From Minutocellus sp. GHC0000111 (taxonomy: Eukaryota): a stretch of DNA of 64,000 bases. Numbering within the stretch: the first letter of the stretch is position 1; the number at the start of each line of letters is the position of its first letter. The stretch is from assembly GCA_977018835.1 (NCBI GenBank), contig OZ361257.1, positions 186,001 to 250,000 of the forward strand. Reading direction: 5' to 3'. Below the pieces are notes generated by a model. It did not search any database, was not told the DNA's origin, and worked only from the letters and a program-made list of their open reading frames with translations. Shown piece after piece: positions 1-64,000 of this stretch. A program made the position numbers and the translations under genes.

Positions 1-19
1 CAATGCTACTACTTTCATC

Positions 20-2117
20 TTGCAAAAATTATCATGCTCGTCGTCAGGTGTCCCCATCAATTCGCCGCATGTGATTGTGTTCTCCAATGGTACAACTGTC
101 ATCCTGCGAAAGATGGGACCCGTACATACCATCGTTCTCGCCAAACAATTCACTCATTCCAGGGCTCCAAGTAAATTGTTGCACTCTGCTGCAAGATTTG
201 GACGACGATGACAACGCCTTCTTGGTAGAAATTATCATGCTCGTCGTTGGGTGTCCCCATCGATTCGCCGCATGTGATTGTATTCTCCAATGGTACAACT
301 ATCATCCTGCGTCCTGCGAAAAATGGGACCCGTACATACCATCGTTCTCGCCAAACAATTCACTCATTCCAGGGCTCCAAGTAAATTGTTGTACTCTGCT
401 GCAAGATTTGGACGACGATGACACCGCCTTCTTGGCAGAAATTATCATGCTCGTCGTCGGGTGTCCCAATCGATTCGCCGCATGTGATTGTATTCTCGAA
501 TGGTACAACTATCATCCTGCGGAAGATGGGACCCGTACATACCATCGTTCTCGCCAAACAATTCACTCATTCAAGGGCTCCAAATAAATTGTTGTACTCT
601 GCTGCAAGATTTGGACGACGATGACACCGCCTTCTTGGCAGAAATTATCATGCTCGTCGTCGGGTGTCCCAATCGATTCGCCGCATGTGATTGTGTTCTC
701 CAATGGTACAACTATCATCCTGCAAAAGATGGGACCCGTACATACCATCGTTCTCGCCAAACAATTCACTCATTCATGGGCTCCAAATACATGCCGTACT
801 CTGCTGCAAGATTTGGACGACGATGACACCGCCTTCTTGGCAGAAATTATCATGCTCGTCGTCGGGTGTCCCCATCGATTCGCCGCATGTGATTGTGTTC
901 TCCAATGGTACAACTATCATCCTGCGGAAGATGGGACCCGTACATACCATCGTTCTCGCCAAACAATTCACTCATTCCAGGGCTCCAAGTAAATTGTTGT
1001 ACTCTGCTGCAAGATTTGGACGACGATGACACCGCCTTCTTGCAGAAATTATCATGCTCGTCGTCGGGTGTCCCCATCGATTCGCCGCATGTGATTGTGT
1101 TCTCCAATGGTACAACTATCATCCTGCGAAAGATGGGACCCGTACATACCATCGTTCTCGCCAAACAATTCACTCATTCCAGGGCTCCAAATAAATTGTT
1201 GTACTCTGCTGCAAGATTTGGACGACGATGACACCGCCTTCTTGGCAGAAATTATCATGCTCGTCGTCGGGTGTCCCCATCGATTCGCCGCATGTGATTG
1301 TGTTCTCCAATGGTACAACTATCATCCTGCGAAAGATGGGACCCGTACATACCATCGTTCTCGCCAAACAATTCACTCATTCAAGGGCTCCAAATATATG
1401 CCGTACTCTGCTGCAAGATTCGGACGACGATGACACCGCCTTCTTGGCAGAAATTATCATGCTCGTCGTCGGGTGTCCCAATCGATTCGCCGCATGTGAT
1501 TGTATTCTCGAATGGTACAACTATCATCCTGCGAAAGATGGGACCCGTACATACCATCGTTCTCGCCAAACAATTCACTCATTCCAGGGCTCCAAATAAA
1601 TTGTTGTACTCTGCTGCAAGATTTGGACGACGATGACACCGCCTTCTTGGCAGAAATTATCATGCTCGTCGTCGGGTGTCCCCATCGATTCGCCGCATGT
1701 GATTGTGTTCTCCAATGGTACAACTATCATCCTGCGGAAGATGGGACCCGTACATACCATCGTTCTCGCCAAACAATGCACTCATTCCAGGGCTCCAAAT
1801 AAATTGTTGTACTCTGCTGCAAGATTTGGACGACGATGACACCGCCTTCTTGCAGAAATTATCATGCTCGTCGTCGGGTGTCCCAATCGATTCGCCGCAT
1901 GTGATTGTGTTCTCCAATGGTACAACTATCATCCTGCGAAAGATGGGACCCGTACATACCATCGTTCTCGCCAAACAATTCACTCATTGCAAGCTCTGAT
2001 CATTGGAAGAAACGTGATTCTCCTTGTAGTCTGTGCTTGTGCCCTTACCTAGCTAGGTACGTACAGAAGTTCCTATTTTCACCTTGTAGGTACGTCGAAT
2101 GTGAATATACACATCTT
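20..2117 (+). repeat. Tandem array of a 202-203 bp unit (~9.7 copies) followed by a ~130 bp single-copy tail
   Basis: The unit start (G/A)AAATTATCATGCTCGTCG recurs at about 25, 228, 438, 641, 843, 1045, 1248, 1450, 1653 and 1855. The tail TCATTGCAAGCTCTGATCATTGGAAGAAA...GTGAATATACACATCT spans ~1985-2117. Confidence 0.97.
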
Positions 2118-2153
2118 ACATCCACCATGCTCATCGACATACATGTAGGCCTA

Positions 2154-5100
2154 CCTTACGAGTTCAGAGGATTTGAAAGTGACGTGATGATGACGTATTA
2201 GAAACACGACAACACCAGACCAAAAATCCAAGCTCACTTTTTCTAACTCCGAGGAATAAATGACGGCCAAGATGGAAGTCGGGGCAAGAACCAAGTTATG
2301 GTCGTCACCAACTTCTACATATAGTCGAGAGATATTGTGCACCAGAACCAATAAATGTACATTATGTGATGATTTTTTTTCGACATTTGCATTCCTCACC
2401 CCGGGAAAAAACACATTTTTGGAAGCACCAAATCAAAATGTAATGAATAGAAATGGACATGCTATGATAAGTTATAGCAAATCAATGACTCCATCGTCTT
2501 CATCATTTTCATCTATGTCGTCCTCAATGTCATCATCTTCGCCGGGAGCATCAATTGGCCAGAGTGGTTCACCATCCTCTTCAGCTTCTTCCTCGGCAAT
2601 TTTTGCGAGACCAGCCTTTCCCCGTCTAGTCTCCACAAGATTGTTACCGCCACGACTTCTCTTGATGTTGTTATATATCACTGGAAGTTTTCCAAATACA
2701 TTGAGAAAGGCCTCTTTTGATGCGACATTGGCCCATACTTTCATCACAGTCTTGTCAAGAGCATTCGCATCATTCTTCTGACCGCGATGCTCCTTTTCGA
2801 CGGCCGACTGCAAAGACATCCAGATGCCGAGATCAAGAACATTTGTCTCGGGCGACCGAGGAACCTGCTGGATTATCTCAATCTTATATTTGTTTTTGAG
2901 GTCCTCGGTGTACTTCTCAACTGCTTCATTGGACCCATGACCGCCGGCATTATCCATCATAAGATGCACAACATCAGACTCCTGAATATTTTGTGGATCC
3001 CACTTCACCCAATGATGTGCGTCTCGAATCGCCTTCCCGACCTCATTCATAGTCTCCAACATCCATTTGGAGTCGCAGCTACAGTCCTTGGTAACCTTAT
3101 CGCCCCGTTGATACCGCACCCCGAGCTCAAGGTCGTCGATCTCAACCTTCACCTTCTCTCCATTGCTATCAGGAGTGTGTCGCTTGAGACTCGAGATCTT
3201 TTGATTGCAGCCAACAGCGGCATGCTTGCGACTTTTTGCCTGACCGTCGGATTCATAGTCCTCGTATTGAAGTTCCAATCGCTCTGTAACAAACTCAGAA
3301 AGGCCGTAGATTTCGGCAATGTGGTCGCAAAGATGGCCGGCGGTCATGTCAGCATTCTCGTCGTAAATGTCTCGCCAATCTTTGTCATTTTTTAGCGCAT
3401 CGTTGACCTTAGCATCTGGAGAGAAATTCTGATTACGCGTAAGCTTTTCCACCTTCTGCTCCCTGGCGACTCTCTTGATCATGATGCGCCCATTGAAATC
3501 AACGTCTTTGGTTTCATCCTTCATTGGTCGGCCAACAACTCCAAGACACATAACTTTGACAGGGTGTCTTCTGGATCAAATTTTCGGGCTTGCCTCGGAA
3601 GCATGGATAGACGCGAGGTTCGGACTACTTAGTTCTTCGTCAGAAAGTGGCAACATCTTGATCTTTCGTCGCCGAGTAGTAGTGTAAAACCACTTTTCAT
3701 CAAGATACGCTACAGGAATGTTGGGATCGGTCGTAATGTCCTCCCACTTTTCGATCCAATCAAGTCGCTTCCTACAATGTTCGGGGGTGAGCCTCGGCTT
3801 CTCGATCGACGACTTCTCCTTACCGCCTTTCTTTTTCCACCAGCGAAAAAGCTGAAGACGATGGAGACTAATTGTCAGCCTATCTTCATCTGGAGTAGCT
3901 GATTTTGCGCTCACACAGTCAGCTAGCTCCTTAAAGGTTGCCATCGCACCCTTCATCCGAGTAGCACACCGACACAGCTCGCGGAGATATCCTGGCTCCT
4001 TCTCCTCGATCATGTCCGTGTATGCCTTCCTTCCACGAACCTCCTTTCTGCCGATGGGATTGCTGATGCCATCAGTAAGGCTTTTGTAGAGCTGGTCTCT
4101 CCACTTGTAAAGCTGAGAACCACCGACCGGTTGACTTGGCATAACCGTGATCGTACGCAACTTGCCGACACGCGGCAGTTGCAATTTGTTGCCGGTCTTC
4201 ATACGTGCGAGTTGGGTCGCCGCATCCCCACCAATCCGCGAGAGCCACGGCGCTGAACCGCATTCTTTCATTCGCCTGCTTTTCTTTTCTGATTGGTATT
4301 GGTTCGGTGACGGTTGCATTGGGACGAGGAGGACGGAGCATGTCATCGTTGGCCATCCGAACAACAAAGTCGAGGCCGAGAGCGACCTTTACCTGTTCAT
4401 CAATGTCACTGGAGGTGGCACAGACAACGGAAGTATCGGCTCCTCCTAAACCTTCATCATTGGGGGAGGCTGCAGCTGCTTCAGTGGCGGAAGCATCACC
4501 AGTTCCCTTCAGTATGCTGAGGAGACTTGCTGGCATCCAACCCAGTTTCTTGGCCTCGTCGACTAGTGATTTTGCTCTTGCTTCGCAATGCGCTGACTGT
4601 GCCTCCTTTCTGTGAGCTGACAACCTCTCACCTAGCTTAGTAGCTAAGACAGTCGAGCGCCCAGAGAACAGAACTTCATCGGGATTTCTTTTCTCGTGCA
4701 CCTTCTGTCCCTCCGGTCCAGAGAATCTCGGGTGGTTGTCCTCCTTCTTTTTTACGCAACCTGTGAGCACAAACATGAAGCGCCCTGCGTCTTGTCTTCC
4801 CTCTCGGCCGACACGTCGACAAGTGCAACTTCAAACTACAATGCTCCTTGAGATGTTGCTGCATATCCTTCCATTTTTCCTCGTTGTACTGCAGCTCATA
4901 CTTTCCTCCACCGACGGACTTGGAACGCAACAAGTCGGCCTCGATGAAAGCAGGGAGGACGTCTTCCCATTTCTGCCGAGAACCAACACAAATGTCATCT
5001 TTGCCGCAGGAATCGGGGGTTACTCTCCACCACAGATCCTTACCAGCCCTTCGAATGACATCTGCTGCAAGGAGAAAGGCCATGGGGATAGGAGGAGGGG

Positions 5101-5600
5101 CCGTCCTCTTCTTCGCCGACGACGGTGACGGCTTGGCGGGCGAATTTGACCGTGGCCGCTTCTTCGACGTGTTTGCGCTCGGCGATGGTGTTTTCGGCTC
5201 AGCTGCCGCCTTTGCCGCCTTCCTGGATGCCTTGGTGTTGCCTCTCTTGCTCCCTGAGAACGAAGTTCTGCTGCGTTTGTATTTTTTGGGCGTGGTCTGG
5301 TTGGTCGTCGTCATCGTCACAAAATTTGCGGGTTGCGGTGAGGGTGTGCAGGGGACCAAAAAATGTGTGTGTTCCTGCCAGAATCTACTGGACCTGCGAA
5401 TTCAGTGGATACTACTGGTCGGTGGCAACCTACTGAATAAGCAGGTCCAGTAGATATCCACGAGTTGAGGAGTATTTGCGTTCCTCCCGAAGAGAATATC
5501 GACTAACAAAACACGTGGTGGGAAATGAGAAATGGGTGCAAGAATGACCTATTTTAGGGGTTATTGGTATACCCTCTACAAATCCTCTGAAACCGAAAGG
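2154..5600 (-). mobile_element. IS630-Tc1-mariner DNA transposon (DD39D type), full length with TIRs and TA target-site duplication, decayed
   Basis: Left end is TA|CCTTACGAGTTCAGAGGATTTG (TA at 2152-2153). Right end is CAAATCCTCTGAAACCGAAAGG|TA (TA at 5601-5602). The inverted match is 19/22, and the ends enclose a transposase. Confidence 0.9.
2472..5359 (-). pseudogene. DD39D mariner-like transposase, disrupted
   Basis: Catalytic motifs are YLDEKWF, MMDNAGGHG and PRSPETNVLDLGIW, with 39 residues between the second and third Asp. It is split over ORFs 4676-5359, 4072-4776, 3576-4367 and 2472-3551 by two frameshifts and an in-frame TGA at 3576-3578 (PKI*SRRHPVKVMCLG). Confidence 0.88.
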
Positions 5601-5699
5601 TACACATTTAAATGCATTAGATCTAATGATGATGCTCATCTGCATGCATGATGATAAATCGGTGATGGGCTCGGCCCGACATGGCACGGCACGGCACGA

Positions 5700-6340
5700 G
5701 GGATTTTTAGTAGCTGCATGGTAGATCTACTGGTAGATCTACATCATTTTCAAATACCACCACATTTCTTGCATGTACATAGATCTAGATCTAGATAGAC
5801 TATAGATCTATAGATCAATAGATCTACAAAATGTATACAGTCCTGTAGAGTCTAGCACAAATAATATAGGCACAGAGTGCAGATAGAGAGGTTTCCATAC
5901 ATGTAGTTCGTCTAGATCTATGCAACATGTACACATTAAGATCTAGAATCTACGTAAAAACGTTTATCAAATTGTCATCTTGGGGACAAGATCAACAGCA
6001 CATGTACCGGTAGATAGATCTGGAGATCTGGGAGGTCTCTATCTATCTACACAATTTCAACACAACCACCACCAACAACACCAACACCAACACCAACAAC
6101 ACCACCATATGTAGATCTACCGATCCACACATGTACACACATTAGAACTACCTGGGTTTGTTTCAATGGAGGCTTTCACTCTAATAGATCTAGTGGCTTC
6201 ACATGTAGTCCCTCACCACCGCGGTTCACCAAAGATCACCAGTGCCAAGGAGTCAGATCTAGATCTAGATCTACGTAAAACATCAACAGATTTACAGTCC
6301 GAGCTCACCTAGATCTAGATCTACGCACATGTAAGCAATT
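5700..6340. repeat. Low-complexity tract rich in TAGATCTA/TACATGTA modules; includes a GAATCTACGTAAA-type element end at 5946
   Basis: Repeated TAGATCTAGATCTA, TACATGTA and TACCGGTA. TA|GAATCTACGTAAAAACGTTTATCAAATTGTCATCTTG at 5944-5981 is shared with 13226, 45599 and 61810. Confidence 0.8.
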
Positions 6341-6659
6341 AAGACTCTGGCAATAGGTCTTAAAATTGCTCACATTTGCCAACTCCTAACATCGGTTGTC
6401 TGGGCTAAGCACCACGCTTTTGTGTGCCTGACGTGTCAAGTGCTATGGCTAGGTACCGGTAGGTAGATCTCAGGAGATGAGGAGAACGGCAACTCTGGTG
6501 GTGCTATGTCGGTGTTTTGAATTCCAACGAAGCAAGGTTGACATGGACATCAACATTTGTGTGGATGCCACCATTGCATTCTGTTGTTATGTATTTTGTC
6601 CTCTCAACGTGCCTGAAGACAAAACCAACACAGTTTTGATGTGCTATGTTTGCCTTTGA
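6247..6659 (+). repeat. Dispersed repeat containing a CAGTCC-type TIR end at 6295; inverted copy at 18685-19084
   Basis: Nearly identical to the reverse complement of 18685-19084. Both copies give the spurious peptide MRRTATLV...NTVLMCYVCL. Confidence 0.9.
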
Positions 6660-6894
6660 CGATAGTTTGATCCAGTGCAAAGGCCTCTCGGGGCGAATAA
6701 AAATAAAACATATGCAACCATTTCAGAATAAGCTCAGCCCTGGAAAATGCTATGCTTAGCAACAGCCAAAACTTCAGCCCTTGACTCAAGCACACATGCA
6801 TGGATTATATGCATGCTTATATAATGGGGACGGGCTGTGTAACATATTGACTCTAGAAGAAATTTGCATGCATGTACATGTTCAATTGATCTAC

Positions 6895-7057
6895 AGTCCG
6901 TGCCCGGTTATGAGGATGTTTCATATCCTGGCATGGTTCGGCCCAAACAATTCCCTCATTCTAGGGCTCCAAATAAATTGTCGTACTCTGCTGCAAGATT
7001 TGGATGACAATGACACCGCCACGAGGATGGCGTCCCTTCATCGATTCGCCGCATGTG
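6895..7057 (+). repeat. CAGTCCGTG-type MITE end fused to a fragment of the 203-bp repeat unit
   Basis: TA|CAGTCCGTGCCCGGTTATGAGGATGTTTCATATCCTGG resembles the end at 63121. It is followed by CCAAACAATTCCCTCATT...CATCGATTCGCCGCATGTG from the tandem unit. Confidence 0.75.
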
Positions 7058-7231
7058 GACCTGAAACGTCAATTGGGGCACTCCGTATTTTATTTGAATT
7101 GAATTGAAAGATTGGCAGCTGTGGTTAGACTCTGGTTTACTTTTTTACCACAGATAACTCCTGGATTGGCCGCTGTGCTGATCATCCCAGGAACGTTAAT
7201 GTATCGTAGTAAAATGTCATCTAGCATGCAA

Positions 7232-10200
7232 TCAAATATCTGTCATGCGGCATCTGAGAGCTATGGACATAGATTGTAGCTCCTGGAAGAGAAGCTTGCA
7301 CGCGTATGGAAGGCGAATATCGGCAACCTTTTCGCCAGATCGACAGTATTGGCACCAATTCTGATACTGTAACAAGCCACAGGTTAGACATACATTCGCG
7401 CTGAAAGCATCTGATGAATGCATTAGGCGTTCCATGATTAAATTGCTCGCTCCGTAGGCAATGAGACAATCTCGCTCCATCTCTCCAAGACGCAATCCCC
7501 ATCGCGAGATCTACCTTCGGTAGGCTGCCGGGTGAGGACGGCCCGGGGTCCTCTTGCCCGAGCATGCATCTTATCTAGCACCATATGCTTCAACTTTTGA
7601 TAAAAAACAGGACCAGAAAATATGTATGCATCAAGAAGCTCCCCACTCGTTCCACTGTACAAGACATCCTTTCCAGTGTAGTTTATTCCATGCCGAATTA
7701 GAGCTTCCGACGCAAGACCGGGCAAGTCGGCTGATCCAAACTCTTCTCCAAACGCCGATGCATAGGCCTGACGTCCTTCATAGACTCCTGCTTTTCCAAC
7801 GAGTAGCTCTATCAATTTTCCTACGGTCATTCTGGAAGGAAATCCATGAGGATTCATAATCAAATCGGGGGGGTTGCCATTCTCGTTGAAAGGTAGATCT
7901 GTCTGAGGAACAATGAGCCCACAAACACCTTTTTGGCCGTGACGAGAGGCAAATTTGTCGCCGATCTCAGGCCTGCGAACCTGCCTCAGCATCACTTTGA
8001 TCAAGAATTGTTCGTTTTCATTTGATGTGATCAGGACCTTCTCTACGTGGGACGGTGCTCCGTTTCTATAGGATAGGCCAGAGTACTTGTAACTGATAGC
8101 ACTGATGTTCACTCCATTTCCATGCAAACCGTAATCGATACCACCGACTGAAGCCGACGTATCAGTGGGCGATTCTTTATTGACCATCACTGAACCACCA
8201 GAGACCTTTTCTCCGACAAGACAAATGCCGTCTTCGTCAATTGGCTTGAATTTGGCAAAACGTTTGTCCTTTTCACCATCAGGAAAGGCACTAGCATCAG
8301 GAGGACCGCACGTTCTATCTTGTGTTCCGTTGGCGTATCGTCTAACGCTTGTCTGGTGCTTCCGTAAAACAGCACAACGTCCAAATCCCCGATCTATTGA
8401 CGCCTTGTTCAAGATTACAGCGTCTTCGATATCATATCCGCTGTAAGACATTACGGCAATACAGGCGTTTTGACCACCGGGTATGTTATCGAAATTGATA
8501 AGATCAAGGGTTCGAGTTTTCACCATTGGTTTCATTGGATAAATCATGGTATAAATCAATCCGTCCATCCTCGCATACTGATTCATGGATATTGCACCAA
8601 TGGCCTGCTTTCCCATAGCTGATTGGTAAGTGTTCCTTGGCGATTGGTTGTGGTGGGGGTATGGAATGAGACCTGAAACTACACCTAGAAGAGTCAGTGG
8701 ATCAATCTCAAGATGTGTGTACATCATCTTCCTAGCCACAGCAGTTGCAGCCCCGGAAATCGAATCAAAAGCATACAAATCCAAATCTTTCTCGGTCACA
8801 GCAATGAAACAATTGTTCTCTTCATTAACATCAACGTACGCTACGACACCTTGACGGAGCAGGTCACAAACATTGATAGCTCCTGAAACAAGCCCCTCCA
8901 GATGGAATTGCCTCAATTTTGGTCGCCCCGTCTGCTCGTCATCAATTCACAAAGGACGACAAACTCGACCCCCATCAGTTGCTATGTGGACTGCTTTTTG
9001 ACCTTCGTGCAGATATACAGAAACAAATTCTCCAGCATGACCCTGCCGCCGCATCGTGCGGAGCATCTTTACCAAACAGTGAGGTTTGGTATGTGCCCCT
9101 ATGATAAGACCATTCAAGAGAACCAAAAAGGTACTATCAGAGTTGATCTCATTGCCAGATAGCATGTTCACATCTTCAACTCCAAGATCTCGACAAAGTC
9201 TCTCTATTGGCTCCGTATCCTCATCGGTAGTAATGTGGGCAAGGAGAGCTAGATTCTTGACGAGCCCACATGCCTCGCCCTCGGGTGTGTCTGCTGGACA
9301 GAGCATGCCCCACTGACTTGGTTGGAGGGATCTTGGTCCTGACACCTTGCGAGTTTTCTCGAACTGACTATTTACTCTCGTCATCATACCCAAGGCCGAA
9401 ACGTATGATAATCTGGACAAAACCTGAGTTACACCAGCCCGGTCCATTCGAAAACGCTTCAGCACCCAATTTCCAGTGGATATTGCAGTGACCATACCGT
9501 TGGTTATTGTATCGGGCCGGATGGTTTTGACAACATCAAATGCTTGAGCTCGGTTTGGTTTGGACAGGACCATGTCTGCCTGTCGCTTCAGATCTTTGTT
9601 GAATAGCTTGAAGAGGTCCTCAAAAAGTAAGGAAAGGAGACTCCCAGCCAGCTCCAAACGCATATTCCCATAGTAGTCTTTCTCATCAAGCGGGGCCTTA
9701 CCCAGGTGGGCCATAATCACTCGGCGTACAATGTGGCCGATGTAAACACATTTCGCTCGAGAGTTAAAATTGACAACAGGAACATGGCTCAGCACAACAT
9801 TAGCCAAAACATCTCGAGCTTCATCTTCTATAGAAGATGGTTTGCGGAACCAAGCGCCGGCGCCTCCCTTCACCCCTACTGCCTGGCCTCCGAGACTTAT
9901 TCTACCGCGAATCTTTGTGCCAATGAAACGCAATGCTTGCATTTGAGTGGAGATACCCAAGCGACAGGGCTCCTCCATGGAAAGGGCCAAAGCATCGACA
10001 ATTTCCGGTTCTGAACCAACAAGGTGAACTACTTCCATGTCGGACTCAACTCCCATTGCCTTCAGGATGACTGCAATGGGTATGTCTTCACCAAGAGTAT
10101 TGCTCCTCATGTACACCTTCCCCCCCTTGACTAGAATGTATGCCTTAGACTTGCGCTCATGAGTAGAAGAGGTGATGGATGCAACTACGCAGCCCTTACC

Positions 10201-11231
10201 ATCCTCTTCGAGAATCACTCGATTCTTGGAGAGCTGCTCTTGGACGAGAATCACCTTTTCCACTCCCTTGATAATAAAGTACCCGCCAGGATCGTAAGGG
10301 CACTCACCCATCGCTGCCAGCTGCCGCTCCGTCTTTCCGGATAACAGACATTTTGACGACCCAAGCATGAGAGGTATTCTACCAACAGGGACCTTCCTCT
10401 TCATCACAATCTGTCGTCCACGAGTATATCGGATGTTGACGTAAATTGGAGCGGAATAAGTGCAATCTCTCAGCCGGCACTGAGACGGTGTTGCCTGAGT
10501 CGAAGCATACGAATCCTCGTCAACCGATGGTTCTCCGACCCAGCAGTCCGTGTAGCGAAGATAAAACTTGGGATCATGTTCACTGCGAATCTCACAGGCA
10601 GACGGAGACTTGGTGGGAAAGAAAAAAAACGTGCGAATTTTTGTGAGCATAAACATAGAGCGAAATGACATGATTGGTGTGCATGCACCTTGCGGTTCGT
10701 CTACAGAAACCACAGCGACAAGCATGATGTGACCTGCTAGCTTGGTGAAAAGCATCGACAAACTCAAATCAAATCAAATTTAACAACAACCCTTACCTGG
10801 ACAATTTGCTTCATCTCAACGTTGACGAAGTAGTCAAAACTATCAATGTGCTGCTTCATCAGGCCTCTTAGCTTGAGAAAGTGAGGCAGCAGCCTCCATT
10901 TGTCCTTGAGCGATCCCACAGGCATGTCAAGAGGCGGAGGAGTGCCCTGGTGCGGCCCTTCTCCTGAGACTTCGCCATTACCTGGAAATCTAGAAGCGAC
11001 AGCGGGATTCGTCGAGAGATGATGTGAGGGTGGTGATGGTGCCTTCTTTCTGTCGATCCTGCTAAGATCCAATGGGCCACAATTTCTCGCTGCAACGCCT
11101 CTGCTGCTTTCACCAGGGAAATTATTGTCAGTTGCACAACTCTTCACATTACTTTCGAACCGATCAATATCTTCAATGAGAGTCGATCCGTGTATCTTCC
11201 CAAAGCCCTCGGTCGGAAATGAAGACTTCAT
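7232..11231 (-). pseudogene. RPC2: RNA polymerase III second-largest subunit (RPC2/POLR3B), disrupted as assembled
   Basis: Motifs: [67 protein letters not shown] and [17 protein letters not shown]. Intron at 10609-10796 (GTAAGG..AAG). In-frame TGA at 8947-8949 (CRPL*ID) and a frameshift at ~7497 in RSRDGGLRLGEM. Conserved GNKRL reads GNMRL. Confidence 0.92.
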
Positions 11232-11339
11232 CCGAGAAAGAAACAGGCGATCGTGCCGAAAAAGGAAATCAAACTGGAGGATGTCTGCTCCTCGGAGGTA
11301 GTGATTTCGATGGCTGGTGGTCTTTGGTCTGGCCGTCGT

Positions 11340-11520
11340 AAAAACTAGCTTACGCAGTACTCTACTACGTACGTACTAGTAGCTACGTAGAAGCTAGCTA
11401 GAGCACCCTACACTGTAGGCACACACGTAGAGTGCTCTACACTGTAGGTACGTAGGCCGTAGGCCTAGCTACGTACGTAGCTAGTACGTAGTACATGTAG
11501 TTTCGAGCCAACCAATTGGT
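11340..11520. repeat. Array of TA-bounded short palindromes upstream of RPC2
   Basis: TACTACGTACGTACTAGTAGCTACGTAG, TACACTGTA x2 and TAGGCCTAGCTACGTACGTAGCTAGTACGTAGTACATGTA. Confidence 0.85.
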
Positions 11521-11753
11521 ACCGGTATATATGTAGGCAGATGCACAGATGCTCCTCCTACATGTATGTAGCGGTTGGCTTTGCTGGTTCTACTTCCTTC
11601 ACTTCTCATCGCCTGATTATGTCGATCTTATAACCAATTGGTACCGGTATATATGTAGGCAGATGCACAGATGCTCCTCCTACATGTATGTAGCGGTTGG
11701 CTTTGCTGGTTCTACTTCCTTCACTTCTCATCGCCTGATTATGTCGATCTTAT
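11510..11753 (+). repeat. Tandem duplication of a 122-bp segment
   Basis: AACCAATTGGTACCGGTATATATG...GTCGATCTTAT occurs at 11510-11631 and again at 11632-11753, identical as far as I can read. Confidence 0.92.
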
Positions 11754-11819
11754 AAACGTCTACCTAGTACATGTAGAGGAGGTGCCAAATTAAGGGGCAG
11801 TTTGATGTTGGTTTTCAGT

Positions 11820-11976
11820 GACTACATGTAGATCTAGATCTAGATCTAGAAAATTGTCATACACATGTAGTAGGTTCCTATGTACATGTAGATCTAGCTA
11901 GAGATCTACCTAGGTAGAGCTAGCTAGAGTCTAGATCTCTAGAGTCTAGATCTAGCTAGCTAGATCTAGATATCTA
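11820..11976. repeat. Dense TAGATCTA/TACATGTA/TAGCTA/TACCTAGGTA module tract
   Basis: Examples: TACATGTAGATCTAGATCTAGATCTAG and TACCTAGGTAGAGCTAGCTAGAGTCTAGATCTCTAGAGTCTAGATCTAGCTAGCTAGATCTAG. Confidence 0.88.
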
Positions 11977-12177
11977 CATCAAGTCTTTGCTCCAAATGTA
12001 ACGGGGGACAGCAACGATGGTGCTTCTGGTCCATTCCAGAATGCCTACAATACTTTCTGTAGAGGAGGTGCCATCCCGCTCGTCATCGGAGCATACGGTG
12101 AAACAAATGAAGACTTTCAAGAGGTACTGAAAGTCTGTGCTTGCATGGCGGTAGCTCGGGGGGTGATGCAGTATATA

Positions 12178-12927
12178 TGTTAGTCCCAAAATGCGCACTG
12201 TCCCAGTTCGCGAACTGGGATCCCAGTTTGCGAACTGAGATTCATTTATCCCAGTTTGCGCACTGGGCCCCAGTTCCCAAACTAGGATCTCAGTTTGCGC
12301 ACTGATACTACCAGAATGGAAACTGAGATAAACACGCCAATCCGAATTTGGGAACCAGGCGAGTTCGCGAACTGGAACAAAAATGAATACCAGTTTGGAA
12401 ACTGGCATTCTCGGCAAGTGTCAGAATGGTAACTGCCGGTGTTGGCTCATGCACAATGATTATGTACTGGTAGATCTATCTACAATACAAGTTGCACTGT
12501 GCATCATATCTTGAATTTGCAAGCTACATGTACTGGTACAGTAGCAACATGATGCCGGCATAGCACAGATGCATGTACAGTTCATGACTTATATTTGCCA
12601 GAAGCAGCTAGCTAGATATTATTATTTATTCACTACATGTATTTAGTATCAGCTAATGCCAATTTATTGAGTATCAGCTCCGGCACTAATGTCGTCTGGA
12701 CGTCTGGACCAGGTTTGGGCTGTGTTGCTTCACTATGAAAAAATGAAGCGAGGAGAAGCAAAGGCGATATCATCCATGCTAAATATTCATTATTTCTCGA
12801 TTGATCCCAGTTTGCAAACTGAGATTGTGCCTATGATCCCAGTTTCCAAACTGGGATAAATGAATCTCAGTTCGCAAACTGGGATCCCAGTTCGCGAACT
12901 GGGACAGTGCGCATTTTGGGACTAACA
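12178..12927. mobile_element. Non-autonomous TIR element (750 bp) with ~80-bp TIRs, TGT...ACA termini and palindromic subterminal repeats
   Basis: TGTTAGTCCCAAAATGCGCACTGTCCCAGTTCGCGAACTGGGATCCCAGTTTGCGAACTGAGATTCATTTATCCCAGTTT at 12178 is the reverse complement of ~12848-12927. TATA flanks both ends. Confidence 0.9.
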
Positions 12928-13225
12928 TATACATACATGTATGTAGATCTATATATGTAGATCCTAGAGTCTACACACACATTAACCTCTTACTTGTGTG
13001 TAGATCTATATTCAAGCGAATTGAATTTGGTTCTAACTTTTCATTATGATACACATGTAGTAGATCTAGAGATCTAGAAAGATTTAGGAATTCCTATTTA
13101 AGATAGAGTCTAGATCTACCTAGCGGGACGACACCCACCACTACCACCAAATGTCCGGTCCCCACTCACCGCTCTTGATGATGCATACATGTAGAGAACT
13201 AGATAGATCTACGTGTATATAAATA

Positions 13226-13455
13226 GAAATCTACGTAAACGTTTATCGAAATGTCATCTTGAGGGCAAGATCGATAGAGTCGAGGTGAATAACTGCAGAA
13301 ACTTCGTCTTTCTTATTCGTAATGATACTCAGGGCCGCTCCTGTAATCTCGGAATTGCTCGTAGTACATGTGTACCCATACCGTACTCTCTACTCGAATG
13401 ACGAGCAGAGAATCCATTTCCCTCAGAACATCGGCCAGCAGTCTCAAAATGGGAC
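13226..13455 (+). mobile_element. Dispersed repeat family with a TA|GAATCTACGTAAACG terminus (probable non-autonomous TIR element)
   Basis: Homologous to the reverse complements of 61595-61810, 37130-37250 and 45530-45599, and to 5946-5995. Confidence 0.8.
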
Positions 13456-13567
13456 TAGATCTAGATCTACATGTATCGGTGCTAGATCTACATTAGATCT
13501 ATCTATGGCATGGTTTTAGAGAGATCTATCGGTACCGGTACATGTACGTGTAGTAGACTTACTTATG

Positions 13568-13774
13568 CAGTCAGTTCTCACCTACATGTAGATCTATAAG
13601 CACAATCCTTGTGCTTAGATCTAGCTGAGGGGTGAGATTTTGGGCATTTTGCTTATTCTAGATCTAAGAGCTAATTGGTACCTACCGGTAATTCGAATGC
13701 AATTCCTTATTCCAAAATAGGCACATCCAGGGCTGGAGCCGAAATCCTTTGTGCTTATAGGTGAGAACTGACTG
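13568..13774. mobile_element. MITE, CAGTC(A/C)GTTCTCACCTATAAGCA TIR family
   Basis: The left TIR at 13568 is interrupted by CATGTAGATCTA. The right TIR GTGCTTATAGGTGAGAACTGACTG|TA ends at 13774. The interior is homologous to 36335-36515 in inverted orientation. Confidence 0.85.
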
Positions 13775-14744
13775 TACGTGTAAATCAATGCCAGTCAATT
13801 AGATACGGTACTAGTAGATCTATAAACTAGCAAGCTAGTCTACATGTAGGTATCGCATTAGATCTAGGGCACGTTCTCTGTGTGTCCTCCTCCTTGGGAC
13901 TGTCGGGTTCACATCCTTCCATGGCATTAGTGCCTCGGCAAAATACATGTAGTGTGTTGACATTCGCCACACATTCTTCCTCTACACCACCACCAATCAC
14001 ATAGTCCTGATTGATTCATACACACCTCGTGCATCGCATCTTGCGGCGACTTCGGTACGTGTACCGGTAGGGCATCAGATAATGGCAGTCCACTGCTGGC
14101 CGTTTGACTCTTGAAAAGAAGTAGAGCACGATGTTGACCTCTCTGCGAGACAGTGTTAACCTCAGGGGTTTGTCGGGGCTCTCGAGAGGCAAAGCATCTC
14201 CAAAATCGTCGAGTGAGTCCGCAAAGTTCGATATAGATGCCTCGCCTCCTCTGTTTTAACTCTGGAAGGGAGCTCGAAAGAGAATACCTCTGCGGCTCTT
14301 GTGGCGACACTTTCGTTCAACCTAAAGGCGGCCGGCTTCCTCGTCATTGTATCAATGAAATGAGTCGCAGCCTAGCGATGAAGGGAAGCCATGAGTGGTT
14401 GTTCGTGTTTATCCTCGAGACGGAATACTGTAGGTCGTTCTTGTACAATGGGGCTGTGTTCTTCAGATTGGCAGTAGAGAGAGGTGCTTGCTGCGGATGA
14501 AACGGCCGATGCCAGGATTAGCCGTGGTCTGCCTGCTGATGCTGCTCCCACCAATGCTGCTGCAGTGCCACTGCTGCCCCTGGCCCGGGAATACTTTTCC
14601 TTCTCCCCCTTCCGACCACTATTGACGGGATAGAGAAACGAACAACCACCGAAAGTATTGAAGCTGCCTGCACCACCTTTTTGTTCTGCATGCTTCCTTA
14701 TTCATCCTCCACGTGCTGCTGGATCCAATGCTTAGGACTTTTGT

Positions 14745-15528
14745 CGTGGAATGCACCCCAATTACGTATTCGCCCCTTTTCATCAATCTCCATCAACTCA
14801 TTCCCCTGCTGCATGTCATCCTGCCGGATCTGACTGGTACTGCCACCGTTGCCATCATTAATCCGCAGGAGTCATGGCCACATCATCATCGGTGCATACC
14901 TCCATGCCACCACAGAACTATTGGCATCATCGCCGCCGTTGTTCTTGCTGCTGTTGCTGCAGCCGCCGCTGCCCTCCATCTCCATTTCCACTTCCACCTG
15001 CTCCTCAGCATTTCAATCTTCCGCACCATGCTAATGATCCCGACGCACAATCACCGCCGCCGACACTCTTCAATGCATGGGGTATCTCCCTCTCCATGGG
15101 CAGCTGTCCCATGCATACCGTGAGACCAAGAACAGATGCATGAGCATACGCCGTTGTTTTGCATTAAACACATACATACATACATACATACATACATACA
15201 TACATACATACATACATGGACAACTACACAACAAAGCAATCGTCCCCGGTCGGTACTCACCTCGTCTTGTTGGCACGGATGGCATTGGCATGGTCTCGGC
15301 ATAGTCGGAATTAGTACGACGGGGAAGGAATTGGCATCATCACATGACATGCATCGCCGGGATGGACTAGCTGCAGCTACCGCTCCTGCTCCTGCTGCTA
15401 TTGGTCATCCCTGGCCGCTCTAGCTAGCTAGCATAGTAGAGTACCGGTACCAGCACTGCCATCGGTCGGGAGGGTTAGGGAGCTGTGGGCGTATCGCCGG
15501 TATATGGTTTTGGAGTTGCCGTTGCTGT

Positions 15529-15559
<31 letters not shown>

Positions 15560-15600
15560 TGTGATGGCAGCGGATCCTGGCAGATCGACGTGGCATAGCA
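14745..15600 (-). repeat. Dispersed, degenerate coding-like repeat; paralogous to 38685-39205
   Basis: Shared blocks CTCCATCAACTCATTCCCCTGCTGCAT...CCACCTGCTCCTCA and CCCTGGCCGCTCTAG...GATCCTGGCAGATCGACGTG. Confidence 0.8.
15171..15217. repeat. (CATA)n microsatellite
   Basis: About 11.75 perfect CATA units. Confidence 0.95.
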
Positions 15601-15639
15601 TGCAGGTGAATGTGATCGTAATTCCTAAACTACCGGTAG

Positions 15640-15890
15640 TCTAGGACCTAATACGTAAAAACTACTAGCTTGCTCTACGTACGCAGCTTTTCTCGCGAGT
15701 GCCGAGTCGTCGTGTCGACCGCTACGTACTCTACTCTTGCTAGCTACTCTACTACGTAGCTAGCTAGCTAGGCTAGCTACTAGCTAAGAGGTAGTAGTAT
15801 TAGAGTAGAGGTAAGGAAGAGGGCCTTCGACAACTGTCGGTTCCAGTTTCGCCTTAGCTCTAGCTGTCGAGCTAGACTAGCCAGGAGCTA
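15640..15890. repeat. Array of TA-bounded short palindromes upstream of AP-3 delta
   Basis: TACTACGTAGCTAGCTAGCTAGGCTAGCTACTAGCTA and related modules, ending ~20 bp before the ATG at 15907. Confidence 0.8.
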
Positions 15891-17587
15891 TCCTGCTGCT
15901 GACAGGATGAGTAACGCACCAACCATGACTTCCGTTGGTGGCATTTCGGTCAGAAATCTTTGACCGATATTGTCAAGGGCATTCGAGCGACGAAACGTGA
16001 TACTGGTATCTTCATATCTGCTTGTATAGCCGAGATCAAAACTGAGATAAGCTCGACGGATCCGAGGTAAAGGTTACCGCCCTTCAAAAGCTGACATTTC
16101 TTCAGATGATGGGATACGATATGTCGTTCGCATCCTTCGCGACAATCGAGGTGATGTCGAATGTACGCTTCGCGCACAAGAGGGTCGGATACCTTGCAGC
16201 GAGCCAGGGCTTCAGCCAAAACACCGAGGTGGTCCTCCTTACAACGAACCTTTTGAAGGAGGAGCTCCGAGGCGCTGTCGGCGGGGGGATGTCAGGGGTT
16301 TACGAAGCTGGATTGGCTGTCAACTGTCTTTCCAATATTGTGACGGAAGATCTTGCACGGGAGCTCCTTCCAGACCTTTCGAACCTTCTGTCCCACCCAC
16401 AGCAGTACATTCGAAAGAAAGCAGTATTGTGTATGTTCAAGTTGTTTGTCAAGTACCCGCAGGGATTGCGATTGACCTTTTCTCACATCCAGCAGTGTTT
16501 AGAGGATAGCAACCCATCTGTTGTTTCATGCGCTGTTAATGTTATTACCGAACTCTCCGATAAGAACCCGAAGAACTATCTTCCCCTTGCCCCCTCCTTC
16601 TTTAATTTGTTGACATCATCGAGTAACAACTGGATGCTTATCAAGGTAGTGAAACTTCTAGGGTCATTGGTCGCCGAGGAACCTCGCCTTGCCCGGAAAC
16701 TACTAGATCCATTATCCCAGATCGTGAAGACTACACAAGCCAAGTCTCTCCTCTATGAAGCTGTCTATACCATTACGTTGTGCCTTCCGTATTGTCGAAA
16801 AGCAGATGGTTCCATGCCTGCGTCCGTGCCAGAAATTGTTGAGCTGTGCGCGAAGACGCTTCGTTCCTTTGTCGGTGATGCGGACCAAAATCTTAAGTAT
16901 CTTGGCTTGGTGGGATTTGCCGGTCTGATGTCATCCCACCCTAAAGTCTTGTCTGCACCTGATTATCGGCCGTTGATCCTTACATGCCTCTCGGACGATG
17001 ACATTACAATTCGCAGTAGATCACTGGACCTCCTCGGAGGTATGGCAACTCGGAAAAATTTGATTGAACTTGTCAATCAACTGCTAAAGCACGTAGATCA
17101 GGCTGTTGGGTCGTACAAAAACGACCTCGTTGAAAAGATCATCGAGATATGTTCGGCCGAGAAATACGCACACCTGCAAGATTTTTCATGGTACCTTGAT
17201 GTTCTGGTCTATTTTGGCCACACAATGGGGATCGAGCGCAGCGGTCAAATTGTTGCGAGGCAAATTGTTGATGTTACGTTGAGGGTGTTGCCCGTGCGAG
17301 AGCACTCTGTACAAAAAATGATGGAGGTTCTTGACAGAGCTCTTAGGTTGCGGAATCGTTACGGAAGATGAGAAAATGTTCTTGGGGCATCCAGGGAAAA
17401 TCCCGGTAATCTTCACGAGAGTTGTGGCTTTGTCCTTCCGGATGTTTTACTTGCAGCAGCGTGGATTGTCGGGGAATATTCGTCCTTGATTCCTGCTGCC
17501 GTGGGGTCTACAGTGTCGGGATAAATGGATATCCTTATAGATCTAGATGTGCAAGGACTGTACATGTAATGGAAAGGTATATGTAGA

Positions 17588-18492
17588 TCTAGCTAGATGT
17601 TTATATTCACATGAGACGTACCTACAAGGTGTAAATAGGAACTTCTGTATGTACGGTATAAAAGCACGGACTACAAGAAGAATCACTTTTCTTCCAATGA
17701 TCAGAGCTTGCTTGCAATGAGTGAATTGTTTGGCGAGAACGATGGTATGTACGGGTCCCATCATTCGCAGGATGATAGTTGTACCATTGGAGAACACAAT
17801 CATATGCGGCGAATCGATGGGGACACCCGACGACGAGCATGATCATTTCTACCAAGAAGGCGGTGTCATCGTCGTCCAAATCTTGCAGCAGAGTACAACA
17901 ATTTATTTGGAGCCCTGGAATGAGTGAATTGTTTGGCGAGAACGATGGTATGTACGGGTCCCATCTTTCGCAGGATGATAGTTGTACCATTGGAGAACAC
18001 AATCACATGCGGCGAATCGATGGGGACACCCGACGACGAGCATGATAATTTCTGCAAGAAGGAGGTGTCATCGTCGTCCAAATCTTGCAGCAGAGTGCAA
18101 CAATTTACTTGGAGCCCTGGAATGAGTGAATTGTTTGGCGAGAACGATGGTATGTACGGGTCCCATCATTCGCAGGATGATAGTTGTACCATTGGAGAAC
18201 ACAATCACATGCGGCGAATCGATGGGGACACCCGACGACGAGCATGATAATTTCTGCCAAGAAGGCGGTGTCATCGTCGTCCAAATCTTGCAGCAGAGTA
18301 CAACAATTTATTTGGAGCCCTGGAATGAGAGAATTGTTTGGCGAGAACGATGGTATGTACGGGTCCCATCTTTTGCAGGATGATAGTTGTACCATTAGAG
18401 AACACAATCACATGCGGCGAATCGATGGGGACACCCGACGACGAGCATGATAATTTCTTCTTGGCAGTATCATCGTCGTCCAAATCTTGCAG
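17588..18492 (-). repeat. 203-bp tandem array (~3.8 units) plus tail, inside AP3D1
   Basis: Reverse complement of the unit and tail seen at 20-2117. Confidence 0.95.
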
Positions 18493-18684
18493 AGGAATAC
18501 GACGTTGGGATGCAGGCTTCATGGAAGTGAGCACGAGAGTACCACAGCTGCTTTTTAGCAATGATTATGTTCGTGGCTTTAAGCCTCTTAAGACAATTGC
18601 GCATCCGCACACCGATAGCCTTCGGAGAATTGCCAGAGCGGCGCTGGCAGCAGGAGAACAGACAATTGCACCGTTCGAGGCAGC

Positions 18685-19084
18685 TCAAAGGCAAACATAG
18701 CACATCAAAACTGTGTTGGTTTTGTCTTCAGGCACGTTGAGAGGACAAAATACATAACAATAGAATGCAATGGTGGCACCCACACAAATGTTGATGTCCA
18801 TGTCAACCTTGCTTCGTTGGGATTCAAAACACCGACATAGATCTACATGTAGCATCACCAGAGTTGCCGTTCTCCTCATTTCCTGAGATCTACCTACCGG
18901 TACCTAGGCATGGCACTTGACACATCAAGCACACAAAGCATAAGGCTTAGCCCAGACAACCGATGTTAGGAGTTGGCAAATGTGAGCAATTTTAAGACCT
19001 ATTGCCAGAGTCTTACTTGGTTATGTAGATCTAGGTGAGCATGGACTGTAAATCTATTGACATTTTATGTAGATCTGGCTCCTT
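18685..19084 (-). repeat. Inverted copy of the 6247-6659 repeat
   Basis: Direct sequence comparison. It differs by substitutions and by TA-module insertions. Confidence 0.9.
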
Positions 19085-20041
19085 TCCATTGAAATAACTC
19101 TGTGCCAACATGTGTGTGTACTAGACTAGATTTACAATACATGTGCATGCTGTCTCTGCATCGTCATTGCAGCTCAAAAGTGACTCAGGACCACTATTCG
19201 AAGATGACAGTCCACTGAAAGTTACTGAGACTAGGTCTAACGATCCCTTTTATCTAGATGTAGATGCAAATTCGGGAAGTTCTACTGGTGCTACTCTGGT
19301 TCATCAATCAGGTAAGTTTGGATCTATTCAGCTAACTGACAGCAATGAAGAATCCGGAACGCGAAGAAAGAAGAAAAGGGAAAGAAAGAGAAAAGAAAAG
19401 AAGAAAAGAAATTCGTCGATCCTTCCACAGTCGGGAGTACTCGGATCTACCTCGGAGTTTTCGCAAGCTGCTATGGGAAAGTGTACTGGACAACATTTCA
19501 CAGTTTATAGGAGCGACGACGACGACGATGAGGAGGAGGAGGAGAGAATGTTGACAAAGATGCCAGGCGACAAGGAATTTGAGGGTCTCCGTAAAATTGA
19601 TCTTTCAGCTGCTACCGCCACAGTCGAAGAGGAGAAAGAAGTCTCACCAACTCCTGTACTGCCAAACGATTTCCCAGAAAGAATTGATGCTGCAAAAGTT
19701 AAAAAAACAGGTAAAAAGAAAGGGGGCGACAGAGAGAAGTCGAAGAAGAAGAAGAAGAAACCCAAAAAGAAATCGAAGGACCACAGACTCAATTATGGTG
19801 ACACGATGGATTTATTGGACCTCGGCGGAGGCCCTTAGTAAGTAAGGTTTTAGGATTATGGTTTTTCAAATCCAGCTACGTATTCAGCTACGTATTATAG
19901 TAGATAATATTCAGCTACGTAGTAGATAAGAATGCCATTTTTTCCTAGTACACTTATGCACATGATTGCGAAATGGTGTTACATGTAATTTTTAATTGAT
20001 GACCGTCCTGCGTGCAGCATGATGTGCTTTTGCAGCTCTCA

Positions 20042-23000
20042 TCATCTTGGAGGCATGGCATCTGGTTGAGTGAAGGAAAAGCCCTGGGCAGTTGTGGGCC
20101 TGGACTGATTCTGCGATGAAGCCCTTTGGTACGATTCCATGTTGGGATTGCTTGTTCCGCCATCTCCAAGGGCCATCTCGCCCCATACGTCAAGACCAGA
20201 CATGCTCTGTGCTCGAGTTACAACTGCTCCACCATCACCGACACCGACGGCAGGTGTAGCGATGGAATTTGGCTGAATAATCATTTCATCCCCAGTATTC
20301 GAATTGACAAGATCAGCAATAGCATCGGTGCTGCTGGATCCACTGCCTTGGTCAGGTGAAATGCCAACACGAGATAGAAGGAGCTCTTGCTTTTGGACCA
20401 ATTTCTTCAGCTCGGCCACTTGCTCAATGAGATCTTCATTAGCTTCGGTGTGACCACCGGCCTCTTGCGTTCTTCGGGCATACCTCAATATGTCGCTAAC
20501 GACAACATCGCTAGATAATGCATTGTGATACAGGAGCCAAGTTTGCACGTAGTGGGGTATTTGCAGTGCGGCCAGAACGAAAAGAGGAATAAAAATAATG
20601 TGACCGCAAACAACATCATGCACGAAGTAAAAAATCTTGACAAACGTATGTCCGAAGCAAAGACCAACCAGGCAGAATGCTCCAACGCCATAGTAAGCTG
20701 CAAGAGCATATCAAATGCAGTTGGTATCTTCGATGAAAACGGTGATGATTCCGGCAATCAAACCAACAAAAAGGACGATGCCAACAGTTCTTCGTATTGG
20801 GTAAGCCATCGAACGCTCCGTTAGGGCATAAACGCGGACAAGAATCAGGAGGAGGGCAATGAAAATGAGGACTCTGCCAACGCTAACGAGAGGCTTGTTG
20901 AGAGTGGTGTCAGACTGGAACAGATCCGACCTTCTGATGCCCTCAGCAATGAGAATGTAGAGGAGAGATTTGATCAAATTAGGTACTTTTGAAGTAAAAG
21001 GCATCGTCTTGTAGTATGCATTTTCCTCGGTCCACCACATTGACCAGCTCTTGAGCGATCCACCTGTCGAACCATGCATCCAGGAGAGCCATTTTTCGTA
21101 GTCAGAATAAACTACGTTCCATTCGAAAGTTAGTGGATTGAACCAGAATGGACTAGCCAAGAAAGACAAAGACGCAAGCCAAAGCGACCAGGTACGCCCG
21201 AAGTACTGACCCGCGTCTGTGTAGATACCCATTAAGATGAGAGCAGCTGAAACATCAACACCGAGATAAAGGTGGCTGCTGGCGAAGAAGCGGAATTGTT
21301 CGTCCATAGGTGTGTGCTGCGTAACAAAGCCACGACCTGTGGCACGATACTTGGCTCCACCTACTAGGATCGTCTGAGCCATGTAATAGGCCTTCGTCTG
21401 AATGTGGAACATGAAATGCAAAGGACCGCCGGTGATGAAGACATGTATGATCTCCCTAAGACTTGGCCACCATCCTCTTTCTACACCCAGAGTGGCAAAG
21501 AGAGGGATGGTCTGCAGTAGGCCCAGTCCTCCTAAGAGCATTTGGATGGTGCCCATGGGTGTGATTACTCTGTCGCCAATCTTTTCCAAGTCAAAGAGGG
21601 CTAGAACTGCCATCAAGTAGACAACAACATAGATCGTTAGAACTGTGAGGACATTCGAGAAGTAGTGACCTATTCCGCCATAGTAGAGAGACAAAAGGCG
21701 GAAGAAATCAAGTCGATGGCAGATGCGGTAACCATCCCTGGAAAGACTCTGTTCTCCAGCGCCCTGGCTGAGCTTCGCTTCAAATTTGTAGATTTGGCTC
21801 ATGCCAACATCGCGCCCTTTGCCAACCTGAACATATTCCTTGAACCCAACAGTTCCGCCTCTGATGACGCAATTGTATCCGGCAAAAATATCTTCCGAGA
21901 GATTTATGCCCTTGGAACTCTTGCTAATCCCTCCCCTGGTAATGAAGAAGAGCTTATCGAACACGTCCGGATGGCCATAATGGAGACGAATACGAAGGGG
22001 TCTAGCGAGGACTCGTTGTCCGAGAGTAACGAAGGAAGTTTCTTGAAGAGCCATGTAATTGGACAAAGAACTGACACTACCAGTAAAGATGTGCTCTCGT
22101 AGACCTAATATCGTTGTAGGAAGAGGACCGTCTCTCTTTGCAAATTCTTGCAGTGCATTTCTCATCTTGAGAGCCTCTTCGAAGTACCCTTCCTGGTTCA
22201 TATCAATTGTTTGAATGAACTCTCCACGTGTGAAGATCATGGCATGGTTCTGGTTCTCAGGTTTGCCCTCTCCAATGACGGGATTGCCCGGGAGACGAAC
22301 GCGGTAGACCTCTTGAATACTGCCTCGTCCATCACTCTTGACCAAAACGGAGTAAAAGAGGGAGGCGCCAGATCTATTCAAGCGAATGGTGTCGATATAG
22401 GCAACACGCATGTGAGGGAAGCGGTGCATTAGCTGTTCAATGTCGTCTGCCTTTGGATCTTGATTTTTCTTCATGTTTCCGTAGACCTGACAAGAGACGA
22501 TGTAGCCGAATTTCTCTCCCATTAAGTCATTGGTTGTGTCCTCATCTAGACGTTCCAGATTTGCGAGAAGACGAAGGGCCTTCTCAAAATACATCATACC
22601 GCTGACTGTTCGCGTTAAAGTCTGCGCTCGAAGGCTTGCCCAAACACGTGTCTCGTTGATGAACTTCTTTGAATAGATCACCTCCTCATCTTTGATGCAA
22701 TTCCTTTCGAGGAAATTGTCCCAGTCAGCTCGGAACAGAGTTTGCAGGTAGAGAATCGTCAACACACCGAGGGCATCGGTTCTCTTCTCGAGGTCTGCCT
22801 TGGTGTACGTGACATCTTCGGAGTAGTATGGGGTCATAACATTCCATGAAAACATATCATGAATTGATGGAGCATCTGGCATGTCCATGAATAGGGAGTT
22901 AACGAAGAAAGTCAACCTGCGGCGAACTTCTTTTGATTTGGGCTCCGCATCGTCCGGATGGCAAGCAAACAAACCGTGCACCTTCGTTAGAACCTCCTTG

Positions 23001-26000
23001 AAAGCGAGATTCTTGGCGCATTCATCGAGCTGATCTGATGCATAGGCATCATCCCAGGGGAACCCATTCTCCATGCTTAGGAGAAAAGTTATGCGGTCCA
23101 AAAAATCTCTTGTTTCGGGATTCTCACTTGCATTCTTCAGAAGTCCTTTGAGCGCATGCGCGAAGGACCTAAACTTATCACGCGCTTGATCACGAAGGGC
23201 ATCGATGATGACAACCTTTTCAGAATCGGACTTTTTATTTCCTTTCTGCATAATGAGATCTGAATTGTCATTCTCCAAGCTGCTCAAGGATGCTGCACTG
23301 ACGGCACGGCGAATTCCAGATCCAGGAACCTTCGATTGCACATCATTCTTCGATTTGATGACGCGAGACTTTACTGCAGGCTTCCTTCTCCCGATACTTT
23401 TCTCTAAGACCTGGACGAGGGCAACAAAGTGCTTCATAATGCTAGAAATATTTTCCATTTTGATGTGCTTGGTGAGAGTTCCGTTCTCCGACCATTTTAG
23501 AATCAAATTCATGGTAGCGACTATGTCGTTGTTGTGGACGGATCCAAGCATGCGAAGGAAGATGAAGCTTCCTAGCTCCCAAACCTCAGACACGGCCGTC
23601 CTCATTGTAATGTGATTCGATATGGGTTTGAACATATCCTCGTCCGTCACAACTCTGCCACGAGGAGTGTATTCCTCCTGGGGTCGTTCCAGCTCCGATA
23701 TGACGTCATCGATCACACCTGCGGTTTGGAAGACAGGCAGATATATGGCTTGGCTGAAACCCTCGAATCGACTAAATTTGAGATAGTCCCTTTCCCTGTC
23801 AGAAACAATATCCTCCTGGCGAAAATGATCAATGATCTCATTCCAAGCTGCGCTGAACATAACCCACTTTTGGATGCGCACGTCCAAGAGACGATTTACG
23901 TAGCTCTGGAGCTTGTGAGGGTCACTGCCAAGTAGCGACGTTCCCTCTTGATTTGGATTCGCAATGTTACTCTGAGAATTGCCGAGGAAACTAGCCGAAG
24001 ATCCACGGCGACTCCCAGCGTCAGGCGAAAGCATTTTTCGGCAAAAGTGCTCGGGTGCACGCCCAAAATCTTCACGAATGTCGTTCATGTCTCTAATGTC
24101 CCCGAGATTGTCAGAGAAACCAACCGACGTTCCAGCAAATGCCTGCCACACGGCGTACCAGATGCTCATGTCAATAAGGTATACAATGAACTGTGGGGTC
24201 CATCGCATAACGAGCAAAAGGCTCATCTTTGCAAAGCTTTGATCGGGGAAATTCATGTAGTCGTCGGCAAGCTGTAAGGTGGGCAAAACCATGGCATAGA
24301 CCTCAAAAATATAAGAGAAGAAGAACTTCCATGCAATCATGGTTACCCAGAAGAAAGTGTAAACAGCGGTGTGACTGCAAGATTCAGTAACTTCCTTCCC
24401 GACGTATAGACGGCTGAGGGGGAAAAGTATGTTTAAAAAAGATTGGACGAAATTGCTTCTGCTTGTGTAGATCTTGGTCTGAAGGGCCGGATAGAATTGA
24501 AGACAGGCATCGAAAAACCAAGGGATCATGCATAGGATGGAAAGCCAAATGTACTGCCACCACCAAAATTCAGGATTTGCCTCGATCCCAAGGTAAATGC
24601 CATCCTCCGGGCCAAAAGTCCAGATTAGGTAGAGACTTTGATACACCAGAATGATAAATCTAGCGAGGAGCGTGAAGACAGAACCGCAAACTGCTGTTCC
24701 AGATAGATGAATCCCAGGATAGACCGACCACGCTTCGAGGAGTCCAAGAGAAAGGTGAAGAAAGTTGACGATTCAGAAAACTCCACTAGCGACTTCGATA
24801 GTGTACACCACGCCCCAGACGAGCTCTCTTGAGAAAGCGACAACAGCGAGCAGGTAGAACGTCACAATGTGCCATTCGAGGATACGGAATACAGCGAGGA
24901 TCCCCCGTAGCCAGGACCGTTTCTCGAGAAAAGTTTTCGGTGCATCAATCAGGCCAACGGTGATGGGGGGGATAGTGCTGTGCGAAGAAGTTTTTCCGTC
25001 TATGGATTCGCTATCTGACGAATAACGATAGTTGAGGCAGTTTCGTGACCAGAAGAACTCATTGTAGTCATCATAGTTTCGTTTCTCGGGGTGGTCCGCT
25101 TTTGATTTCATACTCTGGCGGATTCACGAGAAAGACACAGAAACAAGGGGGAAAATAAGAATTGTAAAGAAGATGCAACACTTTTCCTTCCGAAGAAAAA
25201 GTCTTGGGGTTTGAACCGACGAATTTTTCAGCCCTTACCTTGCTAACGACGTCAAAAATTGGAGCAACGACATTGTCCACAAAATGACCGGCATGCAAGC
25301 TTCGAGTCTGTGTGAATCCTTCGGAAAGTGTACATTCCTCCATCATTTTGTGGTAAAGGAACCACATGCATTCGGGCATGTGGCGGATATTAGCACCCTC
25401 TCCCCAAACACAGAAGAATAGAACAAGATCAACGACGCGGCTGGCAACTGCTGGTGGTGCAGACATTGTTGTGTTCATCTTAGAGAAGCTAGGGGGAACT
25501 CCCATGGTTCTGCACCACTTCATGTAATTGGAAAATACTTTGGCATGAAGCGCATGAATGGGACTTGGTGGTTGAACAGAGGGCGGGAGGATGTGACTAC
25601 TCATGTGCCGATTGTTGCTGAGCAAGATGAGGAGATGTTCAGCCTGGTTTCTAACAGACGAATCCTGAAAGCCGAAGAAGTTGCCGATGTCCTCGCAGGC
25701 TGAGTATACCATGTTAGCATATTCGGCGAGACGAGGCGGCAGATCGGCAGGATCGAACATATTGTATGCATCGGGTGACACTGGCGGAGGCGCCTGATAT
25801 GATAACGGGGAAACCTTCCGCCTTCCCTCTGCACTGTTTTCAGAGGTAGACAAGGCGAAGTAGTCTGGCTCCCGTCCAGAGCACAAGATTTCGATGATAT
25901 CGCCACTACGATTTGCAAGGGCCACAAAAACGACCCCGCTTGCAAAGAGCCAGGACAATGAGCTGGTGTAGTTGCTCTCTTCGACCTCTCCGCGCATTAC

Positions 26001-26822
26001 ACCAACAACGTAAGGGAAAAAGGTAGAATAGATCAGAGACACAGTGGTGCAGCCCCCGACCAAAGCGATTGCGATGGGAAGGAAGGACAGTCGAGAGTAC
26101 CTGAGATAAAACATAGAAGAAATTTTTGTAATTTTTTGGAAGGCCGTTCCGGGGGGGAGAAGGACACAGATCAGTGAAAAGTTCTTGCTTGAGCAAGGAA
26201 TTGAATCTCCTCGAAAGACAACTCCAAAAGAGAGCATTTATCTATCAAATCAACTCACTTGATAGACACGCCGGCACCGATGCAAGCCAAGGCTGGCGAA
26301 AAAATGGCGAAAAAGAGAGACATCGATGACGCAAAGAACGATGCAACAAATGCTGACAACGAAATGCCGGCGCAAGCCCCAGGGAATAGTGTAGGAAGGA
26401 AGACACCAAGCGAAAGACCCACTAACGACCCTGTACAGCGCCACAATGGCTAGTTCGATGCCAACGACTGCAAATAGTGGCTCAAGGAAAGCGAAGACCA
26501 GCGCACCACTGACGACAGCAGTGCAAAGACCAGAGCATAGCCTCTCGTTGCTTGTTTCAATCATCATGCCATTGGAATGATTGGTCGCATTACAAAGTAG
26601 AATAAAAGAAAAAGTACATGGAATAAATTAAGGTTGGATTCTGAAAAACAGCGAGCAAATCAGAGCTCAACAGCTCTTTCATTTGACACCTCAAATTATT
26701 TTACATTTCACTCACCTTTTCACATCTGCGCAAAACCAGACTACGATGAGCGCTGATAAGACACGTAGCGAAGGTTCAACCCAGGACTCTGCCAACCCTT
26801 CCATGGTCTCGAAGGACACCAT
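20042..26822 (-). pseudogene. BGS: 1,3-beta-glucan synthase (GT48, callose/chrysolaminarin synthase), disrupted as assembled
   Basis: FKS1_dom1 region (FGFQDSSVRNQAEHL, WGEGANIRHMPEC, NYDDYNEFFW) and catalytic motifs GEGKPENQNHA, QTIDMNQ, RLHYGHPD, INLSEDIFAG, QVGKGRDVG and GGAKYRATGRGF. Intron at 25115-25238 plus two likely 5' introns. In-frame TGA at 24773-24775 (GVF*IVN) and 20711-20713 (NCI*YAL). Probable frameshift at ~26440. The start at 26822 is inferred. Confidence 0.9.
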
Positions 26823-27059
26823 TGTGCTGCCCGACCCAGTGGATCCACGAACTTTTACGAAAGAAGCAACGAGCGTGCGCGTTCCTCGGCCACAGCGGGC
26901 GTTTTCTAGCGAAGTCAACTTGAGCCAGGTGGTATTATTTGTTTTGGGGTGGGAAATGAAGTACGGTACACGGCAGTTTCAGGACATGGAATCTTCCGCA
27001 TCCTTTCAGCTCTGTGTTCCATGAAGAAAGCATGATGACGTGCCACATTTTCCGCAGTA

Positions 27060-27368
27060 CATGCACCGGTACATGTGTAGCTTATGGCATCTACTACTAG
27101 AGAGTATGTACGTACATATAGTAGAGTGAGTCGAGTGAGTCGTCGAGTAGGAATTCCTACGTACTACGTAGGCCTAGCTGGCCTACGTGCTACTAGCTAG
27201 GCCTAGCTATGTAGCTACGTACTAGTAGGACACTACGTGTAGAGAGTAGAGAGCTACGTAGTACATACTAGTACATACAATTGGTAGCTACTACGTACTA
27301 CGTACTAGACTAGTAGTATCTAGTAGCTAGCTAGGCCTACGTAGCTTGCCGCTACTCTAGCTAGACTG
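27060..27368. repeat. Array of TA-bounded short palindromes in the divergent BGS / glycosyltransferase promoter region
   Basis: TACGTACTACGTAGGCCTAGCTGGCCTACGTGCTACTAGCTAGGCCTAGCTATGTAGCTACGTACTAGTAG and similar, ending ~10 bp before ATG 27375. Confidence 0.9.
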
Positions 27369-27374
27369 TGGTCC

Positions 27375-29379
27375 ATGAAGCTGATCTTGAGTTCCGTCGG
27401 TCCCTGTCTCCTCTCATTCTATGCAGGCGCATTGTGGGGCGCTCATGCTTCTTTGGAACGGGATTTAGATAAGTCGCTCAAAGACACTACTAGGCGTTTC
27501 AGCGGTGGGTCCCCCGGGCTTCCGACTGTTGGCGTCAAATCATCTTCAGAAAGTGTTGGGGAAAGTATTCTTCATTATCCATCCACGGAGAGTGCTAGCA
27601 TAGACGACAAGAAAATGAGGAGAATTCCAGCATCAATGAAGCGAGTAGCTGATGGGATTGCCCGCACCAGCAAGGAGGATTTTGTCAAGTTGCATGACTT
27701 CGGCATACCATACGACCGCCCACAAGCTGACATGGCAGACGTGCTCCTCCTGTATCAAACAGAGCATGCTCTTCCAGACAAAATGAAAGATGAAACAGTG
27801 TGGAATATGGGACATGAAATACCTTTTCTCAGTGCTGCTGATGCAACGAAAAACTGCCAACAAATGAATGTTATGCTCACGAAGCTTCCAGATAATAACC
27901 CGCAGTGTGTTGCCATCATGGCGAACTATCAAAGCTATCACATACAGCGGTGGATGAGACTTCCAAAGTCAGGCGGTGGGCTGGACGCCAACTTGCCGCT
28001 TCGCCTAGTGAGTCGAGGGGATGCCGGAAATGGACGCAAGTCTTACAAAGCTCCTCGATCAGAAGAACTTCGGGCAACATTCGACATGCTCCGTACTTAC
28101 TTGTCGAGCCTAAATGATGTGCTCACAGAATTAAAGCCCATCGCGGAAAGGGTTGCCAAGGACAACACGATCGTTGTCATGACCTGTAACTTCGGGCAAT
28201 CAGAGCTCCTGATGAATTTCGCGTGCTCTGCCAAGGCAAGAGGGCTGGATTTGAGCAATGTCCTAGTATTTGTAACCGATGCTCAGACGAAGGCAATCGC
28301 CGAAGGCCTGGGGCTTGTAGCTTTCTTCGATGAAACGGTAAGTCAAATCTTGTCAGGTTTTGTGTCCTGGAGCAATCAAAATATATCGTTGTACCTGTAG
28401 CTTCATGTTCCTAAATATTCTCTTTTGCACGCGTGCTCGAGCGCAATAGAATAGTGAAAAGATCCCAACTGACGCAGCTAGGCGCTACGGCGACCAACGT
28501 TTTGTAGCTATGATGTTCGCAAAAGTAGTTTGCGTACAATTAATCAGTTTGTTGGGATATGACTTGCTATTTCAAGATGTCGACGTTGTCTGGTACAAAG
28601 ATCCCCTGCCTTTCTTTCATAACAGCACCAGTCCAATTAGTGACTTCGATATCTTGTTTCAAGACGACGGCGCTCACTCCCTGAGATATGCACCTTTCAG
28701 TGCCAATTCAGGCTTTTATTATGCTCGCAATAATGATCGAACGAGGTAGATCTATCATTTTGTGTCTGTGTTTCTTGTGATTTTGCTTTTTTTTATCCTC
28801 ATGCGCCTGTGGTAAATGCAGTGTTGTACGAGCGCAGCATCTAGCTGTTACATGCAGGAAAGCTCTCTCACACTCTTACCGCGCATGCTCTCATTCCATT
28901 ACAGGTACTTATTCACCTCCCTCTTATATTCGCAGGACATCATCAGACGGACTGAAAGTCACCAGCAAGCCTTGATTGCATTACTAAACGAACATAGCTC
29001 TCTTTTTGGACTCAAGGTCAAAGTCCTCAACAGAGATGAAGAAGACTTTCCAGGTGGGTGGCACTATCACCACAGCGGGATGTCTTCTATGATGCGAGAC
29101 ATGGTTGGTGGCAAGGCAAGCCCATACATCTTTCACATGAGTTGGACCAACAACAAAGTCAACAAGATTAAATTCTTTCAACAAATGGGCGACTGGTACG
29201 TGAGCGAAAAATGCATAGCCAAACCTGTCCAAGAGATAGCCAGTGACAATCCTTTGCAGAATGAGTGCTGCTTAGTCAATCCATTGGTCGTTTGTCACTA
29301 TCGGGATAAACCAAGTACAAAGCCATGCCGAGATAGTCCTCCAATTGACAAAGGAAGGCCGTCTTGGTGGAAGGAGTAA
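27375..29379 (+). CDS. Nucleotide-diphospho-sugar transferase (GT77/PF03407-like), 3 exons, apparently intact
   Basis: Exons 27375-28337, 28450-28745 and 28905-29379 splice in frame with GT-AG introns. Motifs LGYDLLFQDVDVVW (DxD), NSGFYY and FHMSWT; N-terminal hydrophobic segment. Confidence 0.85.
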
Positions 29380-29463
29380 GAAGTAGGGGCTGGTTTTAAA
29401 AAATATGTCTTCTATGAGTTATTATGCCAAATGTGAGATAAAAGGACAGACCGGCTCACTTCT

Positions 29464-32400
29464 TCAATCCGCACAGCGAGAAGTCTGCTCAGCACCGAGC
29501 TCTCCACCAACTGGCAGGAAGCAGAGCGCTCCGTCAGGCGCCGAGGCAGAGACTCGCAGTGTGTCCTCGACAAGTGTCTCCTTTTTCACAGCAGGATTGT
29601 TCAGCTCGGAAGGCGGGTAGACCTGCCAGAACTTGCCAACCTCGTCCTCCCAATTATTCAAGATGTCTTCCGCCTTTTCACTACCAGTCTTTTCGAAGTG
29701 TCTCTCGATAATGTGCTTCAGTTGGCCCTCCCCAATAGCGGACTCAACTCTCTGCATCTTCACGATTTCCTTGTTGAGACGCTCCTCAAGACTATTGTCG
29801 GGATCGTAAAAGTAACCGATTCCACCAGTCATGCCGGCGCCAACATTTCTGCCCACCGAACCGAGGACAACAACGACACCGCCAGTCATGTACTCGCAGC
29901 AGTGGTCCCCGGTGCCTTCAGCGACGGCGTAGGCCCCGCTATTGCGAACACAGAACCGTTCACCAGCACGACCATTAGCATGGAAGTCACCGCCGGTGGC
30001 TCCGTATAGGCATGCGTTTCCAACAATACTGGAGTCGGCGGCAACGAAGCCAGCATCAGCGTGCGGGACGACAACAATCTCGCCGCCGTGCATGCCTTTG
30101 CCAACGTAATCATTGGCTTCACCCGTGAGCCGAACGTTCGAGCCCGGCAGAACAAACGCTCCGAAGGACTGTCCAGCACTTCCGTGGAAGTTCACATTGA
30201 TCTTACCCTTGAACCCAGCGTTGCCATGGGCACGAGCAATGTCTCCGGCGAGCATCGCACAGGTGCTTCTGTCCGTGTTCTTGATATCGAAGTTAGCCGT
30301 GGTCTCGCCATCGTTCTCAGTAATGACCTTTTTGATGTCAGCCGATTCGCACACTTCACGATCCAGATCCGAGCTGAATTTGTTAATGTGAACAATCGAG
30401 TCCTTGGAAACCAGCCGACTGTCTACGTTTGCACGAAGGAAAGAACGATCGCCCTCACTGTTTGGGATTCCGCCGAAGAACTGGTCAACGTTGACGCCAT
30501 CACTCTTGGCAACACGTTCAATCTGCTCGGCACTCTGCTTCAGGAGGTCAGCGCGGCCGATGAGGTCCTCAAACTTGGAGTAACCCAAATGGGCCATCAA
30601 CTGCCGAACTTCTTCAGCGACAAACTCGAAAAAATTGACGACATGCTCCGGAGTACCAGGGAACTTTTTTCGAAGCTCTTCCTTTTGACTGGTCACTCCA
30701 ACAGGACAGGTATTGAGATGGCACACACGGGCCATGACGCAACCCTCGGCAATCATTGCAATGGTACCAAAGCCGAACTCTTCTGCGCCCATCACGGCAG
30801 CGATGGCAACATCCCGGCCAGTGCGGATGCCTCCATCAACGCGTATGGTGACACGGTCACGGAGACCGTTGTTGAGGAGTGCAGAATGTGCCTCAGAAAG
30901 ACCGAGCTCCCACGGACAGCCTGCGTTCTTGATGGAAGAAAGTGGAGAAGCACCCGTCCCACCGTCTCCGCCAGAAATTTGGATAACGTCAGCATCGGCC
31001 TTTGCAACGCCGCATGCAACGGTACCAATTCCAACGGATGAAACCAGCTTGACGGAAACCCCAGCTTCCTCATTGACGGCGTGGAGATCATGGATGAGTT
31101 GGGCCAGATCCTGTTTTGTAAGAGGGGTAAAAAGGATGCCAAGATCAAGTGGAGAACATGAAGTGTCATCCATCAGCGATGAAAAAGAAGGCATAAAACA
31201 TTGGATTTGGGAGGTCTAAACTTCCACTCTTGGGTTGGCACGTACCTCAATGCTGTAAATGTCGTGGTGGGGAGGGGGGGAGATTAGAGTTACTCCCTGC
31301 TTGCTCGCTCGTAGTCCAGCAATATATTCAGATACCTTGGGCCCTGGAAGCTGACCACCCTCACCTGGCTTGGCGCCCTGTGCAATCTTGATCTCAAGCT
31401 GTTTTGCTGTTACAAGGAAATTCAGGGGTTACTCCAAAACGTCCACTGGCAACTTGGTGGATATATGAGTTAGCCGAGTCACCGTTCTTCAGACCAGCCA
31501 GGTGGGGGAATGTGGGGCTTCGTCCCTTCTCATCTACATCTTCAATCGGCTTGCCACGGATGACATCTTCGCCGCCTTCACCAGAGTTGGACTTGCCACC
31601 GACTCTGTTCACAGCAATGGCGAGAGTTTCGTGAGCCTCGCGACTGAGCGCGCCAAGGGACATGGCGCCAGTGCAGAAGCGCTTCATGATCTCTGCCGCA
31701 GGCTCAACCTCTTCAATGGCGATGCTCTTCCGATCAGATTCAAAGTCAAGAAGATCCCGAATGTTCGCGAGGGGGGCAGATTCCAAGCTCTTTTTGAAAA
31801 TTTCGTAATCGGCAACACTGGCGGGTTTGACTCCGTCGTTTTCTGCTTCATCGCGAGTCGTGGCAGCACTGACAGTCTTGTCAAGACCAATAGCGTTGTG
31901 AAGGAGCTTAGCCAAGTCCGAAGAGTTGATGTGGTACTCCCCCATTTTGGGAATAGGCTTGTAGTAGCCATAGTTCACGAGCTTCATCTTCGCAGGACGC
32001 ATCATAATGACCTCACTCGCAATTTCTTCCAGGGACATACCTCCAATTCGGCTGGTAGTACCCTTGAAACTAGCACCAATGACTTCCTCGCTTAGACCGA
32101 TCGCTTCGAAGATCTGAGCCCCAGAGTAGGAAGTAAGGAGCGAGATTCCCATTTTCGATAGAATCTTCAGTAGACCAGCTTCGACGGCGGATCGATAGTT
32201 CTCCTGTGCCTCGGCAACAGTAGTCTTCGAAAGTTTACCAGCGTCCATTTGCTTTTGGGTCTTCGCATTCCCGTGCCACTGGCGGACGGTCTCGAGAGCA
32301 AGGTAAGGGTGCACGGCGTTGGCGCCGTACCCAACCAGACAGGCAAAGTGGTGAGTGGACCAAGCTGCACCAGTCTCAACAACAATGCCGGCATCCATGC

Positions 32401-34922
32401 AGAGACCTTCCTCGATAAGGCGGTGGTGCACGGCTCCGACCGCAAGGAGGGGGGGGACGTAAGTAGTGCTATCAAGAGACGCCTGGTCTTCTGCAAAATC
32501 ACTGAGGATGACAACTTCGGCGCCATTGCGAACATCTTCAACAGCCTGGTTACACACTTCATCGAGCGCTTTTTTAATTCCGGACGGACCATCAGAAATA
32601 TCACACCTAGTGCTGATGGTAGACTGGTGAAAGCCGCCATTCTCCTCCTTCCCAAGTGATTCAATTTCCTTCATCTCTGCTCCATTAAGAACAGGGGACT
32701 CGAGGTGAATGAGGCGGGCACCCTTCTCGGACACTTTGTAGATGCTCTCCTTTCTTCCGAGTGTCATGGCAAGAGACATGACGACGCCCTCGCGAAGAGG
32801 ATCAATGGGAGGGTTGGTGACCTGAGCGAAGCGCTGCTTGAAATAGTTGTAGAGGACATGAGGTCTCTCGGAAAGAACAGAGATCGGAGCATCATCTCCC
32901 ATTGAGTATGTGGTCTCCTTGCCGGAGCCAGCCATATCGGCAATTTGCATCCCAATATCCTCGAGACCCCATCCAAAGGTGGACTGCGCAAAGGTGGTGG
33001 TTTCATCGGAGTAAACGCGATCTGTAGGAGAATTGGTCTTTTTGACGTCCTTACGTTGATTCTTCATCCACTCACCATATGGGTGGCCTGTTAAATTAAG
33101 AAAAAAGAGCAAAATCAGACTTAGAACTGGTTGAGAACAAGATCGCACTGCGGTCTGAAGAAGTGGTTTGCAGCAAAACTCAGGAAAAAATACTTACGAG
33201 AAGCAATCTCGCTCTTAATGGCAATGTTGTCCTTGAAATCACCTGTGCCCAGATCAACATTGATCATCTGTCCCGGACCGAGACGGCCTTTCTCCACGAT
33301 GTCAGCTTCCTCGAGGTCCGGGACAACGCCTGTCTCACTCATCATGTACACAGTGCCATCTTTGGTAATAGAATAGCGAGCAGGGCGGAGACCATTACGA
33401 TCAAGAGAGGCCCCGATCGACTTTCCATCAGAGTAAACAAGAAGTGCAGGGCCATCCCAGGCCTCAAGCAGACCTCCATGAAACTTGTAGAAGTCAACAA
33501 TCTCAGGATTGTCCTTGAGCGCTGGTTCGTTCTCATAGGCGGTTGGGACTAAGGCCATGAGGGCACAGGGTGCACGGTGACGGGACTGGCACATGAGCTC
33601 AAACACAGCGTCCAGGTTGGCCGAGTCAGAGCGGCCAAGGTCAATCAAGGGTTCGAGCTTCGAAGGAATGTCTTGCGTGTTACAGCTGGTAATGATGTTC
33701 TCGGTAGAGTCGTAATCGACGAGGTCATCAACTTCGTCGGAAGAGTGGGTTTCATCTTTCTGCGCCTCTCGAGCCTTGATCCAGTTGACATTTCCTAGAA
33801 GAGTGTTGATCTCGCCATTATGGCCAACAACACGCATGGGCTGGGCCAGAGGCCACCTCGGGCTCGTGTTGGTGGAGAAACGGCGGTGATAAATTACAAA
33901 TTTAGTGGTGTAATCGGGATTCTCGAGATCCAAGTAGAACTTTGGGAGAACACAAGACTGCACCATGCCCTTGTACACAATGGTGCGCGAAGAGAAAGAG
34001 GCGACATATACATCACTGTCATCGTCGTCCCAGACAAGACCACGATTGCGACGCTCCACATCAAAGCGGCGTCTAACAAGATACAATGTGCGCTCAAAAC
34101 CATCACGCTCATCATCGTCGTCTTCCAGACGGCGTGGTGCCTTAACGAAGAATTGCCACATCGAGGGCACGAAATCTCGCGCCATGGGGCCAAGAACTGA
34201 CGGGTCTACAGGAACTTCGCGCCAACCGATGAAATCCAGTTCATTAGCTGTGCATACCTCCTCTATCATTGTTTTCACTGCATCACGACGCTCCTCGTCT
34301 CGAGGAAGAAAAATCATGCCCACTCCTGGTTGCTGGCATGAATCAGATCTATACTCCTCGAAAATCTTCCAGGGAATCTGAGTCATAATTCCGGCTCCAT
34401 CACCAGATTCTCCATCCCCACCACACGCGCCACGATGCTCCATGCAATCAAGAGCAGAGAGGCCTTGCTGGAGAACTTTGTGCGTACCAAACTCCCCTGA
34501 ATTCGAAAGAAGAAAGGACAAAATACATAAGTTGCAAGATATGCACAAGGGATAAGATTAGTCCTCAACCTGACAGGATATGTTATGACACAAGCTTTGG
34601 GAATTGACGGCAGTAATCCGTGCGCATGAATCTTACCACCACTCTGAGTGTTGGCGATGAAGCCAACGCCACAAGCGTCCCTTTCTTTCAGCAGAGGAAG
34701 GGGCCCGTCAAACATATTGGACACTTGACCATCTTTGAGATCAAAGGCCATGGAGAGTGCAGATGACACATGAGAGGGGGTTCTTTCGTCGGCGACGAAA
34801 GGCCCACTGGCAAATTTGGTCCGGTCAACGGATGCCTTCTGTGTAGAAAGCGGCGAGGTGTTCTGAACAAAGGCTGTTGCCAGCGCCCCACAAGATGCGA
34901 GAAGCCCAATGGAAAACCGCAT
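29464..34922 (-). pseudogene. glsF: Plastid-targeted ferredoxin-dependent glutamate synthase (Fd-GOGAT); one frameshift as assembled
   Basis: Presequence MRFSIGLLASCGALATA-FVQ. Motifs: [76 protein letters not shown] and a GXGXG domain. Introns at 34497-34636, 33088-33197 and 31111-31245. One extra base at ~31417 ([13 protein letters not shown]). No beta-subunit region. Confidence 0.92.
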
Positions 34923-36334
34923 GGTTCCTTTGAGCGAGACTGCTCGAGCGTTTGCTTCTTCAAACAATTAGTCAGTCCGCGAAAATGACATTGAGTGGAC
35001 AGAGAGTGTTGGGTTATGAGCCAGACAAATACGTCGCCGTTCCTACAGATGCGTAGGAACTGGCTACATACATGTACGCATGTACGTATCGGTAGACCGA
35101 CCGTCCGTCCCCCCCCCATCTTGCATGGAGAGACCGTGACCTCGAGTAAATCTAGATCTACATGTACTGGTCCCTACCTCACCCTCACTCAATCTTACCC
35201 TACAATGTTTCCAATTGCGATTTTGTTTTTTATGTTATCGATATTCGTTCTTACTGATGCAAGTGCGGCTAGATCTACCTAGATCTAGTCTAGATCTGTC
35301 CAATTGGATTTGGTTCTTATAGAACCAATAATGTGTTAATAGGGCGTTTTCACGAGACCGCCGACAAAATCGGCGTGTAAATAGTAGCCACTAGAAAATA
35401 TTCCTACGTGCACATTTTCACGGTGATAAAAATGAAGCCACTAATTTGACCCAAGAATCTCGGACCCAAACACAGTGACTTGTTAGTAAAGTACCCCGAG
35501 ATCATTGTATCAAAGTAATTTTATTGTTGATTATGGTCTACAACATCCTTCTAAGCAGCAATCAGCAATAAAATTACTTTGATACAATGTTTACGAAACA
35601 TCGCGGAGGGGGTGTCTGCTCTCTCGTGAAATAACGATTTTCTACGTAGACGTTCTACATGTACATGTCGATCTGATGCGCATATGTATTTGGTGGTGGT
35701 GGTGGTGGTGTCGTCCCGCTAAGTAGATCTAGTAGAGTCTAGCTTAAATCTATTTGAATTAATGAGTAGCCGCACTTGCATCAGTATTGCTTAGGAGGTG
35801 GCGAAATATTAGGTCTCACCTAAGCAATTTCCAATTGCTTATAGGTGAGAACGGACTGTATAGATCTACACATGTAGATCTCTACACTGTAGACTTCACA
35901 TTCCGTCAATACATCCTTATCCTTATCCTTATCCTTAATGGGAACTTGAATTTGCACGATTGATGGCGGTCGCCGGCTAATGCTAACACGACTCGACTCC
36001 GTCCGGAACAGGTCCTAGTGCCTGCTTTTAGGGGTCTATTGAGCCGAACTCACTCCGCGCGCGACTCTATGATCACCACAGCCTTAATCCTTTTCACTTT
36101 CACTCGTACCAATCTTCGGGGGACTGCGTTTAAGACATTCCGTCAATACATGTATTGACGTCATGAGACTGGATGAAAGGGGAAAAAAGAGGTTCAATAG
36201 AATAGGCCAGGCTTTGGCATTGCGAAACCTTCGAAGGTAGGCTGCGGGCACGAAACCTTCGAAGGTAGCCGATAGATTCATCCTGTTCGCTCTACTGCTC
36301 GTGATTCTGGTTGGCACGTTTACGTCTACCGGTA

Positions 36335-36515
36335 CAGTCCGTTCTCACCTATAAGCAATTGAGGCTCGGGCCCGAGGTCTCAAATTGCTTATTTTGGAAC
36401 AAGGAATAACATGCGAATGAGGTACCAATTAGCTCTTAGAATAAGCAATATGCTCAGAATCTCAGCCCTCACCTAAGCAATTACCAATTGCTTATATATA
36501 GGTGAGAACGGACTG
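36335..36515. mobile_element. MITE, CAGTCCGTTCTCACCTATAAGCAATT TIRs with TA TSD
   Basis: TA|CAGTCCGTTCTCACCTATAAGCAATT ... AATTGCTTATATATAGGTGAGAACGGACTG|TA. A further right end lies at ~35815-35858 and a left end at 61964. Confidence 0.92.
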
Positions 36516-38684
36516 TACATCCTCCCCGATATTACATGTACCAATAACCGATGCTAGATCTACTGTAGCTTCGGTGAGGGCATTGATCATGGGAGACATA
36601 GTAGTGGTGGCGGCGGTGGGAGTCTGAGGGGTGTGAGGTGGATGGTTCATCGGTACATGTATTTTCGGTCTCTCCTACGTCTCCAACGATGAGGGTGCAA
36701 AGATTTAACATGTACATAAACGTCTACGTAGAAAATTGTCATACATGTATAGGTACACGTTCACACGTACGAAAATTCTCCTTATTATATATTACAAATC
36801 AGCAAGAATGCCGCTAGTAGGAGTTAGGTGATCGTTGCTACAAAGACCATCAAATCTCACTACCAACGACGAATAGACCATTCCTGCTGGGAGCAACGCT
36901 CAACCAAGCAGGCCCACCATCCTAGCTGACAAACTTATACATCTAGATTTCGAAGTGCGTGAATCCGTTATCACAAAGAGGACGGCCTGGTTAGAGGCGA
37001 GAGGCAAGGGCGATGGCAATTGACGACGTTACATACGCTAGATCTACAAACTCGTGGGCCTTCGTCTCGAGTTTGGGTAACGGGCGTTGCTGTCGCTGGA
37101 CCGGTACATGTATACCTACATGTACATGATAGAAGGTTACAGGAGCGGGCCTGAGTATCATTACGAATAAGAAAGACAAAGCTTCTGCGGTGAATTGCCT
37201 TGACTCTATTGATCTTGCCCTCAAGATGACAATTTGATCGTAGATTTTACTTATATATATACTCGCCTACTAATGACATTCTTTGCTGATTTGTAATATA
37301 TATATAATACATGTATGTCAATTTTCTACATAGAAGTTTTAGGATCGACATAATCAGGCGCATGGCTGCTGCGTGCTCGACGGTATCAAAGGTGACTAAG
37401 GCGCGAAATTTGCCCTTGGAAGTAGACTCGGGTTTTCAGTTTCCTAGCTATCAACCCCTTTTGGAAGACCACCAGCCTCTTTGATAGAGTCAAAGTTGAA
37501 TGTATTCCCAGGGTTGATTCGCTGATGATACTGCTCCACAAATGTTGTGCCACCCATATTCCTAATGGCACCCATCGGGGCACTTCGGCATTTCTTCTTG
37601 AGGTTTCCACAATGTTGTAGCAGCTCGCCGAGGCCCTTCATCGTGATCTCAGGGTCATTAAAATATGGCGTCAAGAAATAATGATGCAAAGTACAAGTAC
37701 GGGCCCCAAATGATCAGAGCCAATGGCGTCGACCAGATCAATGAGTGCCTCGGTCGTGGTGTCAGGGTCATTTTGGTATGGCTTCAGGAAATAACTGTTC
37801 AGTCTAGGGACGGTCGCAGAGCTATCAAGGCCAATGGTACTGACAAGGAGATTAATTCCTCTGAGGGACTTTTCGGTATCCAAAAGCAGCTGCCCTAAAA
37901 TCTAGTCTAGGAGAGAAATCTCTTTATCACCTTTCGTGCCCGTGCCAGAGGTGAAGCTTATCTTCTACAAGCTTCACGGCATTCTCAGGTTGATGATGAT
38001 GTGGATGTGGCTGACCAATCCATTCATGCTGGCAATGTCTCTGACAAAAGACAGGAAGCCCTGGATGCGGTCGGTTGGGATTCCCTTTGTTTCGCACAGA
38101 TTCTTGATGATGCCGCAGCAATCCTCAATGCCAAGATTCGCGGTGTGTATAGTTTCCAGCCAAGTTCGGCGACAGTACACAACTAGTCATACCCACCAGA
38201 ACGGCTCAAACTATGGATAACGCTGATAATTGTTGATAGAATGATTCGGCATTGTACTGGCTGGACACAACGAGTTTCTGTTTGAATGACAGATAGGGTT
38301 TCTCTTTCAAGAGGAGGGTGATCACGCCGTTGGGGAAATAGTGCAGCTCCTCCACTGTGCGGCCAGGGTCACAATCTGGCTCTGGCTACTGATACCGCCC
38401 CTACTGGTGCTGGTACCAACAGTGCTACTGCTGCCCTCGGTCCGGGAACGCTTCTTCGTGCCCTCGTCCGACCAACGCCACTGCCGACACGGTCGCGTTT
38501 CTCGCCACTGAGATTGCCGCAGGGGAACAGGCAATTGTCGGGATGGAGGAACAAAAGCAACCACTGATACTATTGAAAATTACGCTCAATAATTGCACCA
38601 AAATGTTACTCACGTAACTCCTCCTTCATCCTGCTACAATTCCTCTACCAGACCCTTCGGCATGTTCGATTCGATGCGTCTCCA

Positions 38685-39147
38685 GAATGCACCCCGTCCG
38701 TGCTCTCCACCTCATCCTCTTCATCGTTGTCATCATCATCATCGATCTCCATCAACTCATTCCCCTGCTGCATATCATCCTGCCGGTCCTGACTGGTACT
38801 GCCACCATTGCCATCACTATCCGCAGGAATTACCATCGTTTTCGGTGCATGCCTCCATGGCCACCACAGTACTTTTGGCATTGCTGCTCTTGGCATCGCT
38901 GCCGCTGTTCTTGCTGCTGCTGCTGCAGCCGCCGCTGCTCTCAATCTCAATTTCCACTTCCACCTGCTCCTCAACATTTCAATCTCCCACTCCATGCTTG
39001 CCGATTCCGCTTCTTTTGCTCCCGCTGTTGGTCGTCCCTGGCCGCTCTAGTCTAGTAGAGTACCGGTAGCAGCACTGCCATCGTATCGGCCTCTGTACGG
39101 TCGGGCAGGAGCTGTGGAAGTATCGCCGGTGGTGGTTTTGGAGTTGT

Positions 39148-39178
<31 letters not shown>

Positions 39179-39205
39179 AGGATGATCCTGGCAGATCGAC
39201 GTGAC
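38685..39205 (-). repeat. Paralog of the 14745-15600 degenerate coding-like repeat
   Basis: Shared sequence blocks; fragmented acidic and poly-Q/poly-A reading frames on the minus strand. Confidence 0.8.
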
Positions 39206-39588
39206 TTGAACTGCAGGACTGCAACCTCTTGCGTTTCCTTGTGCCAGCCATGGTGGCGTATGAGGCGGCCGGACACAGCCACGGTCCCTCCTCCTCTTTC
39301 TGATGCTGGACCTGTTGCTGGATTCCAGACACAAAGCTGACTGGTCGTCGGTAGTAGCAAGCAGCACCTGCACGAACTGGAGCGACGACGAGACGACGAG
39401 AGTGGCATGAAGGCGGCACATGAAGGGAACAAGGATGAGACGTAGGCCTACAGTGTAGACCTACACCTACCTACTTCGTAGCTAGGATTCCTAGCGTACA
39501 CAAATGTACCGGTAGGTGTGTGATAGACATACCCGAACATTATGTTGGCTTTCTTGAACTGATTTATTCATTTTATTCTTCTTTATCC

Positions 39589-40749
39589 ATGGAAGAGACG
39601 GGTGTATCGACAGTCGCCGCAGGTTTGGCAACTGAGAATGCTGAAAGTTCCAGTAGGACGGCCATTGAGAGCGCAAAGCAGGAGAGAGATGAAGCTCAGA
39701 AAATTGTCGATGAGCTTTTGGGACGTCTCAGCGATGCTAAGGCACGCCTTGCCGATGCCGAAACGCAGTATAGGCAGGCTCTTGGCTCCGTGGAATCTCC
39801 AGAGCTGAAGGAGCCGTCACAGTGGAATACAATGTATAAGAAGCTTTTAGATTTCCGTGCTGAGCACGGCCATTGCCTTGTCCCGCATTCAACAAAGGGG
39901 AACAAGGAGCTCACTTCTCTGGGGAGATGGGTAGCGAATCAAAGGGTGTTTTACAAGATGCACCAGGACGGTAAGCAAGGACACATCAAGCCGCTTAGAA
40001 TCGAAGCACTCGAAAAAATTGGTTTCATTTGGAATGTCAACGACATGATATGGGACAACAAATTGCAAGAGCTCATCAAATACAAGGAAGAGAACGGCAC
40101 TTGTGACGTCCCTCCCAAGTGTTCCAAGGAGCACAAGAAACTGAGAAACTGGATTGAGCTCCAGCGCCAGCAGTACCGCCTGCATCGAGCAAAAAGAACG
40201 ACATCGCTCTCGCTTGAGAGGATAAACAAGCTTGAAAACATGGGCTTTGAGTGGAGGATTTCAGACGGGGCTGGTGATCACAGCCACAGTGCCAAGAAAA
40301 AGAAGAGGGCCATCATTGATCCCACCAAGGACGAATTGGAGGAGTGGTGGAACGCCAACTTCGAGGAACTGAAGGCGTATCGCCAGGAGAACGGACATTG
40401 TCGCATGCACCAAAGGGCCCCTGTCGATAGCCAGCGATCTCGCCAGGGAACTTCCCGTCTCCGAGATTTTGCCAGCTGGCAACGAAAGGAATGGAAGCGC
40501 CTTCAGAAGGGCGAACCGTCTGACATGACGCAGGATCGTATTCAGAAGCTCGAAGAAATCGGGTTTGAGTTTGTGACTAATCCGAAGAAGGGTGGAAAGC
40601 TCAAAATTGAGGATTCCCAAGCCGACCAAGACCCTGCAAATTATGCGTTCACTGATGATGGCTTGGCTCAGCATGTAGATGATGCAGCCGCCGGTGCCGC
40701 TTCTGTTGTTGACGAAATTGAAGATTCACAAAGTCACGCCGCCGTTTAG
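39589..40749 (+). CDS. Helicase-associated (HA, PF03457) domain protein with three HA repeats and an N-terminal coiled coil
   Basis: Three W...L..(F/Y)(R/K).E.G.C repeats, each with a W...QR motif and ending RI..LE..GF. ATG at 39589; uninterrupted to TAG 40749. Confidence 0.9.
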   Translation: MEETGVSTVAAGLATENAESSSRTAIESAKQERDEAQKIVDELLGRLSDAKARLADAETQYRQALGSVESPELKEPSQWNTMYKKLLDFRAEHGHCLVPHSTKGNKELTSLGRWVANQRVFYKMHQDGKQGHIKPLRIEALEKIGFIWNVNDMIWDNKLQELIKYKEENGTCDVPPKCSKEHKKLRNWIELQRQQYRLHRAKRTTSLSLERINKLENMGFEWRISDGAGDHSHSAKKKKRAIIDPTKDELEEWWNANFEELKAYRQENGHCRMHQRAPVDSQRSRQGTSRLRDFASWQRKEWKRLQKGEPSDMTQDRIQKLEEIGFEFVTNPKKGGKLKIEDSQADQDPANYAFTDDGLAQHVDDAAAGAASVVDEIEDSQSHAAV

Positions 40750-41026
40750 AGAAAGACCCCGCGCAAAAGCAAAAAATTCAATTGAAAAGAATGTGCTAAG
40801 GAGGAAAAGTGTGTGTTTTTACTGTGCCGAATCGATTGGGGTGGAAAATAAAGGCCATAGCTTTTTTGCTGAATTATGCAACTCTAGATCTATGCTAGAT
40901 CTAGCTCGGTGATACATGTACTGCCCAGCTAGTCCTACATGAAAGTTTCTAGCTAGGCCTAGCTATGTAGGTTGCACCGAGCGAGCTAGATCTAGTACAT
41001 ACCGGTACACATACATGTACCAGCTA

Positions 41027-44000
41027 TCGACGACATTCTCAACGGGACAGCGGACATTGACAGCATTACCGATGATGATCTCATGAGCAAATGGCTGAAG
41101 AGTTTGCAGCACACCTCCAAATCCATCGGAGCTGCACCAATCTCCCTCGATATATCGATGGAAGATTATCGGCGAGTATATGGTTCCATCAAAGAGGAGA
41201 AAACCTCATCTCCATCCGGGCTACATTATGGCCATGTCAAAGCAATCCTCGATCAGGACGATATAGTTGACTTCCGATCACGTTTCGACGCTTACCCATT
41301 CAAAAACGGTTTCGCTCCCGAGTATTGGTCGACATGGGTAGATTGCATGCTTGAGAAGATTGAAGGCAAGCCTTACCTCCATAAACTGCGGATCATTGTC
41401 ATCATCGAGAACGCATTCAACACGCCGCTCAAAATATACTGGAACGAACGATTGTTGCCCCAAGCACAACGTTTGGGTCTAGTAGGTTATGGGCAGCGCG
41501 GCGGTCTCCAGGGACAGCAAGCGACGGACTGCGTGCTTGGACAGACCCTTACTTGCAACATAATGCGGGAGCTGCGACTTAACGGCGTACTACTCAATGT
41601 GGATGCGAGCGGTTGCTTCGATAGAGAAATACCACGATTGAACTCTATCTTATGCAGAAGGGCTGGCCTCCCTCGATCGGCGTGTTCAACTAACTGTCGG
41701 GCGCTCGATCAAGCACGGCACTATGTCAAGACGGCAAATGGCGTGTCCGAAGACAGCTACGGAAATGAGAAGGAACAACGAACGTTCGGCGAAGGTCAAG
41801 GCAAGGGCAATGCAGGGTCTAATTGGACCCTCATCAGCTCCTCTGCTCTCAGCATACTGCGGGAGAATACCGTTGGGATGACATTGCCTTGCCCTCGATC
41901 ACAACGTATTATTACACGCCACGCGGACATGTTCGTCGATGACATGAACGGAGGCTGCACGTCGGAACATGCTGACGAAGACTTCGAGACCGAACTTGCC
42001 CTGGTCGAACGTGATGCCACTGAATTCGCACAAACATGGGAGCATCTGCTGTATGTGATGGGAGGAAGCCAGAATCTGATCAAAAGCTTCATGTGGGCAA
42101 TGTTTTGGAATCAGCTCAGCCGAGCGCCGAAATTGATGAAGAAGAGCGAATGTGAGGTCAGCGTTGTCGTTACCCACAGCGAGACAGGGGAGCGGCAAGA
42201 GCTTGATACCAAGGATCCCGACGACGCCGAGCGAAATATCGGCATTCGAACAAATCCGGAGACGACATGGGAAGCAGAATACCAATTCCGTCGGGAGCAA
42301 TCTATCAATCTTGCCGGGAAAGTGGAAACATCCACGCTGACTCTAGAGCAAGCCCATCACCTCCTCGAATCAATTTGGCAGAGCAAGATGACGTATCCTT
42401 TTCCCGTAACATTCCTCTCTGAAATGAAGTTGGCTGCTATCCAAATTCCCTTCATGAAAGCCATCGTCCCCAAACTCGGGTATAACCGCAACATGGCTAC
42501 GGAGATTCGATACGGACCTGGTCGGTATGGTGGATGTTCTATTGCCTGGCTGTTCACCGAACAGGGAATCGCCGCCATCAAACAATTCATCGGTCATGTG
42601 AGAGCAGAAGATGAGCTAGGTGACCTCATGCTGATCTTGCTGGACCACCTCCAACTGCGCGCAGGGACGAGCTGGCCAATCTTGTCGAATTGCTCTGTCG
42701 AGATACCTCACCTTCACAAGCTATCCAAAGAACCATACGACTGGATCCTGGCTATTCGTTCCTTTTTACACACGTGCGACGGCTCAATGGAAGTGGCAGA
42801 TGCATGGGTCCCCCCCCTCCAACGCGAGGGCGATGTTCACATCATGGATGTACTCAACGACGGAACGGCAACGGCGGCAGAACTTTCGTTGGCAAATGAA
42901 TTTCGAATGCACAAAAGGGTTGTAACTCTTGCAGACATAGTCGATGTCAGTGGGAAATCCATAATGCCAGAGGGCCTTGATGATTCAATTTCCCCGAGTT
43001 CCCTCCGGTTCGGGAAACAAGCTCCCCCCTCAGATAGGGCAGGACAAACATGGCGACGTCTAATCCGGCGCAGGTTCGCATCCGGCATCCCTCCGCACAC
43101 AAGACACAGCCATGGATTTCTTCTCGATATCGCCTTGGGCCCATGGTCCCAAGACAGCCCACGTCACTTGCCGTATGCATGGTCATTCTGCCCAAAGACT
43201 GACGTCCTATATCGAGCATCCTACGACGAACAACAGCAGCTGCAATATCGCTTGTACCGCCCCCAGGTGTACCGAACGGAGAAATACTATCGTACCGACG
43301 AGGTAACCGATGCGATCAATCCTCGTTTCGTCCCCGTGGAGACGATTGACTTTCTCGAATATGTGAGGATCCGCGGCGGTGCACCGATCAACAAGCAAAT
43401 GGCCATAATCCCGCCAGCTACTTTTGAAGAACATGTTCATAGGCTACCTGAGCACTTACAACGAATAATTGGCAGAGTTTCATACAGCGAAGACGAACTG
43501 GAGGAAATGGCAAACAGGATCGTCACTGGCAACATCATTTTCGTCAGCGACGGCTCGATGGCAGGAGGCAAAGGTACATCAGCATACAAGATGGTAGATC
43601 CAAACGATCCTGAATTATACATTTTGGGCACGTCACCTTGTGATTCTCATCCCTCGTGTATCCAATCGTTTCGGGCGGAACTCAATGGCATCCTTGGCGA
43701 GATCGTTCTTAGCGGCGAGATTCTCCGCTTCCTCGGCGAAACCCATCCTACCGCGACAATCACCACATACTGCGACAATGTGTCTGCGCTTGGCAAGCTC
43801 GAGGAGACCGATGACAAGCCCGGCATCCGAAGTAGGCTCGGACCGGATTATGACCTCGTCAACGAGCTCAAAATGTCCCTCGCAAAATACGGTATCAATG
43901 TCAAACCAAAACATGTGAAGGGCCACCAAGACCGCGATAAGTCCTATGATGAGCTCCCCTTCGAAGCCCAAATGAATTGCGATTGCGACGAAGCCGCTGA

Positions 44001-45327
44001 CGATCACATGCAACACCCACCCAAAGGCCTCGCCCCGAGAGATTCCGCGCCATTCATCCCATCATCGAAGGTTGGACTCCGCCTTGGAGGCAGACTCATT
44101 ACAAGCAATATCGAACAGCACGTCCGTATGCAACGAGAAGGCATCAAACTTCAAAGGAGAATCATGTCAAAAGAAGGATGGACTCAACGCACATTCGACA
44201 AGGTCGATTGGGACGCACACGAGATCGCCTTCTGCAAGCTTGGACGCTCGAGATTCAAGACACGGGTGGTACAATTCGAGCATCGGTGGCTACCAATGGG
44301 AAAGCAACTCCACCGCATAGACTCCGAAATGTCCAACCTATGCCCAGTATGCAAGACGGCGGTAGAAGATCAAACCCATTTCCTCACATGTACCGACGAT
44401 CGTTGCCGCAGCAACTTCACCCTTCAACTCACGGTATTGCACAAGTCACTTCAGAAGAAGAAGATTCTTGGCGCGGTATGGTCTCAAATAAAGAGCCGCC
44501 TTCTGTTCGAGATGGGATACTCTACTCATTCACCAGCTTTCCCAGAGGCGGCATCTCACGACGCGATCGCGAGGAACATCAAATTAGCGGTGAGGGAACA
44601 AGATGAAATCGGCTGGGTCAACTTCCTCCGCGGCCGAACCTCACGATACTGGGGAAAAGCCCAAGGTCAATACTATCAAGAAGCAGATCTCGCCTCGAAC
44701 ATACTATCAACACAAACCTTCCAAACTGCCCTCATCAATAGCGCATGGCAATTCTTCCACGCCATCTGGGAGTACCGTAACGGCATCCTCCACGACGCCA
44801 ACATCAACATTAACATCGAAAAGATGGACAATCGCATCAGACAATTGTACCGAAGCCCCAGCGACTTCGTTCGACCCAGTAGCTTGTGCCTCTTCGAAGC
44901 CTTCTCCCTTGAGGACTGCATCAATCTACACCCATCTATCAAGCATACCTGGCTCAGGACGATCTTCCTTGCAATAAAAGCAAAGCACGGAGACTTGAAG
45001 TGCCTCGATGCTGACAATGCCCAAACAATCATCACAAATTTTTTCATTGAAATTCCCAATTTATATTTATTATCACAGGACGGACCTAAAAAGGTCACAA
45101 CACACAAGGTCAAACCTACACTGGTTAGACACACAGCATGGTCATTATTCATAGCTGTTCCTCCCAAGCGGGGGTTTCCAGCTATTTAACCTTGGAGGAC
45201 AAACCTTCAATGGTCTGCTCCTGCCGCAATCGGTGGGGCGTTGCCTTAGTGCATCCTTCACTCTTAGAGTGATCGCCGCTAGCACCGGGGATGTAGACTA
45301 ACGCAATAAAAAATACTACTTACGCAG
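41027..45327 (+). mobile_element. 5'-truncated non-LTR retrotransposon (RT + RNase H + zinc finger; resembles diatom Ambal-type LINEs)
   Basis: Flanked by TACATGTACCAGCTA (41012-41026) and TATATGTACCAGCTA (45328-45342), a 14/15 TSD. AATAAAAAA lies near the 3' end. The reading frame is already open at the 5' junction. Confidence 0.88.
41083..45189 (+). CDS. Reverse transcriptase-RNase H polyprotein (N-terminally truncated, otherwise uninterrupted)
   Basis: RT motifs SSPSGLHYGH, KLRII, DASGCFDR, GEGQG and MFVDD. RNase H motifs VSDGS, SFRAEL, YCDN and HVKGHQD. Zinc finger CPVC...HFLTC. Confidence 0.9.
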   Translation: MSKWLKSLQHTSKSIGAAPISLDISMEDYRRVYGSIKEEKTSSPSGLHYGHVKAILDQDDIVDFRSRFDAYPFKNGFAPEYWSTWVDCMLEKIEGKPYLHKLRIIVIIENAFNTPLKIYWNERLLPQAQRLGLVGYGQRGGLQGQQATDCVLGQTLTCNIMRELRLNGVLLNVDASGCFDREIPRLNSILCRRAGLPRSACSTNCRALDQARHYVKTANGVSEDSYGNEKEQRTFGEGQGKGNAGSNWTLISSSALSILRENTVGMTLPCPRSQRIITRHADMFVDDMNGGCTSEHADEDFETELALVERDATEFAQTWEHLLYVMGGSQNLIKSFMWAMFWNQLSRAPKLMKKSECEVSVVVTHSETGERQELDTKDPDDAERNIGIRTNPETTWEAEYQFRREQSINLAGKVETSTLTLEQAHHLLESIWQSKMTYPFPVTFLSEMKLAAIQIPFMKAIVPKLGYNRNMATEIRYGPGRYGGCSIAWLFTEQGIAAIKQFIGHVRAEDELGDLMLILLDHLQLRAGTSWPILSNCSVEIPHLHKLSKEPYDWILAIRSFLHTCDGSMEVADAWVPPLQREGDVHIMDVLNDGTATAAELSLANEFRMHKRVVTLADIVDVSGKSIMPEGLDDSISPSSLRFGKQAPPSDRAGQTWRRLIRRRFASGIPPHTRHSHGFLLDIALGPWSQDSPRHLPYAWSFCPKTDVLYRASYDEQQQLQYRLYRPQVYRTEKYYRTDEVTDAINPRFVPVETIDFLEYVRIRGGAPINKQMAIIPPATFEEHVHRLPEHLQRIIGRVSYSEDELEEMANRIVTGNIIFVSDGSMAGGKGTSAYKMVDPNDPELYILGTSPCDSHPSCIQSFRAELNGILGEIVLSGEILRFLGETHPTATITTYCDNVSALGKLEETDDKPGIRSRLGPDYDLVNELKMSLAKYGINVKPKHVKGHQDRDKSYDELPFEAQMNCDCDEAADDHMQHPPKGLAPRDSAPFIPSSKVGLRLGGRLITSNIEQHVRMQREGIKLQRRIMSKEGWTQRTFDKVDWDAHEIAFCKLGRSRFKTRVVQFEHRWLPMGKQLHRIDSEMSNLCPVCKTAVEDQTHFLTCTDDRCRSNFTLQLTVLHKSLQKKKILGAVWSQIKSRLLFEMGYSTHSPAFPEAASHDAIARNIKLAVREQDEIGWVNFLRGRTSRYWGKAQGQYYQEADLASNILSTQTFQTALINSAWQFFHAIWEYRNGILHDANININIEKMDNRIRQLYRSPSDFVRPSSLCLFEAFSLEDCINLHPSIKHTWLRTIFLAIKAKHGDLKCLDADNAQTIITNFFIEIPNLYLLSQDGPKKVTTHKVKPTLVRHTAWSLFIAVPPKRGFPAI

Positions 45328-46099
45328 TATATGTACCAGCTAGAAGTAGCTACGTCGTTGCTACCGGTACTTGCATGGGGAGATAGATTTATGTAGATCT
45401 ATAGCTCAGCAGCACATGTCAAAATAAAGATCTTCTCTTCGATTTCATCGCATCTTGCATCACCACCTTTAAATTAATAAATTCATTCACAGTGTAGATC
45501 TACATGACGAATAAGAGAGACGATGTTTGTATGGTGAATTGCATTGACCTATTGACTTTTCCCTCAAGATGACAATTTGAAAAACGTTTACGTAGATTCT
45601 ACTTATTAAAACACATGTACATGTAGTCTACATAGATCTACTAGACTCTACGTAGATCAAGCTAGAGACTATATCTGATACATGTACATGTAGCGGTAGC
45701 CACCGGTACCTCGTACCGGTACTCTACCGGTAGTAGATCTCTACATGTGGCTGGCCTAGATCATACACATGTGTGATTTGATCAAGTCACTGGTATGTAC
45801 TCGTCCAGAATGGAAAACCACCGGCAGTAAGGACGTCGTGATAGTAGTGTGCAGTGTAGTGTCCGCGCAGATTAAAGGTCGGCCCACAAGTCCTTCGAGC
45901 AGACACTAGAATACCGGTACCAGTTCTAGACGGAAACGTCTGAGCATTAGCCGGCAGCCGCCACAACCGTGATAGCAATTTCCCATTTGCGTGATGAGGA
46001 TATAATTTTTCACTTAAAAAAGGGGGGGGGTTGGCGTACGTAGTGTCGGTCCGCTTCTTGACAAAGAAGCTTTTAAGTGGCATAATTGAATAAAGAATT

Positions 46100-47469
46100 A
46101 GAAAGATGTCGATGCCATCTCCTGCGTAATTATTATTATCTTTGTCGACGTTCTTTCTTTCCTTGCCCTCTTTTGGGCCGCACTCCCTCAACCTCCGTTA
46201 TTGCCCTCCTTCTACCTCCGCGCTCACTTCGGATTGGCCTTTCCCTCTTCGCGTCATTCATCATCGCCAACCAATTCTTTTAAATTTTGAGACGCCATCG
46301 TGATTCACCTTTCACTGCATCGGACCAGCTTGGGCCAAGAATCGAAAGGCGAAGCTGAGCTTCCTTCCGAAGATATGAAGTAAAAGTTCCTACATCCATC
46401 CAAAAATTGTCGTCAGTGCTAGAGCGAAAAGTATCACTCGATCCTTTTTTGGAGGCACTCACTCTTTTCGTTTCCCCGAGCTCGATTCCTATGTTCCCTC
46501 CACTACCCGGGAGTTGTCTCAATTGTGGCCGGCGCTTTGATCCATCTTTAGTTACTCGTTGTAACTTGGCTGATTTTCGAATAAAATCAATCTCGGGGCT
46601 TTTCGAAAGCACAATCCAATTCTTTGGAATACCTCCCTTTGGTTTTTGCAATCCTGACTTGACAATTTTTTCTACTGCAATGCTACGAAGCTATTGTATG
46701 TCAGACCAGCGATATCCGAGTTCAATTAGAGCGTCAACTTCGATTGTCTTGTGACGGCCGCGTTGATCCACAAATCTCAACATAGCGATGCCTTCTGGAT
46801 TCATTTCATCATTTGCGGGAAAAAAGCTCTACTCTTATTTTTTGAGAAAGAAACACGGAAGGTCCTTTCTCCACAAAATTCTTCAGAATTGTCGTCAGTA
46901 CCATGTCTTCTTTCGTCAGTTCTTCTTGAATCCTCCCCCGCTATCGAGGTAAATCGAGATGCTCCATGAATCGTGCTGTTCGCAGAGGTCTTGAGCATTT
47001 CGTTTGGTCCGGAACATAAAGAATTTAATCCTTCATCGGAAGTGATGGTATCGTCATCTTCTTTTTCTACGTAGACGCTTTCAAATTTACCATTTGCTTT
47101 CTTCCTGTCATCTATACTTTCTACACCAAAAATGTCTGACATGATCATGGCATACCAATCCTCATCAGACTCTTGGGCTTTCCTGTAAGCGTCTTCAATG
47201 AGAATGTCGTCGATAACATTGCTGTGGTCCACAATATCCAAAAAATGTTGTTCCGAATTATTGTTCACACTGCCAAGGCGCCAAAATAACATCCCTCCGC
47301 CAAAGATAGTATTTCTCCCAATCGAGCGAGTGTGAAGGGCATGCCTCAACGGAACCCGAGGCACAGATAGAGAAACCACATGATTATTTCCTAATAAAAT
47401 AACAAGCAGAAGAAATCCAAAAGGGAAAAGAAAACCCCTCATGTGATGCTGTGCACGATTCATCATCAT
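46100..47469 (-). pseudogene. Protein of unknown function with an N-terminal signal-like segment, disrupted
   Basis: Hydrophobic N-terminus. Frameshift before ~46820, in-frame TAG at 46691-46693 (LGYRWSDIQ*LRS...KPKGGIPKNW) and in-frame TAA at 46280-46282 (ESRWRLKI*KNWL). The 3' end is approximate. Confidence 0.6.
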
Positions 47470-47504
47470 TCATGCAGATGCTTATGTTGACAAATGGAAT
47501 GGTA

Positions 47505-48330
47505 GATGTGGATATTCCCATGAGACGTACCTACACAAATTGTAAATAGGAACCTCTGTACGTAAGGGCACAAGCACAGACTACAAGAAGAATCACTTTT
47601 CTTCCAATGATCAGAGCTTGCGATGAGTGAATTGTTTGGCGAGAACGATGGCATGTACGGGTCCCATCTTTCGCAGGATGATAGTTGTACCATTGGAGAA
47701 GACAATCACATGCGGCGAATCGATGGGGACACCCGACGACGAGCATGATAATTTCTGCAAGAAGGCGGTGTCATCGTCGTCCAAATCTTGCAGAGTACGA
47801 CATTTATTTGGAGCCCTGGAATGAGTGGATTGTTTGGCGAGAACGATGGCATGTACGGGTCCCATCTTTCGCAGGATGATAGTTGCACCACTGGAGAACA
47901 CAATCACATGCGGCGAATCGATGGGGACACCCGACGACGAGCATGATCATTTCTACCAAGAAGGCGGTGTCATCGTCGTCCAAATCTTGCAGCAGAGTAC
48001 AACAATTTATTTGGAGCCCTGGAATGAGTGAATTGTTTGGCGAGAACGATGGTATGTACGGGTCCCATCTTTCGCAGGATGATAGTTTTACCATTGGAGA
48101 ACACAATCACATGCGGCGAATTGATTAAGGGACGCCACGACGAGCATGATAATTTTGGCAAGAAGGCGGTGTCGTTCGTCGTCCAAATCTTGCAGCAGAG
48201 TACGACATTTATTTGGAGCCCTGGAATGAGGGAATTGTTTGGCGAGAACGATGGTATGTACGGGTCCCATCTTTCGCAGGATGATAGTTGTACCATTGGA
48301 GAACACAATCACATGAGGCGAATCGATGAA
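47505..48330 (-). repeat. 203-bp tandem array (~3.5 units) plus tail
   Basis: Reverse complement of the unit and tail at 20-2117. Confidence 0.95.
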
Positions 48331-48654
48331 GGGATGCTGGGATGACATCATGCTCGTCGTTATATCGAATTATCATTTTGAAGAGATAGGAACAATAGGT
48401 TCTACTTATGGTTCGCCATTCTGATTTGTAGTGATTGTCTAGAGTGTTCTTAGCTTCGTTTTAGGCTGGCGATAGATCTACATAACATGTAATTGTCGAA
48501 AATACCGATAACAAGGAGATTCTCGTGATGTCCGAGTCGTCAGCTTTCATCAGCATTTGGCTCTCACTCAAAAACTTTTTAAAAAACGGTACCGAGCAAG
48601 CTCGCAGCCCGGATCTTCTTGAATCTACAAGGTCGAAATGCAAAAAAGAAGGAA

Positions 48655-50323
48655 TCAACAATTGAACATTCTCTTGAACGCTTCGTAAAAACAGAAAAAC
48701 AACGAATTCGCAGGAACTTTGTGCATCAGCCGAGGGAAACTCCCTCTAAGAAATGCTGCAGAGCCGCCCTCAATGTATGTCTCCCTGGCACAATTAAAAT
48801 GCTCCCTTCGTACAATTCTGGCTGTGTTTGTAACCTCTTTTGACATTTTGTAATGAAAAAGTGGGAACAAAGCAGAGAAGGTAGGTGTAGATTCAGAAGG
48901 ATTAAGTGAATCCGAAGTTCACATTTGTATGTATGCATCGCCGATATCCGCTATTGTAAGTGCAATTCCTGCAAAAATACACACAAACCCACTTACCGTC
49001 TTGACTAAAGGTGACGAGGGGGGGGGTTCATTTTGAAAGATTTTGTAGGAAAGGTTGGTAGCGAATGAGCAAAGGAGCACTTTTAGTTGGAAACAAAAAT
49101 TGGCAAAACTTTCGCTCTGGAATAAAGTACATTTGCAGAAAGGAAGAAAAACTCACCTACGTCCATTGGATTTGTGAGGAAAGAGCCGACCCCACCAGCA
49201 ATTGCTCCGGAAGCCATGTCTTTCCAGCCCTGATGCTGGAGCTGCGATTTCTCAGTCCATTTTTCTTGAATAGCTTCATATGTGAGTAGTGTCATGATTG
49301 CATCTACAAGAAAATTCGTGCACGCATGTGGGTGGTGGGTCGAAGCGCATTTCATGAGAACACAAAAAATAAACAAAGATAAGGAAAGTCTAGTCATGGC
49401 AACTTACAAGGAATATCTCGAACCATTTGGATGGAAACACCGCCCAGTGGGAAAAATGCCCGCATTCCCTTTGATCGAAACATTGCTGTAAGAGCTTTTC
49501 TCGTGTTTGGGTATTGTCCTGTCTGCAGTTGTTGCTTGACAACTTCATAGGGTACCCGAGAAAATGAGGCAAACGTATTTCCGATTGCTGCAGACGCAGC
49601 TATTCCAATTCTCCTCGCAGCATTGTCAGACATAACGAAGCTCTTCCCCCGTGTTGGTCCAACTGCTTGCCTCAAGCGTGGAGTAATGATCCGTTTGCTG
49701 TAAGAGTATATTCCAAAGTACAATCCCACACTGGGCATTGCGCCGATGGCCGCAACGCCAAGGCCAGCCTTATGAAAGTGTGTGCGCATGAGAAAAAATA
49801 ATAACAAAAAATTCATGATTGAGCATTTGGAAGAGATAGTTTTGAACAAGTGAAACTCAAGGATATGCAAGAAGCCATTGCTGGCTCTTGAAATGGGAAT
49901 CGTCAGACGTCGACACTTACATAAAGTTCAAATATTCCTTTTGGTCTACTTACAACCAACGCAGCGGCGTCGACAAAGCTTAGTCCCTTGCCCCCCATCC
50001 CCTGTCGAGCCTGTTGCTGCACTGTCTTGATTGTGTCGAAAGGTGCCAAAATTGTCTTTGAACATGCCGCAGCTAAGCCCGACGCTAAGCTATTCCTAAA
50101 ACCTTCTGAGGCGGCAGACGCCAAAGAGTTTTTTTGGACGACCTCCTCCGCGACATGCATCTGGCAACAACAACAATGATTGCTGCTGCCTTCGGACCGC
50201 AGGACGTGCTGGAATATCTGCTGCTGTTGTTGATGGTGGTTGAATTTGCAGTGTTTTGCAAGCAGACACTCGCATCGCCTGGAGCAGCCATAACAGAAAA
50301 ACTATTTCGAGGCATTCAATCAT
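48655..50323 (-). pseudogene. Mitochondrial carrier family (SLC25, SAM-carrier-like) protein, multi-exon, frameshifted as assembled
   Basis: Three carrier signatures: PFDTIKT, PYEVVKQ and PMDVVKTRLQ (the last built with an 8-nt exon at 48997-49004). C-terminal PRLMHKVPANSLFFCFYE. Frameshift at ~48795 and probably another in exon 1. Confidence 0.8.
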
Positions 50324-50409
50324 GGCGACCAATTGGCAATAACAGGAATCTCCTCTAACATAGCACGAGCGACGGTGGATGCCGCTTGGATGAGTGCCTG
50401 GTCGGCAAC

Positions 50410-50480
50410 TGTACCGGTACTACGTAGTAACTTGGCTGCTACGTAGCTAGCTACGTAGCTACGTAGTAGTAGAGTAGAAG
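50410..50480. repeat. TA-palindrome array upstream of the carrier gene
   Basis: TACCGGTACTACGTAGTA...CTACGTAGCTAGCTACGTAGCTACGTAGTAGTAG. Confidence 0.85.
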
Positions 50481-50545
50481 CAGCAGCAGCCGCAGGAACA
50501 GCACAAAAATGCGACGGGCGATGGAAAGACGTTTGTAGACTTCTA

Positions 50546-53500
50546 CTAGCTCATGGCGCAGGAGAAAAACAGAGGAAAACCGGGTGTTTTGGTCGAGTGC
50601 GAAAAAGCTCCTCTGACGAACGTCTCTCATTCGCAACAACTCCAAAAGAATTTGCCGCCATAAAATCAACATCAGCTCTTTGATAAGAATCGTCTCGAGC
50701 GAGTATTTTTTAATATTACTGCTGCACCAAAATCCACGTATTGCAACAATAGACCGAGCGCATCATAACAGAGAAAAAACTGCCGAAGAAATCGCCGCAG
50801 CATATCTTTTGATCTCGCCAAACATTGATGACACCCTCGTTGGGCACTTTCATCGTCCTATTGCTCTTATTGACATCCTTCACAAGCACTGGCGCTTCCC
50901 GAACTCTCTCCGTTTCTAGCACTTTCATCCTTGACTTGAACGAAAAAACAGCAAAAGAAAGAAGCTCGCTCGTTGGGGAGAAAAGGAGGAACGAGAACCC
51001 CACCGACTGGTGGGTGTCACCGTCGGTCGTAATTGTGCGCGGATTTGCGCTACCGACACTTGCATTCATGCCCAGACCTCCGTACACCGAGCAAGGTTCC
51101 TGTCGATGGAATCAATATCATTACGGCGGGAACAATGAAGATATGTGTATAGCCTGCAAACTCCATTCAGCAATGGGCGATACGACGCTCAGAACGAAGG
51201 TGAAGGATGGAACAGAAAAAATTATTTGTGTCTGCATGTGTATGCGTCATGATATGCCAGAGGATCAGTGGGAGGAACAGCACAGCATGCGAATTGAATA
51301 TGCCAATCAAGAAGAGGAAGAGCAAAAGAATTCACGATCCGATCGGGCGGTGGCGAAGCGCTACGTCCCCGGCGAATCTGAGACGGCAGCGGCCGATTCT
51401 ATCACAGAGGTTCGCAATTGGACGACGAGGCATTTGCGAAGTGCCAATTCCGAGATGACCGATCGAGCAGCCATCGCCCATCTTGCAAGGAAGGGTGGTC
51501 ACAACGGTGCTATCAACATCAGTAGAGGTGGAACCTCTCGTCGGTCTCGACAGAAGATGGCGGATACGGCAAGTGCAGCTTTTGCAGGGCTCAGTAAGGC
51601 TGTATCGCCGACCGACCCTGAATTTGGAATGGCGGTTGCTATTGCTGGCAATGTCGTTCGAAAGGGTACAGTGAAGAGATCGTTGGAAAGTACAGTGGTC
51701 GATTCCGAGAAGAGGGTTCGGCCAACTGCGCAGCACCGAGAAGAAATGGCAAATGCAACTGCTACAAAGGAGGTTGCTTTGCGCATAGCTGCAGATGCAG
51801 CGAAGCTTGCGAAGAATCAGAAGCAGAAGCAGAAGGACGATGCTCTGCTGCTGGAGATGGGACCGGTCCTCCGTGACCACGTAAAGAAGATAAGGAAGCC
51901 CAGCCTCCGGAGGCATTTTATTGCTGCTTTCTGCAAAAAGTACAGCCAATCATGCATTGAGAGGGTGGTGGGCATCAAGATACCTAGCGACGAGTGGAAT
52001 AACATCAGGAAACATCAGCGGAGCCCCGGCGCATTCAAAATTCTAACCAGATCGAAGCCAATAATAAGCAGAGCAAGGATCCCAGAGAGTATCATCAAGA
52101 AGTTGCTGTATTTATTGGAGCAGCCGATGAATCTGCAGAAGCATGCTTTTGGGTCGAAGCTACTTGCCATATGTGATGGCATGAAGTCGGTTGAACTCGC
52201 GGCAGTGGCACGAGCCAAGCCAATGCTGGACCTCGTCAAATCATTCATAATGGCACTAGATTCTGAAGCGGGCTGTAAGTGCACCGTCCCCGACGAAGAT
52301 CGTTGTACCAAGCTCGAGGACAACACTATGCGCCGATGCATGAAGACGGCTGGCCACGGCGGCAAGCATAAGTACACGACCAAGGGATCTATTTGTGCGC
52401 GAACGGTCGAGGATTTGGTTGGAACATTGACAACAGATGAGATTCGAAGGTTTACTGGACTTGACGATATCAAAATTTTGAAGGGGAACGATAATTTCAA
52501 ACGCATGAGGGAGTTGACGGAGAAACTGTTCTTTGCTCTTGACAACGAGACCCAGCTCGAGAAGGCCGAGATCCTGATGAATATCGACGAGGTCGAGCTC
52601 TTTCATTCGACAGACTTTTGTCCCCACCTCGACCGAAACGGTACCCACAAATGCAATTGTTTGACTTGTGGATTTGAGCAAGATGGATCTGATATTCATT
52701 GCGACCACAAGGAGGATCATCTCAACCCTTGTACGAATTGTGCTCTCGGCTATTCGATTGTTCGGCGCCTCGAGGCGAAGCTTGAAGCTGTGAAGGGGGC
52801 ACTATTTCCAACCGATAGGGATCGTTTTGAGTATGAGGAGGCCAAGGATCCCATCATCAACTGTAGAATTGACTTGGACGAATACCGAAGCCATTTGGCC
52901 CGTCTTTGGAGCGAAGCTGGAGAGGATGTGCCGGATTTGAATCATCTCTGGGAGGTCAATGGATGCATGGTGCGTTGTGACTACAAGATGAGAATACTGG
53001 CTTGCTACTTTCGGGAGAATCAGCTCAAGTGGTACGCAAAGCGCGGGATCACATGCCTTAGCTTTATGATTATATCTAAAGCTAAGGATGGCGATCCGGA
53101 TCGGCGCTTTGACTGCACTTATGTAATTTTTCTTACAAACGACACTCTGCAAGACGAATGGGAGGTATTGTGCGCAAAGAAGGAGGTCTATGAGAATCAT
53201 GTACCGCCCGATTGCAAGGTTGTTTGGTTTCGGACTGATGGAGCAGGCTGCTTTCGTAACGTCCTCGCCCGTGCAGCTCAAAGGATGTGGTCTAAATGGA
53301 CGGTCCGTGGAATTGTAGAGGAGAGGTATCGAATAGATCCTGCCGGCGGCGGCCACACTACTCTTGATGCTATGTTTGGCGTTCTTGCGAGAGTTTTGCA
53401 TAGAGGTGCTGACCGAGGCAACTCCTACGTGTTCGTAGATGAAGCAGTAGTTGCAGCCGAGTCTGGAGGAGGGATGGCAGCTACGACCTTTGCATCTTTC

Positions 53501-54512
53501 AATCCAGATCGAACCCGTCGTCTTTGGGCCAAGCTCACTGCTCCCAACAAGTCTCTTGACAGCGTCCTTCTTACCGTTCTGAACAAAGAGAATGGATCTA
53601 TTGTCGGCTACAAGCACTCTGGATACGGGCAGGGAGTGCAGTACAAGGCATCCAACTTCTCTTGGTACAACAAGCAGCCGATAATGACGGGTAGGAATAA
53701 AACCAACCCCATCGATGTCGAATCGGCCCAGCCTCCACGATGCCTCGACCTCAAGTATGGATCCGACGAGAAGAAAGCAATCAAAAGCTACGCCGAAACC
53801 GAAGGACAAGGGCCTCAATCCGCCAATAACATTCGCAAGCGCATGATACCAGCAGATCTCGTCGTTCCCAACCATCCTGATAACGCCGATGCCGCTGCAG
53901 ATCCTGAACAGCAAGGCATCGATCTGCATGAGGATCCAATGAATGAATCTGATGGAGAAGCATCCGACAACGAAGATTGAAAATTGTTTGGCTGGATGAA
54001 TGCACACATCTTGTGTAGCTATACATAGTTAGAGCATCTTAGAGTAAGACATGTGCTTTAGTACGATATCTACTTTGTAGATCTACACGTCTGGCTACAT
54101 AGTCTTGTGTGTGTTCCTTGTTTTATCGGTCTAATAGTTGGCATCAGCCAATTCATTGTCGACGAGGACCAGCAGTCCCTTGCTTTCTCGCGTTAAGATA
54201 TTTTTTTTAAAGCTCGCAAGAAAGCAACACTTCTGCGTGCATTTCTTTGCGAGGTCAAAAATGTTTTAAAAACTATTTTTGGCAAAATCCAAAGTAGAGA
54301 TCGAGCGGAAGATACCGAAAACATGATGTGCAGTTTTCGACGCAGAATTCAAAAGTGTACCAATCTTTGCCTCGAGGAAGGGGACACATCAGCTTGTATC
54401 GAGCGATGAAGTTTGGTGCAGTTTTGAATCCTCGTGCCGACGCAGGGCTACTTTGACGGGCGTGCTGTTTTGACCGGAAAATGCTCTGTTTTTCTCGTGC
54501 GTCATCAGCTAG
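50546..54512 (+). mobile_element. TIR DNA transposon, Sola3-like (tentative), ~3.97 kb
   Basis: Left end TACTAGCTCATGGCGCAGGAGAAAAACAGAG versus reverse complement of the right end TACTAGCTGATGACGCACGAGAAAAACAGAG (3 mismatches). The TSD is TA or CTAG, ambiguous because the junction is palindromic. Confidence 0.85.
50825..53980 (+). CDS. Putative DDD transposase (Sola3-like) with Cys/His-rich region; uninterrupted ORF
   Basis: CDYKMRILACYFRENQLKWYAKRGI, FRTDGAGCF and PAGGGHTTLDAMFG resemble the DWAMK..YRESQ..WFGKRG / SDNAGCY / GKG..D pattern I associate with Sola3. It lies between TIRs. The true start may be MPRPPY at ~51068. Confidence 0.65.
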   Translation: MMTPSLGTFIVLLLLLTSFTSTGASRTLSVSSTFILDLNEKTAKERSSLVGEKRRNENPTDWWVSPSVVIVRGFALPTLAFMPRPPYTEQGSCRWNQYHYGGNNEDMCIACKLHSAMGDTTLRTKVKDGTEKIICVCMCMRHDMPEDQWEEQHSMRIEYANQEEEEQKNSRSDRAVAKRYVPGESETAAADSITEVRNWTTRHLRSANSEMTDRAAIAHLARKGGHNGAINISRGGTSRRSRQKMADTASAAFAGLSKAVSPTDPEFGMAVAIAGNVVRKGTVKRSLESTVVDSEKRVRPTAQHREEMANATATKEVALRIAADAAKLAKNQKQKQKDDALLLEMGPVLRDHVKKIRKPSLRRHFIAAFCKKYSQSCIERVVGIKIPSDEWNNIRKHQRSPGAFKILTRSKPIISRARIPESIIKKLLYLLEQPMNLQKHAFGSKLLAICDGMKSVELAAVARAKPMLDLVKSFIMALDSEAGCKCTVPDEDRCTKLEDNTMRRCMKTAGHGGKHKYTTKGSICARTVEDLVGTLTTDEIRRFTGLDDIKILKGNDNFKRMRELTEKLFFALDNETQLEKAEILMNIDEVELFHSTDFCPHLDRNGTHKCNCLTCGFEQDGSDIHCDHKEDHLNPCTNCALGYSIVRRLEAKLEAVKGALFPTDRDRFEYEEAKDPIINCRIDLDEYRSHLARLWSEAGEDVPDLNHLWEVNGCMVRCDYKMRILACYFRENQLKWYAKRGITCLSFMIISKAKDGDPDRRFDCTYVIFLTNDTLQDEWEVLCAKKEVYENHVPPDCKVVWFRTDGAGCFRNVLARAAQRMWSKWTVRGIVEERYRIDPAGGGHTTLDAMFGVLARVLHRGADRGNSYVFVDEAVVAAESGGGMAATTFASFNPDRTRRLWAKLTAPNKSLDSVLLTVLNKENGSIVGYKHSGYGQGVQYKASNFSWYNKQPIMTGRNKTNPIDVESAQPPRCLDLKYGSDEKKAIKSYAETEGQGPQSANNIRKRMIPADLVVPNHPDNADAAADPEQQGIDLHEDPMNESDGEASDNED

Positions 54513-54595
54513 TACGTACTGTACGACTTACCAGTAGAATTTTCTACATGTAGGCTAGGTCCTAGACTAGGTAGGCCTACATTGTAGTAGCTCAT
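54513..54595. repeat. TA-palindrome array upstream of SEC15
   Basis: TACGTACTGTACG...TACATGTAGGCTAGGTCCTAGACTAGGTAGGCCTACATTGTAGTAGCT. Confidence 0.75.
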
Positions 54596-54677
54596 GTCGG
54601 AATGAGGAACGTTTCAACATAGAAGTGATTTGACCATAATTGCTGGCCAGCTCTGCACCACGTATAGATTTCTGGCC

Positions 54678-57600
54678 ATGACGGCGCAGAGCAGCAATGA
54701 GAAAACGGTAAAAGCTCAGAGTCAGATCGAAAGAGCGCAGCGTCGAAGAGAGGATGCTGTGCGTCGTTTAGTGATCGATGTGACCAGATTGCCCTCCACG
54801 CACCCAGCGGCAAATGCTGCGAGTGACATTCTCAAGCCTAGTCTTGATGAAACCAGTAACTGCAATGGAACAATTCACCCACTCCTTGAAAACAGTAGGG
54901 CTGGCGATGTTCCAACTGCATCACAAGCGTCAGTTTCTGGAATCGGTGCATTTACCAAACTGCCAGAAGATTCTCTCTTGACGAGCGCCGTGGCCGTCTC
55001 AATTGAACGTGGTGTTGATCGTGAACTTCACAACGAGTTGGTCCGCCAGGCCAGGGAATCTGCTGGTGTAATATCAAAGATTTGTCACGACCACTCAGAT
55101 GCTTTCCTTGGGAGTGTCGGAAGAGTTGTAGCACTAGGTGGCCCCTGTGGCGAGCTTCGTGGGAAAATTGAGGAGGTACGTGCGGGAGGCGAGGATGAAG
55201 TCTTTAGCGACTTCATTTTCGTTCATGTCTGGACAAAAACTATACTTTTCACTGTTACTCATCTGCTACCTCAAAAATTGTCATCAATTCTACTAGGCGA
55301 ACAAGGAAATTCTTTCTAATACTGGCGGTGCTATGCTCGACTCAGCATCTCGTTTGGAGGCATCGAGAAACGCGGATGCAAGAGCACGAACAATGCACGG
55401 GATGGTCACCGCATGCCGCCGGGTTGCTGTCCTGTTAGAGAGAAGCCGACGTCAGGCAGCGTTGAGCAGGCCAAAAGCCAGTTTAGATGCGGTTGACGAG
55501 GCTCGGACATGCTTGACCGCTCCTATCAGTAGTCTACCTAGGTACTCTTTGTGCCAGGAGGTCTTGATAATTTGGTCAACGTAGCTGCATACAACACAAT
55601 CCTGGCCAGAGAGGCGGCGCGGAGTAGGGGCAGTTTCGGCAACACGGATAGTGCTCTCAACCATGGTTCTGGGCCAGACAGAATTGACGCCGCAAGCATT
55701 GGAGCGAAAGGCGAAGACGGAGGAAACAGGATTGGCGATGTTGGAGGTTTCATTGGCGGTCCTCATGGACCTTCTCCTTCAGAGCTTTGTCTCGAGGAGA
55801 CTCCGTTCGGGTCGCGGGCTATGGAAATGCTACCAAAAATAGAAAACGAAGTCCTTCTGGGTGCACGGAGAGGTCTGAATCGTTGGTTCCTCTCAATACG
55901 GTCAGGAGGGGATGGATCCAAGGCAGGAAGGGCTGCTCTCCGTAGGTGTGCTCATTCTATGGCAGTGGGCCCCGGCCTGTTGGGTTTGGGCGGTCGCATT
56001 CAAAGTTACAGCTGGAGAGCAAAAAACGCGGACAATCTCATTTCTCGGGCGGGGCAGGGAGGCAGGGTTGCAAGGGCAGCTCGTTACGGATATTTGTTCG
56101 AACGGGACTGTAAAAAAGAAGTAGAACGAATCGAAGGAAGAAGCGTTGTTGGTGTAGAACGTCGAGCCGAGGCGTTTGTGTCAGCCTTCGGTTGGTATCG
56201 CTGTTGGGATGAGAGTGTTGAACTTGATGTTGAAATTGATCTTTTCCTTGCCCGAGCTGGTGAAAACGACTCGGAGACACCAGGAGGAACAAGCCACGGC
56301 ACAAAGACTCTTGGATTTCGGGCGGGGGCTGCTGCAGGGCAAGCCAGCTCTAGGGATCTTCTTGGGCGTCAGTCGACACGGCTAACGTCATCCAGTTGGG
56401 GGAGTGTTCTGACCCCTTCAATTTTCTTTGAGGACTCTCCCACGAGGTAATGAAAAATCGTCTATTTGGCTAACGAAATGAGGTATTTGATGTTTTTGGT
56501 TTGGCACGCATTGTTTGCCGTTGCACTAACTTGGTTCCTTGCTTTACACTGTCTTTGCTTTTTGGGTCAGAGAGGAAGACGAAGAAAAACTTGTTTCTTT
56601 GCCTGAGGCGGTGCACCCAGTTCGCAGGGCAGAGGCCGCGTTTGCCTTATTGGGGAGGATTGACGAGTTTCGGTCGTATTATGAGCAAAATCGTTTCGGT
56701 GACATGAGAATTGGTTCAGCTGAGAGCAAGAGTGATGGCGAGGGTGATAAGAATGAAGTGAGGAGTTATCTTTCTTCTCTCACAGGAGATGATGTAAGTC
56801 TCGGCACTGACCGAATCTTCTTTGCGAAGAGCATGCCTCACCTATGTGCAAGTGTGGTTGGGTTCAGTGCTGTAGAGGCAGCGCTTGAGCTCGGGAATGT
56901 CAGTGACGAGCCAGATCAGGAGAACACGGACTCTTTCACCGCTAGGTCTCAGACTGAAGGTCCCAGTGGAGAAAAGGACTCGTCTGAGAATGAGCTTGTC
57001 AACCAACCCACCCCTCCTGCGAGCAGTGCCTCTGCATCGTTTCGCGAAGGCTCAGCTAGGTATGAGCGCTCCTTGATCAACGAACTTGGAATCATCCTAC
57101 GGAGCCGTGCAATTGGAGCGACATTGGCTGAGCTTGCCCGCAGCTCGGCATTGATGACCTCCTTCCGATCGGCTCTAAACGTTGTCCATCCTAGTTCAGC
57201 CACACGCCGCTCCGACAAGGAGTTGCTTGCCATGGATGTGGATATCATAATGACTGGCCTTAAGGTGGCACAAGAAGAGCAGCTGAAAGCCACCAACAAG
57301 ATGGTGTGTGATGACAAGAAAGAAGCCATGAGGGTCCCAAGTGGTCAAGAATTTCGAACTGCTGATCAACAGCCGTCCAGGGAGGAAGCCGAGGTAAAGA
57401 ACTATCCCTTCGGTCTTCACAAGTTGAAGCAGAAGCCATTGGTAGATGCTTCTCTGGAGATCGACCGAGGCAGTTTGCACTACATGCATGCTGCGCAGGA
57501 AGAGAGATTCACATTTTCAAGCTCTGTTCCATTTGTGGTTCGATCCATCCATGCTCGGACCATCACGTTCGCCTTCTTTGCAATGTGCCAGGAAGAGCTT

Positions 57601-58727
57601 GGGCAGGTATTTGCTTTCAAGAAGGGTGGTGGAATAGCAGGCTATGTCCTAGATTGTGTAGCAGTTGCGGCAGTAGGAATGAAGGAAGGATGCCAACACC
57701 TTGATGAGCTCACTGTTGAGCAAGCCGTTCAGATTATTGCCAACATCTCTGCCCCCTCCAGTCGACTTTACCCCGCCTCTTTGGAATTATCATGCGAGGT
57801 CTATGCCATGTTGGCATGGTCAGGGGTGATCATCTGGAAGACACGTTTCAATATGCTGACTCTACATTACGCGGAGCAGACAAATCGTGCGACCAGGAGA
57901 TTGGTGCCATGTACAGTCTGGTGTATGAGATTTGTCGAAACAAGATAGACATGCTTGTGAACTTTTCCTTGGAAAATTTTCAATGGGTGAGCAAATCAAC
58001 AAGAGACACGCCCAATGCCTATTGCGAGAGCTTGATAGAGTACATGAGAAACACATTCCGAAGTCTTGCTCCAATGGACGAGGGATCAAGAGCAGGCCTT
58101 CATTTCTCATGTTGTGGACACATAGCCGAGAGGCTAGTGAAGTTGCTAACTGAGAAAGCAAAGCCTTCAAAGGATGACGGTGAAAGTAGCCAGCATGGAC
58201 CTCCATCAAATGAGAAGGAGGAAGGAGGCCTACTTCCCATCAATAAAATTGATGCGTTTGGGCTGAAGAACTTGTCTGTTGATGTCGCTGAGTTCATGTC
58301 CTTTGCTGACGGAACAGGCATCCCGCAGCTTGGAGAGTGTTTCAACAAACTCAAATGTCTAGTTGACATTATGCTTGACCGTGATCTGCCCATGTTGCTT
58401 CTGCCTGACAATGAATCTGTCCGCCGGAGAAAGTACCCTTTTGCTACACTGGACAAAGTGCTCAGCATACTTGAGAAGTATTCTGGAATGGGATTAAGCG
58501 ATAAGTTGATGGGATCATCAGGGAAGAGCTTAAGCATGTAAGATGATCATGCTGTTTGTGTGTGTGTGTGTGTGCATTTGTGTTGCCTTGCCCTTTCTTT
58601 TATGTTTCCATCTCTGACTACATGGTTCAACACTTCTGTGTTTGTCACGACCTATCACTGTAGATTGATGCTGGAAAAAAAGGAGGTAGCACATTTGACT
58701 CGGCTTGTGCGACTACAGTTGGGTTGA
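54678..58727 (+). pseudogene. SEC15: Exocyst subunit Sec15/EXOC6, disrupted as assembled
   Basis: Motifs [54 protein letters not shown] and [14 protein letters not shown]. Introns at ~55176-55297, ~56447-56570 and ~58538-58663. Frameshift from an 8-nt insertion at 55537-55544 and a C-run frameshift at ~57752. Confidence 0.8.
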
Positions 58728-58965
58728 AGGGTTGGGAGAAGAAACTCCCAAGACAACATATGAGGGAAAATGCGGACATCCAGATTTTGACTGATCACTA
58801 AGGCCTAAGAAAATCACGACACAGAGGAGGTCAAGGCAGGATTCCGAAGATGGTTCAAATTTTACAAAAAAGGAGAAGCAGTAGTCTGCCTCGTGGTGGG
58901 AACAAGGGATCTGTTAAAAATGCACTTAATTACTAAAATCTTAATGCTCAACAATGATCTTCGAT

Positions 58966-59963
58966 GCATGTGATTGTGTTCTCCAATGGTACAACTATCA
59001 TCCTGCAGAAGATAAGACCCCAACATACCATCGGTCTCGCCAAACAATTCACTCATTGGACGACGATGACACCGCCTTTTTACCAAAGTTATCATTTTAC
59101 CAAAATTATCGTGCTCATCGTCGGGTGTCCCCATCGATTCGCCGCATGTGATTGTGATCTCCAATGGTACAACTATCATCCTGCAAAAGATGGGACCCGT
59201 ACATGCCATCGTTCTCGCCAAACAATTCCCTTATTCCAGGGCTCCAAAGAAATTGTCGTACTCTGCTGCAAGATTTGGACGACGATGACACCGCCTTCTT
59301 GCAGAAATTATCATGCTCGTCGTCGGGTGTCCCCATCGATTCACCGCATGTGATTGTGATCTCCAATGGTACAACTGTCATCCTGCGAAAGATGGGACCC
59401 GTACATACCATCGTTCTCGCCAAACAATTCTCTCATTCCAGGGCTCCAAATAAATTGTTGTACTCTGCTGCAAGATTTGGACGACGATGACACCGCCTTC
59501 TTGGCAGAAATTATCATGCTCATCGTCGGGTGTCCCCATCGATTCACCGCATGTGATTATTGTGATCTCCAATGGTACAACTATCATCCTGCGAAAGATG
59601 GGACCCGTACATGCCATCGTTCTCGCCAAACAATTCCCTCATTCCAGGGCTCCAAATAAATTGTTGTCCTCTGCTGCAAGATTTGGACGACGATGACACT
59701 GCCTTCTTGCAGAAATTATCATGCTCGTCGTCGGGTGTCCCCATCGATTCGCCGCATGTGATTGTGATCTCCAATGGTACAACTGTCATCCTGCGAAAGA
59801 TGGGACCCGTACATACCATCGTTCTCGCCAAACAATTCCCTCATTGCAAGCTCTGATCATTGGAAGAAAAGTGAAGTTTCTTTGTAGTCCGTGCTTGTAC
59901 TCTTACGTACAGAAGTTCCTATTTACATGTTTTAGGTACGTTTCTTGTGAACATACACATCTT
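58966..59963 (+). repeat. 203-bp tandem array (~4.5 units, first one deleted internally) plus tail
   Basis: Same unit and tail as 20-2117. Confidence 0.95.
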
Positions 59964-60047
59964 GAATGAGTACGTCATCATCGAGACTGCGTTACGAAAA
60001 ACTTTACACTTCGCGCATTCAAATCGTGTTTCGACAGTATTGACAAC

Positions 60048-61129
60048 ATGAAGATCCAGATTTTTTCGTTGGCCGCGCTCCTTTTGGGTTCTGTCGAGGC
60101 TTTCTCTTCGGTGAGACACGGCTTTGTGACGAAGCATACTCTTGGTGATGAATTTTTAAGTTTTTGATTCTAACACATCACCTGCGTCCTTTCACTCTCG
60201 TTCCTTCAGGATCGATCCACCGCTCGTAGGTCCTTCATCAAAACAGCAGGAAGTGCCGCTGTTGCATCGGTAGTGACCGGAGCACCTTTTGCCGCTTCTG
60301 CTGAAGTTGTTGTTCCAGAACAGTTTACCTCTTACGAGTTCCCGTCGGATTGGGGACTCTCATTCAACTATGAACAAGACGCAGCGAAAGTTCGTAACCA
60401 CATGGTAACCGCTACTGGTCTCGGAAAGGGTGCGGACAGGATGGAGGACTATGGAAAGAATATGAAGAAGGAGATGGTCGATTTTGTTTCATACTACAGG
60501 CGTTTCCCAAATGTTGCCGGAAAGCCTTCATTTTCGACTCTTTACACTTCAATCAACGTTCTTGCTGGACATTACACATCCAATGGATACAAGTACCCCC
60601 TCCCCGAAAAGCGCGTAAGTTTTGGCTGCTTGAGTGGCATAGTTGTGGACAAACATAAGTAACGGGTCGTCCTCGATTTTTTTCTCTTTTTGCATTGAAA
60701 TGATTTCGACTGACTGTCTCTCCCCCCCCTTACTTTCCACAGAGGAAGCGTTTATATCAGGTGAGTTTGAGTTTGTACGCGGAACCCGCGCGTGTGCCCT
60801 ATCATTGACAATGAAATAATGATGCTCCACAATCTGCATAATCTCACCATTTGTATCAACGCTGCAACAAAATTTGCATTTTCACTTCATTAGGAATACT
60901 CTGAAATTGGTAAGTCTTTTTTGTTTCGTCATGTGATAATATTAGTGATAAGTATGAAGGCGTTGAAGACGCATGGTTGAAGATTGTAGATGCATTGATT
61001 CTTTGGGTAATTGCAGGGATATATTTTCTTTTACATCTACTGTATTTTCGAGTCACTTTTATATGACAAATCATTTCCTTCTCTGCTTACACAAACACCA
61101 AAGAGAAATCGCTCAAGCGCAATCGCTAG
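60048..61129 (+). CDS. psb27: Photosystem II assembly factor Psb27, 5 exons, apparently intact
   Basis: Exons 60048-60110, 60210-60614, 60743-60760, 60894-60909 and 61104-61129 splice in frame. Presequence MKIQIFSLAALLLGSVEA-FSS, twin-arginine ARRSFI and AXA site. Mature motif YRRFPNVAGKPSFSTLYTSINVLAGHYTSNGYKYPLPEKRRKRLYQEYSEIEKSLKRNR*. Confidence 0.88.
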
Positions 61130-61594
61130 AGTTGATTGAGAGAAAACTAGATCTAGATCTTTCATGAGATTAACTTGGACTGGAATCCCCACTGGCACGG
61201 TAGATCTAGATCTGGTACCGGTCAGACTCATTCATCTCCATATTTTGTAGATCCAGATATCTAGAGATCTAGAAATGTGTTGCCACATTGACCCCCCCAC
61301 CCAAGATGATCTTCATCAAGATCTTTTTTGTTGAAGTAAGTCTACATCTATTGGCTGACGACGCGGAGCATCAGAAAACAAAAGGAATTCGACTTTGCTG
61401 CGGAACCAGGCACCGTACAAGACTTGCAATGTGGCGAGGGTACCGTAGGTCTAGATCTATCTAAAACAGCTTTTGAAGGCGCGTGCTAGCTATCTCTTTA
61501 TGGTCTTGCATAGAGATAATTTTATAACATAGAGAGTCTACACATGTCTCCAATGATCGATGCTTCTCAGAGTTACTCTAGCTGAATCTAGATC

Positions 61595-61810
61595 TACATT
61601 TTGAGACTGGCCGATGTTCAGAGGGAAATGGATTCTTTGCTCGTCATTCGAGTAGATCTACGAGCAATTCCGAGGTTAGATCTATATATACAGGAGCGGC
61701 CCTGAGCATCATTACGAATAAGAAAGACGAAGTTTCTGCTGCAGTGAATCACCTTGACTCTATCGATCTTGCCCTCAAGATGACATTTCGATAAACGTTT
61801 ACGTAGATTC
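61595..61810 (-). mobile_element. Copy of the GAATCTACGTAAACG-ended repeat family
   Basis: Reverse complement of 13226-13455. It ends CGTTTACGTAGATTC|TA. Confidence 0.82.
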
Positions 61811-63120
61811 TAGAGATCTATTTATCCATGTAGATCTAGATCTAGAGATCTACAGGACTGTATTTTAGATCTAGAGTAAATGTCATGTTATCTAGTGTTG
61901 GGCAACTAAAGCGAATTGCAGAAGCCTCGCTTCTTGAGGAGGATGAAGCTCAGGTAATGGCTACAGTCCGTCCCCACCTATAAGCATATTTGATCCGGAC
62001 CCCAGCCCTCAACATGCTTACATGTACCCAGCCCTCAACATGCTTACATGTACCGTAGCGACTGCAATAATTTTAGCCAGGGGCTAAGCACATGCCTCTG
62101 TTGAATGATGACGTGGCAAATGCTGGACCAGCAAGGGCCGGAAAACGAACACCAGCACTACCACCAGCACTACCACCAGCACCAGCACCAGCACCAGCAC
62201 CAACGCAATATTCTACCGGCCTCACAGCCACAATTCGCATGTATGTAACTACGTGTAGCGACAATGCAAGAGCCTACAGTTAATTTCACCTACAAATCAC
62301 CCGCTCCTTCGGTCGGACGTCCTCAGGCAACTGAGCTTGGATGTTAGGCGGCGGTGTGCCGGACTTGGCGAAAGCAGGAACGGAACTCCAGTGTCCCGGC
62401 AACGGTCCGCAGTACGAGGGTACGATGACAGGGTACCACCACACATATTAGGCGAAGCTTCTTGGCTGGCGCGGAGGCCTTTGTGCGACCTCACATGTAG
62501 ATTGATTCCAAAAATAAGGTTAACCATAGAATACCTAGGTAGAACAAAATAGAATAGAATGTAGAACTACCGGTACAACGCGTTGTACATAGCCACTGAC
62601 CCTCGTCAGTTACGTCCCTTTACTTACATGTACCCTAATGTACGTCGCGGAGGGTGTTGGGTCTGCGGATTTACAGGCCTGGATGGTAGATCTAGAAGCT
62701 CGTGATGTTGAAAGGTGGGGAGCAAGGGTGGAGGATACGTTGGGCCTCGAACGAGGTTCTTCCAAGTCACTCTATCATGCGCAAAACAATTTTTGGTTGA
62801 TTATTTTATTGTAGGAGGGTATCGCATAAGAGTGTGTCGTCTAAAGTGAGCAGATCTTGGCGAGCTACTAGAGTACGTAGGATTTCGGCGATACATGTGA
62901 TCTCCGGGTTCCCAACTTCCTCAGCTACATGTACCCCCCTAAAAGCCACAGGGTTATATCGATCGAAAGACATACAGCCCGGAACTTCTAGATCTATCTA
63001 GAAGTGCATTGAAAGGTAGGCTAGCTTTCCCGAGGTCTGGTTGGCCTCTACCCCGATCTCAGCCTACCGGCAGAACGATTATTTTATTAGATCTATCGTT
63101 TCATGGGAGGTTAGAGTCTA

Positions 63121-63606
63121 CAGTCCGTGCACGCCTATATAAGGATATTTCATATCCTGGTTTGAGACCTCATAGTTTTGCCCGTGATAAGGATAATTAG
63201 ACCTCGGCTTTGGCAGCATCCTTATTTTTCTCGCATGACAGGCCCTCAGAAGAGGCTACAACCTCCAAGACTTTGGTGGGGAGGATGCCTCCTATCTTTT
63301 CCAGGAGGATTATGAGAAGCTTCTTAATCGATCTAATGGTGACGACGAGGTTTCTCTTGAGGTTGGGCTAAAGTCTTGGTGCCTCGTGAAGCTTGGATAG
63401 ACTATTGGCGGTTTTGGAGAGGTTTGCACGTTGCTAAAGCTTTGTTATTCCTCTCCTTACACGTTATTTCGCTACAGCTGTGTGTGGTGTTGCCACGTCA
63501 TTGCTAAATAAGGATATCCTTTGGTGAGAACTCAGATTTCGCCTCCTGATAAGGATTTTGAGACCTCAGGTCTCAAAGCAATATCCTTATAGGCGTGCAC
63601 GGACTA
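63121..63606. mobile_element. MITE (486 bp) with CAGTCCGTGCACGCCTATAAGGATAT TIRs and TA TSD
   Basis: TA|CAGTCCGTGCACGCCTATATAAGGATATT ... ATATCCTTATAGGCGTGCACGGACTA|TA. Internal inverted TGATAAGGAT/ATCCTTAT and GAGACCT motifs. Confidence 0.88.
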
Positions 63607-64000
63607 TAGACGTACATTCGGGTATTTGTATATATATTACCCTACATGTACCGCGATAAATCTTTACACCTCTGAGAAACTTTGGATAGGGAAACTCAGG
63701 CCAACTGGAGAAACGAAGCCTCAGAATGAATTTACTTCATTCTGTTGGCTACCAATTCAGTTTGTTAGCAAACTGTAGGGCGGGATCTAGACATAGACAC
63801 TTTTGTAACAATACATGTAGTATATTATAACACCACCACCATGTAGGCGAGGAATTGCTGCTGCTGCTGTCGCGGAGGGTTTCAGCAGGCTACAGTGGAA
63901 GACCGCCATGTAGTGTATGGACACCGCCTCTAGGAGGCCACGAAGCCACCTCAACCGGAAAGCCACACGGCTAGACGGAACCTGTGGGAGATACGGAATA

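Follow-up and report, generated by a model that had tools for sequence, protein, structure and literature searches.

In the non-coding DNA of the window (i.e., the whole stretch of 64,000 nt that was analysed), which comes from an alga, likely a diatom, palindromic words bounded by TA exceed expectation, the top ones by 25-65 fold. Probably, these words are scars of fill-in end joining, left by several families of cut-and-paste transposons that target TA. Excision itself was not observed, and the transposon cause is thus inferred.

The proposed course is as follows: (i) an element would insert at a TA and duplicate it; (ii) its excision would leave two terminal bases per flank as overhangs; (iii) fill-in and blunt ligation would give TA-xy-y'x'-TA (2+2), with the variants 3+2, 3+3 and 1+1; (iv) in a single-celled organism, scars from dividing cells would be inherited, would persist where six extra bases are tolerated and would be purged from exons; (v) each scar would add a TA (CT-AG and CCT-AGG scars an inner TA as well), so that later events would land inside earlier scars and give a bracket-like nesting. 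A new TA would be about equal in target quality to the other non-coding TAs, without being a hot spot.

Abundance and location of the words

Expected counts were calculated with a second-order Markov model over the whole window. TAGATCTA is observed 67 times (1.0 expected), TACATGTA 42 times (1.6) and TACCGGTA 20 times (0.6), and these are the top three by count among all 256 palindromic 8-mers. Then come TACGTA (44 vs. 11.3), TAGCTA (38 vs. 10.0), TAGGCCTA (8 vs. 0.5), TAGACTCTA on both strands (8 vs. 0.3) and TACACTGTA (4 vs. 0.4). The enrichment of palindromic TA words described in the first-pass annotation is confirmed for these words and not for TACTAGTA and TACCTAGGTA, which are rare as intact words in the window (4 and 3 copies, respectively). 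Among the 16 possible TA-xy-rc(xy)-TA words, eight have no copy in the window and two a single copy. Mixed (chimeric) halves show no excess in the window: TACATCTA is observed 4 times for 2.6 expected.

The three top words occur 124 times in 14,684 non-coding bases and never in 30,083 coding bases, the segment borders being set by eye. Twelve introns (1,535 bases, borders also by eye) contain one module vs. about 14 expected at the intergenic rate, strict modules reaching about 9 per kb in intergenic DNA. The strict 4-base modules cover 786 of the 14,684 non-coding bases (5.4%), and the broad set of scar-like spacers 14.4%, vs. 4.5% in simulations. To call the intergenic DNA built from, or packed with, such modules was therefore excessive. 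The module chains quoted in that description are present in the sequence, and the following tracts were read from it:

5770..5850: GATC/CATG-rich tract
11820..11976: chained GATC/CATG/GC tract
45615..45760: chained CATG/GATC/CCGG tract

An assembly or polishing artefact, which had been named beforehand as fatal to the interpretation, is largely ruled out by contigs of other runs and of metagenomes, and we give it next to no probability. Several tracts recur nearly letter for letter in Illumina-type contigs of independent runs: run X5 covers 26600-35270 (4 other letters, 1 gap), run X1 39226-41013 (1 other letter, 0 gaps) and run X2 40014-41013 (5 other letters, 1 gap). One of these runs may be the window's own source. 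All of the compared runs are contigs, not raw reads, which is the point in favour of an artefact. Separately assembled metagenome contigs contain the same words, i.e., most of 25 loci sharing the MITE end, among which the pairs L004/L011 and L010/L012 may each represent one material assembled twice, with repeats collapsed. The exons, moreover, are free of the top words.

Among the indels listed for run X5 over 39200-41020, two (13 and 17 letters), neither is a TA scar; the rows listed in a contig-based strain comparison are mostly high-copy repeat rows or non-scar indels. Viral contigs gave 2 matches to a 20-base chain and 4 to the GAG end, none in module-rich DNA, and these were taken as chance. 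The single match in prokaryote genomes falls in an archaeal bin, on a module-rich contig of 1.2 kb that was likely carried over from an alga.

Insertions at TA and elements with matching ends

The claim that the words are insertions at a pre-existing TA, i.e., a derived state, is borne out by repeat-copy indels, MITE rows and the TATA sites of TIRs. In aligned repeat copies, 7 of 10 six-base indels are an exact module plus TA following a TA (random removals from the same regions: 4.7%). The same is true of 2 of 7 twelve-base indels (random removals: 1.0%), and two further ones are TA-anchored composites. When all pairs are taken together, a TA anchors only 17 of the 56 clean indels of at least 2 bases. 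The MITE alignment also indicates polarity: a CATG+TA insert is found in 2 of the 13 rows homologous there, and others in 1 of 6. Palindromic copying of the flanks by a hairpin-type process was rejected, the inserts carrying no mirror of their flanks. The copies concerned, as aligned, are:

2047..2062: nested scar of 12 bases with CC-GC-GG spacers, in 1 of 4 copies of a satellite-flanking repeat
6295..6659, + strand: CAG-family element copy with GATC modules at the TIR-internal TATA; empty where the 18685-19081 copy has CATG+TA+GATC+TA
13568..13774: CAG..CTG MITE with four inserted modules that the 36335 copy lacks, i.e., CATG+GATC at the TIR TATA, GATC twice, and CCGG
18685..19048, − strand: second copy of the CAG-family element at 6295; two modules (12 bases) are inserted at one of its TAs

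The TATA within the CAG-family TIR was compared for 11 ends in the window: 5 are empty, 2 have an extra TA and 4 carry GATC or CATG+GATC, two of these four belonging to one subfamily. At this TATA, metagenome locus L003 holds a GAG-ended element and locus L004 the series C-CCGG-CCGG-G. The empty, filled and scarred states were observed across paralogous TIR copies, not as alleles of one locus.

The inner bases had also been said to be element termini. TIR scans support this for TA-flanked inverted-repeat elements with the ends CA/CAG, CC/CCT, CT, TA and GG (the last being a GGA..TCC element in metagenome locus L024), i.e., for five of the six 4-base words; GAA..TTC is not a terminus. The elements of the window, with the scars that their end sequences make them candidates for, are:

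2154..5600, − strand: mariner-type element, CCT..AGG ends (TIR 17/20, TA on both sides), transposase spread over two ORFs (3576-4388, 2472-3575); candidate source of the CCGG and CCT-AGG scars
5388..5450: 63-bp TA-flanked inverted repeat, CTG..CAG ends (TIR scan)
12176..12929: TA-flanked MITE, TAT..ATA ends, 83-bp TIR (TIR scan); candidate maker of TATATATA
35254..35784: TA-flanked element, CTG..CAG ends (18/20, TIR scan); candidate maker of CT-AG scars
36335..36515: CAG..CTG MITE, TA on both sides (TIR scan, TIR-site comparison); candidate maker of CATG and CAGTG scars
50546..54512, + strand: TA-flanked 3,967-bp element, CTA..TAG ends, with a 1,055-codon ORF, between two gene-start tracts (TIR scan); candidate maker of CT-AG scars
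63121..63606: MITE of the CAG family whose left end adjoins a GAGTC module (TIR scan, TIR-site comparison)

The 2154..5600 transposase has a D2-D3 spacing of 39 residues, its triad being split over two frames in this copy. The element has the DDD triad spacing, the TIRs and the TA duplication of DD39D elements, and we take it to be DD39D mariner-like. It shares with these elements and their MITEs the spacing of 39, the TA duplication and short TIRs; it differs by its CCT ends and accounts for only one scar word. This DD39D family includes a 90%-identity cluster of 275 members, the three catalytic motifs lie within one protein in 7 of the 22 close relatives examined, and homologues match PF01498 weakly, below the curated cut-off. 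No relative of the protein was found in the viral contigs searched. The 1,055-codon ORF of 50546..54512 has no Pfam family, lacks a Tc1/mariner transposase domain and gave no result in a protein Atlas search; it has 20 unnamed homologues, several of them with a SAP domain, and its motifs may be Sola-like. The flanks of this element are palindromic, thus a TA and a 4-base duplication are indistinguishable.

Scars outnumber extant elements by about 10:1, the 2+2 products are very uniform, and GATC, CG and GC have no firmly shown maker (CG and GC spacers, 82 words in all, have no specific one and do not pair up). This would suit a TA-specific enzyme, or an abortive transposase reaction, that writes fixed words into TA with no cycle of insertion and excision. 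Such an enzyme is very improbable: five of six 4-base words follow element ends, a scar-bearing site was found holding the GAG-ended element, and known Tc1 chemistry already yields the same product. CG-CG and GC-GC were also considered as halves of 3+3 scars and rejected, like neighbours showing no excess (mixed 9, GC-GC 6, CG-CG 2).

GATC, the commonest scar, had been attributed in the first-pass annotation to a GAA..TTC family. This attribution fails, the GAA motif being internal to a longer repeat whose consensus continues past it in three runs (loose ends at 37238). The TIR scan of the window yielded no TA-flanked element bounded by GAA..TTC ends of its own, and the sole GAA pair (36731-37326) lies within longer arms. 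The maker is more likely a GAG-ended element; in one case, such an element occupies a TA at which GATC is present in other copies. The asymmetric words also point to GAG ends (TAGAGTCTA 8 vs. TAGAATCTA 3; counts of 8 and 15 for the GAG type). The two repeats in question are:

13181..13466, + strand: dispersed-repeat copy with the GAA motif; insertions at TAs set it apart from the 61586-61863 copy
35342..35636: multi-copy element of about 295 bp, left end TA-GGG, right end clipped (depth, homologue in L003); candidate maker of GATC, GAGTC and GGCC scars

The L003 homologue ends with TA-GAG, at a single contig-end junction, in a MITE's TATA. No second copy of the G(A/G)G end was found in the window (5 pattern matches vs. 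4.8 by chance).

Chains, nesting and gene-start tracts

The process had been thought self-reinforcing at the same spots. This holds weakly: new TAs are reused, as the nesting indicates, and strict modules are adjacent 15 times vs. 15.5 ± 3.4 after shuffling, i.e., at the shuffled level. A scar adjoins 7 of 35 MITE ends vs. 11.9% of non-coding TAs (P=0.18). No hot-spot clustering of scars was found in the window by the shuffling, MITE-end and tract tests. A microsatellite, i.e., homogeneous runs changing by adjacent units, was rejected: 104 of the 116 module chains consist of one module only, and 7 of the 15 adjacent pairs are of mixed type.

The modules might also derive from a few seed words that were copied during repair synthesis, with TA microhomology priming templated insertions, and through replication slippage; most modules would then never have been transposon sites. 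Pure (TAGATC)n runs exist, GATC-GATC neighbours (7 vs. 3.7 expected) have the pattern that slippage would give, duplicated-dinucleotide variants occur (TAGAGATCTA 8 times, TACACATGTA 5 times), several TA-anchored indels are at the same time tandem duplications, and templated inserts are reported as an outcome of polymerase-theta repair (PMC4490562). We consider this copying rather unlikely. It is opposed by the single-module chains, by the insertion of whole modules with both TAs and not of arbitrary neighbouring text, and by TIR-TATA insertions that do not copy their flanks, and it leaves the match with element ends and the order of C before G (see below) unexplained. Under the scar explanation, some of the pure (TAGATC)n runs were likely lengthened afterwards by slippage.

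The tracts had been merged into one kind; there are two, with different vocabularies. Gene-start tracts use C/G, CG and GC and are devoid of GATC (0 of 172 spacers vs. 65 of 1021, P=7e-5). Short-spacer tracts are found 0-300 bp upstream of gene starts strongly in 4 of 9 cases and weakly in 3 of 9.

11340..11500: gene-start tract with C/G, CG, GC and GGCC spacers; lies 100-260 bp upstream of the gene for the second-largest subunit of RNA polymerase
15620..15880: gene-start tract upstream of the adaptin gene
27040..27370: longest gene-start tract, in which three G spacers close three C spacers; also present in run X5
39440..39520: gene-start tract; about 32 more letters across 39437-39529 in runs X15 and X14, as inferred from distances to the contig end
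50400..50480: gene-start tract with CCGG-C-CG-G nesting (spacer parse)
54500..54600: gene-start tract (spacer parse)

In all 7 window runs, C spacers stand before G spacers (12 matched vs. 1; none of 5000 permutations), as they do in 9 of 12 runs of the metagenome loci (P=0.03). The control pairs A/T and CG/GC show no order. Promoter base skew could contribute to the C-before-G order.

The position of these tracts could suggest that the words act as signals to transcription factors or chromatin, which point mutation would have built up and selection retained, as has been proposed for TACATGTA in Phytophthora: PsMyb37 is reported to bind TACATGTA (PMC11134190), and TACATGTA and TACCGGTA are described as promoter motifs of P. 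infestans (PMC3520976, PMC3597505). Such an origin is scarcely probable, since the words arise as whole insertions, even inside MITEs and TIRs, the gene-start tracts are without GATC, and lineages differ by about 32 letters in the 39437-39529 tract. Selection may have acted later on scars, which is compatible with the scar explanation.

Known footprints and significance

taCATGta is the somatic excision footprint of Tc1 in Caenorhabditis elegans (Eide and Anderson 1988, as cited in PMC3520976 and PMC13148408). Tc1 excision is reported to leave 2-nt 3' overhangs (PMC4490562), and the +4 scar to represent 78% of somatic Tc1 footprints and to require NHEJ (PMC13148408). The word is the same as here, with a duplicated TA around two terminal bases per end, that of Tc1 being an NHEJ product. 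The Tc1 footprints are, however, those of a single family, somatic, non-inherited and at reporter loci, whereas the present scars are inherited and nested, show at least 5 end types and reach the intergenic density given above.

In Phytophthora, TACATGTA is named motif-1, M93 or AM-20 and TACCGGTA M94 (PMC3520976, PMC3597505, PMC11134190). Two of the three top words are thus abundant in the non-coding DNA of another stramenopile; there, in the portions available of these papers, they are read as transcription-factor sites, whereas insertion at TA is shown in this window's DNA alone. PMC3520976 does name the Tc1 footprint for TACATGTA, and rejects it on grounds of abundance. In rice, excision sites were likewise obtained by comparing related genomes; 8 of 94 excisions were clean, the footprints were mostly messy, and the available part of that paper reports no building of motifs or tracts (PMC4423477). 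The accessible parts of PMC11071193, PMC4455052 and PMC12632400 contain no end sequences or footprint letters, and no genome-scale account of such footprints was found in the literature searched, the single footprint itself being known from Tc1.

A wider and more tentative reading is possible: (i) scars would write promoter DNA, the nested C/G-CG-GC tracts that lie upstream of most genes in this lineage being the work of CT-, C- and G-ended elements that land in open chromatin; (ii) a GAG-ended TA-targeting family, beyond the described Tc1/mariner ends, would make the commonest scar; (iii) the stramenopile "promoter motifs" TACATGTA and TACCGGTA would be scars later adopted by transcription factors.

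If the scar explanation is true, about a tenth of this non-coding DNA would be a record of past transposon traffic, in which the words give a countable record of the active transposon families and the nesting their order. Some of the most over-represented non-coding words would need no binding protein, which would call for caution in motif discovery in diatoms. The origin of TACATGTA and TACCGGTA in oomycete promoters, where a footprint was dismissed for abundance, would be reopened, and neutral scars could supply ready-made palindromic sites near gene starts.

Enriched TA words and their share of the non-coding DNA

The counts cover the 64 kb window, 25 metagenome loci and contigs from five public runs. 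The window DNA is eukaryotic, with introns, and its genes include an RNA polymerase subunit, an adaptin, a 1,3-beta-glucan synthase and a Psb27-like gene; its source is probably a diatom, with which N-termini resembling plastid-targeting ones are in agreement.

Expected counts were calculated from a second-order Markov model over the whole window. Modules, i.e., TA-x-rc(x)-TA words, are in large excess: TAGATCTA (67 observed vs. 1.0 expected), TACATGTA (42 vs. 1.6), TACCGGTA (20 vs. 0.6), TAGGCCTA (8 vs. 0.5), TACGTA (44 vs. 11.3) and TAGCTA (38 vs. 10.0). Eight of the 16 possible TA-xy-rc(xy)-TA words are missing from the window and two are seen once, thus there is a vocabulary and no general preference for palindromes. 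Mixed-half words are not enriched in the window (TACATCTA, 4 vs. 2.6 expected).

With segment borders placed by eye, TAGATCTA, TACATGTA and TACCGGTA together are absent from 30,083 coding bases and occur 124 times in 14,684 non-coding bases. The first-pass annotation described the intergenic DNA as built of excision footprints. The word excess is indeed strong, but modules with a 4-base spacer (strict modules) occupy 5.4% of these non-coding bases, and a broader set of scar-like spacers 14.4% of non-coding window DNA (4.5% in simulations); the scar excess is about one tenth of non-coding DNA, rather than all. Introns, though non-coding, are nearly free of modules (one in 1,535 bases, e.g., 10610-10800 and 55175-55296), which a neutral accumulation of scars does not explain.

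Exact words equal or exceed their one-mismatch forms in the window (65:36, 41:39 and 18:12), which suggests that many modules are young. Several tracts are near-identical in contigs of other runs and the enriched words are also present in independently assembled metagenome contigs; an assembly artefact is thus very unlikely and the TA-word feature of the window is real.

Other repeats were observed. A direct tandem duplication of ~129 bp without substitutions (11505-11760) contains CCGG and CATG modules. Dispersed ~180-bp tandem-repeat arrays (1-2000, 17690-18500, 47615-48340, 58965-59850 and, partial, 6935-7075) all close with one common ~120-bp flank and look like a satellite-carrying mobile element. 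The adaptin gene (16046-19840) has a stop at 17371 in its first long ORF, and a satellite array together with pieces of the CAG family apparently breaks it near 17520-19190; the allele may be damaged or the assembly wrong at this place. A 5'-truncated LINE-like element (41015-45342; 1,397-codon ORF, weak zf-RVT match, 12-base target duplication) is skipped (4,316) in joined contigs of runs X1, X5 and X2 and contigs of X15 and X14 continue into its far flank, thus its insertion is polymorphic. An archaeal metagenome bin includes a contig (L028, 1-1229) with seven TA modules and the CAG MITE; this contig is probably carry-over from an alga.

Insertion at TA and candidate elements

Indels were surveyed in 17 aligned pairs of repeats or loci. 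Seven of the ten six-base indels are exactly CATG+TA, GATC+TA or CCGG+TA following a TA, as the first-pass annotation predicted, and two of the seven twelve-base indels are exactly CATG+TA+GATC+TA (two more are TA-anchored composites); random removal in the same regions gives exact modules in 4.7% and 1.0%, respectively. All lengths pooled, 17 of 56 clean indels of at least 2 bases are TA-anchored, so that in older pairs most indels are still of the ordinary kind. As a point against the scar reading, neither of the two indels listed between run X5 and window 39200-41020 is a scar. In multi-copy alignments one CATG+TA insert is found in 2 of 13 homologous rows, other inserts in 1 of 6 and CC/GC/GG in 1 of 4 copies, a distribution that polarises the module events as gains. 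In the locus pairs L004/L011 and L010/L012 the same material may have been assembled twice, and their differences were therefore treated as copy variants, not alleles.

An element would insert at a TA and, on excision, leave two terminal bases on each side, followed by fill-in and ligation. For Tc1, PMC4490562 describes non-complementary 2-nt 3' overhangs. TA-flanked inverted-repeat (TIR) elements with suitable ends were found, the first five lines by a TIR scan:

2154-5600: CCT end
36335-36515 and relatives: CAG end
5388-5450 and 35254-35784: CTG end
50546-54512: CTA end
12176-12929: TAT end
98-1422 of L024 (related genome): GGA..TCC ends, 1,325 bp, candidate maker of TAGGCCTA

The proposed match of words to TIR termini thus holds for five scars, CCT, CAG, CTG/CTA, TAT and GGA ends being candidate sources of CCGG, CATG, CTAG, TATA and GGCC, respectively. 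The CCT element codes for a DD39D transposase, whose 90% cluster has 275 members, several with the entire triad in a single protein; the sole named homologue of the window's mariner protein is from Nitzschia inconspicua. The large transposase-like ORF of 50546-54512 has no Pfam family and is not recognisable as Tc1/mariner, thus the makers need not all be Tc1/mariner. Other long contigs hold near-identical copies of it, and there are ~40%-identical relatives, several with a SAP domain.

The GAA..TTC family, proposed earlier as the source of GATC, was rejected: the motif lies within a longer repeat and is no terminus. Counts of the asymmetric words point to GAG ends (TAGAGTCTA 8 vs. TAGAATCTA 3 in the window), and TAGAGTA occurs 15 times there (5.9 expected). 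In metagenome locus L003 a GAG-starting element, the one such end found, breaks a CAG-MITE TIR at its TATA; over 28 bases it is homologous to the multi-copy element 35342-35636, in the right part of the latter, whose left end is TA/GGG. Among 11 window TIR ends, this TATA is empty in five, has an extra TA in two and GATC or CATG+GATC in four. Such an empty/filled/scarred series, read over paralogous copies and one contig-end junction, is a lead, not a proof. Some GATC runs were probably lengthened by slippage (like neighbours, 7 vs. 3.7).

Nesting and reuse of TA

A CT-AG scar would hold a new inner TA, and a second event there would force spacer C ahead of spacer G. C precedes G in all seven window runs with both (matched, 12 vs. 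1; 0 of 5000 permutations) and in 9 of 12 runs of the metagenome loci (P=0.03); CC precedes GG in 4 of 4. No order was found for the control spacer pairs. Inverted symmetry alone would not explain the choice of C..G over G..C. Promoter base skew could add to this order; however, C/CCGG/CCGG/G in L004 lies within a TIR, at a TATA that other copies have in plain form.

Repeated events were expected to be self-reinforcing. Each does add a TA target, but no preference is seen: adjacency of strict modules in the window is 15 vs. 15.5 after shuffling. Of 35 MITE ends, 7 have a strict module directly beside them; the figure for non-coding TAs of the window is 11.9% (P=0.18), and that for all locus TAs, exons included, is 3.4%, which the MITE ends do exceed. 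The feedback is therefore linear, each event adding one more ordinary target.

Gene-start vocabulary and probable origin of the words as scars

Seven gene-start tracts were chosen by eye. Their 172 spacers include C/G (32), CG (25), GC (21) and GGCC (6) and no GATC, vs. 65 GATC and 38 CATG among 1021 other non-coding spacers (GATC deficit, P=7e-5). Short-spacer tracts within 300 bp upstream of nine start codons are strong in four, weak in three to four and lacking in one. The CTA-ended element is placed between two such tracts. Judged by distances to contig ends, X15 and X14 have ~32 extra letters over 39437-39529 and none in the adjoining 30 bases. Different families may aim at open promoter chromatin, or selection may filter scars there.

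The single transposon footprint is long established. Searches of open-access full texts and preprints turned up no description of nested scars from several families at genome scale, for diatoms or elsewhere. In Phytophthora, TACATGTA lies upstream of 12,070 genes; the authors equate it with the Tc1 footprint and dismiss this origin because of its abundance (PMC3520976). TACATGTA and TACCGGTA are catalogued as promoter motifs (PMC3597505), and a MYB protein binds TACATGTA (PMC11134190).

The best reading, which we hold to be quite probable, is that of accumulated, nested excision scars of several TA-targeting transposon families. What is new is: (i) the bracket-order test for nesting; (ii) the empty/filled/scarred series at a single TIR site, with a GAG-ended candidate; (iii) the finding that gene-start tracts and repeat zones use different vocabularies. 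In rice, 8 of 94 excisions were clean (PMC4423477), whereas here clean products come with a high ratio of scars to elements. For Tc1, 78% of the footprints in the soma are the NHEJ-dependent +4 scar, while in the germ line the element is restored (PMC13148408). Since this single-celled alga has no separation of soma and germ line, NHEJ scars would be inherited.

Follow-up and report, generated by a model that had tools for sequence, protein, structure and literature searches.

A decaying haplotype with broken core genes beside an intact allele in a diatom, probably sheltered in a clonal lineage

The window, a 64,000-nucleotide stretch of the Minutocellus sp. GHC0000111 assembly, raises a simple question: how does a diatom, here one of the Cymatosiraceae, live with broken versions of neighbouring core genes, a subunit of RNA polymerase III among them? 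The original prediction had called seven genes broken. All seven were confirmed against intact relatives, with 16 lesions over the 10 genes of the window, and they lie in a stretch of 50 kb. The window was picked for its many broken genes. An exact-sequence look-up of 10 window ORFs gave no match for any of them.

The gene for the second subunit of Pol III, RPC2 (7232..11231, reverse strand, intron 10609-10796), scored 1247 bits to human RPC2 and 658 to RPB2. As predicted, it has a stop (TGA 8947-8949), a frameshift (-1 at 7496-7499) and the change GNKRL>GNMRL (K>M at 9662), and five replacements fall at otherwise invariant columns. The AP-3 delta adaptin gene AP3D1 (15907..19838, forward strand), compared with intact relatives, carries -1 frameshifts at 15944 and 16064 and a TGA at 17369-17371. 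These had been foreseen, whereas the supposed insertion proved to be a replacement. A 1.6-kb repeat-rich segment (17520..19148, no strand assigned) with 3.9 copies of a 203-bp tandem family stands in for coding sequence, and about 270 codons (residues about 540-808 of a 1034-aa relative) are gone. Its right junction at 19148 comes from run comparison and its left edge was judged by eye.

The 1,3-beta-glucan synthase gene (BGS; 20042..27020, reverse strand, 5' end approximate) contains a TGA at 24773-24775, another at 20711-20713 and a 14-bp deletion at 26431, in line with the two stops and probable frameshift first read there. RNA gaps across its 5' part were left out of the evidence. The GT77-type glycosyltransferase gene (PF03407; 27375..29379, forward strand) was rightly called intact, since splicing at RNA junctions leaves an open 577-codon frame. 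Glutamate synthase (GOGAT; 29464..34922, reverse strand) was recognised by its Pfam domains and is putatively ferredoxin-type, a label taken from the original prediction. It has a +1 at 31418 and an in-frame 12-bp deletion at 31992.

On the right-hand side, a conserved gene of unknown function (46136..47469, reverse strand), with four full-length intact relatives of 392-429 aa, has the predicted frameshift (near 46820), TAG (46691-46693) and TAA (46280-46282). The mitochondrial-carrier-family gene (48655..50323, reverse strand), whose relatives are named SLC25A26-like, lost two bases in an A-run at 50129-50135. SEC15/EXOC6 (54678..58727, forward strand) has an 8-bp insertion at 55537-55544 that duplicates a TA, a +2 in a C-run at 57752-57756 and an in-frame 12-bp deletion after 57654. 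The one and two frameshifts expected in these last two genes were thus found. Four frames had been described as uninterrupted, one of them as Sola-like. This held for the helicase-associated (HA) domain gene (39589..40749), a LINE-like ORF of 1397 codons (40996..45189) and a DUF7869/transposase-like ORF of 1055 codons (50813..53980), and in Psb27 (60049..61100, 3' end approximate) for the main exon, where we saw no lesion; all four lie on the forward strand. The LINE-like ORF has an FVDD motif and a weak, sub-threshold zf-RVT Pfam match (E 0.004), and its LINE label is in part our assumption. The DUF7869-like ORF had a match score of 0.91-0.93, and its recognition fell slightly below the tool's 2300 mark. 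Both ORFs are likely younger insertions.

Independent data came from runs X1 and X4 (DNA, study P1), X3 (DNA, study P2) and X6 and X10 (RNA, two studies). All of them are collapsed contigs, mosaics of both alleles that lose rarer variants and from which neither copy number nor expression level can be read. Several runs containing the sequence are labelled sponge metagenome. About half of the window words are present in runs X13-X18, which likely represent a close relative.

The independent contigs were compared over about 20 kb of the window, and seven of the 16 lesions lie inside the compared stretches. Four of these were found at depth 146-153, which bears out the original view that indel error alone does not explain the lesions. 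The RPC2 stop and frameshift lie together in one X1 contig spanning the gene (depth 146), and the BGS stop at 24773 and 14-bp deletion in one 12-kb X4 contig (depth 153; five other letters, one gap letter). The RPC2 stop is present in two studies, and X3 has both stop alleles (depth 5.82 and 5.56). A fifth lesion, the AP3D1 replacement, has indirect support: the corresponding segment of the other allele occurs in X4 at about half depth and in RNA run X10. An X4 piece matches the window across the junction, with just 18 letters of its left side inside the compared stretch; this is below our 31-letter rule, and the piece was excluded as direct support. The last two, the BGS stop at 20711-20713 (in none of four runs) and the GOGAT frameshift (absent in X1, X4 and X10), are missing from the covering runs; they may be private to the assembly, or errors. 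The predicted GOGAT frameshift is therefore present in the window and absent from those runs, which share the 12-bp deletion at 31992 in the case of X4. At seven of 52 covered SNP sites the window letter occurred in no run, and part of the window-specific differences may likewise be private or erroneous. A 2-bp deletion at 7867 seen only in X3, and other X3-private deletions of 1-2 bp, all fall in homopolymers and were therefore not counted as lesions.

If these genes are broken, functional copies must exist elsewhere, as was originally argued, and they do. Two studies have RNA runs (X6, X10) that contain an intact allele about 0.45% from the window allele, and two intact, near-identical carrier proteins were found, the spliced P0364, and P0365 on a 5,175,589-bp contig. 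Silent divergence of the two alleles is about 0.6%. Data were available for six genes (RPC2, AP3D1, BGS, GT77, GOGAT and the carrier), and in each of them the non-window form was the one transcribed, though the RNA samples' own DNA may lack the window haplotype. This includes GT77, for which X10 has the other allele at five of five exon-1 sites (four replacement, one silent) though the window frame is open.

In the DNA runs both letters were found at 42 of 52 listed RNA-different sites, the variants listed for the AP3D1-to-GOGAT part being 40 of 81 substitutions and 12 of 20 indels. The split was 27 window to 23 other letters in X1 and 27 to 22 in X4. As far as contigs can tell, both haplotypes stand at about 1:1 in all three DNA-type runs compared, and the same two haplotypes are common to X1 and X4 (P1) and X3 (P2). 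Pieces unique to the other allele have depths of 86.5 and 80.2, against 153-200. At depth 146-200 each allele prevails at about half of the sites, which led us to reject an unequal dose (AAB or ABB). Summed RPC2 depth was 146 and 145, against 156 and 142 in the same runs for the contig of a paralogous polymerase subunit, contig depth not being copy number. Its motifs suggest that this paralogue is RPA2.

Derived changes are spread unevenly over the two alleles. With L001, a syntenic intact relative, as the polarisation reference, 24 replacement and 3 silent changes were derived on the window allele and 4 and 6 on the other (Fisher p 0.005), and the 24:4 skew of replacements onto the window allele has a binomial p of 0.0002. 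Compared between the copies, as the original prediction had proposed, dN/dS was 1.0-1.2 for the window allele (CI 0.5-2.6, wide) and 0.17-0.20 for the intact allele, one of whose four derived replacements falls on a nearly invariant RPC2 glycine. Lesion density fits a single uniform rate of 0.57 per kb over the 10 genes (chi-square p 0.18), and therefore three intact genes are expected.

We thus observed lesions, an intact allele, about equal dose and a one-sided excess of replacements. The window is probably the broken one of two haplotypes at about 1:1, decaying sheltered in a permanently heterozygous, non-recombining and presumably clonal lineage. A permanently heterozygous, non-recombining haplotype was one of three candidates raised originally, and it fits best. 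Such a clonal lineage would never lose either copy, which likely shields the broken one from selection and lets it decay. Selection would have ceased to act on the window haplotype as one block, through silencing or a structural lock, around when the copies split. We estimate that this split happened around 6 million generations ago, and that the window copy would have evolved neutrally since about then, with stops, indels and transposons accumulating at the neutral rate. The region would be left functionally haploid and the cells dependent on a single copy of RPC2, BGS and AP3D1. Mitotic recombination occurs 4.2 times per 100 divisions in another diatom (10.1101/2020.11.08.373134), so a window-type haplotype should be erased unless recombination is suppressed. 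A rearrangement, or lethals elsewhere on the other copy, may block such purging. More tentatively, a host-associated diatom might be discarding one silenced homologous chromosome or set while remaining 1:1 heterozygous, an asexual diploid some six million generations on its way to a functional haploid, with interhomolog recombination off.

Alternatively, a clonal diploid could lose alleles at random gene by gene, so that the window holds the losers and the other haplotype is broken at other genes. No silencing step is required, and lethals in repulsion would account for the persistence of both haplotypes. From the lesion rate we estimate that such loss would put dN/dS near 1 in the loser and at about 0.2 in the survivor, and the survivor's observed value agrees. 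The other allele also bears private insertions, near 27080-27234; the 4.7-kb gap between RPC2 and AP3D1 in the window, about 0.5 kb in L001, may reflect repeat gain on the broken copy. However, the non-window form was the transcribed one in six of six genes, and the likelihood favours block-wise over random-phase loss by about 40:1, before ascertainment. We consider gene-by-gene loss unlikely.

A doubled genome or chromosome (AABB), in which the window would be a homeolog within a redundant, decaying sub-genome, is improbable. Neutral evolution from the split onward is the pattern of a copy born redundant, AB and AABB would be indistinguishable by depth if everything were doubled, and two contigs are involved, one of 5.18 Mb with the intact carrier and one of 3.03 Mb with the window's proteins. 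Yet listed sites never have more than two letters and run-private variants are few (in collapsed contigs), the 0.45% divergence is of allelic scale, and one-sided loss would still need a reason.

More improbable still is a Y-like mating-type region in which homozygotes expose the intact haplotype to purging while the window haplotype is never homozygous. One-sided decay would then follow without silencing; a repeat-rich, rearranged primordial region of this kind is known in Pseudo-nitzschia multistriata (PMC13398520), and heterothally in one polar centric (PMC5676960). However, all three DNA runs have both haplotypes at about 1:1, against the ~25% that a sexual population would give, fungal mating-type strata stand at a dN/dS of 0.55 between alleles, the Pseudo-nitzschia counterpart is gene-poor, and we recognised no sex-determining candidate within the window.

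Error in the long-read consensus is refuted as the main cause and very improbable. Several frameshifts lie in homopolymers, where the X3-private deletions show how such noise looks, and two lesions are missing from the covering runs, but four of seven recur at high depth, one of them a homopolymer deletion, two studies share the RPC2 stop, and errors would not produce a 24:4 skew common to other samples. The least probable explanation, a pseudogenised segmental duplicate next to a homozygous intact locus, which was another of the original candidates, would suit the two contigs of 5.18 and 3.03 Mb but is disfavoured by a summed RPC2 depth like that of the single paralogous contig, not double, as far as contig depth, which is not copy number, can say.

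A phased block that leaves core genes such as a Pol III subunit with a single working copy, and that recurs in separate studies, offers a natural experiment on the pace of decay in sheltered haplotypes, and on block-wise against gene-by-gene loss. Its persistence despite reportedly frequent mitotic recombination in diatoms suggests that recombination is locked, and such a lock can be mapped. Given the sponge-metagenome labels, the haplotype may also reveal how an algal nuclear genome changes when its bearer lives clonally in a host. Moreover, an assembly that chooses the window haplotype will falsely report essential genes as lost.

Sheltered haplotypes of Y/W strata, Microbotryum mating-type strata and supergenes share with the window fixed heterozygosity, replacements, stops and repeats. 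In Microbotryum, dN/dS between alleles is 0.55 (10.1101/2021.07.20.453045), whereas decay in the diatom is one-sided and near neutral at only ~0.6% silent divergence. Unlike Y/W and mating-type strata, the diatom was heterozygous in every DNA run compared, and its haplotype is known here without a link to sex. The asexual mite Platynothrus peltifer (Meselson-type divergence) also has two shared haplotypes, as the diatom has across samples of different studies. In the mite purifying selection remains effective, and 9% of allele pairs differ strongly in rate (PMC11758997), in contrast to seven of ten neighbouring genes broken on one side in the diatom. Phaeodactylum accessions and the Thalassiosira pseudonana L-clade are diploid clonal diatoms with shared heterozygous sites. 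Among the former, 902 genes carry loss-of-function alleles, and large gene families are over-represented in these losses (10.1101/176008), and the clone of the latter is marked by loss of heterozygosity (PMC6043606); the accessible parts of both accounts describe no phased block of broken core genes. The MRP3 region of Pseudo-nitzschia multistriata resembles the window as a diatom region with allelic differences in repeats, structure and expression, but it is gene-poor and built around one sex-determining gene (PMC13398520), while the window is gene-dense and carries housekeeping genes.

L001, a metagenome locus of a relative with intact genes, was used as the reference for the window. Its nucleotide identity is 81-85%, and its synteny takes in RPC2 (second subunit of Pol III), AP3D1 (AP-3 delta), BGS (1,3-beta-glucan synthase) and the end of a putatively ferredoxin-type glutamate synthase (GOGAT); the first three keep long open frames. 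The lesions of the original prediction were recovered almost throughout. Compared to L001, RPC2, which is essential, lacks one base at 7498 and has TGA for an Ile codon at 8947; its predicted K>M change is also carried by the DNA run X4, though X4 is intact at the stop. AP3D1 lacks one base at 15944 and at 16064 and has the predicted TGA at 17369. Its claimed insertion stood only in part: 1.6 kb of repeats is present, but residues ~540-808 are replaced by them. BGS has TGA for a Trp codon at 24773 and for an Arg codon at 20711-20713, and the suspected frameshift is a loss of 14 bases at 26431. In GOGAT, an extra base at 31418 leads to a stop at codon 1093, and without it 1690 codons are open. 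The two SEC15 (EXOC6) frameshifts are an 8-bp insertion with a duplicated TA and two extra bases in a C-run. The mitochondrial-carrier gene (48655..50323, minus strand) misses two bases in an A-run that near-identical intact proteins retain, and the conserved gene at 46136..47469 (minus strand) has the expected frameshift, with TAG at a Lys and TAA at a Tyr of four intact relatives. The total is 16 lesions in 10 genes, whose coding sequence adds up to about 28 kb by approximate lengths.

Functional copies had been proposed to exist elsewhere, and we found an intact allele in RNA of two studies. Contigs of the RNA runs X6 and X10 were open at all lesions they cover, those of RPC2 included (X6), and differed from the window by 0.48% in RPC2 (19/3930), 0.45% in BGS, 0.38% in GT77 and 0.43% in GOGAT. 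The transcribed form was the non-window allele in all six genes with data; GT77 is one of these, although its window frame is open. For the carrier, a 5,175,589-bp contig, of the same or another assembly, has an intact exon 1 (P0365). In this exon, a close relative (proteins P0363 and P0366) differs from P0365 at ~9/140 residues, some radically, and may have its own decaying carrier allele. DNA runs carry both letters at 42 of the 52 listed sites of RNA-window difference. The window letter stands in X1 at 27 sites and in X4 at 27, against 23 and 22 for the other letter; since both runs split about evenly, each allele winning half of the listed sites at this depth, an unequal dose was ruled out.

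Derived changes in RPC2 and BGS were polarised with L001. The window allele has 24 replacement and 3 silent changes, the other allele 4 and 6 (Fisher p 0.005), and 2 replacement and 5 silent changes have no assigned side. At 448 columns invariant across 17 relatives, the window differs at five and the four nearest relatives at none. The suggested dN/dS comparison, with silent changes split evenly, gave 1.0-1.2 (CI 0.5-2.6) for the window allele, 1.1 without run-unsupported sites, and 0.17-0.20 (CI 0.04-0.65) for the intact one. Three stops were observed and 1.2 expected. As replacement and silent changes are equally frequent per site on the window allele, release from selection likely came, within wide limits, about when the alleles split. 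With the Phaeodactylum rate of 4.77e-10 (PMC6604790), the silent divergence of ~0.003 per lineage corresponds to 5.7-6.6 million generations. A uniform rate of 0.57 lesions per kb fits the genes (p 0.18); at this rate GT77, HA and Psb27 would still be open with a chance of 38%, 52% and 73%. For the two long transposon-like ORFs the chance is 10% and 17%, which makes both probably younger. Both RPC2 alleles (7232-10608) share derived residues at well-conserved columns (e.g. codons 391, 397, 637, 656, 984), which may point to relaxed selection across the whole lineage.

The reading we lean towards is a clonal diploid in which one haplotype, sheltered and permanently heterozygous, was released from selection as a block. 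The window haplotype would be silenced, the lineage would be clonal and recombination between the two haplotypes would be suppressed. Loss gene by gene, which the derived replacements of the intact allele favour, keeps a small share of our belief; block-wise release is preferred to it by ~40:1, before allowing for choice of window. A doubled genome is improbable, though compatible with the equal summed depth of RPC2 and a paralogous subunit contig, by its motifs probably RPA2, in the same runs (146/156 and 145/142; contig depth is not copy number). Slightly less probable still is that the haplotype belongs to a Y-like mating-type region. For the sheltered haplotype, persistence is a puzzle because interhomolog recombination in Phaeodactylum is 4.2 per 100 divisions (10.1101/2020.11.08.373134). 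That the decay is chromosome-wide is possible but doubtful.

The decay itself is a real feature. Window 7150-11370 was compared with contigs of X1, X4 (DNA, one study), X3 (DNA, a separate study) and X6, and 19130-35050 with X1, X4, X3 and X10; the latter comparison took in 40 of 81 substitutions, the rest apparently being mostly intergenic or within GOGAT. Of the 16 lesions, seven fall inside these stretches: four are shared, the RPC2 stop and one BGS stop included, one is indirect and two are unseen, in line with the prediction that they are not pure indel error. One X1 contig across RPC2 (depth 146) has both stop and frameshift, and X3 has both forms of the stop site (depth 5.82 and 5.56). 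An X4 contig over 23059-35050 (depth 153) differs from the window by five letters and one gap letter (31418), so that the 14-bp deletion, the 24773 stop of BGS and a 12-bp in-frame deletion in GOGAT are all on it. In AP3D1, X1, X3, X4 and X10 all diverge from the window at 19148; the alternative X4 piece has depth 86.5 beside neighbours of 153-200, the value to expect of a segment missing from half of the chromosomes. None of X1, X4, X3 and X10 had the BGS stop at 20713; X1, X4 and X10 also lacked the GOGAT +1, at whose site an X3 contig begins, and at seven covered SNP sites no run had the window letter. These must be errors or else variants found only in the clone behind this assembly; X1 and X4 likewise show run-private variants. 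Sequencing or assembly error, which the two missing lesions would suit, is a very improbable source of the lesions as a whole, given those standing in X1 and X4 at depth 146-153. A segmental duplicate is the least credible reading, as the depth equality of RPC2 argues against an extra paralog (contig depth is not copy number).

Repeat comparison revealed a 203-bp tandem family in both orientations (18-1988, 6929-7060, 17716-18492, 47623-48328, 59103-59845). Its four arrays and one fragment, one array lying inside AP3D1, are 92-95% alike with flanks in common, and it is likely a mobile satellite-bearing element. Transposase-like frames at 2472-5401 (minus strand), interrupted by a stop at 3576-3578, had no Pfam support; their motifs presumably resemble a Tc1/mariner-type DDE enzyme, and this element could be the source of the TA-duplicating SEC15 footprint. 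A MITE-like element (12190-12910) has short internal direct and inverted repeats at both ends, and a possibly coding low-complexity repeat has two diverged copies (14780-15580, 38739-39190; 79-93% in matched parts). Self-complementary low-complexity tracts of TAGC, TACG and TCTAGA units (11380-11500, 15640-15800, 27100-27340, 50390-50480, 54510-54600) lie directly upstream of most genes. The other haplotype carries an insert private to it in the promoter gap between BGS and GT77 (27079-27234; X4 piece of 684 bp, depth 80). GT77 (27375-29379, between BGS and GOGAT) has no match in syntenic L001 15500-16800.

The window genes are diatom genes. Near relatives of the RPC2 protein are 95-97% identical and their cluster includes a protein named Minutocellus polymorphus (Cymatosiraceae), while that of one SEC15 relative includes Extubocellulus spinifer. 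A 3,030,164-bp contig on record encodes two window peptides. The RPC2 stretch, whole or in part, is present in 20 of the 24 runs listed, and four carry a sponge metagenome label, so a host association may exist.

Our literature search, with most subscription journals outside its coverage, returned no account of diatom core genes decaying on one haplotype only. The comparison was made with 10.1101/176008, PMC13398520, PMC6043606, 10.1101/2021.07.20.453045, PMC5676960 and PMC11758997. In the way it works, the window haplotype resembles a young Y or supergene haplotype.

Follow-up and report, generated by a model that had tools for sequence, protein, structure and literature searches.

The window analysed here is a 64,000-base stretch of diatom DNA that contains, at 54678–58730 of the plus strand, the diatom SEC15 (EXOC6) gene. 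The gene is composed of exon 1 (54678–55175, its start codon placed by alignment), exon 2 (55297–56446), exon 3 (56571–58538, containing the Sec15_C domain) and a last exon (58666–58730, placed from relative P0236); introns 55176–55296 and 56447–56570 are both spliced in X6, an RNA contig from another study. The assignment is based on a Pfam match to Sec15_C (PF04091) in the last piece and on 98 longer relatives. The best of these matches the second half of exon 2 at 72% identity and clusters with an Extubocellulus record.

Exon 2 carries an eight-base insert. The window reads AGTC-TA-CCTAGG-TA-CTC at 55531–55547 (TACCTAGGTACT at 55535–55546), and the inserted CCTAGGTA (55537–55544) shifts the reading frame, leading to a stop at 55582–55584 and a product of 83 residues with the insert-encoded tail LPRYSLC. 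Specifically, removal of eight bases, with four equivalent starts at 55535–55538, fuses the frame 55297–55536 with the frame 55545–56446. The initial annotation had claimed that removing 55537–55544 rejoins the SEC15 frame, and alignment to full-length relatives confirms this: in the closest of them, residue 240/246 aligns to both SEC15 pieces with zero extra residues. Relatives read TAPISSLLFVPGG uninterrupted across the junction. Sec15 orthologs had been expected to do without the eight bases, and 32 of the 35 stored relatives matching the junction pattern indeed read ISSLLFV, counting cluster members that are not independent, while insert-type extra residues are found in none of the 35. All other statements of the initial annotation on the sequence itself are also correct. 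The putative footprint site TA-CCT-AGG-TA (55535–55544, no strand) is made up of a target TA, three bases of each element end and a duplicated TA. The insert also creates a donor-like AG/GTAC and an acceptor-like CTAG/G (55539–55545), a possible seed for intron gain.

Two more SEC15 lesions, missed by the initial annotation along with four broken neighbour genes, are present in the window. One is a 12-base in-frame deletion at 57652–57653 of the plus strand, between 9-base direct repeats, which is common to the X5 contig and absent from X6. The other is a second frameshift, +2 in a C run at 57752–57756 of the plus strand, which is present in X1 and X4 and absent from the X5 and X6 contigs. These comparisons were made over 48500–58900 with the assembled contigs of X1, X4, X5 and X6 (4 of 22 listed runs), X1 and X4 being from organism A.

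The X1 and X4 contigs (2,589 bases, 54534–57122; depth 186 and 268) span the insert without a gap. The X6 contig, in contrast to the window, has −8 bases at 55535, +12 at 57652 and −2 at 57752 and is spliced at both large introns, so that its SEC15 frame is open throughout; the contig and the window are separated by 23 listed single-base differences in this gene. An empty TA allele exists, seen in the X6 contig and in the ISSLLFV of the relatives, and the insert is real, not an assembly slip. The earlier view that the lesion is unlikely to be a random sequencing indel is upheld by an insert present in the X1 and X4 contigs and exactly missing from X6.

The eight-base allele was not seen in X5, which has a −1 of its own at 55505. 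Two X5 contigs end at 55537 and restart at 55543, exactly where a fork that parts the empty allele from some insert at the same TA would have its bounds. The second allele there is not the eight-base form of the window: an X5 arm matching the window insert was not found, and the mean depth of the bin (9.94) equals that of those two contigs themselves (9.91–9.97). Near the SEC15 end, a 1-base deletion at 58493 is present in X1, X4 and a 3.03-Mb contig, and absent from the window, X5 and X6. The 3.03-Mb contig, from which the 83-residue shifted product is recorded in a protein collection, is distinct from the window, because its later SEC15 piece ends where the 58493 deletion would end it. Judged from these sequences, at least two dead versions of SEC15 exist. 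X1, X4 and the 3.03-Mb contig may share a common source with the window; X6 apparently does not. The runs that hold the gene include sponge metagenomes from two studies (X5; X8, X10, X12 and X13, with shares of 0.66–0.69), and shares of 0.66–0.70 among the runs other than the four compared hint at X6-like alleles. Exact look-ups of window ORFs found 1 of 10, where misses may reflect start choice or assembly differences.

At the other end of the window, a mariner element of 3,447 bases (2154–5600, minus strand) is flanked by TA on both sides and has 22-base inverted ends that start with CCT and match at 19 of 22 bases, the element starting CCTTA and ending AAAGG. Its transposase shows the D39D spacing of the last two catalytic Asp (D2–D3 spacing of 39) and is broken by a TGA at 3576–3578, which is Arg in other copies. 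The fold predicted for a transposase relative (P0121, ~40% identical) has Mos1 as its best match (E 2e-8), and the element is accordingly modelled with a mariner-type transposase fold; Pfam and PDB sequence searches with window pieces or a profile returned no transposase family. The related proteins, 89–100% identical to the window copy, fall into clusters of 275, 23, 4, 4, 1 and 1. The 40 family proteins listed come from contigs of 28 distinct sizes above 0.5 Mb, including the 3.03-Mb contig that records SEC15, and 6 of these 40 have all three catalytic Asp motifs in one frame. By these counts the family is high-copy.

A search for the terminus pattern found one stretch in metagenome contigs, a second terminus in the unrelated contig L001 that reads TA/CCT and equals the right end in the window at 21 of 22 bases; viral contigs gave 0 matches. 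This terminus and the spacing of 39 bear out the claims that CCT and AGG are the ends of the element at 2154–5600 and that it is of DD39D type. Both left-type termini (2140–2153 in the window, 2005–2012 in L001) lie in a TA at the edge of a cluster of palindromic words, as would be expected if elements re-insert into old scars.

Among the transposase copies, Tyr gives way to Cys or His in 174 of 387 cells at 20 sites, compared with 372 of 10,882 overall, a contrast inflated by the rule that calls Tyr ancestral; Thr>Ala, Ile>Val and Met>Val follow the Tyr changes. The count took window 2472–4388 with P0106, P0108, P0117, P0126, P0127, P0139 and P0396–P0429, all as proteins. The Tyr pattern points to a TpA-to-TpG/CpA mutation of repeat copies. 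Among the substitutions of the SEC15 region, the TpA class shows no enrichment (6 of 23 transitions, p 0.39) and the CpG class a weak one (10 of 23, p 0.035); this test used 30 rows and set aside those of the element, a single row specific to X4 and 4 rows not shown.

The word at the SEC15 site belongs to a large class. Words of the form TA-palindrome-TA number 152 with 4-base cores against 7.8 expected from an order-2 background, and 16 against 2.3 with 6-base cores, whereas non-palindromic TA-bounded words are mildly enriched (172 versus 125 and 193 versus 128, respectively). TACCTAGGTA occurs three times (11907, 55535 and 62532) against 0.07 expected in 60 order-2 Markov simulations. The second copy (11907–11916, no strand) lies within a cluster of other palindromic words and the third (62532–62541, no strand) is isolated, with no empty allele known for either; the initial annotation had placed the same word near 11908 and 62533. 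Symmetric words made from the element ends are enriched (1+1, 44 versus 10.5; 2+2, 20 versus 0.47; 3+3, 3 versus 0.07), and asymmetric words from the same ends show no enrichment in the window.

The SEC15 site demonstrates that a TA-palindrome word can be born as an insertion at a TA. This much of the link drawn in the initial annotation between transposon and palindromes stands; the link is direct, however, for 3 of 222 occurrences, and the commonest words, TAGATCTA (67), TACATGTA (42) and TAGCTA (38), do not match the ends of the element at 2154–5600. The words that do match are TACCTAGGTA (3) and possibly TACCGGTA (20) and TACGTA (44). Some palindromic words ride inside repeats. Only 2 of the 222 occurrences of the seven words fall inside host-gene spans (22,981 of 64,000 bases, 36%), and one of them is the SEC15 scar. 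A before/after pair for one such word offers a way to ask, across the genome, whether the words arose as excision scars or serve, as the rival view holds, as regulatory motifs. Among the publications listed for TACATGTA, two concern an oomycete promoter motif, judged from their listings.

Further elements and repeats are present. Just upstream of SEC15, a second TA-flanked element (50546–54512, plus strand) has CTAG ends and a 1055-aa ORF that resembles DUF7869 clusters, by a weak recognition (Atlas score 0.91–0.93). This element is polymorphic, an empty-site joint having a depth of 75 in X1 and 114 in X4. A MITE-like element at 12175–12930, with long inverted ends starting TATGTTAGTCCC, lies between TA runs. 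A repeat family with tandem units of 202–203 bases occurs on both strands (1–2060, 6929–7026, 17600–18500, 47540–48400 and 58950–59900), an exact 122-base tandem duplication occupies 11510–11753, and a 1397-codon open frame at 40996–45189 gave a faint match to zf-RVT and none to a Pfam family at 0.001.

We consider it likely that the SEC15 insert is a footprint of the local CCT-ended mariner family. The ancestral allele, as in X6, has one TA, and the derived allele, as in the window, reads TA-CCT-AGG-TA; the insert duplicates the TA, is palindromic and equals the three terminal bases of each element end. For an eight-base insert, the chances are 1/16 of being TA-duplicating, 1/64 of being palindromic and 1/64 of matching a given end, figures that become less extreme if several families are allowed, at least two further TA-flanked families being present in the window. 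In the proposed mechanism, a mariner would have inserted at the exon 2 TA, duplicating it; on excision, one strand would have been cut 3 bases inside each element end; and end-joining would have kept both overhangs, yielding a symmetric 3+3 scar. Both events would have struck a gene copy on which selection had probably ceased to act by then. The insertion and excision postulated by the initial annotation are supported by the reality of the insert, the existence of an empty TA allele and the match to the element ends; no allele still carrying the element at this TA was seen among the contigs compared. Also against this reading, the common published footprints keep one end only, and one-end 3-base words are not enriched in the window (2 versus 3.4 expected).

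One alternative, which we regard as unlikely, is that the insert derives from another CCT-ended, TA-targeting family, or from two one-sided scars (TA-CC-TA-GG-TA) left by an enzyme cutting 2 bases inside. The central TA of the insert would accord with the latter, and TACCGGTA, with 20 copies, far outnumbers TACCTAGGTA, with 3; such an excess of 2+2 over 3+3 words would fit a 2-base offset, which cannot itself leave 3+3. In addition, the comparison of ends is limited to 64 kb and one outside terminus. This alternative, however, requires two events or an unseen family, whereas a high-copy family with exactly these ends is already present; moreover, the one-sided words TACCTA/TAGGTA are only weakly enriched (30 versus 20.5).

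Less probable again is a repair insertion made without a transposon, templated or untemplated, or a hairpin footprint of flank DNA, for which the end match would be a coincidence. The SEC15 copy does accumulate other indels, and TA palindromes of unknown origin are abundant in the genome, but the insert is neither an inverted nor a tandem copy of either flank, and CCTAGG, CTAGGTA and TACCTAG were not found in the 336 bases before it or the 356 bases after it. The joint occurrence of TA duplication, palindrome and end match is improbable on this account.

That the insert is spliced out, or forms part of a new small intron in a gene that still works, is very improbable. The scar does make AG/GTAC and CTAG/G, and 59 frame-restoring GT..AG pairs of up to 200 bases surround it, but each of the 59 would cost 6 or more residues from a block that 8 of 8 close relatives share unchanged and would leave the 57752 frameshift (+2) in place, and X6 splices an allele simply without the eight bases; we rejected splice rescue on these grounds. 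An assembly or sequencing error, a reading that draws on the other window lesions falling in homopolymers, has a negligible probability, given that the X1 and X4 contigs contain the eight bases at the depths stated above and that the 3.03-Mb contig, which differs from the window at 58493 although its source is possibly common to the window, X1 and X4, encodes the same shifted peptide.

The mariner footprint reading concerns one lesion among many. Five host genes in 7235–58730 (RPC2, AP-3 delta, glucan synthase, glutamate synthase and SEC15) appear, from their sequences, to be broken by stops, frameshifts or truncation. RPC2, the second subunit of Pol III (7235–11230, minus strand), has a TGA at 8947–8949, also found on the 3.03-Mb contig, and a −1 frameshift near 7500 that falls in a 14-residue motif. 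The match to AP-3 delta (16046–17530, plus strand) ends at residue 452 of 1203, and the TGA at 17369–17371, which is followed by repeats, is for this reason read as internal; a PDB search with the 50 residues that follow it gave no match. One copy of the 202–203-base repeat family sits where AP-3 delta is cut. The 1,3-beta-glucan synthase (20042–26630, minus strand) has TGAs at 24773–24775 and 20711–20713, which are Trp and Arg, respectively, in three relatives. The ferredoxin glutamate synthase (29464–34990, minus strand) has a +1 frameshift near 31418, at a point that in the solved enzyme lies between residues 955 and 956. In a mitochondrial-carrier gene, a 2-base homopolymer difference from X6 at 50128 was not counted as a lesion, because both the first carrier repeat and an in-frame ATG come after it.

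The comparison of lesions between runs covers SEC15 (48500–58900), and the homopolymer frameshifts could be assembly errors. Recoding of TGA as a sense codon was rejected, since TGA aligns to differing residues (Trp, Arg, Arg and Ile), which argues against a stop-codon reassignment. Because most of the lesions are not footprints, it is probable that the SEC15 scar arose as a passenger in DNA no longer under selection, and is not the event that killed the gene.

RPC2 is an essential gene. We lean towards the view that the window represents the dead homologue of a diploid region, in which an intact, expressed, X6-like homologue supplies RPC2 and SEC15. Two observations, made in both X1 and X4, speak for a live homologue: the lesser arm of a preserved 118-base fork bears the ancestral X5/X6 letters at 39% and 45%, and the joint lacking the upstream element (50546–54512) reaches 40–45% of flank depth. 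According to 10.1101/2024.07.30.605881, Logan contigs collapse to the major allele, and simple forks would therefore conceal a live allele present at about 45%. No empty allele is visible at the insert in the X1/X4 contigs, where its arm and the window would have no 31-base word in common. Nor did the 10 and 5 members of two clusters include an intact, nearly identical exon 2 or RPC2 carried by a long contig.

A competing account, to which we assign a real but clearly smaller chance, is that both homologues are dead, with the working genes in a diverged duplicate elsewhere or the genome eroding widely. In its favour, X1 and X4 show the X6-type letter fully at 2 and partly at 3 of the 23 listed places and cross the insert unbroken, and two assembled versions, the window and the 3.03-Mb contig, both have the insert and the RPC2 stop. 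A majority allele at 55–60%, however, would likewise win collapsed forks; no separate contigs of a second copy (at least 88%) cover exon 2, no second copy was found in any of the clusters read, and X6 splices an intact allele that is ~99% alike.

If one homologue is dead at such a scale, the region would be a case of natural haplotype decay in a diatom from sponge samples, and the reference assembly may display the dead copy of essential genes. Gene-breaking transposon footprints are already known, and the excision event alone would be ordinary; the probably dead region, with five broken genes at ~1% divergence from an expressed intact allele, is the larger lead. A broader synthesis is tentative and, taken whole, somewhat doubtful: in a sponge-associated diatom, a long stretch of one homologue, RPC2 included, would be dead while its partner is live and expressed; on the dead copy, selection would act neither on mariner insertion nor on symmetric end-joining; the exon scar would catch the origin of the intergenic TA-palindrome words; and a TpA-to-TpG/CpA mutator would erode the transposon copies and destroy TA targets.

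In functional haploidy, or haplotype decay, of clonal diploids, stops, frameshifts and transposons accumulate on one homologue and expression comes from the other. The proposed arrangement of a dead homologue beside an expressed one is reminiscent of such decay; here, however, five genes in 52 kb, including the essential RPC2, appear broken on one copy at ~1% divergence. A literature search, judged from its listings, returned no case of haplotype decay in a diatom, and searches for a diatom transposon footprint, with most subscription papers outside their scope, returned no report on the topic, judged by title and start of abstract.

The SEC15 site resembles the footprints of Tc1, Sleeping Beauty and Mos1 in having a duplicated TA with element-end bases between the two copies. 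In PMC2874221 and PMC4561436, Tc1/mariner footprints are described as a duplicated TA with end bases kept between the TAs, arising from staggered cuts and end-joining. The usual Tc1 product keeps one end, TACATA/TATGTA (PMC12632400), and the Sleeping Beauty footprint is 3 bases from one end (PMC2874221). Unlike these, the SEC15 site keeps both ends in full, and symmetric words dominate the window. The palindromic insert at a putative excision site is also like the hairpin footprints of hAT elements (Ac/Ds), which, according to PMC4561436, consist of flank DNA; a hAT-type hairpin origin was rejected on the grounds that there is no flank template near the SEC15 insert.

A close parallel is with plant DD39D elements, which leave 1–4 end bases from both sides between two TAs, as described in PMC9632168 and PMC1925063. 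PlantMar/Stowaway elements (Osmar5, Ppmar2, Triticeae Stowaway) have D39D, short inverted ends, a TA target and lengths of 2–6 kb, and re-insert beside old footprints (PMC9632168, PMC1925063 and PMC7325037). The element at 2154–5600 shares the D39D spacing, the 22-base inverted ends, the TA on both sides and a comparable length of 3,447 bases, and both termini of the window family lie in palindrome clusters, as in PlantMar re-insertion. In contrast, its host is a diatom, its ends start CCTT and it has a long extra region between D1 and D2, while PlantMar is reported, in PMC7325037, from flowering plants and a few oomycetes. We therefore classify the element as working like PlantMar and not as a member, because its host is outside that range. 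By analogy, the SEC15 lesion appears to work like a Stowaway/PlantMar footprint.
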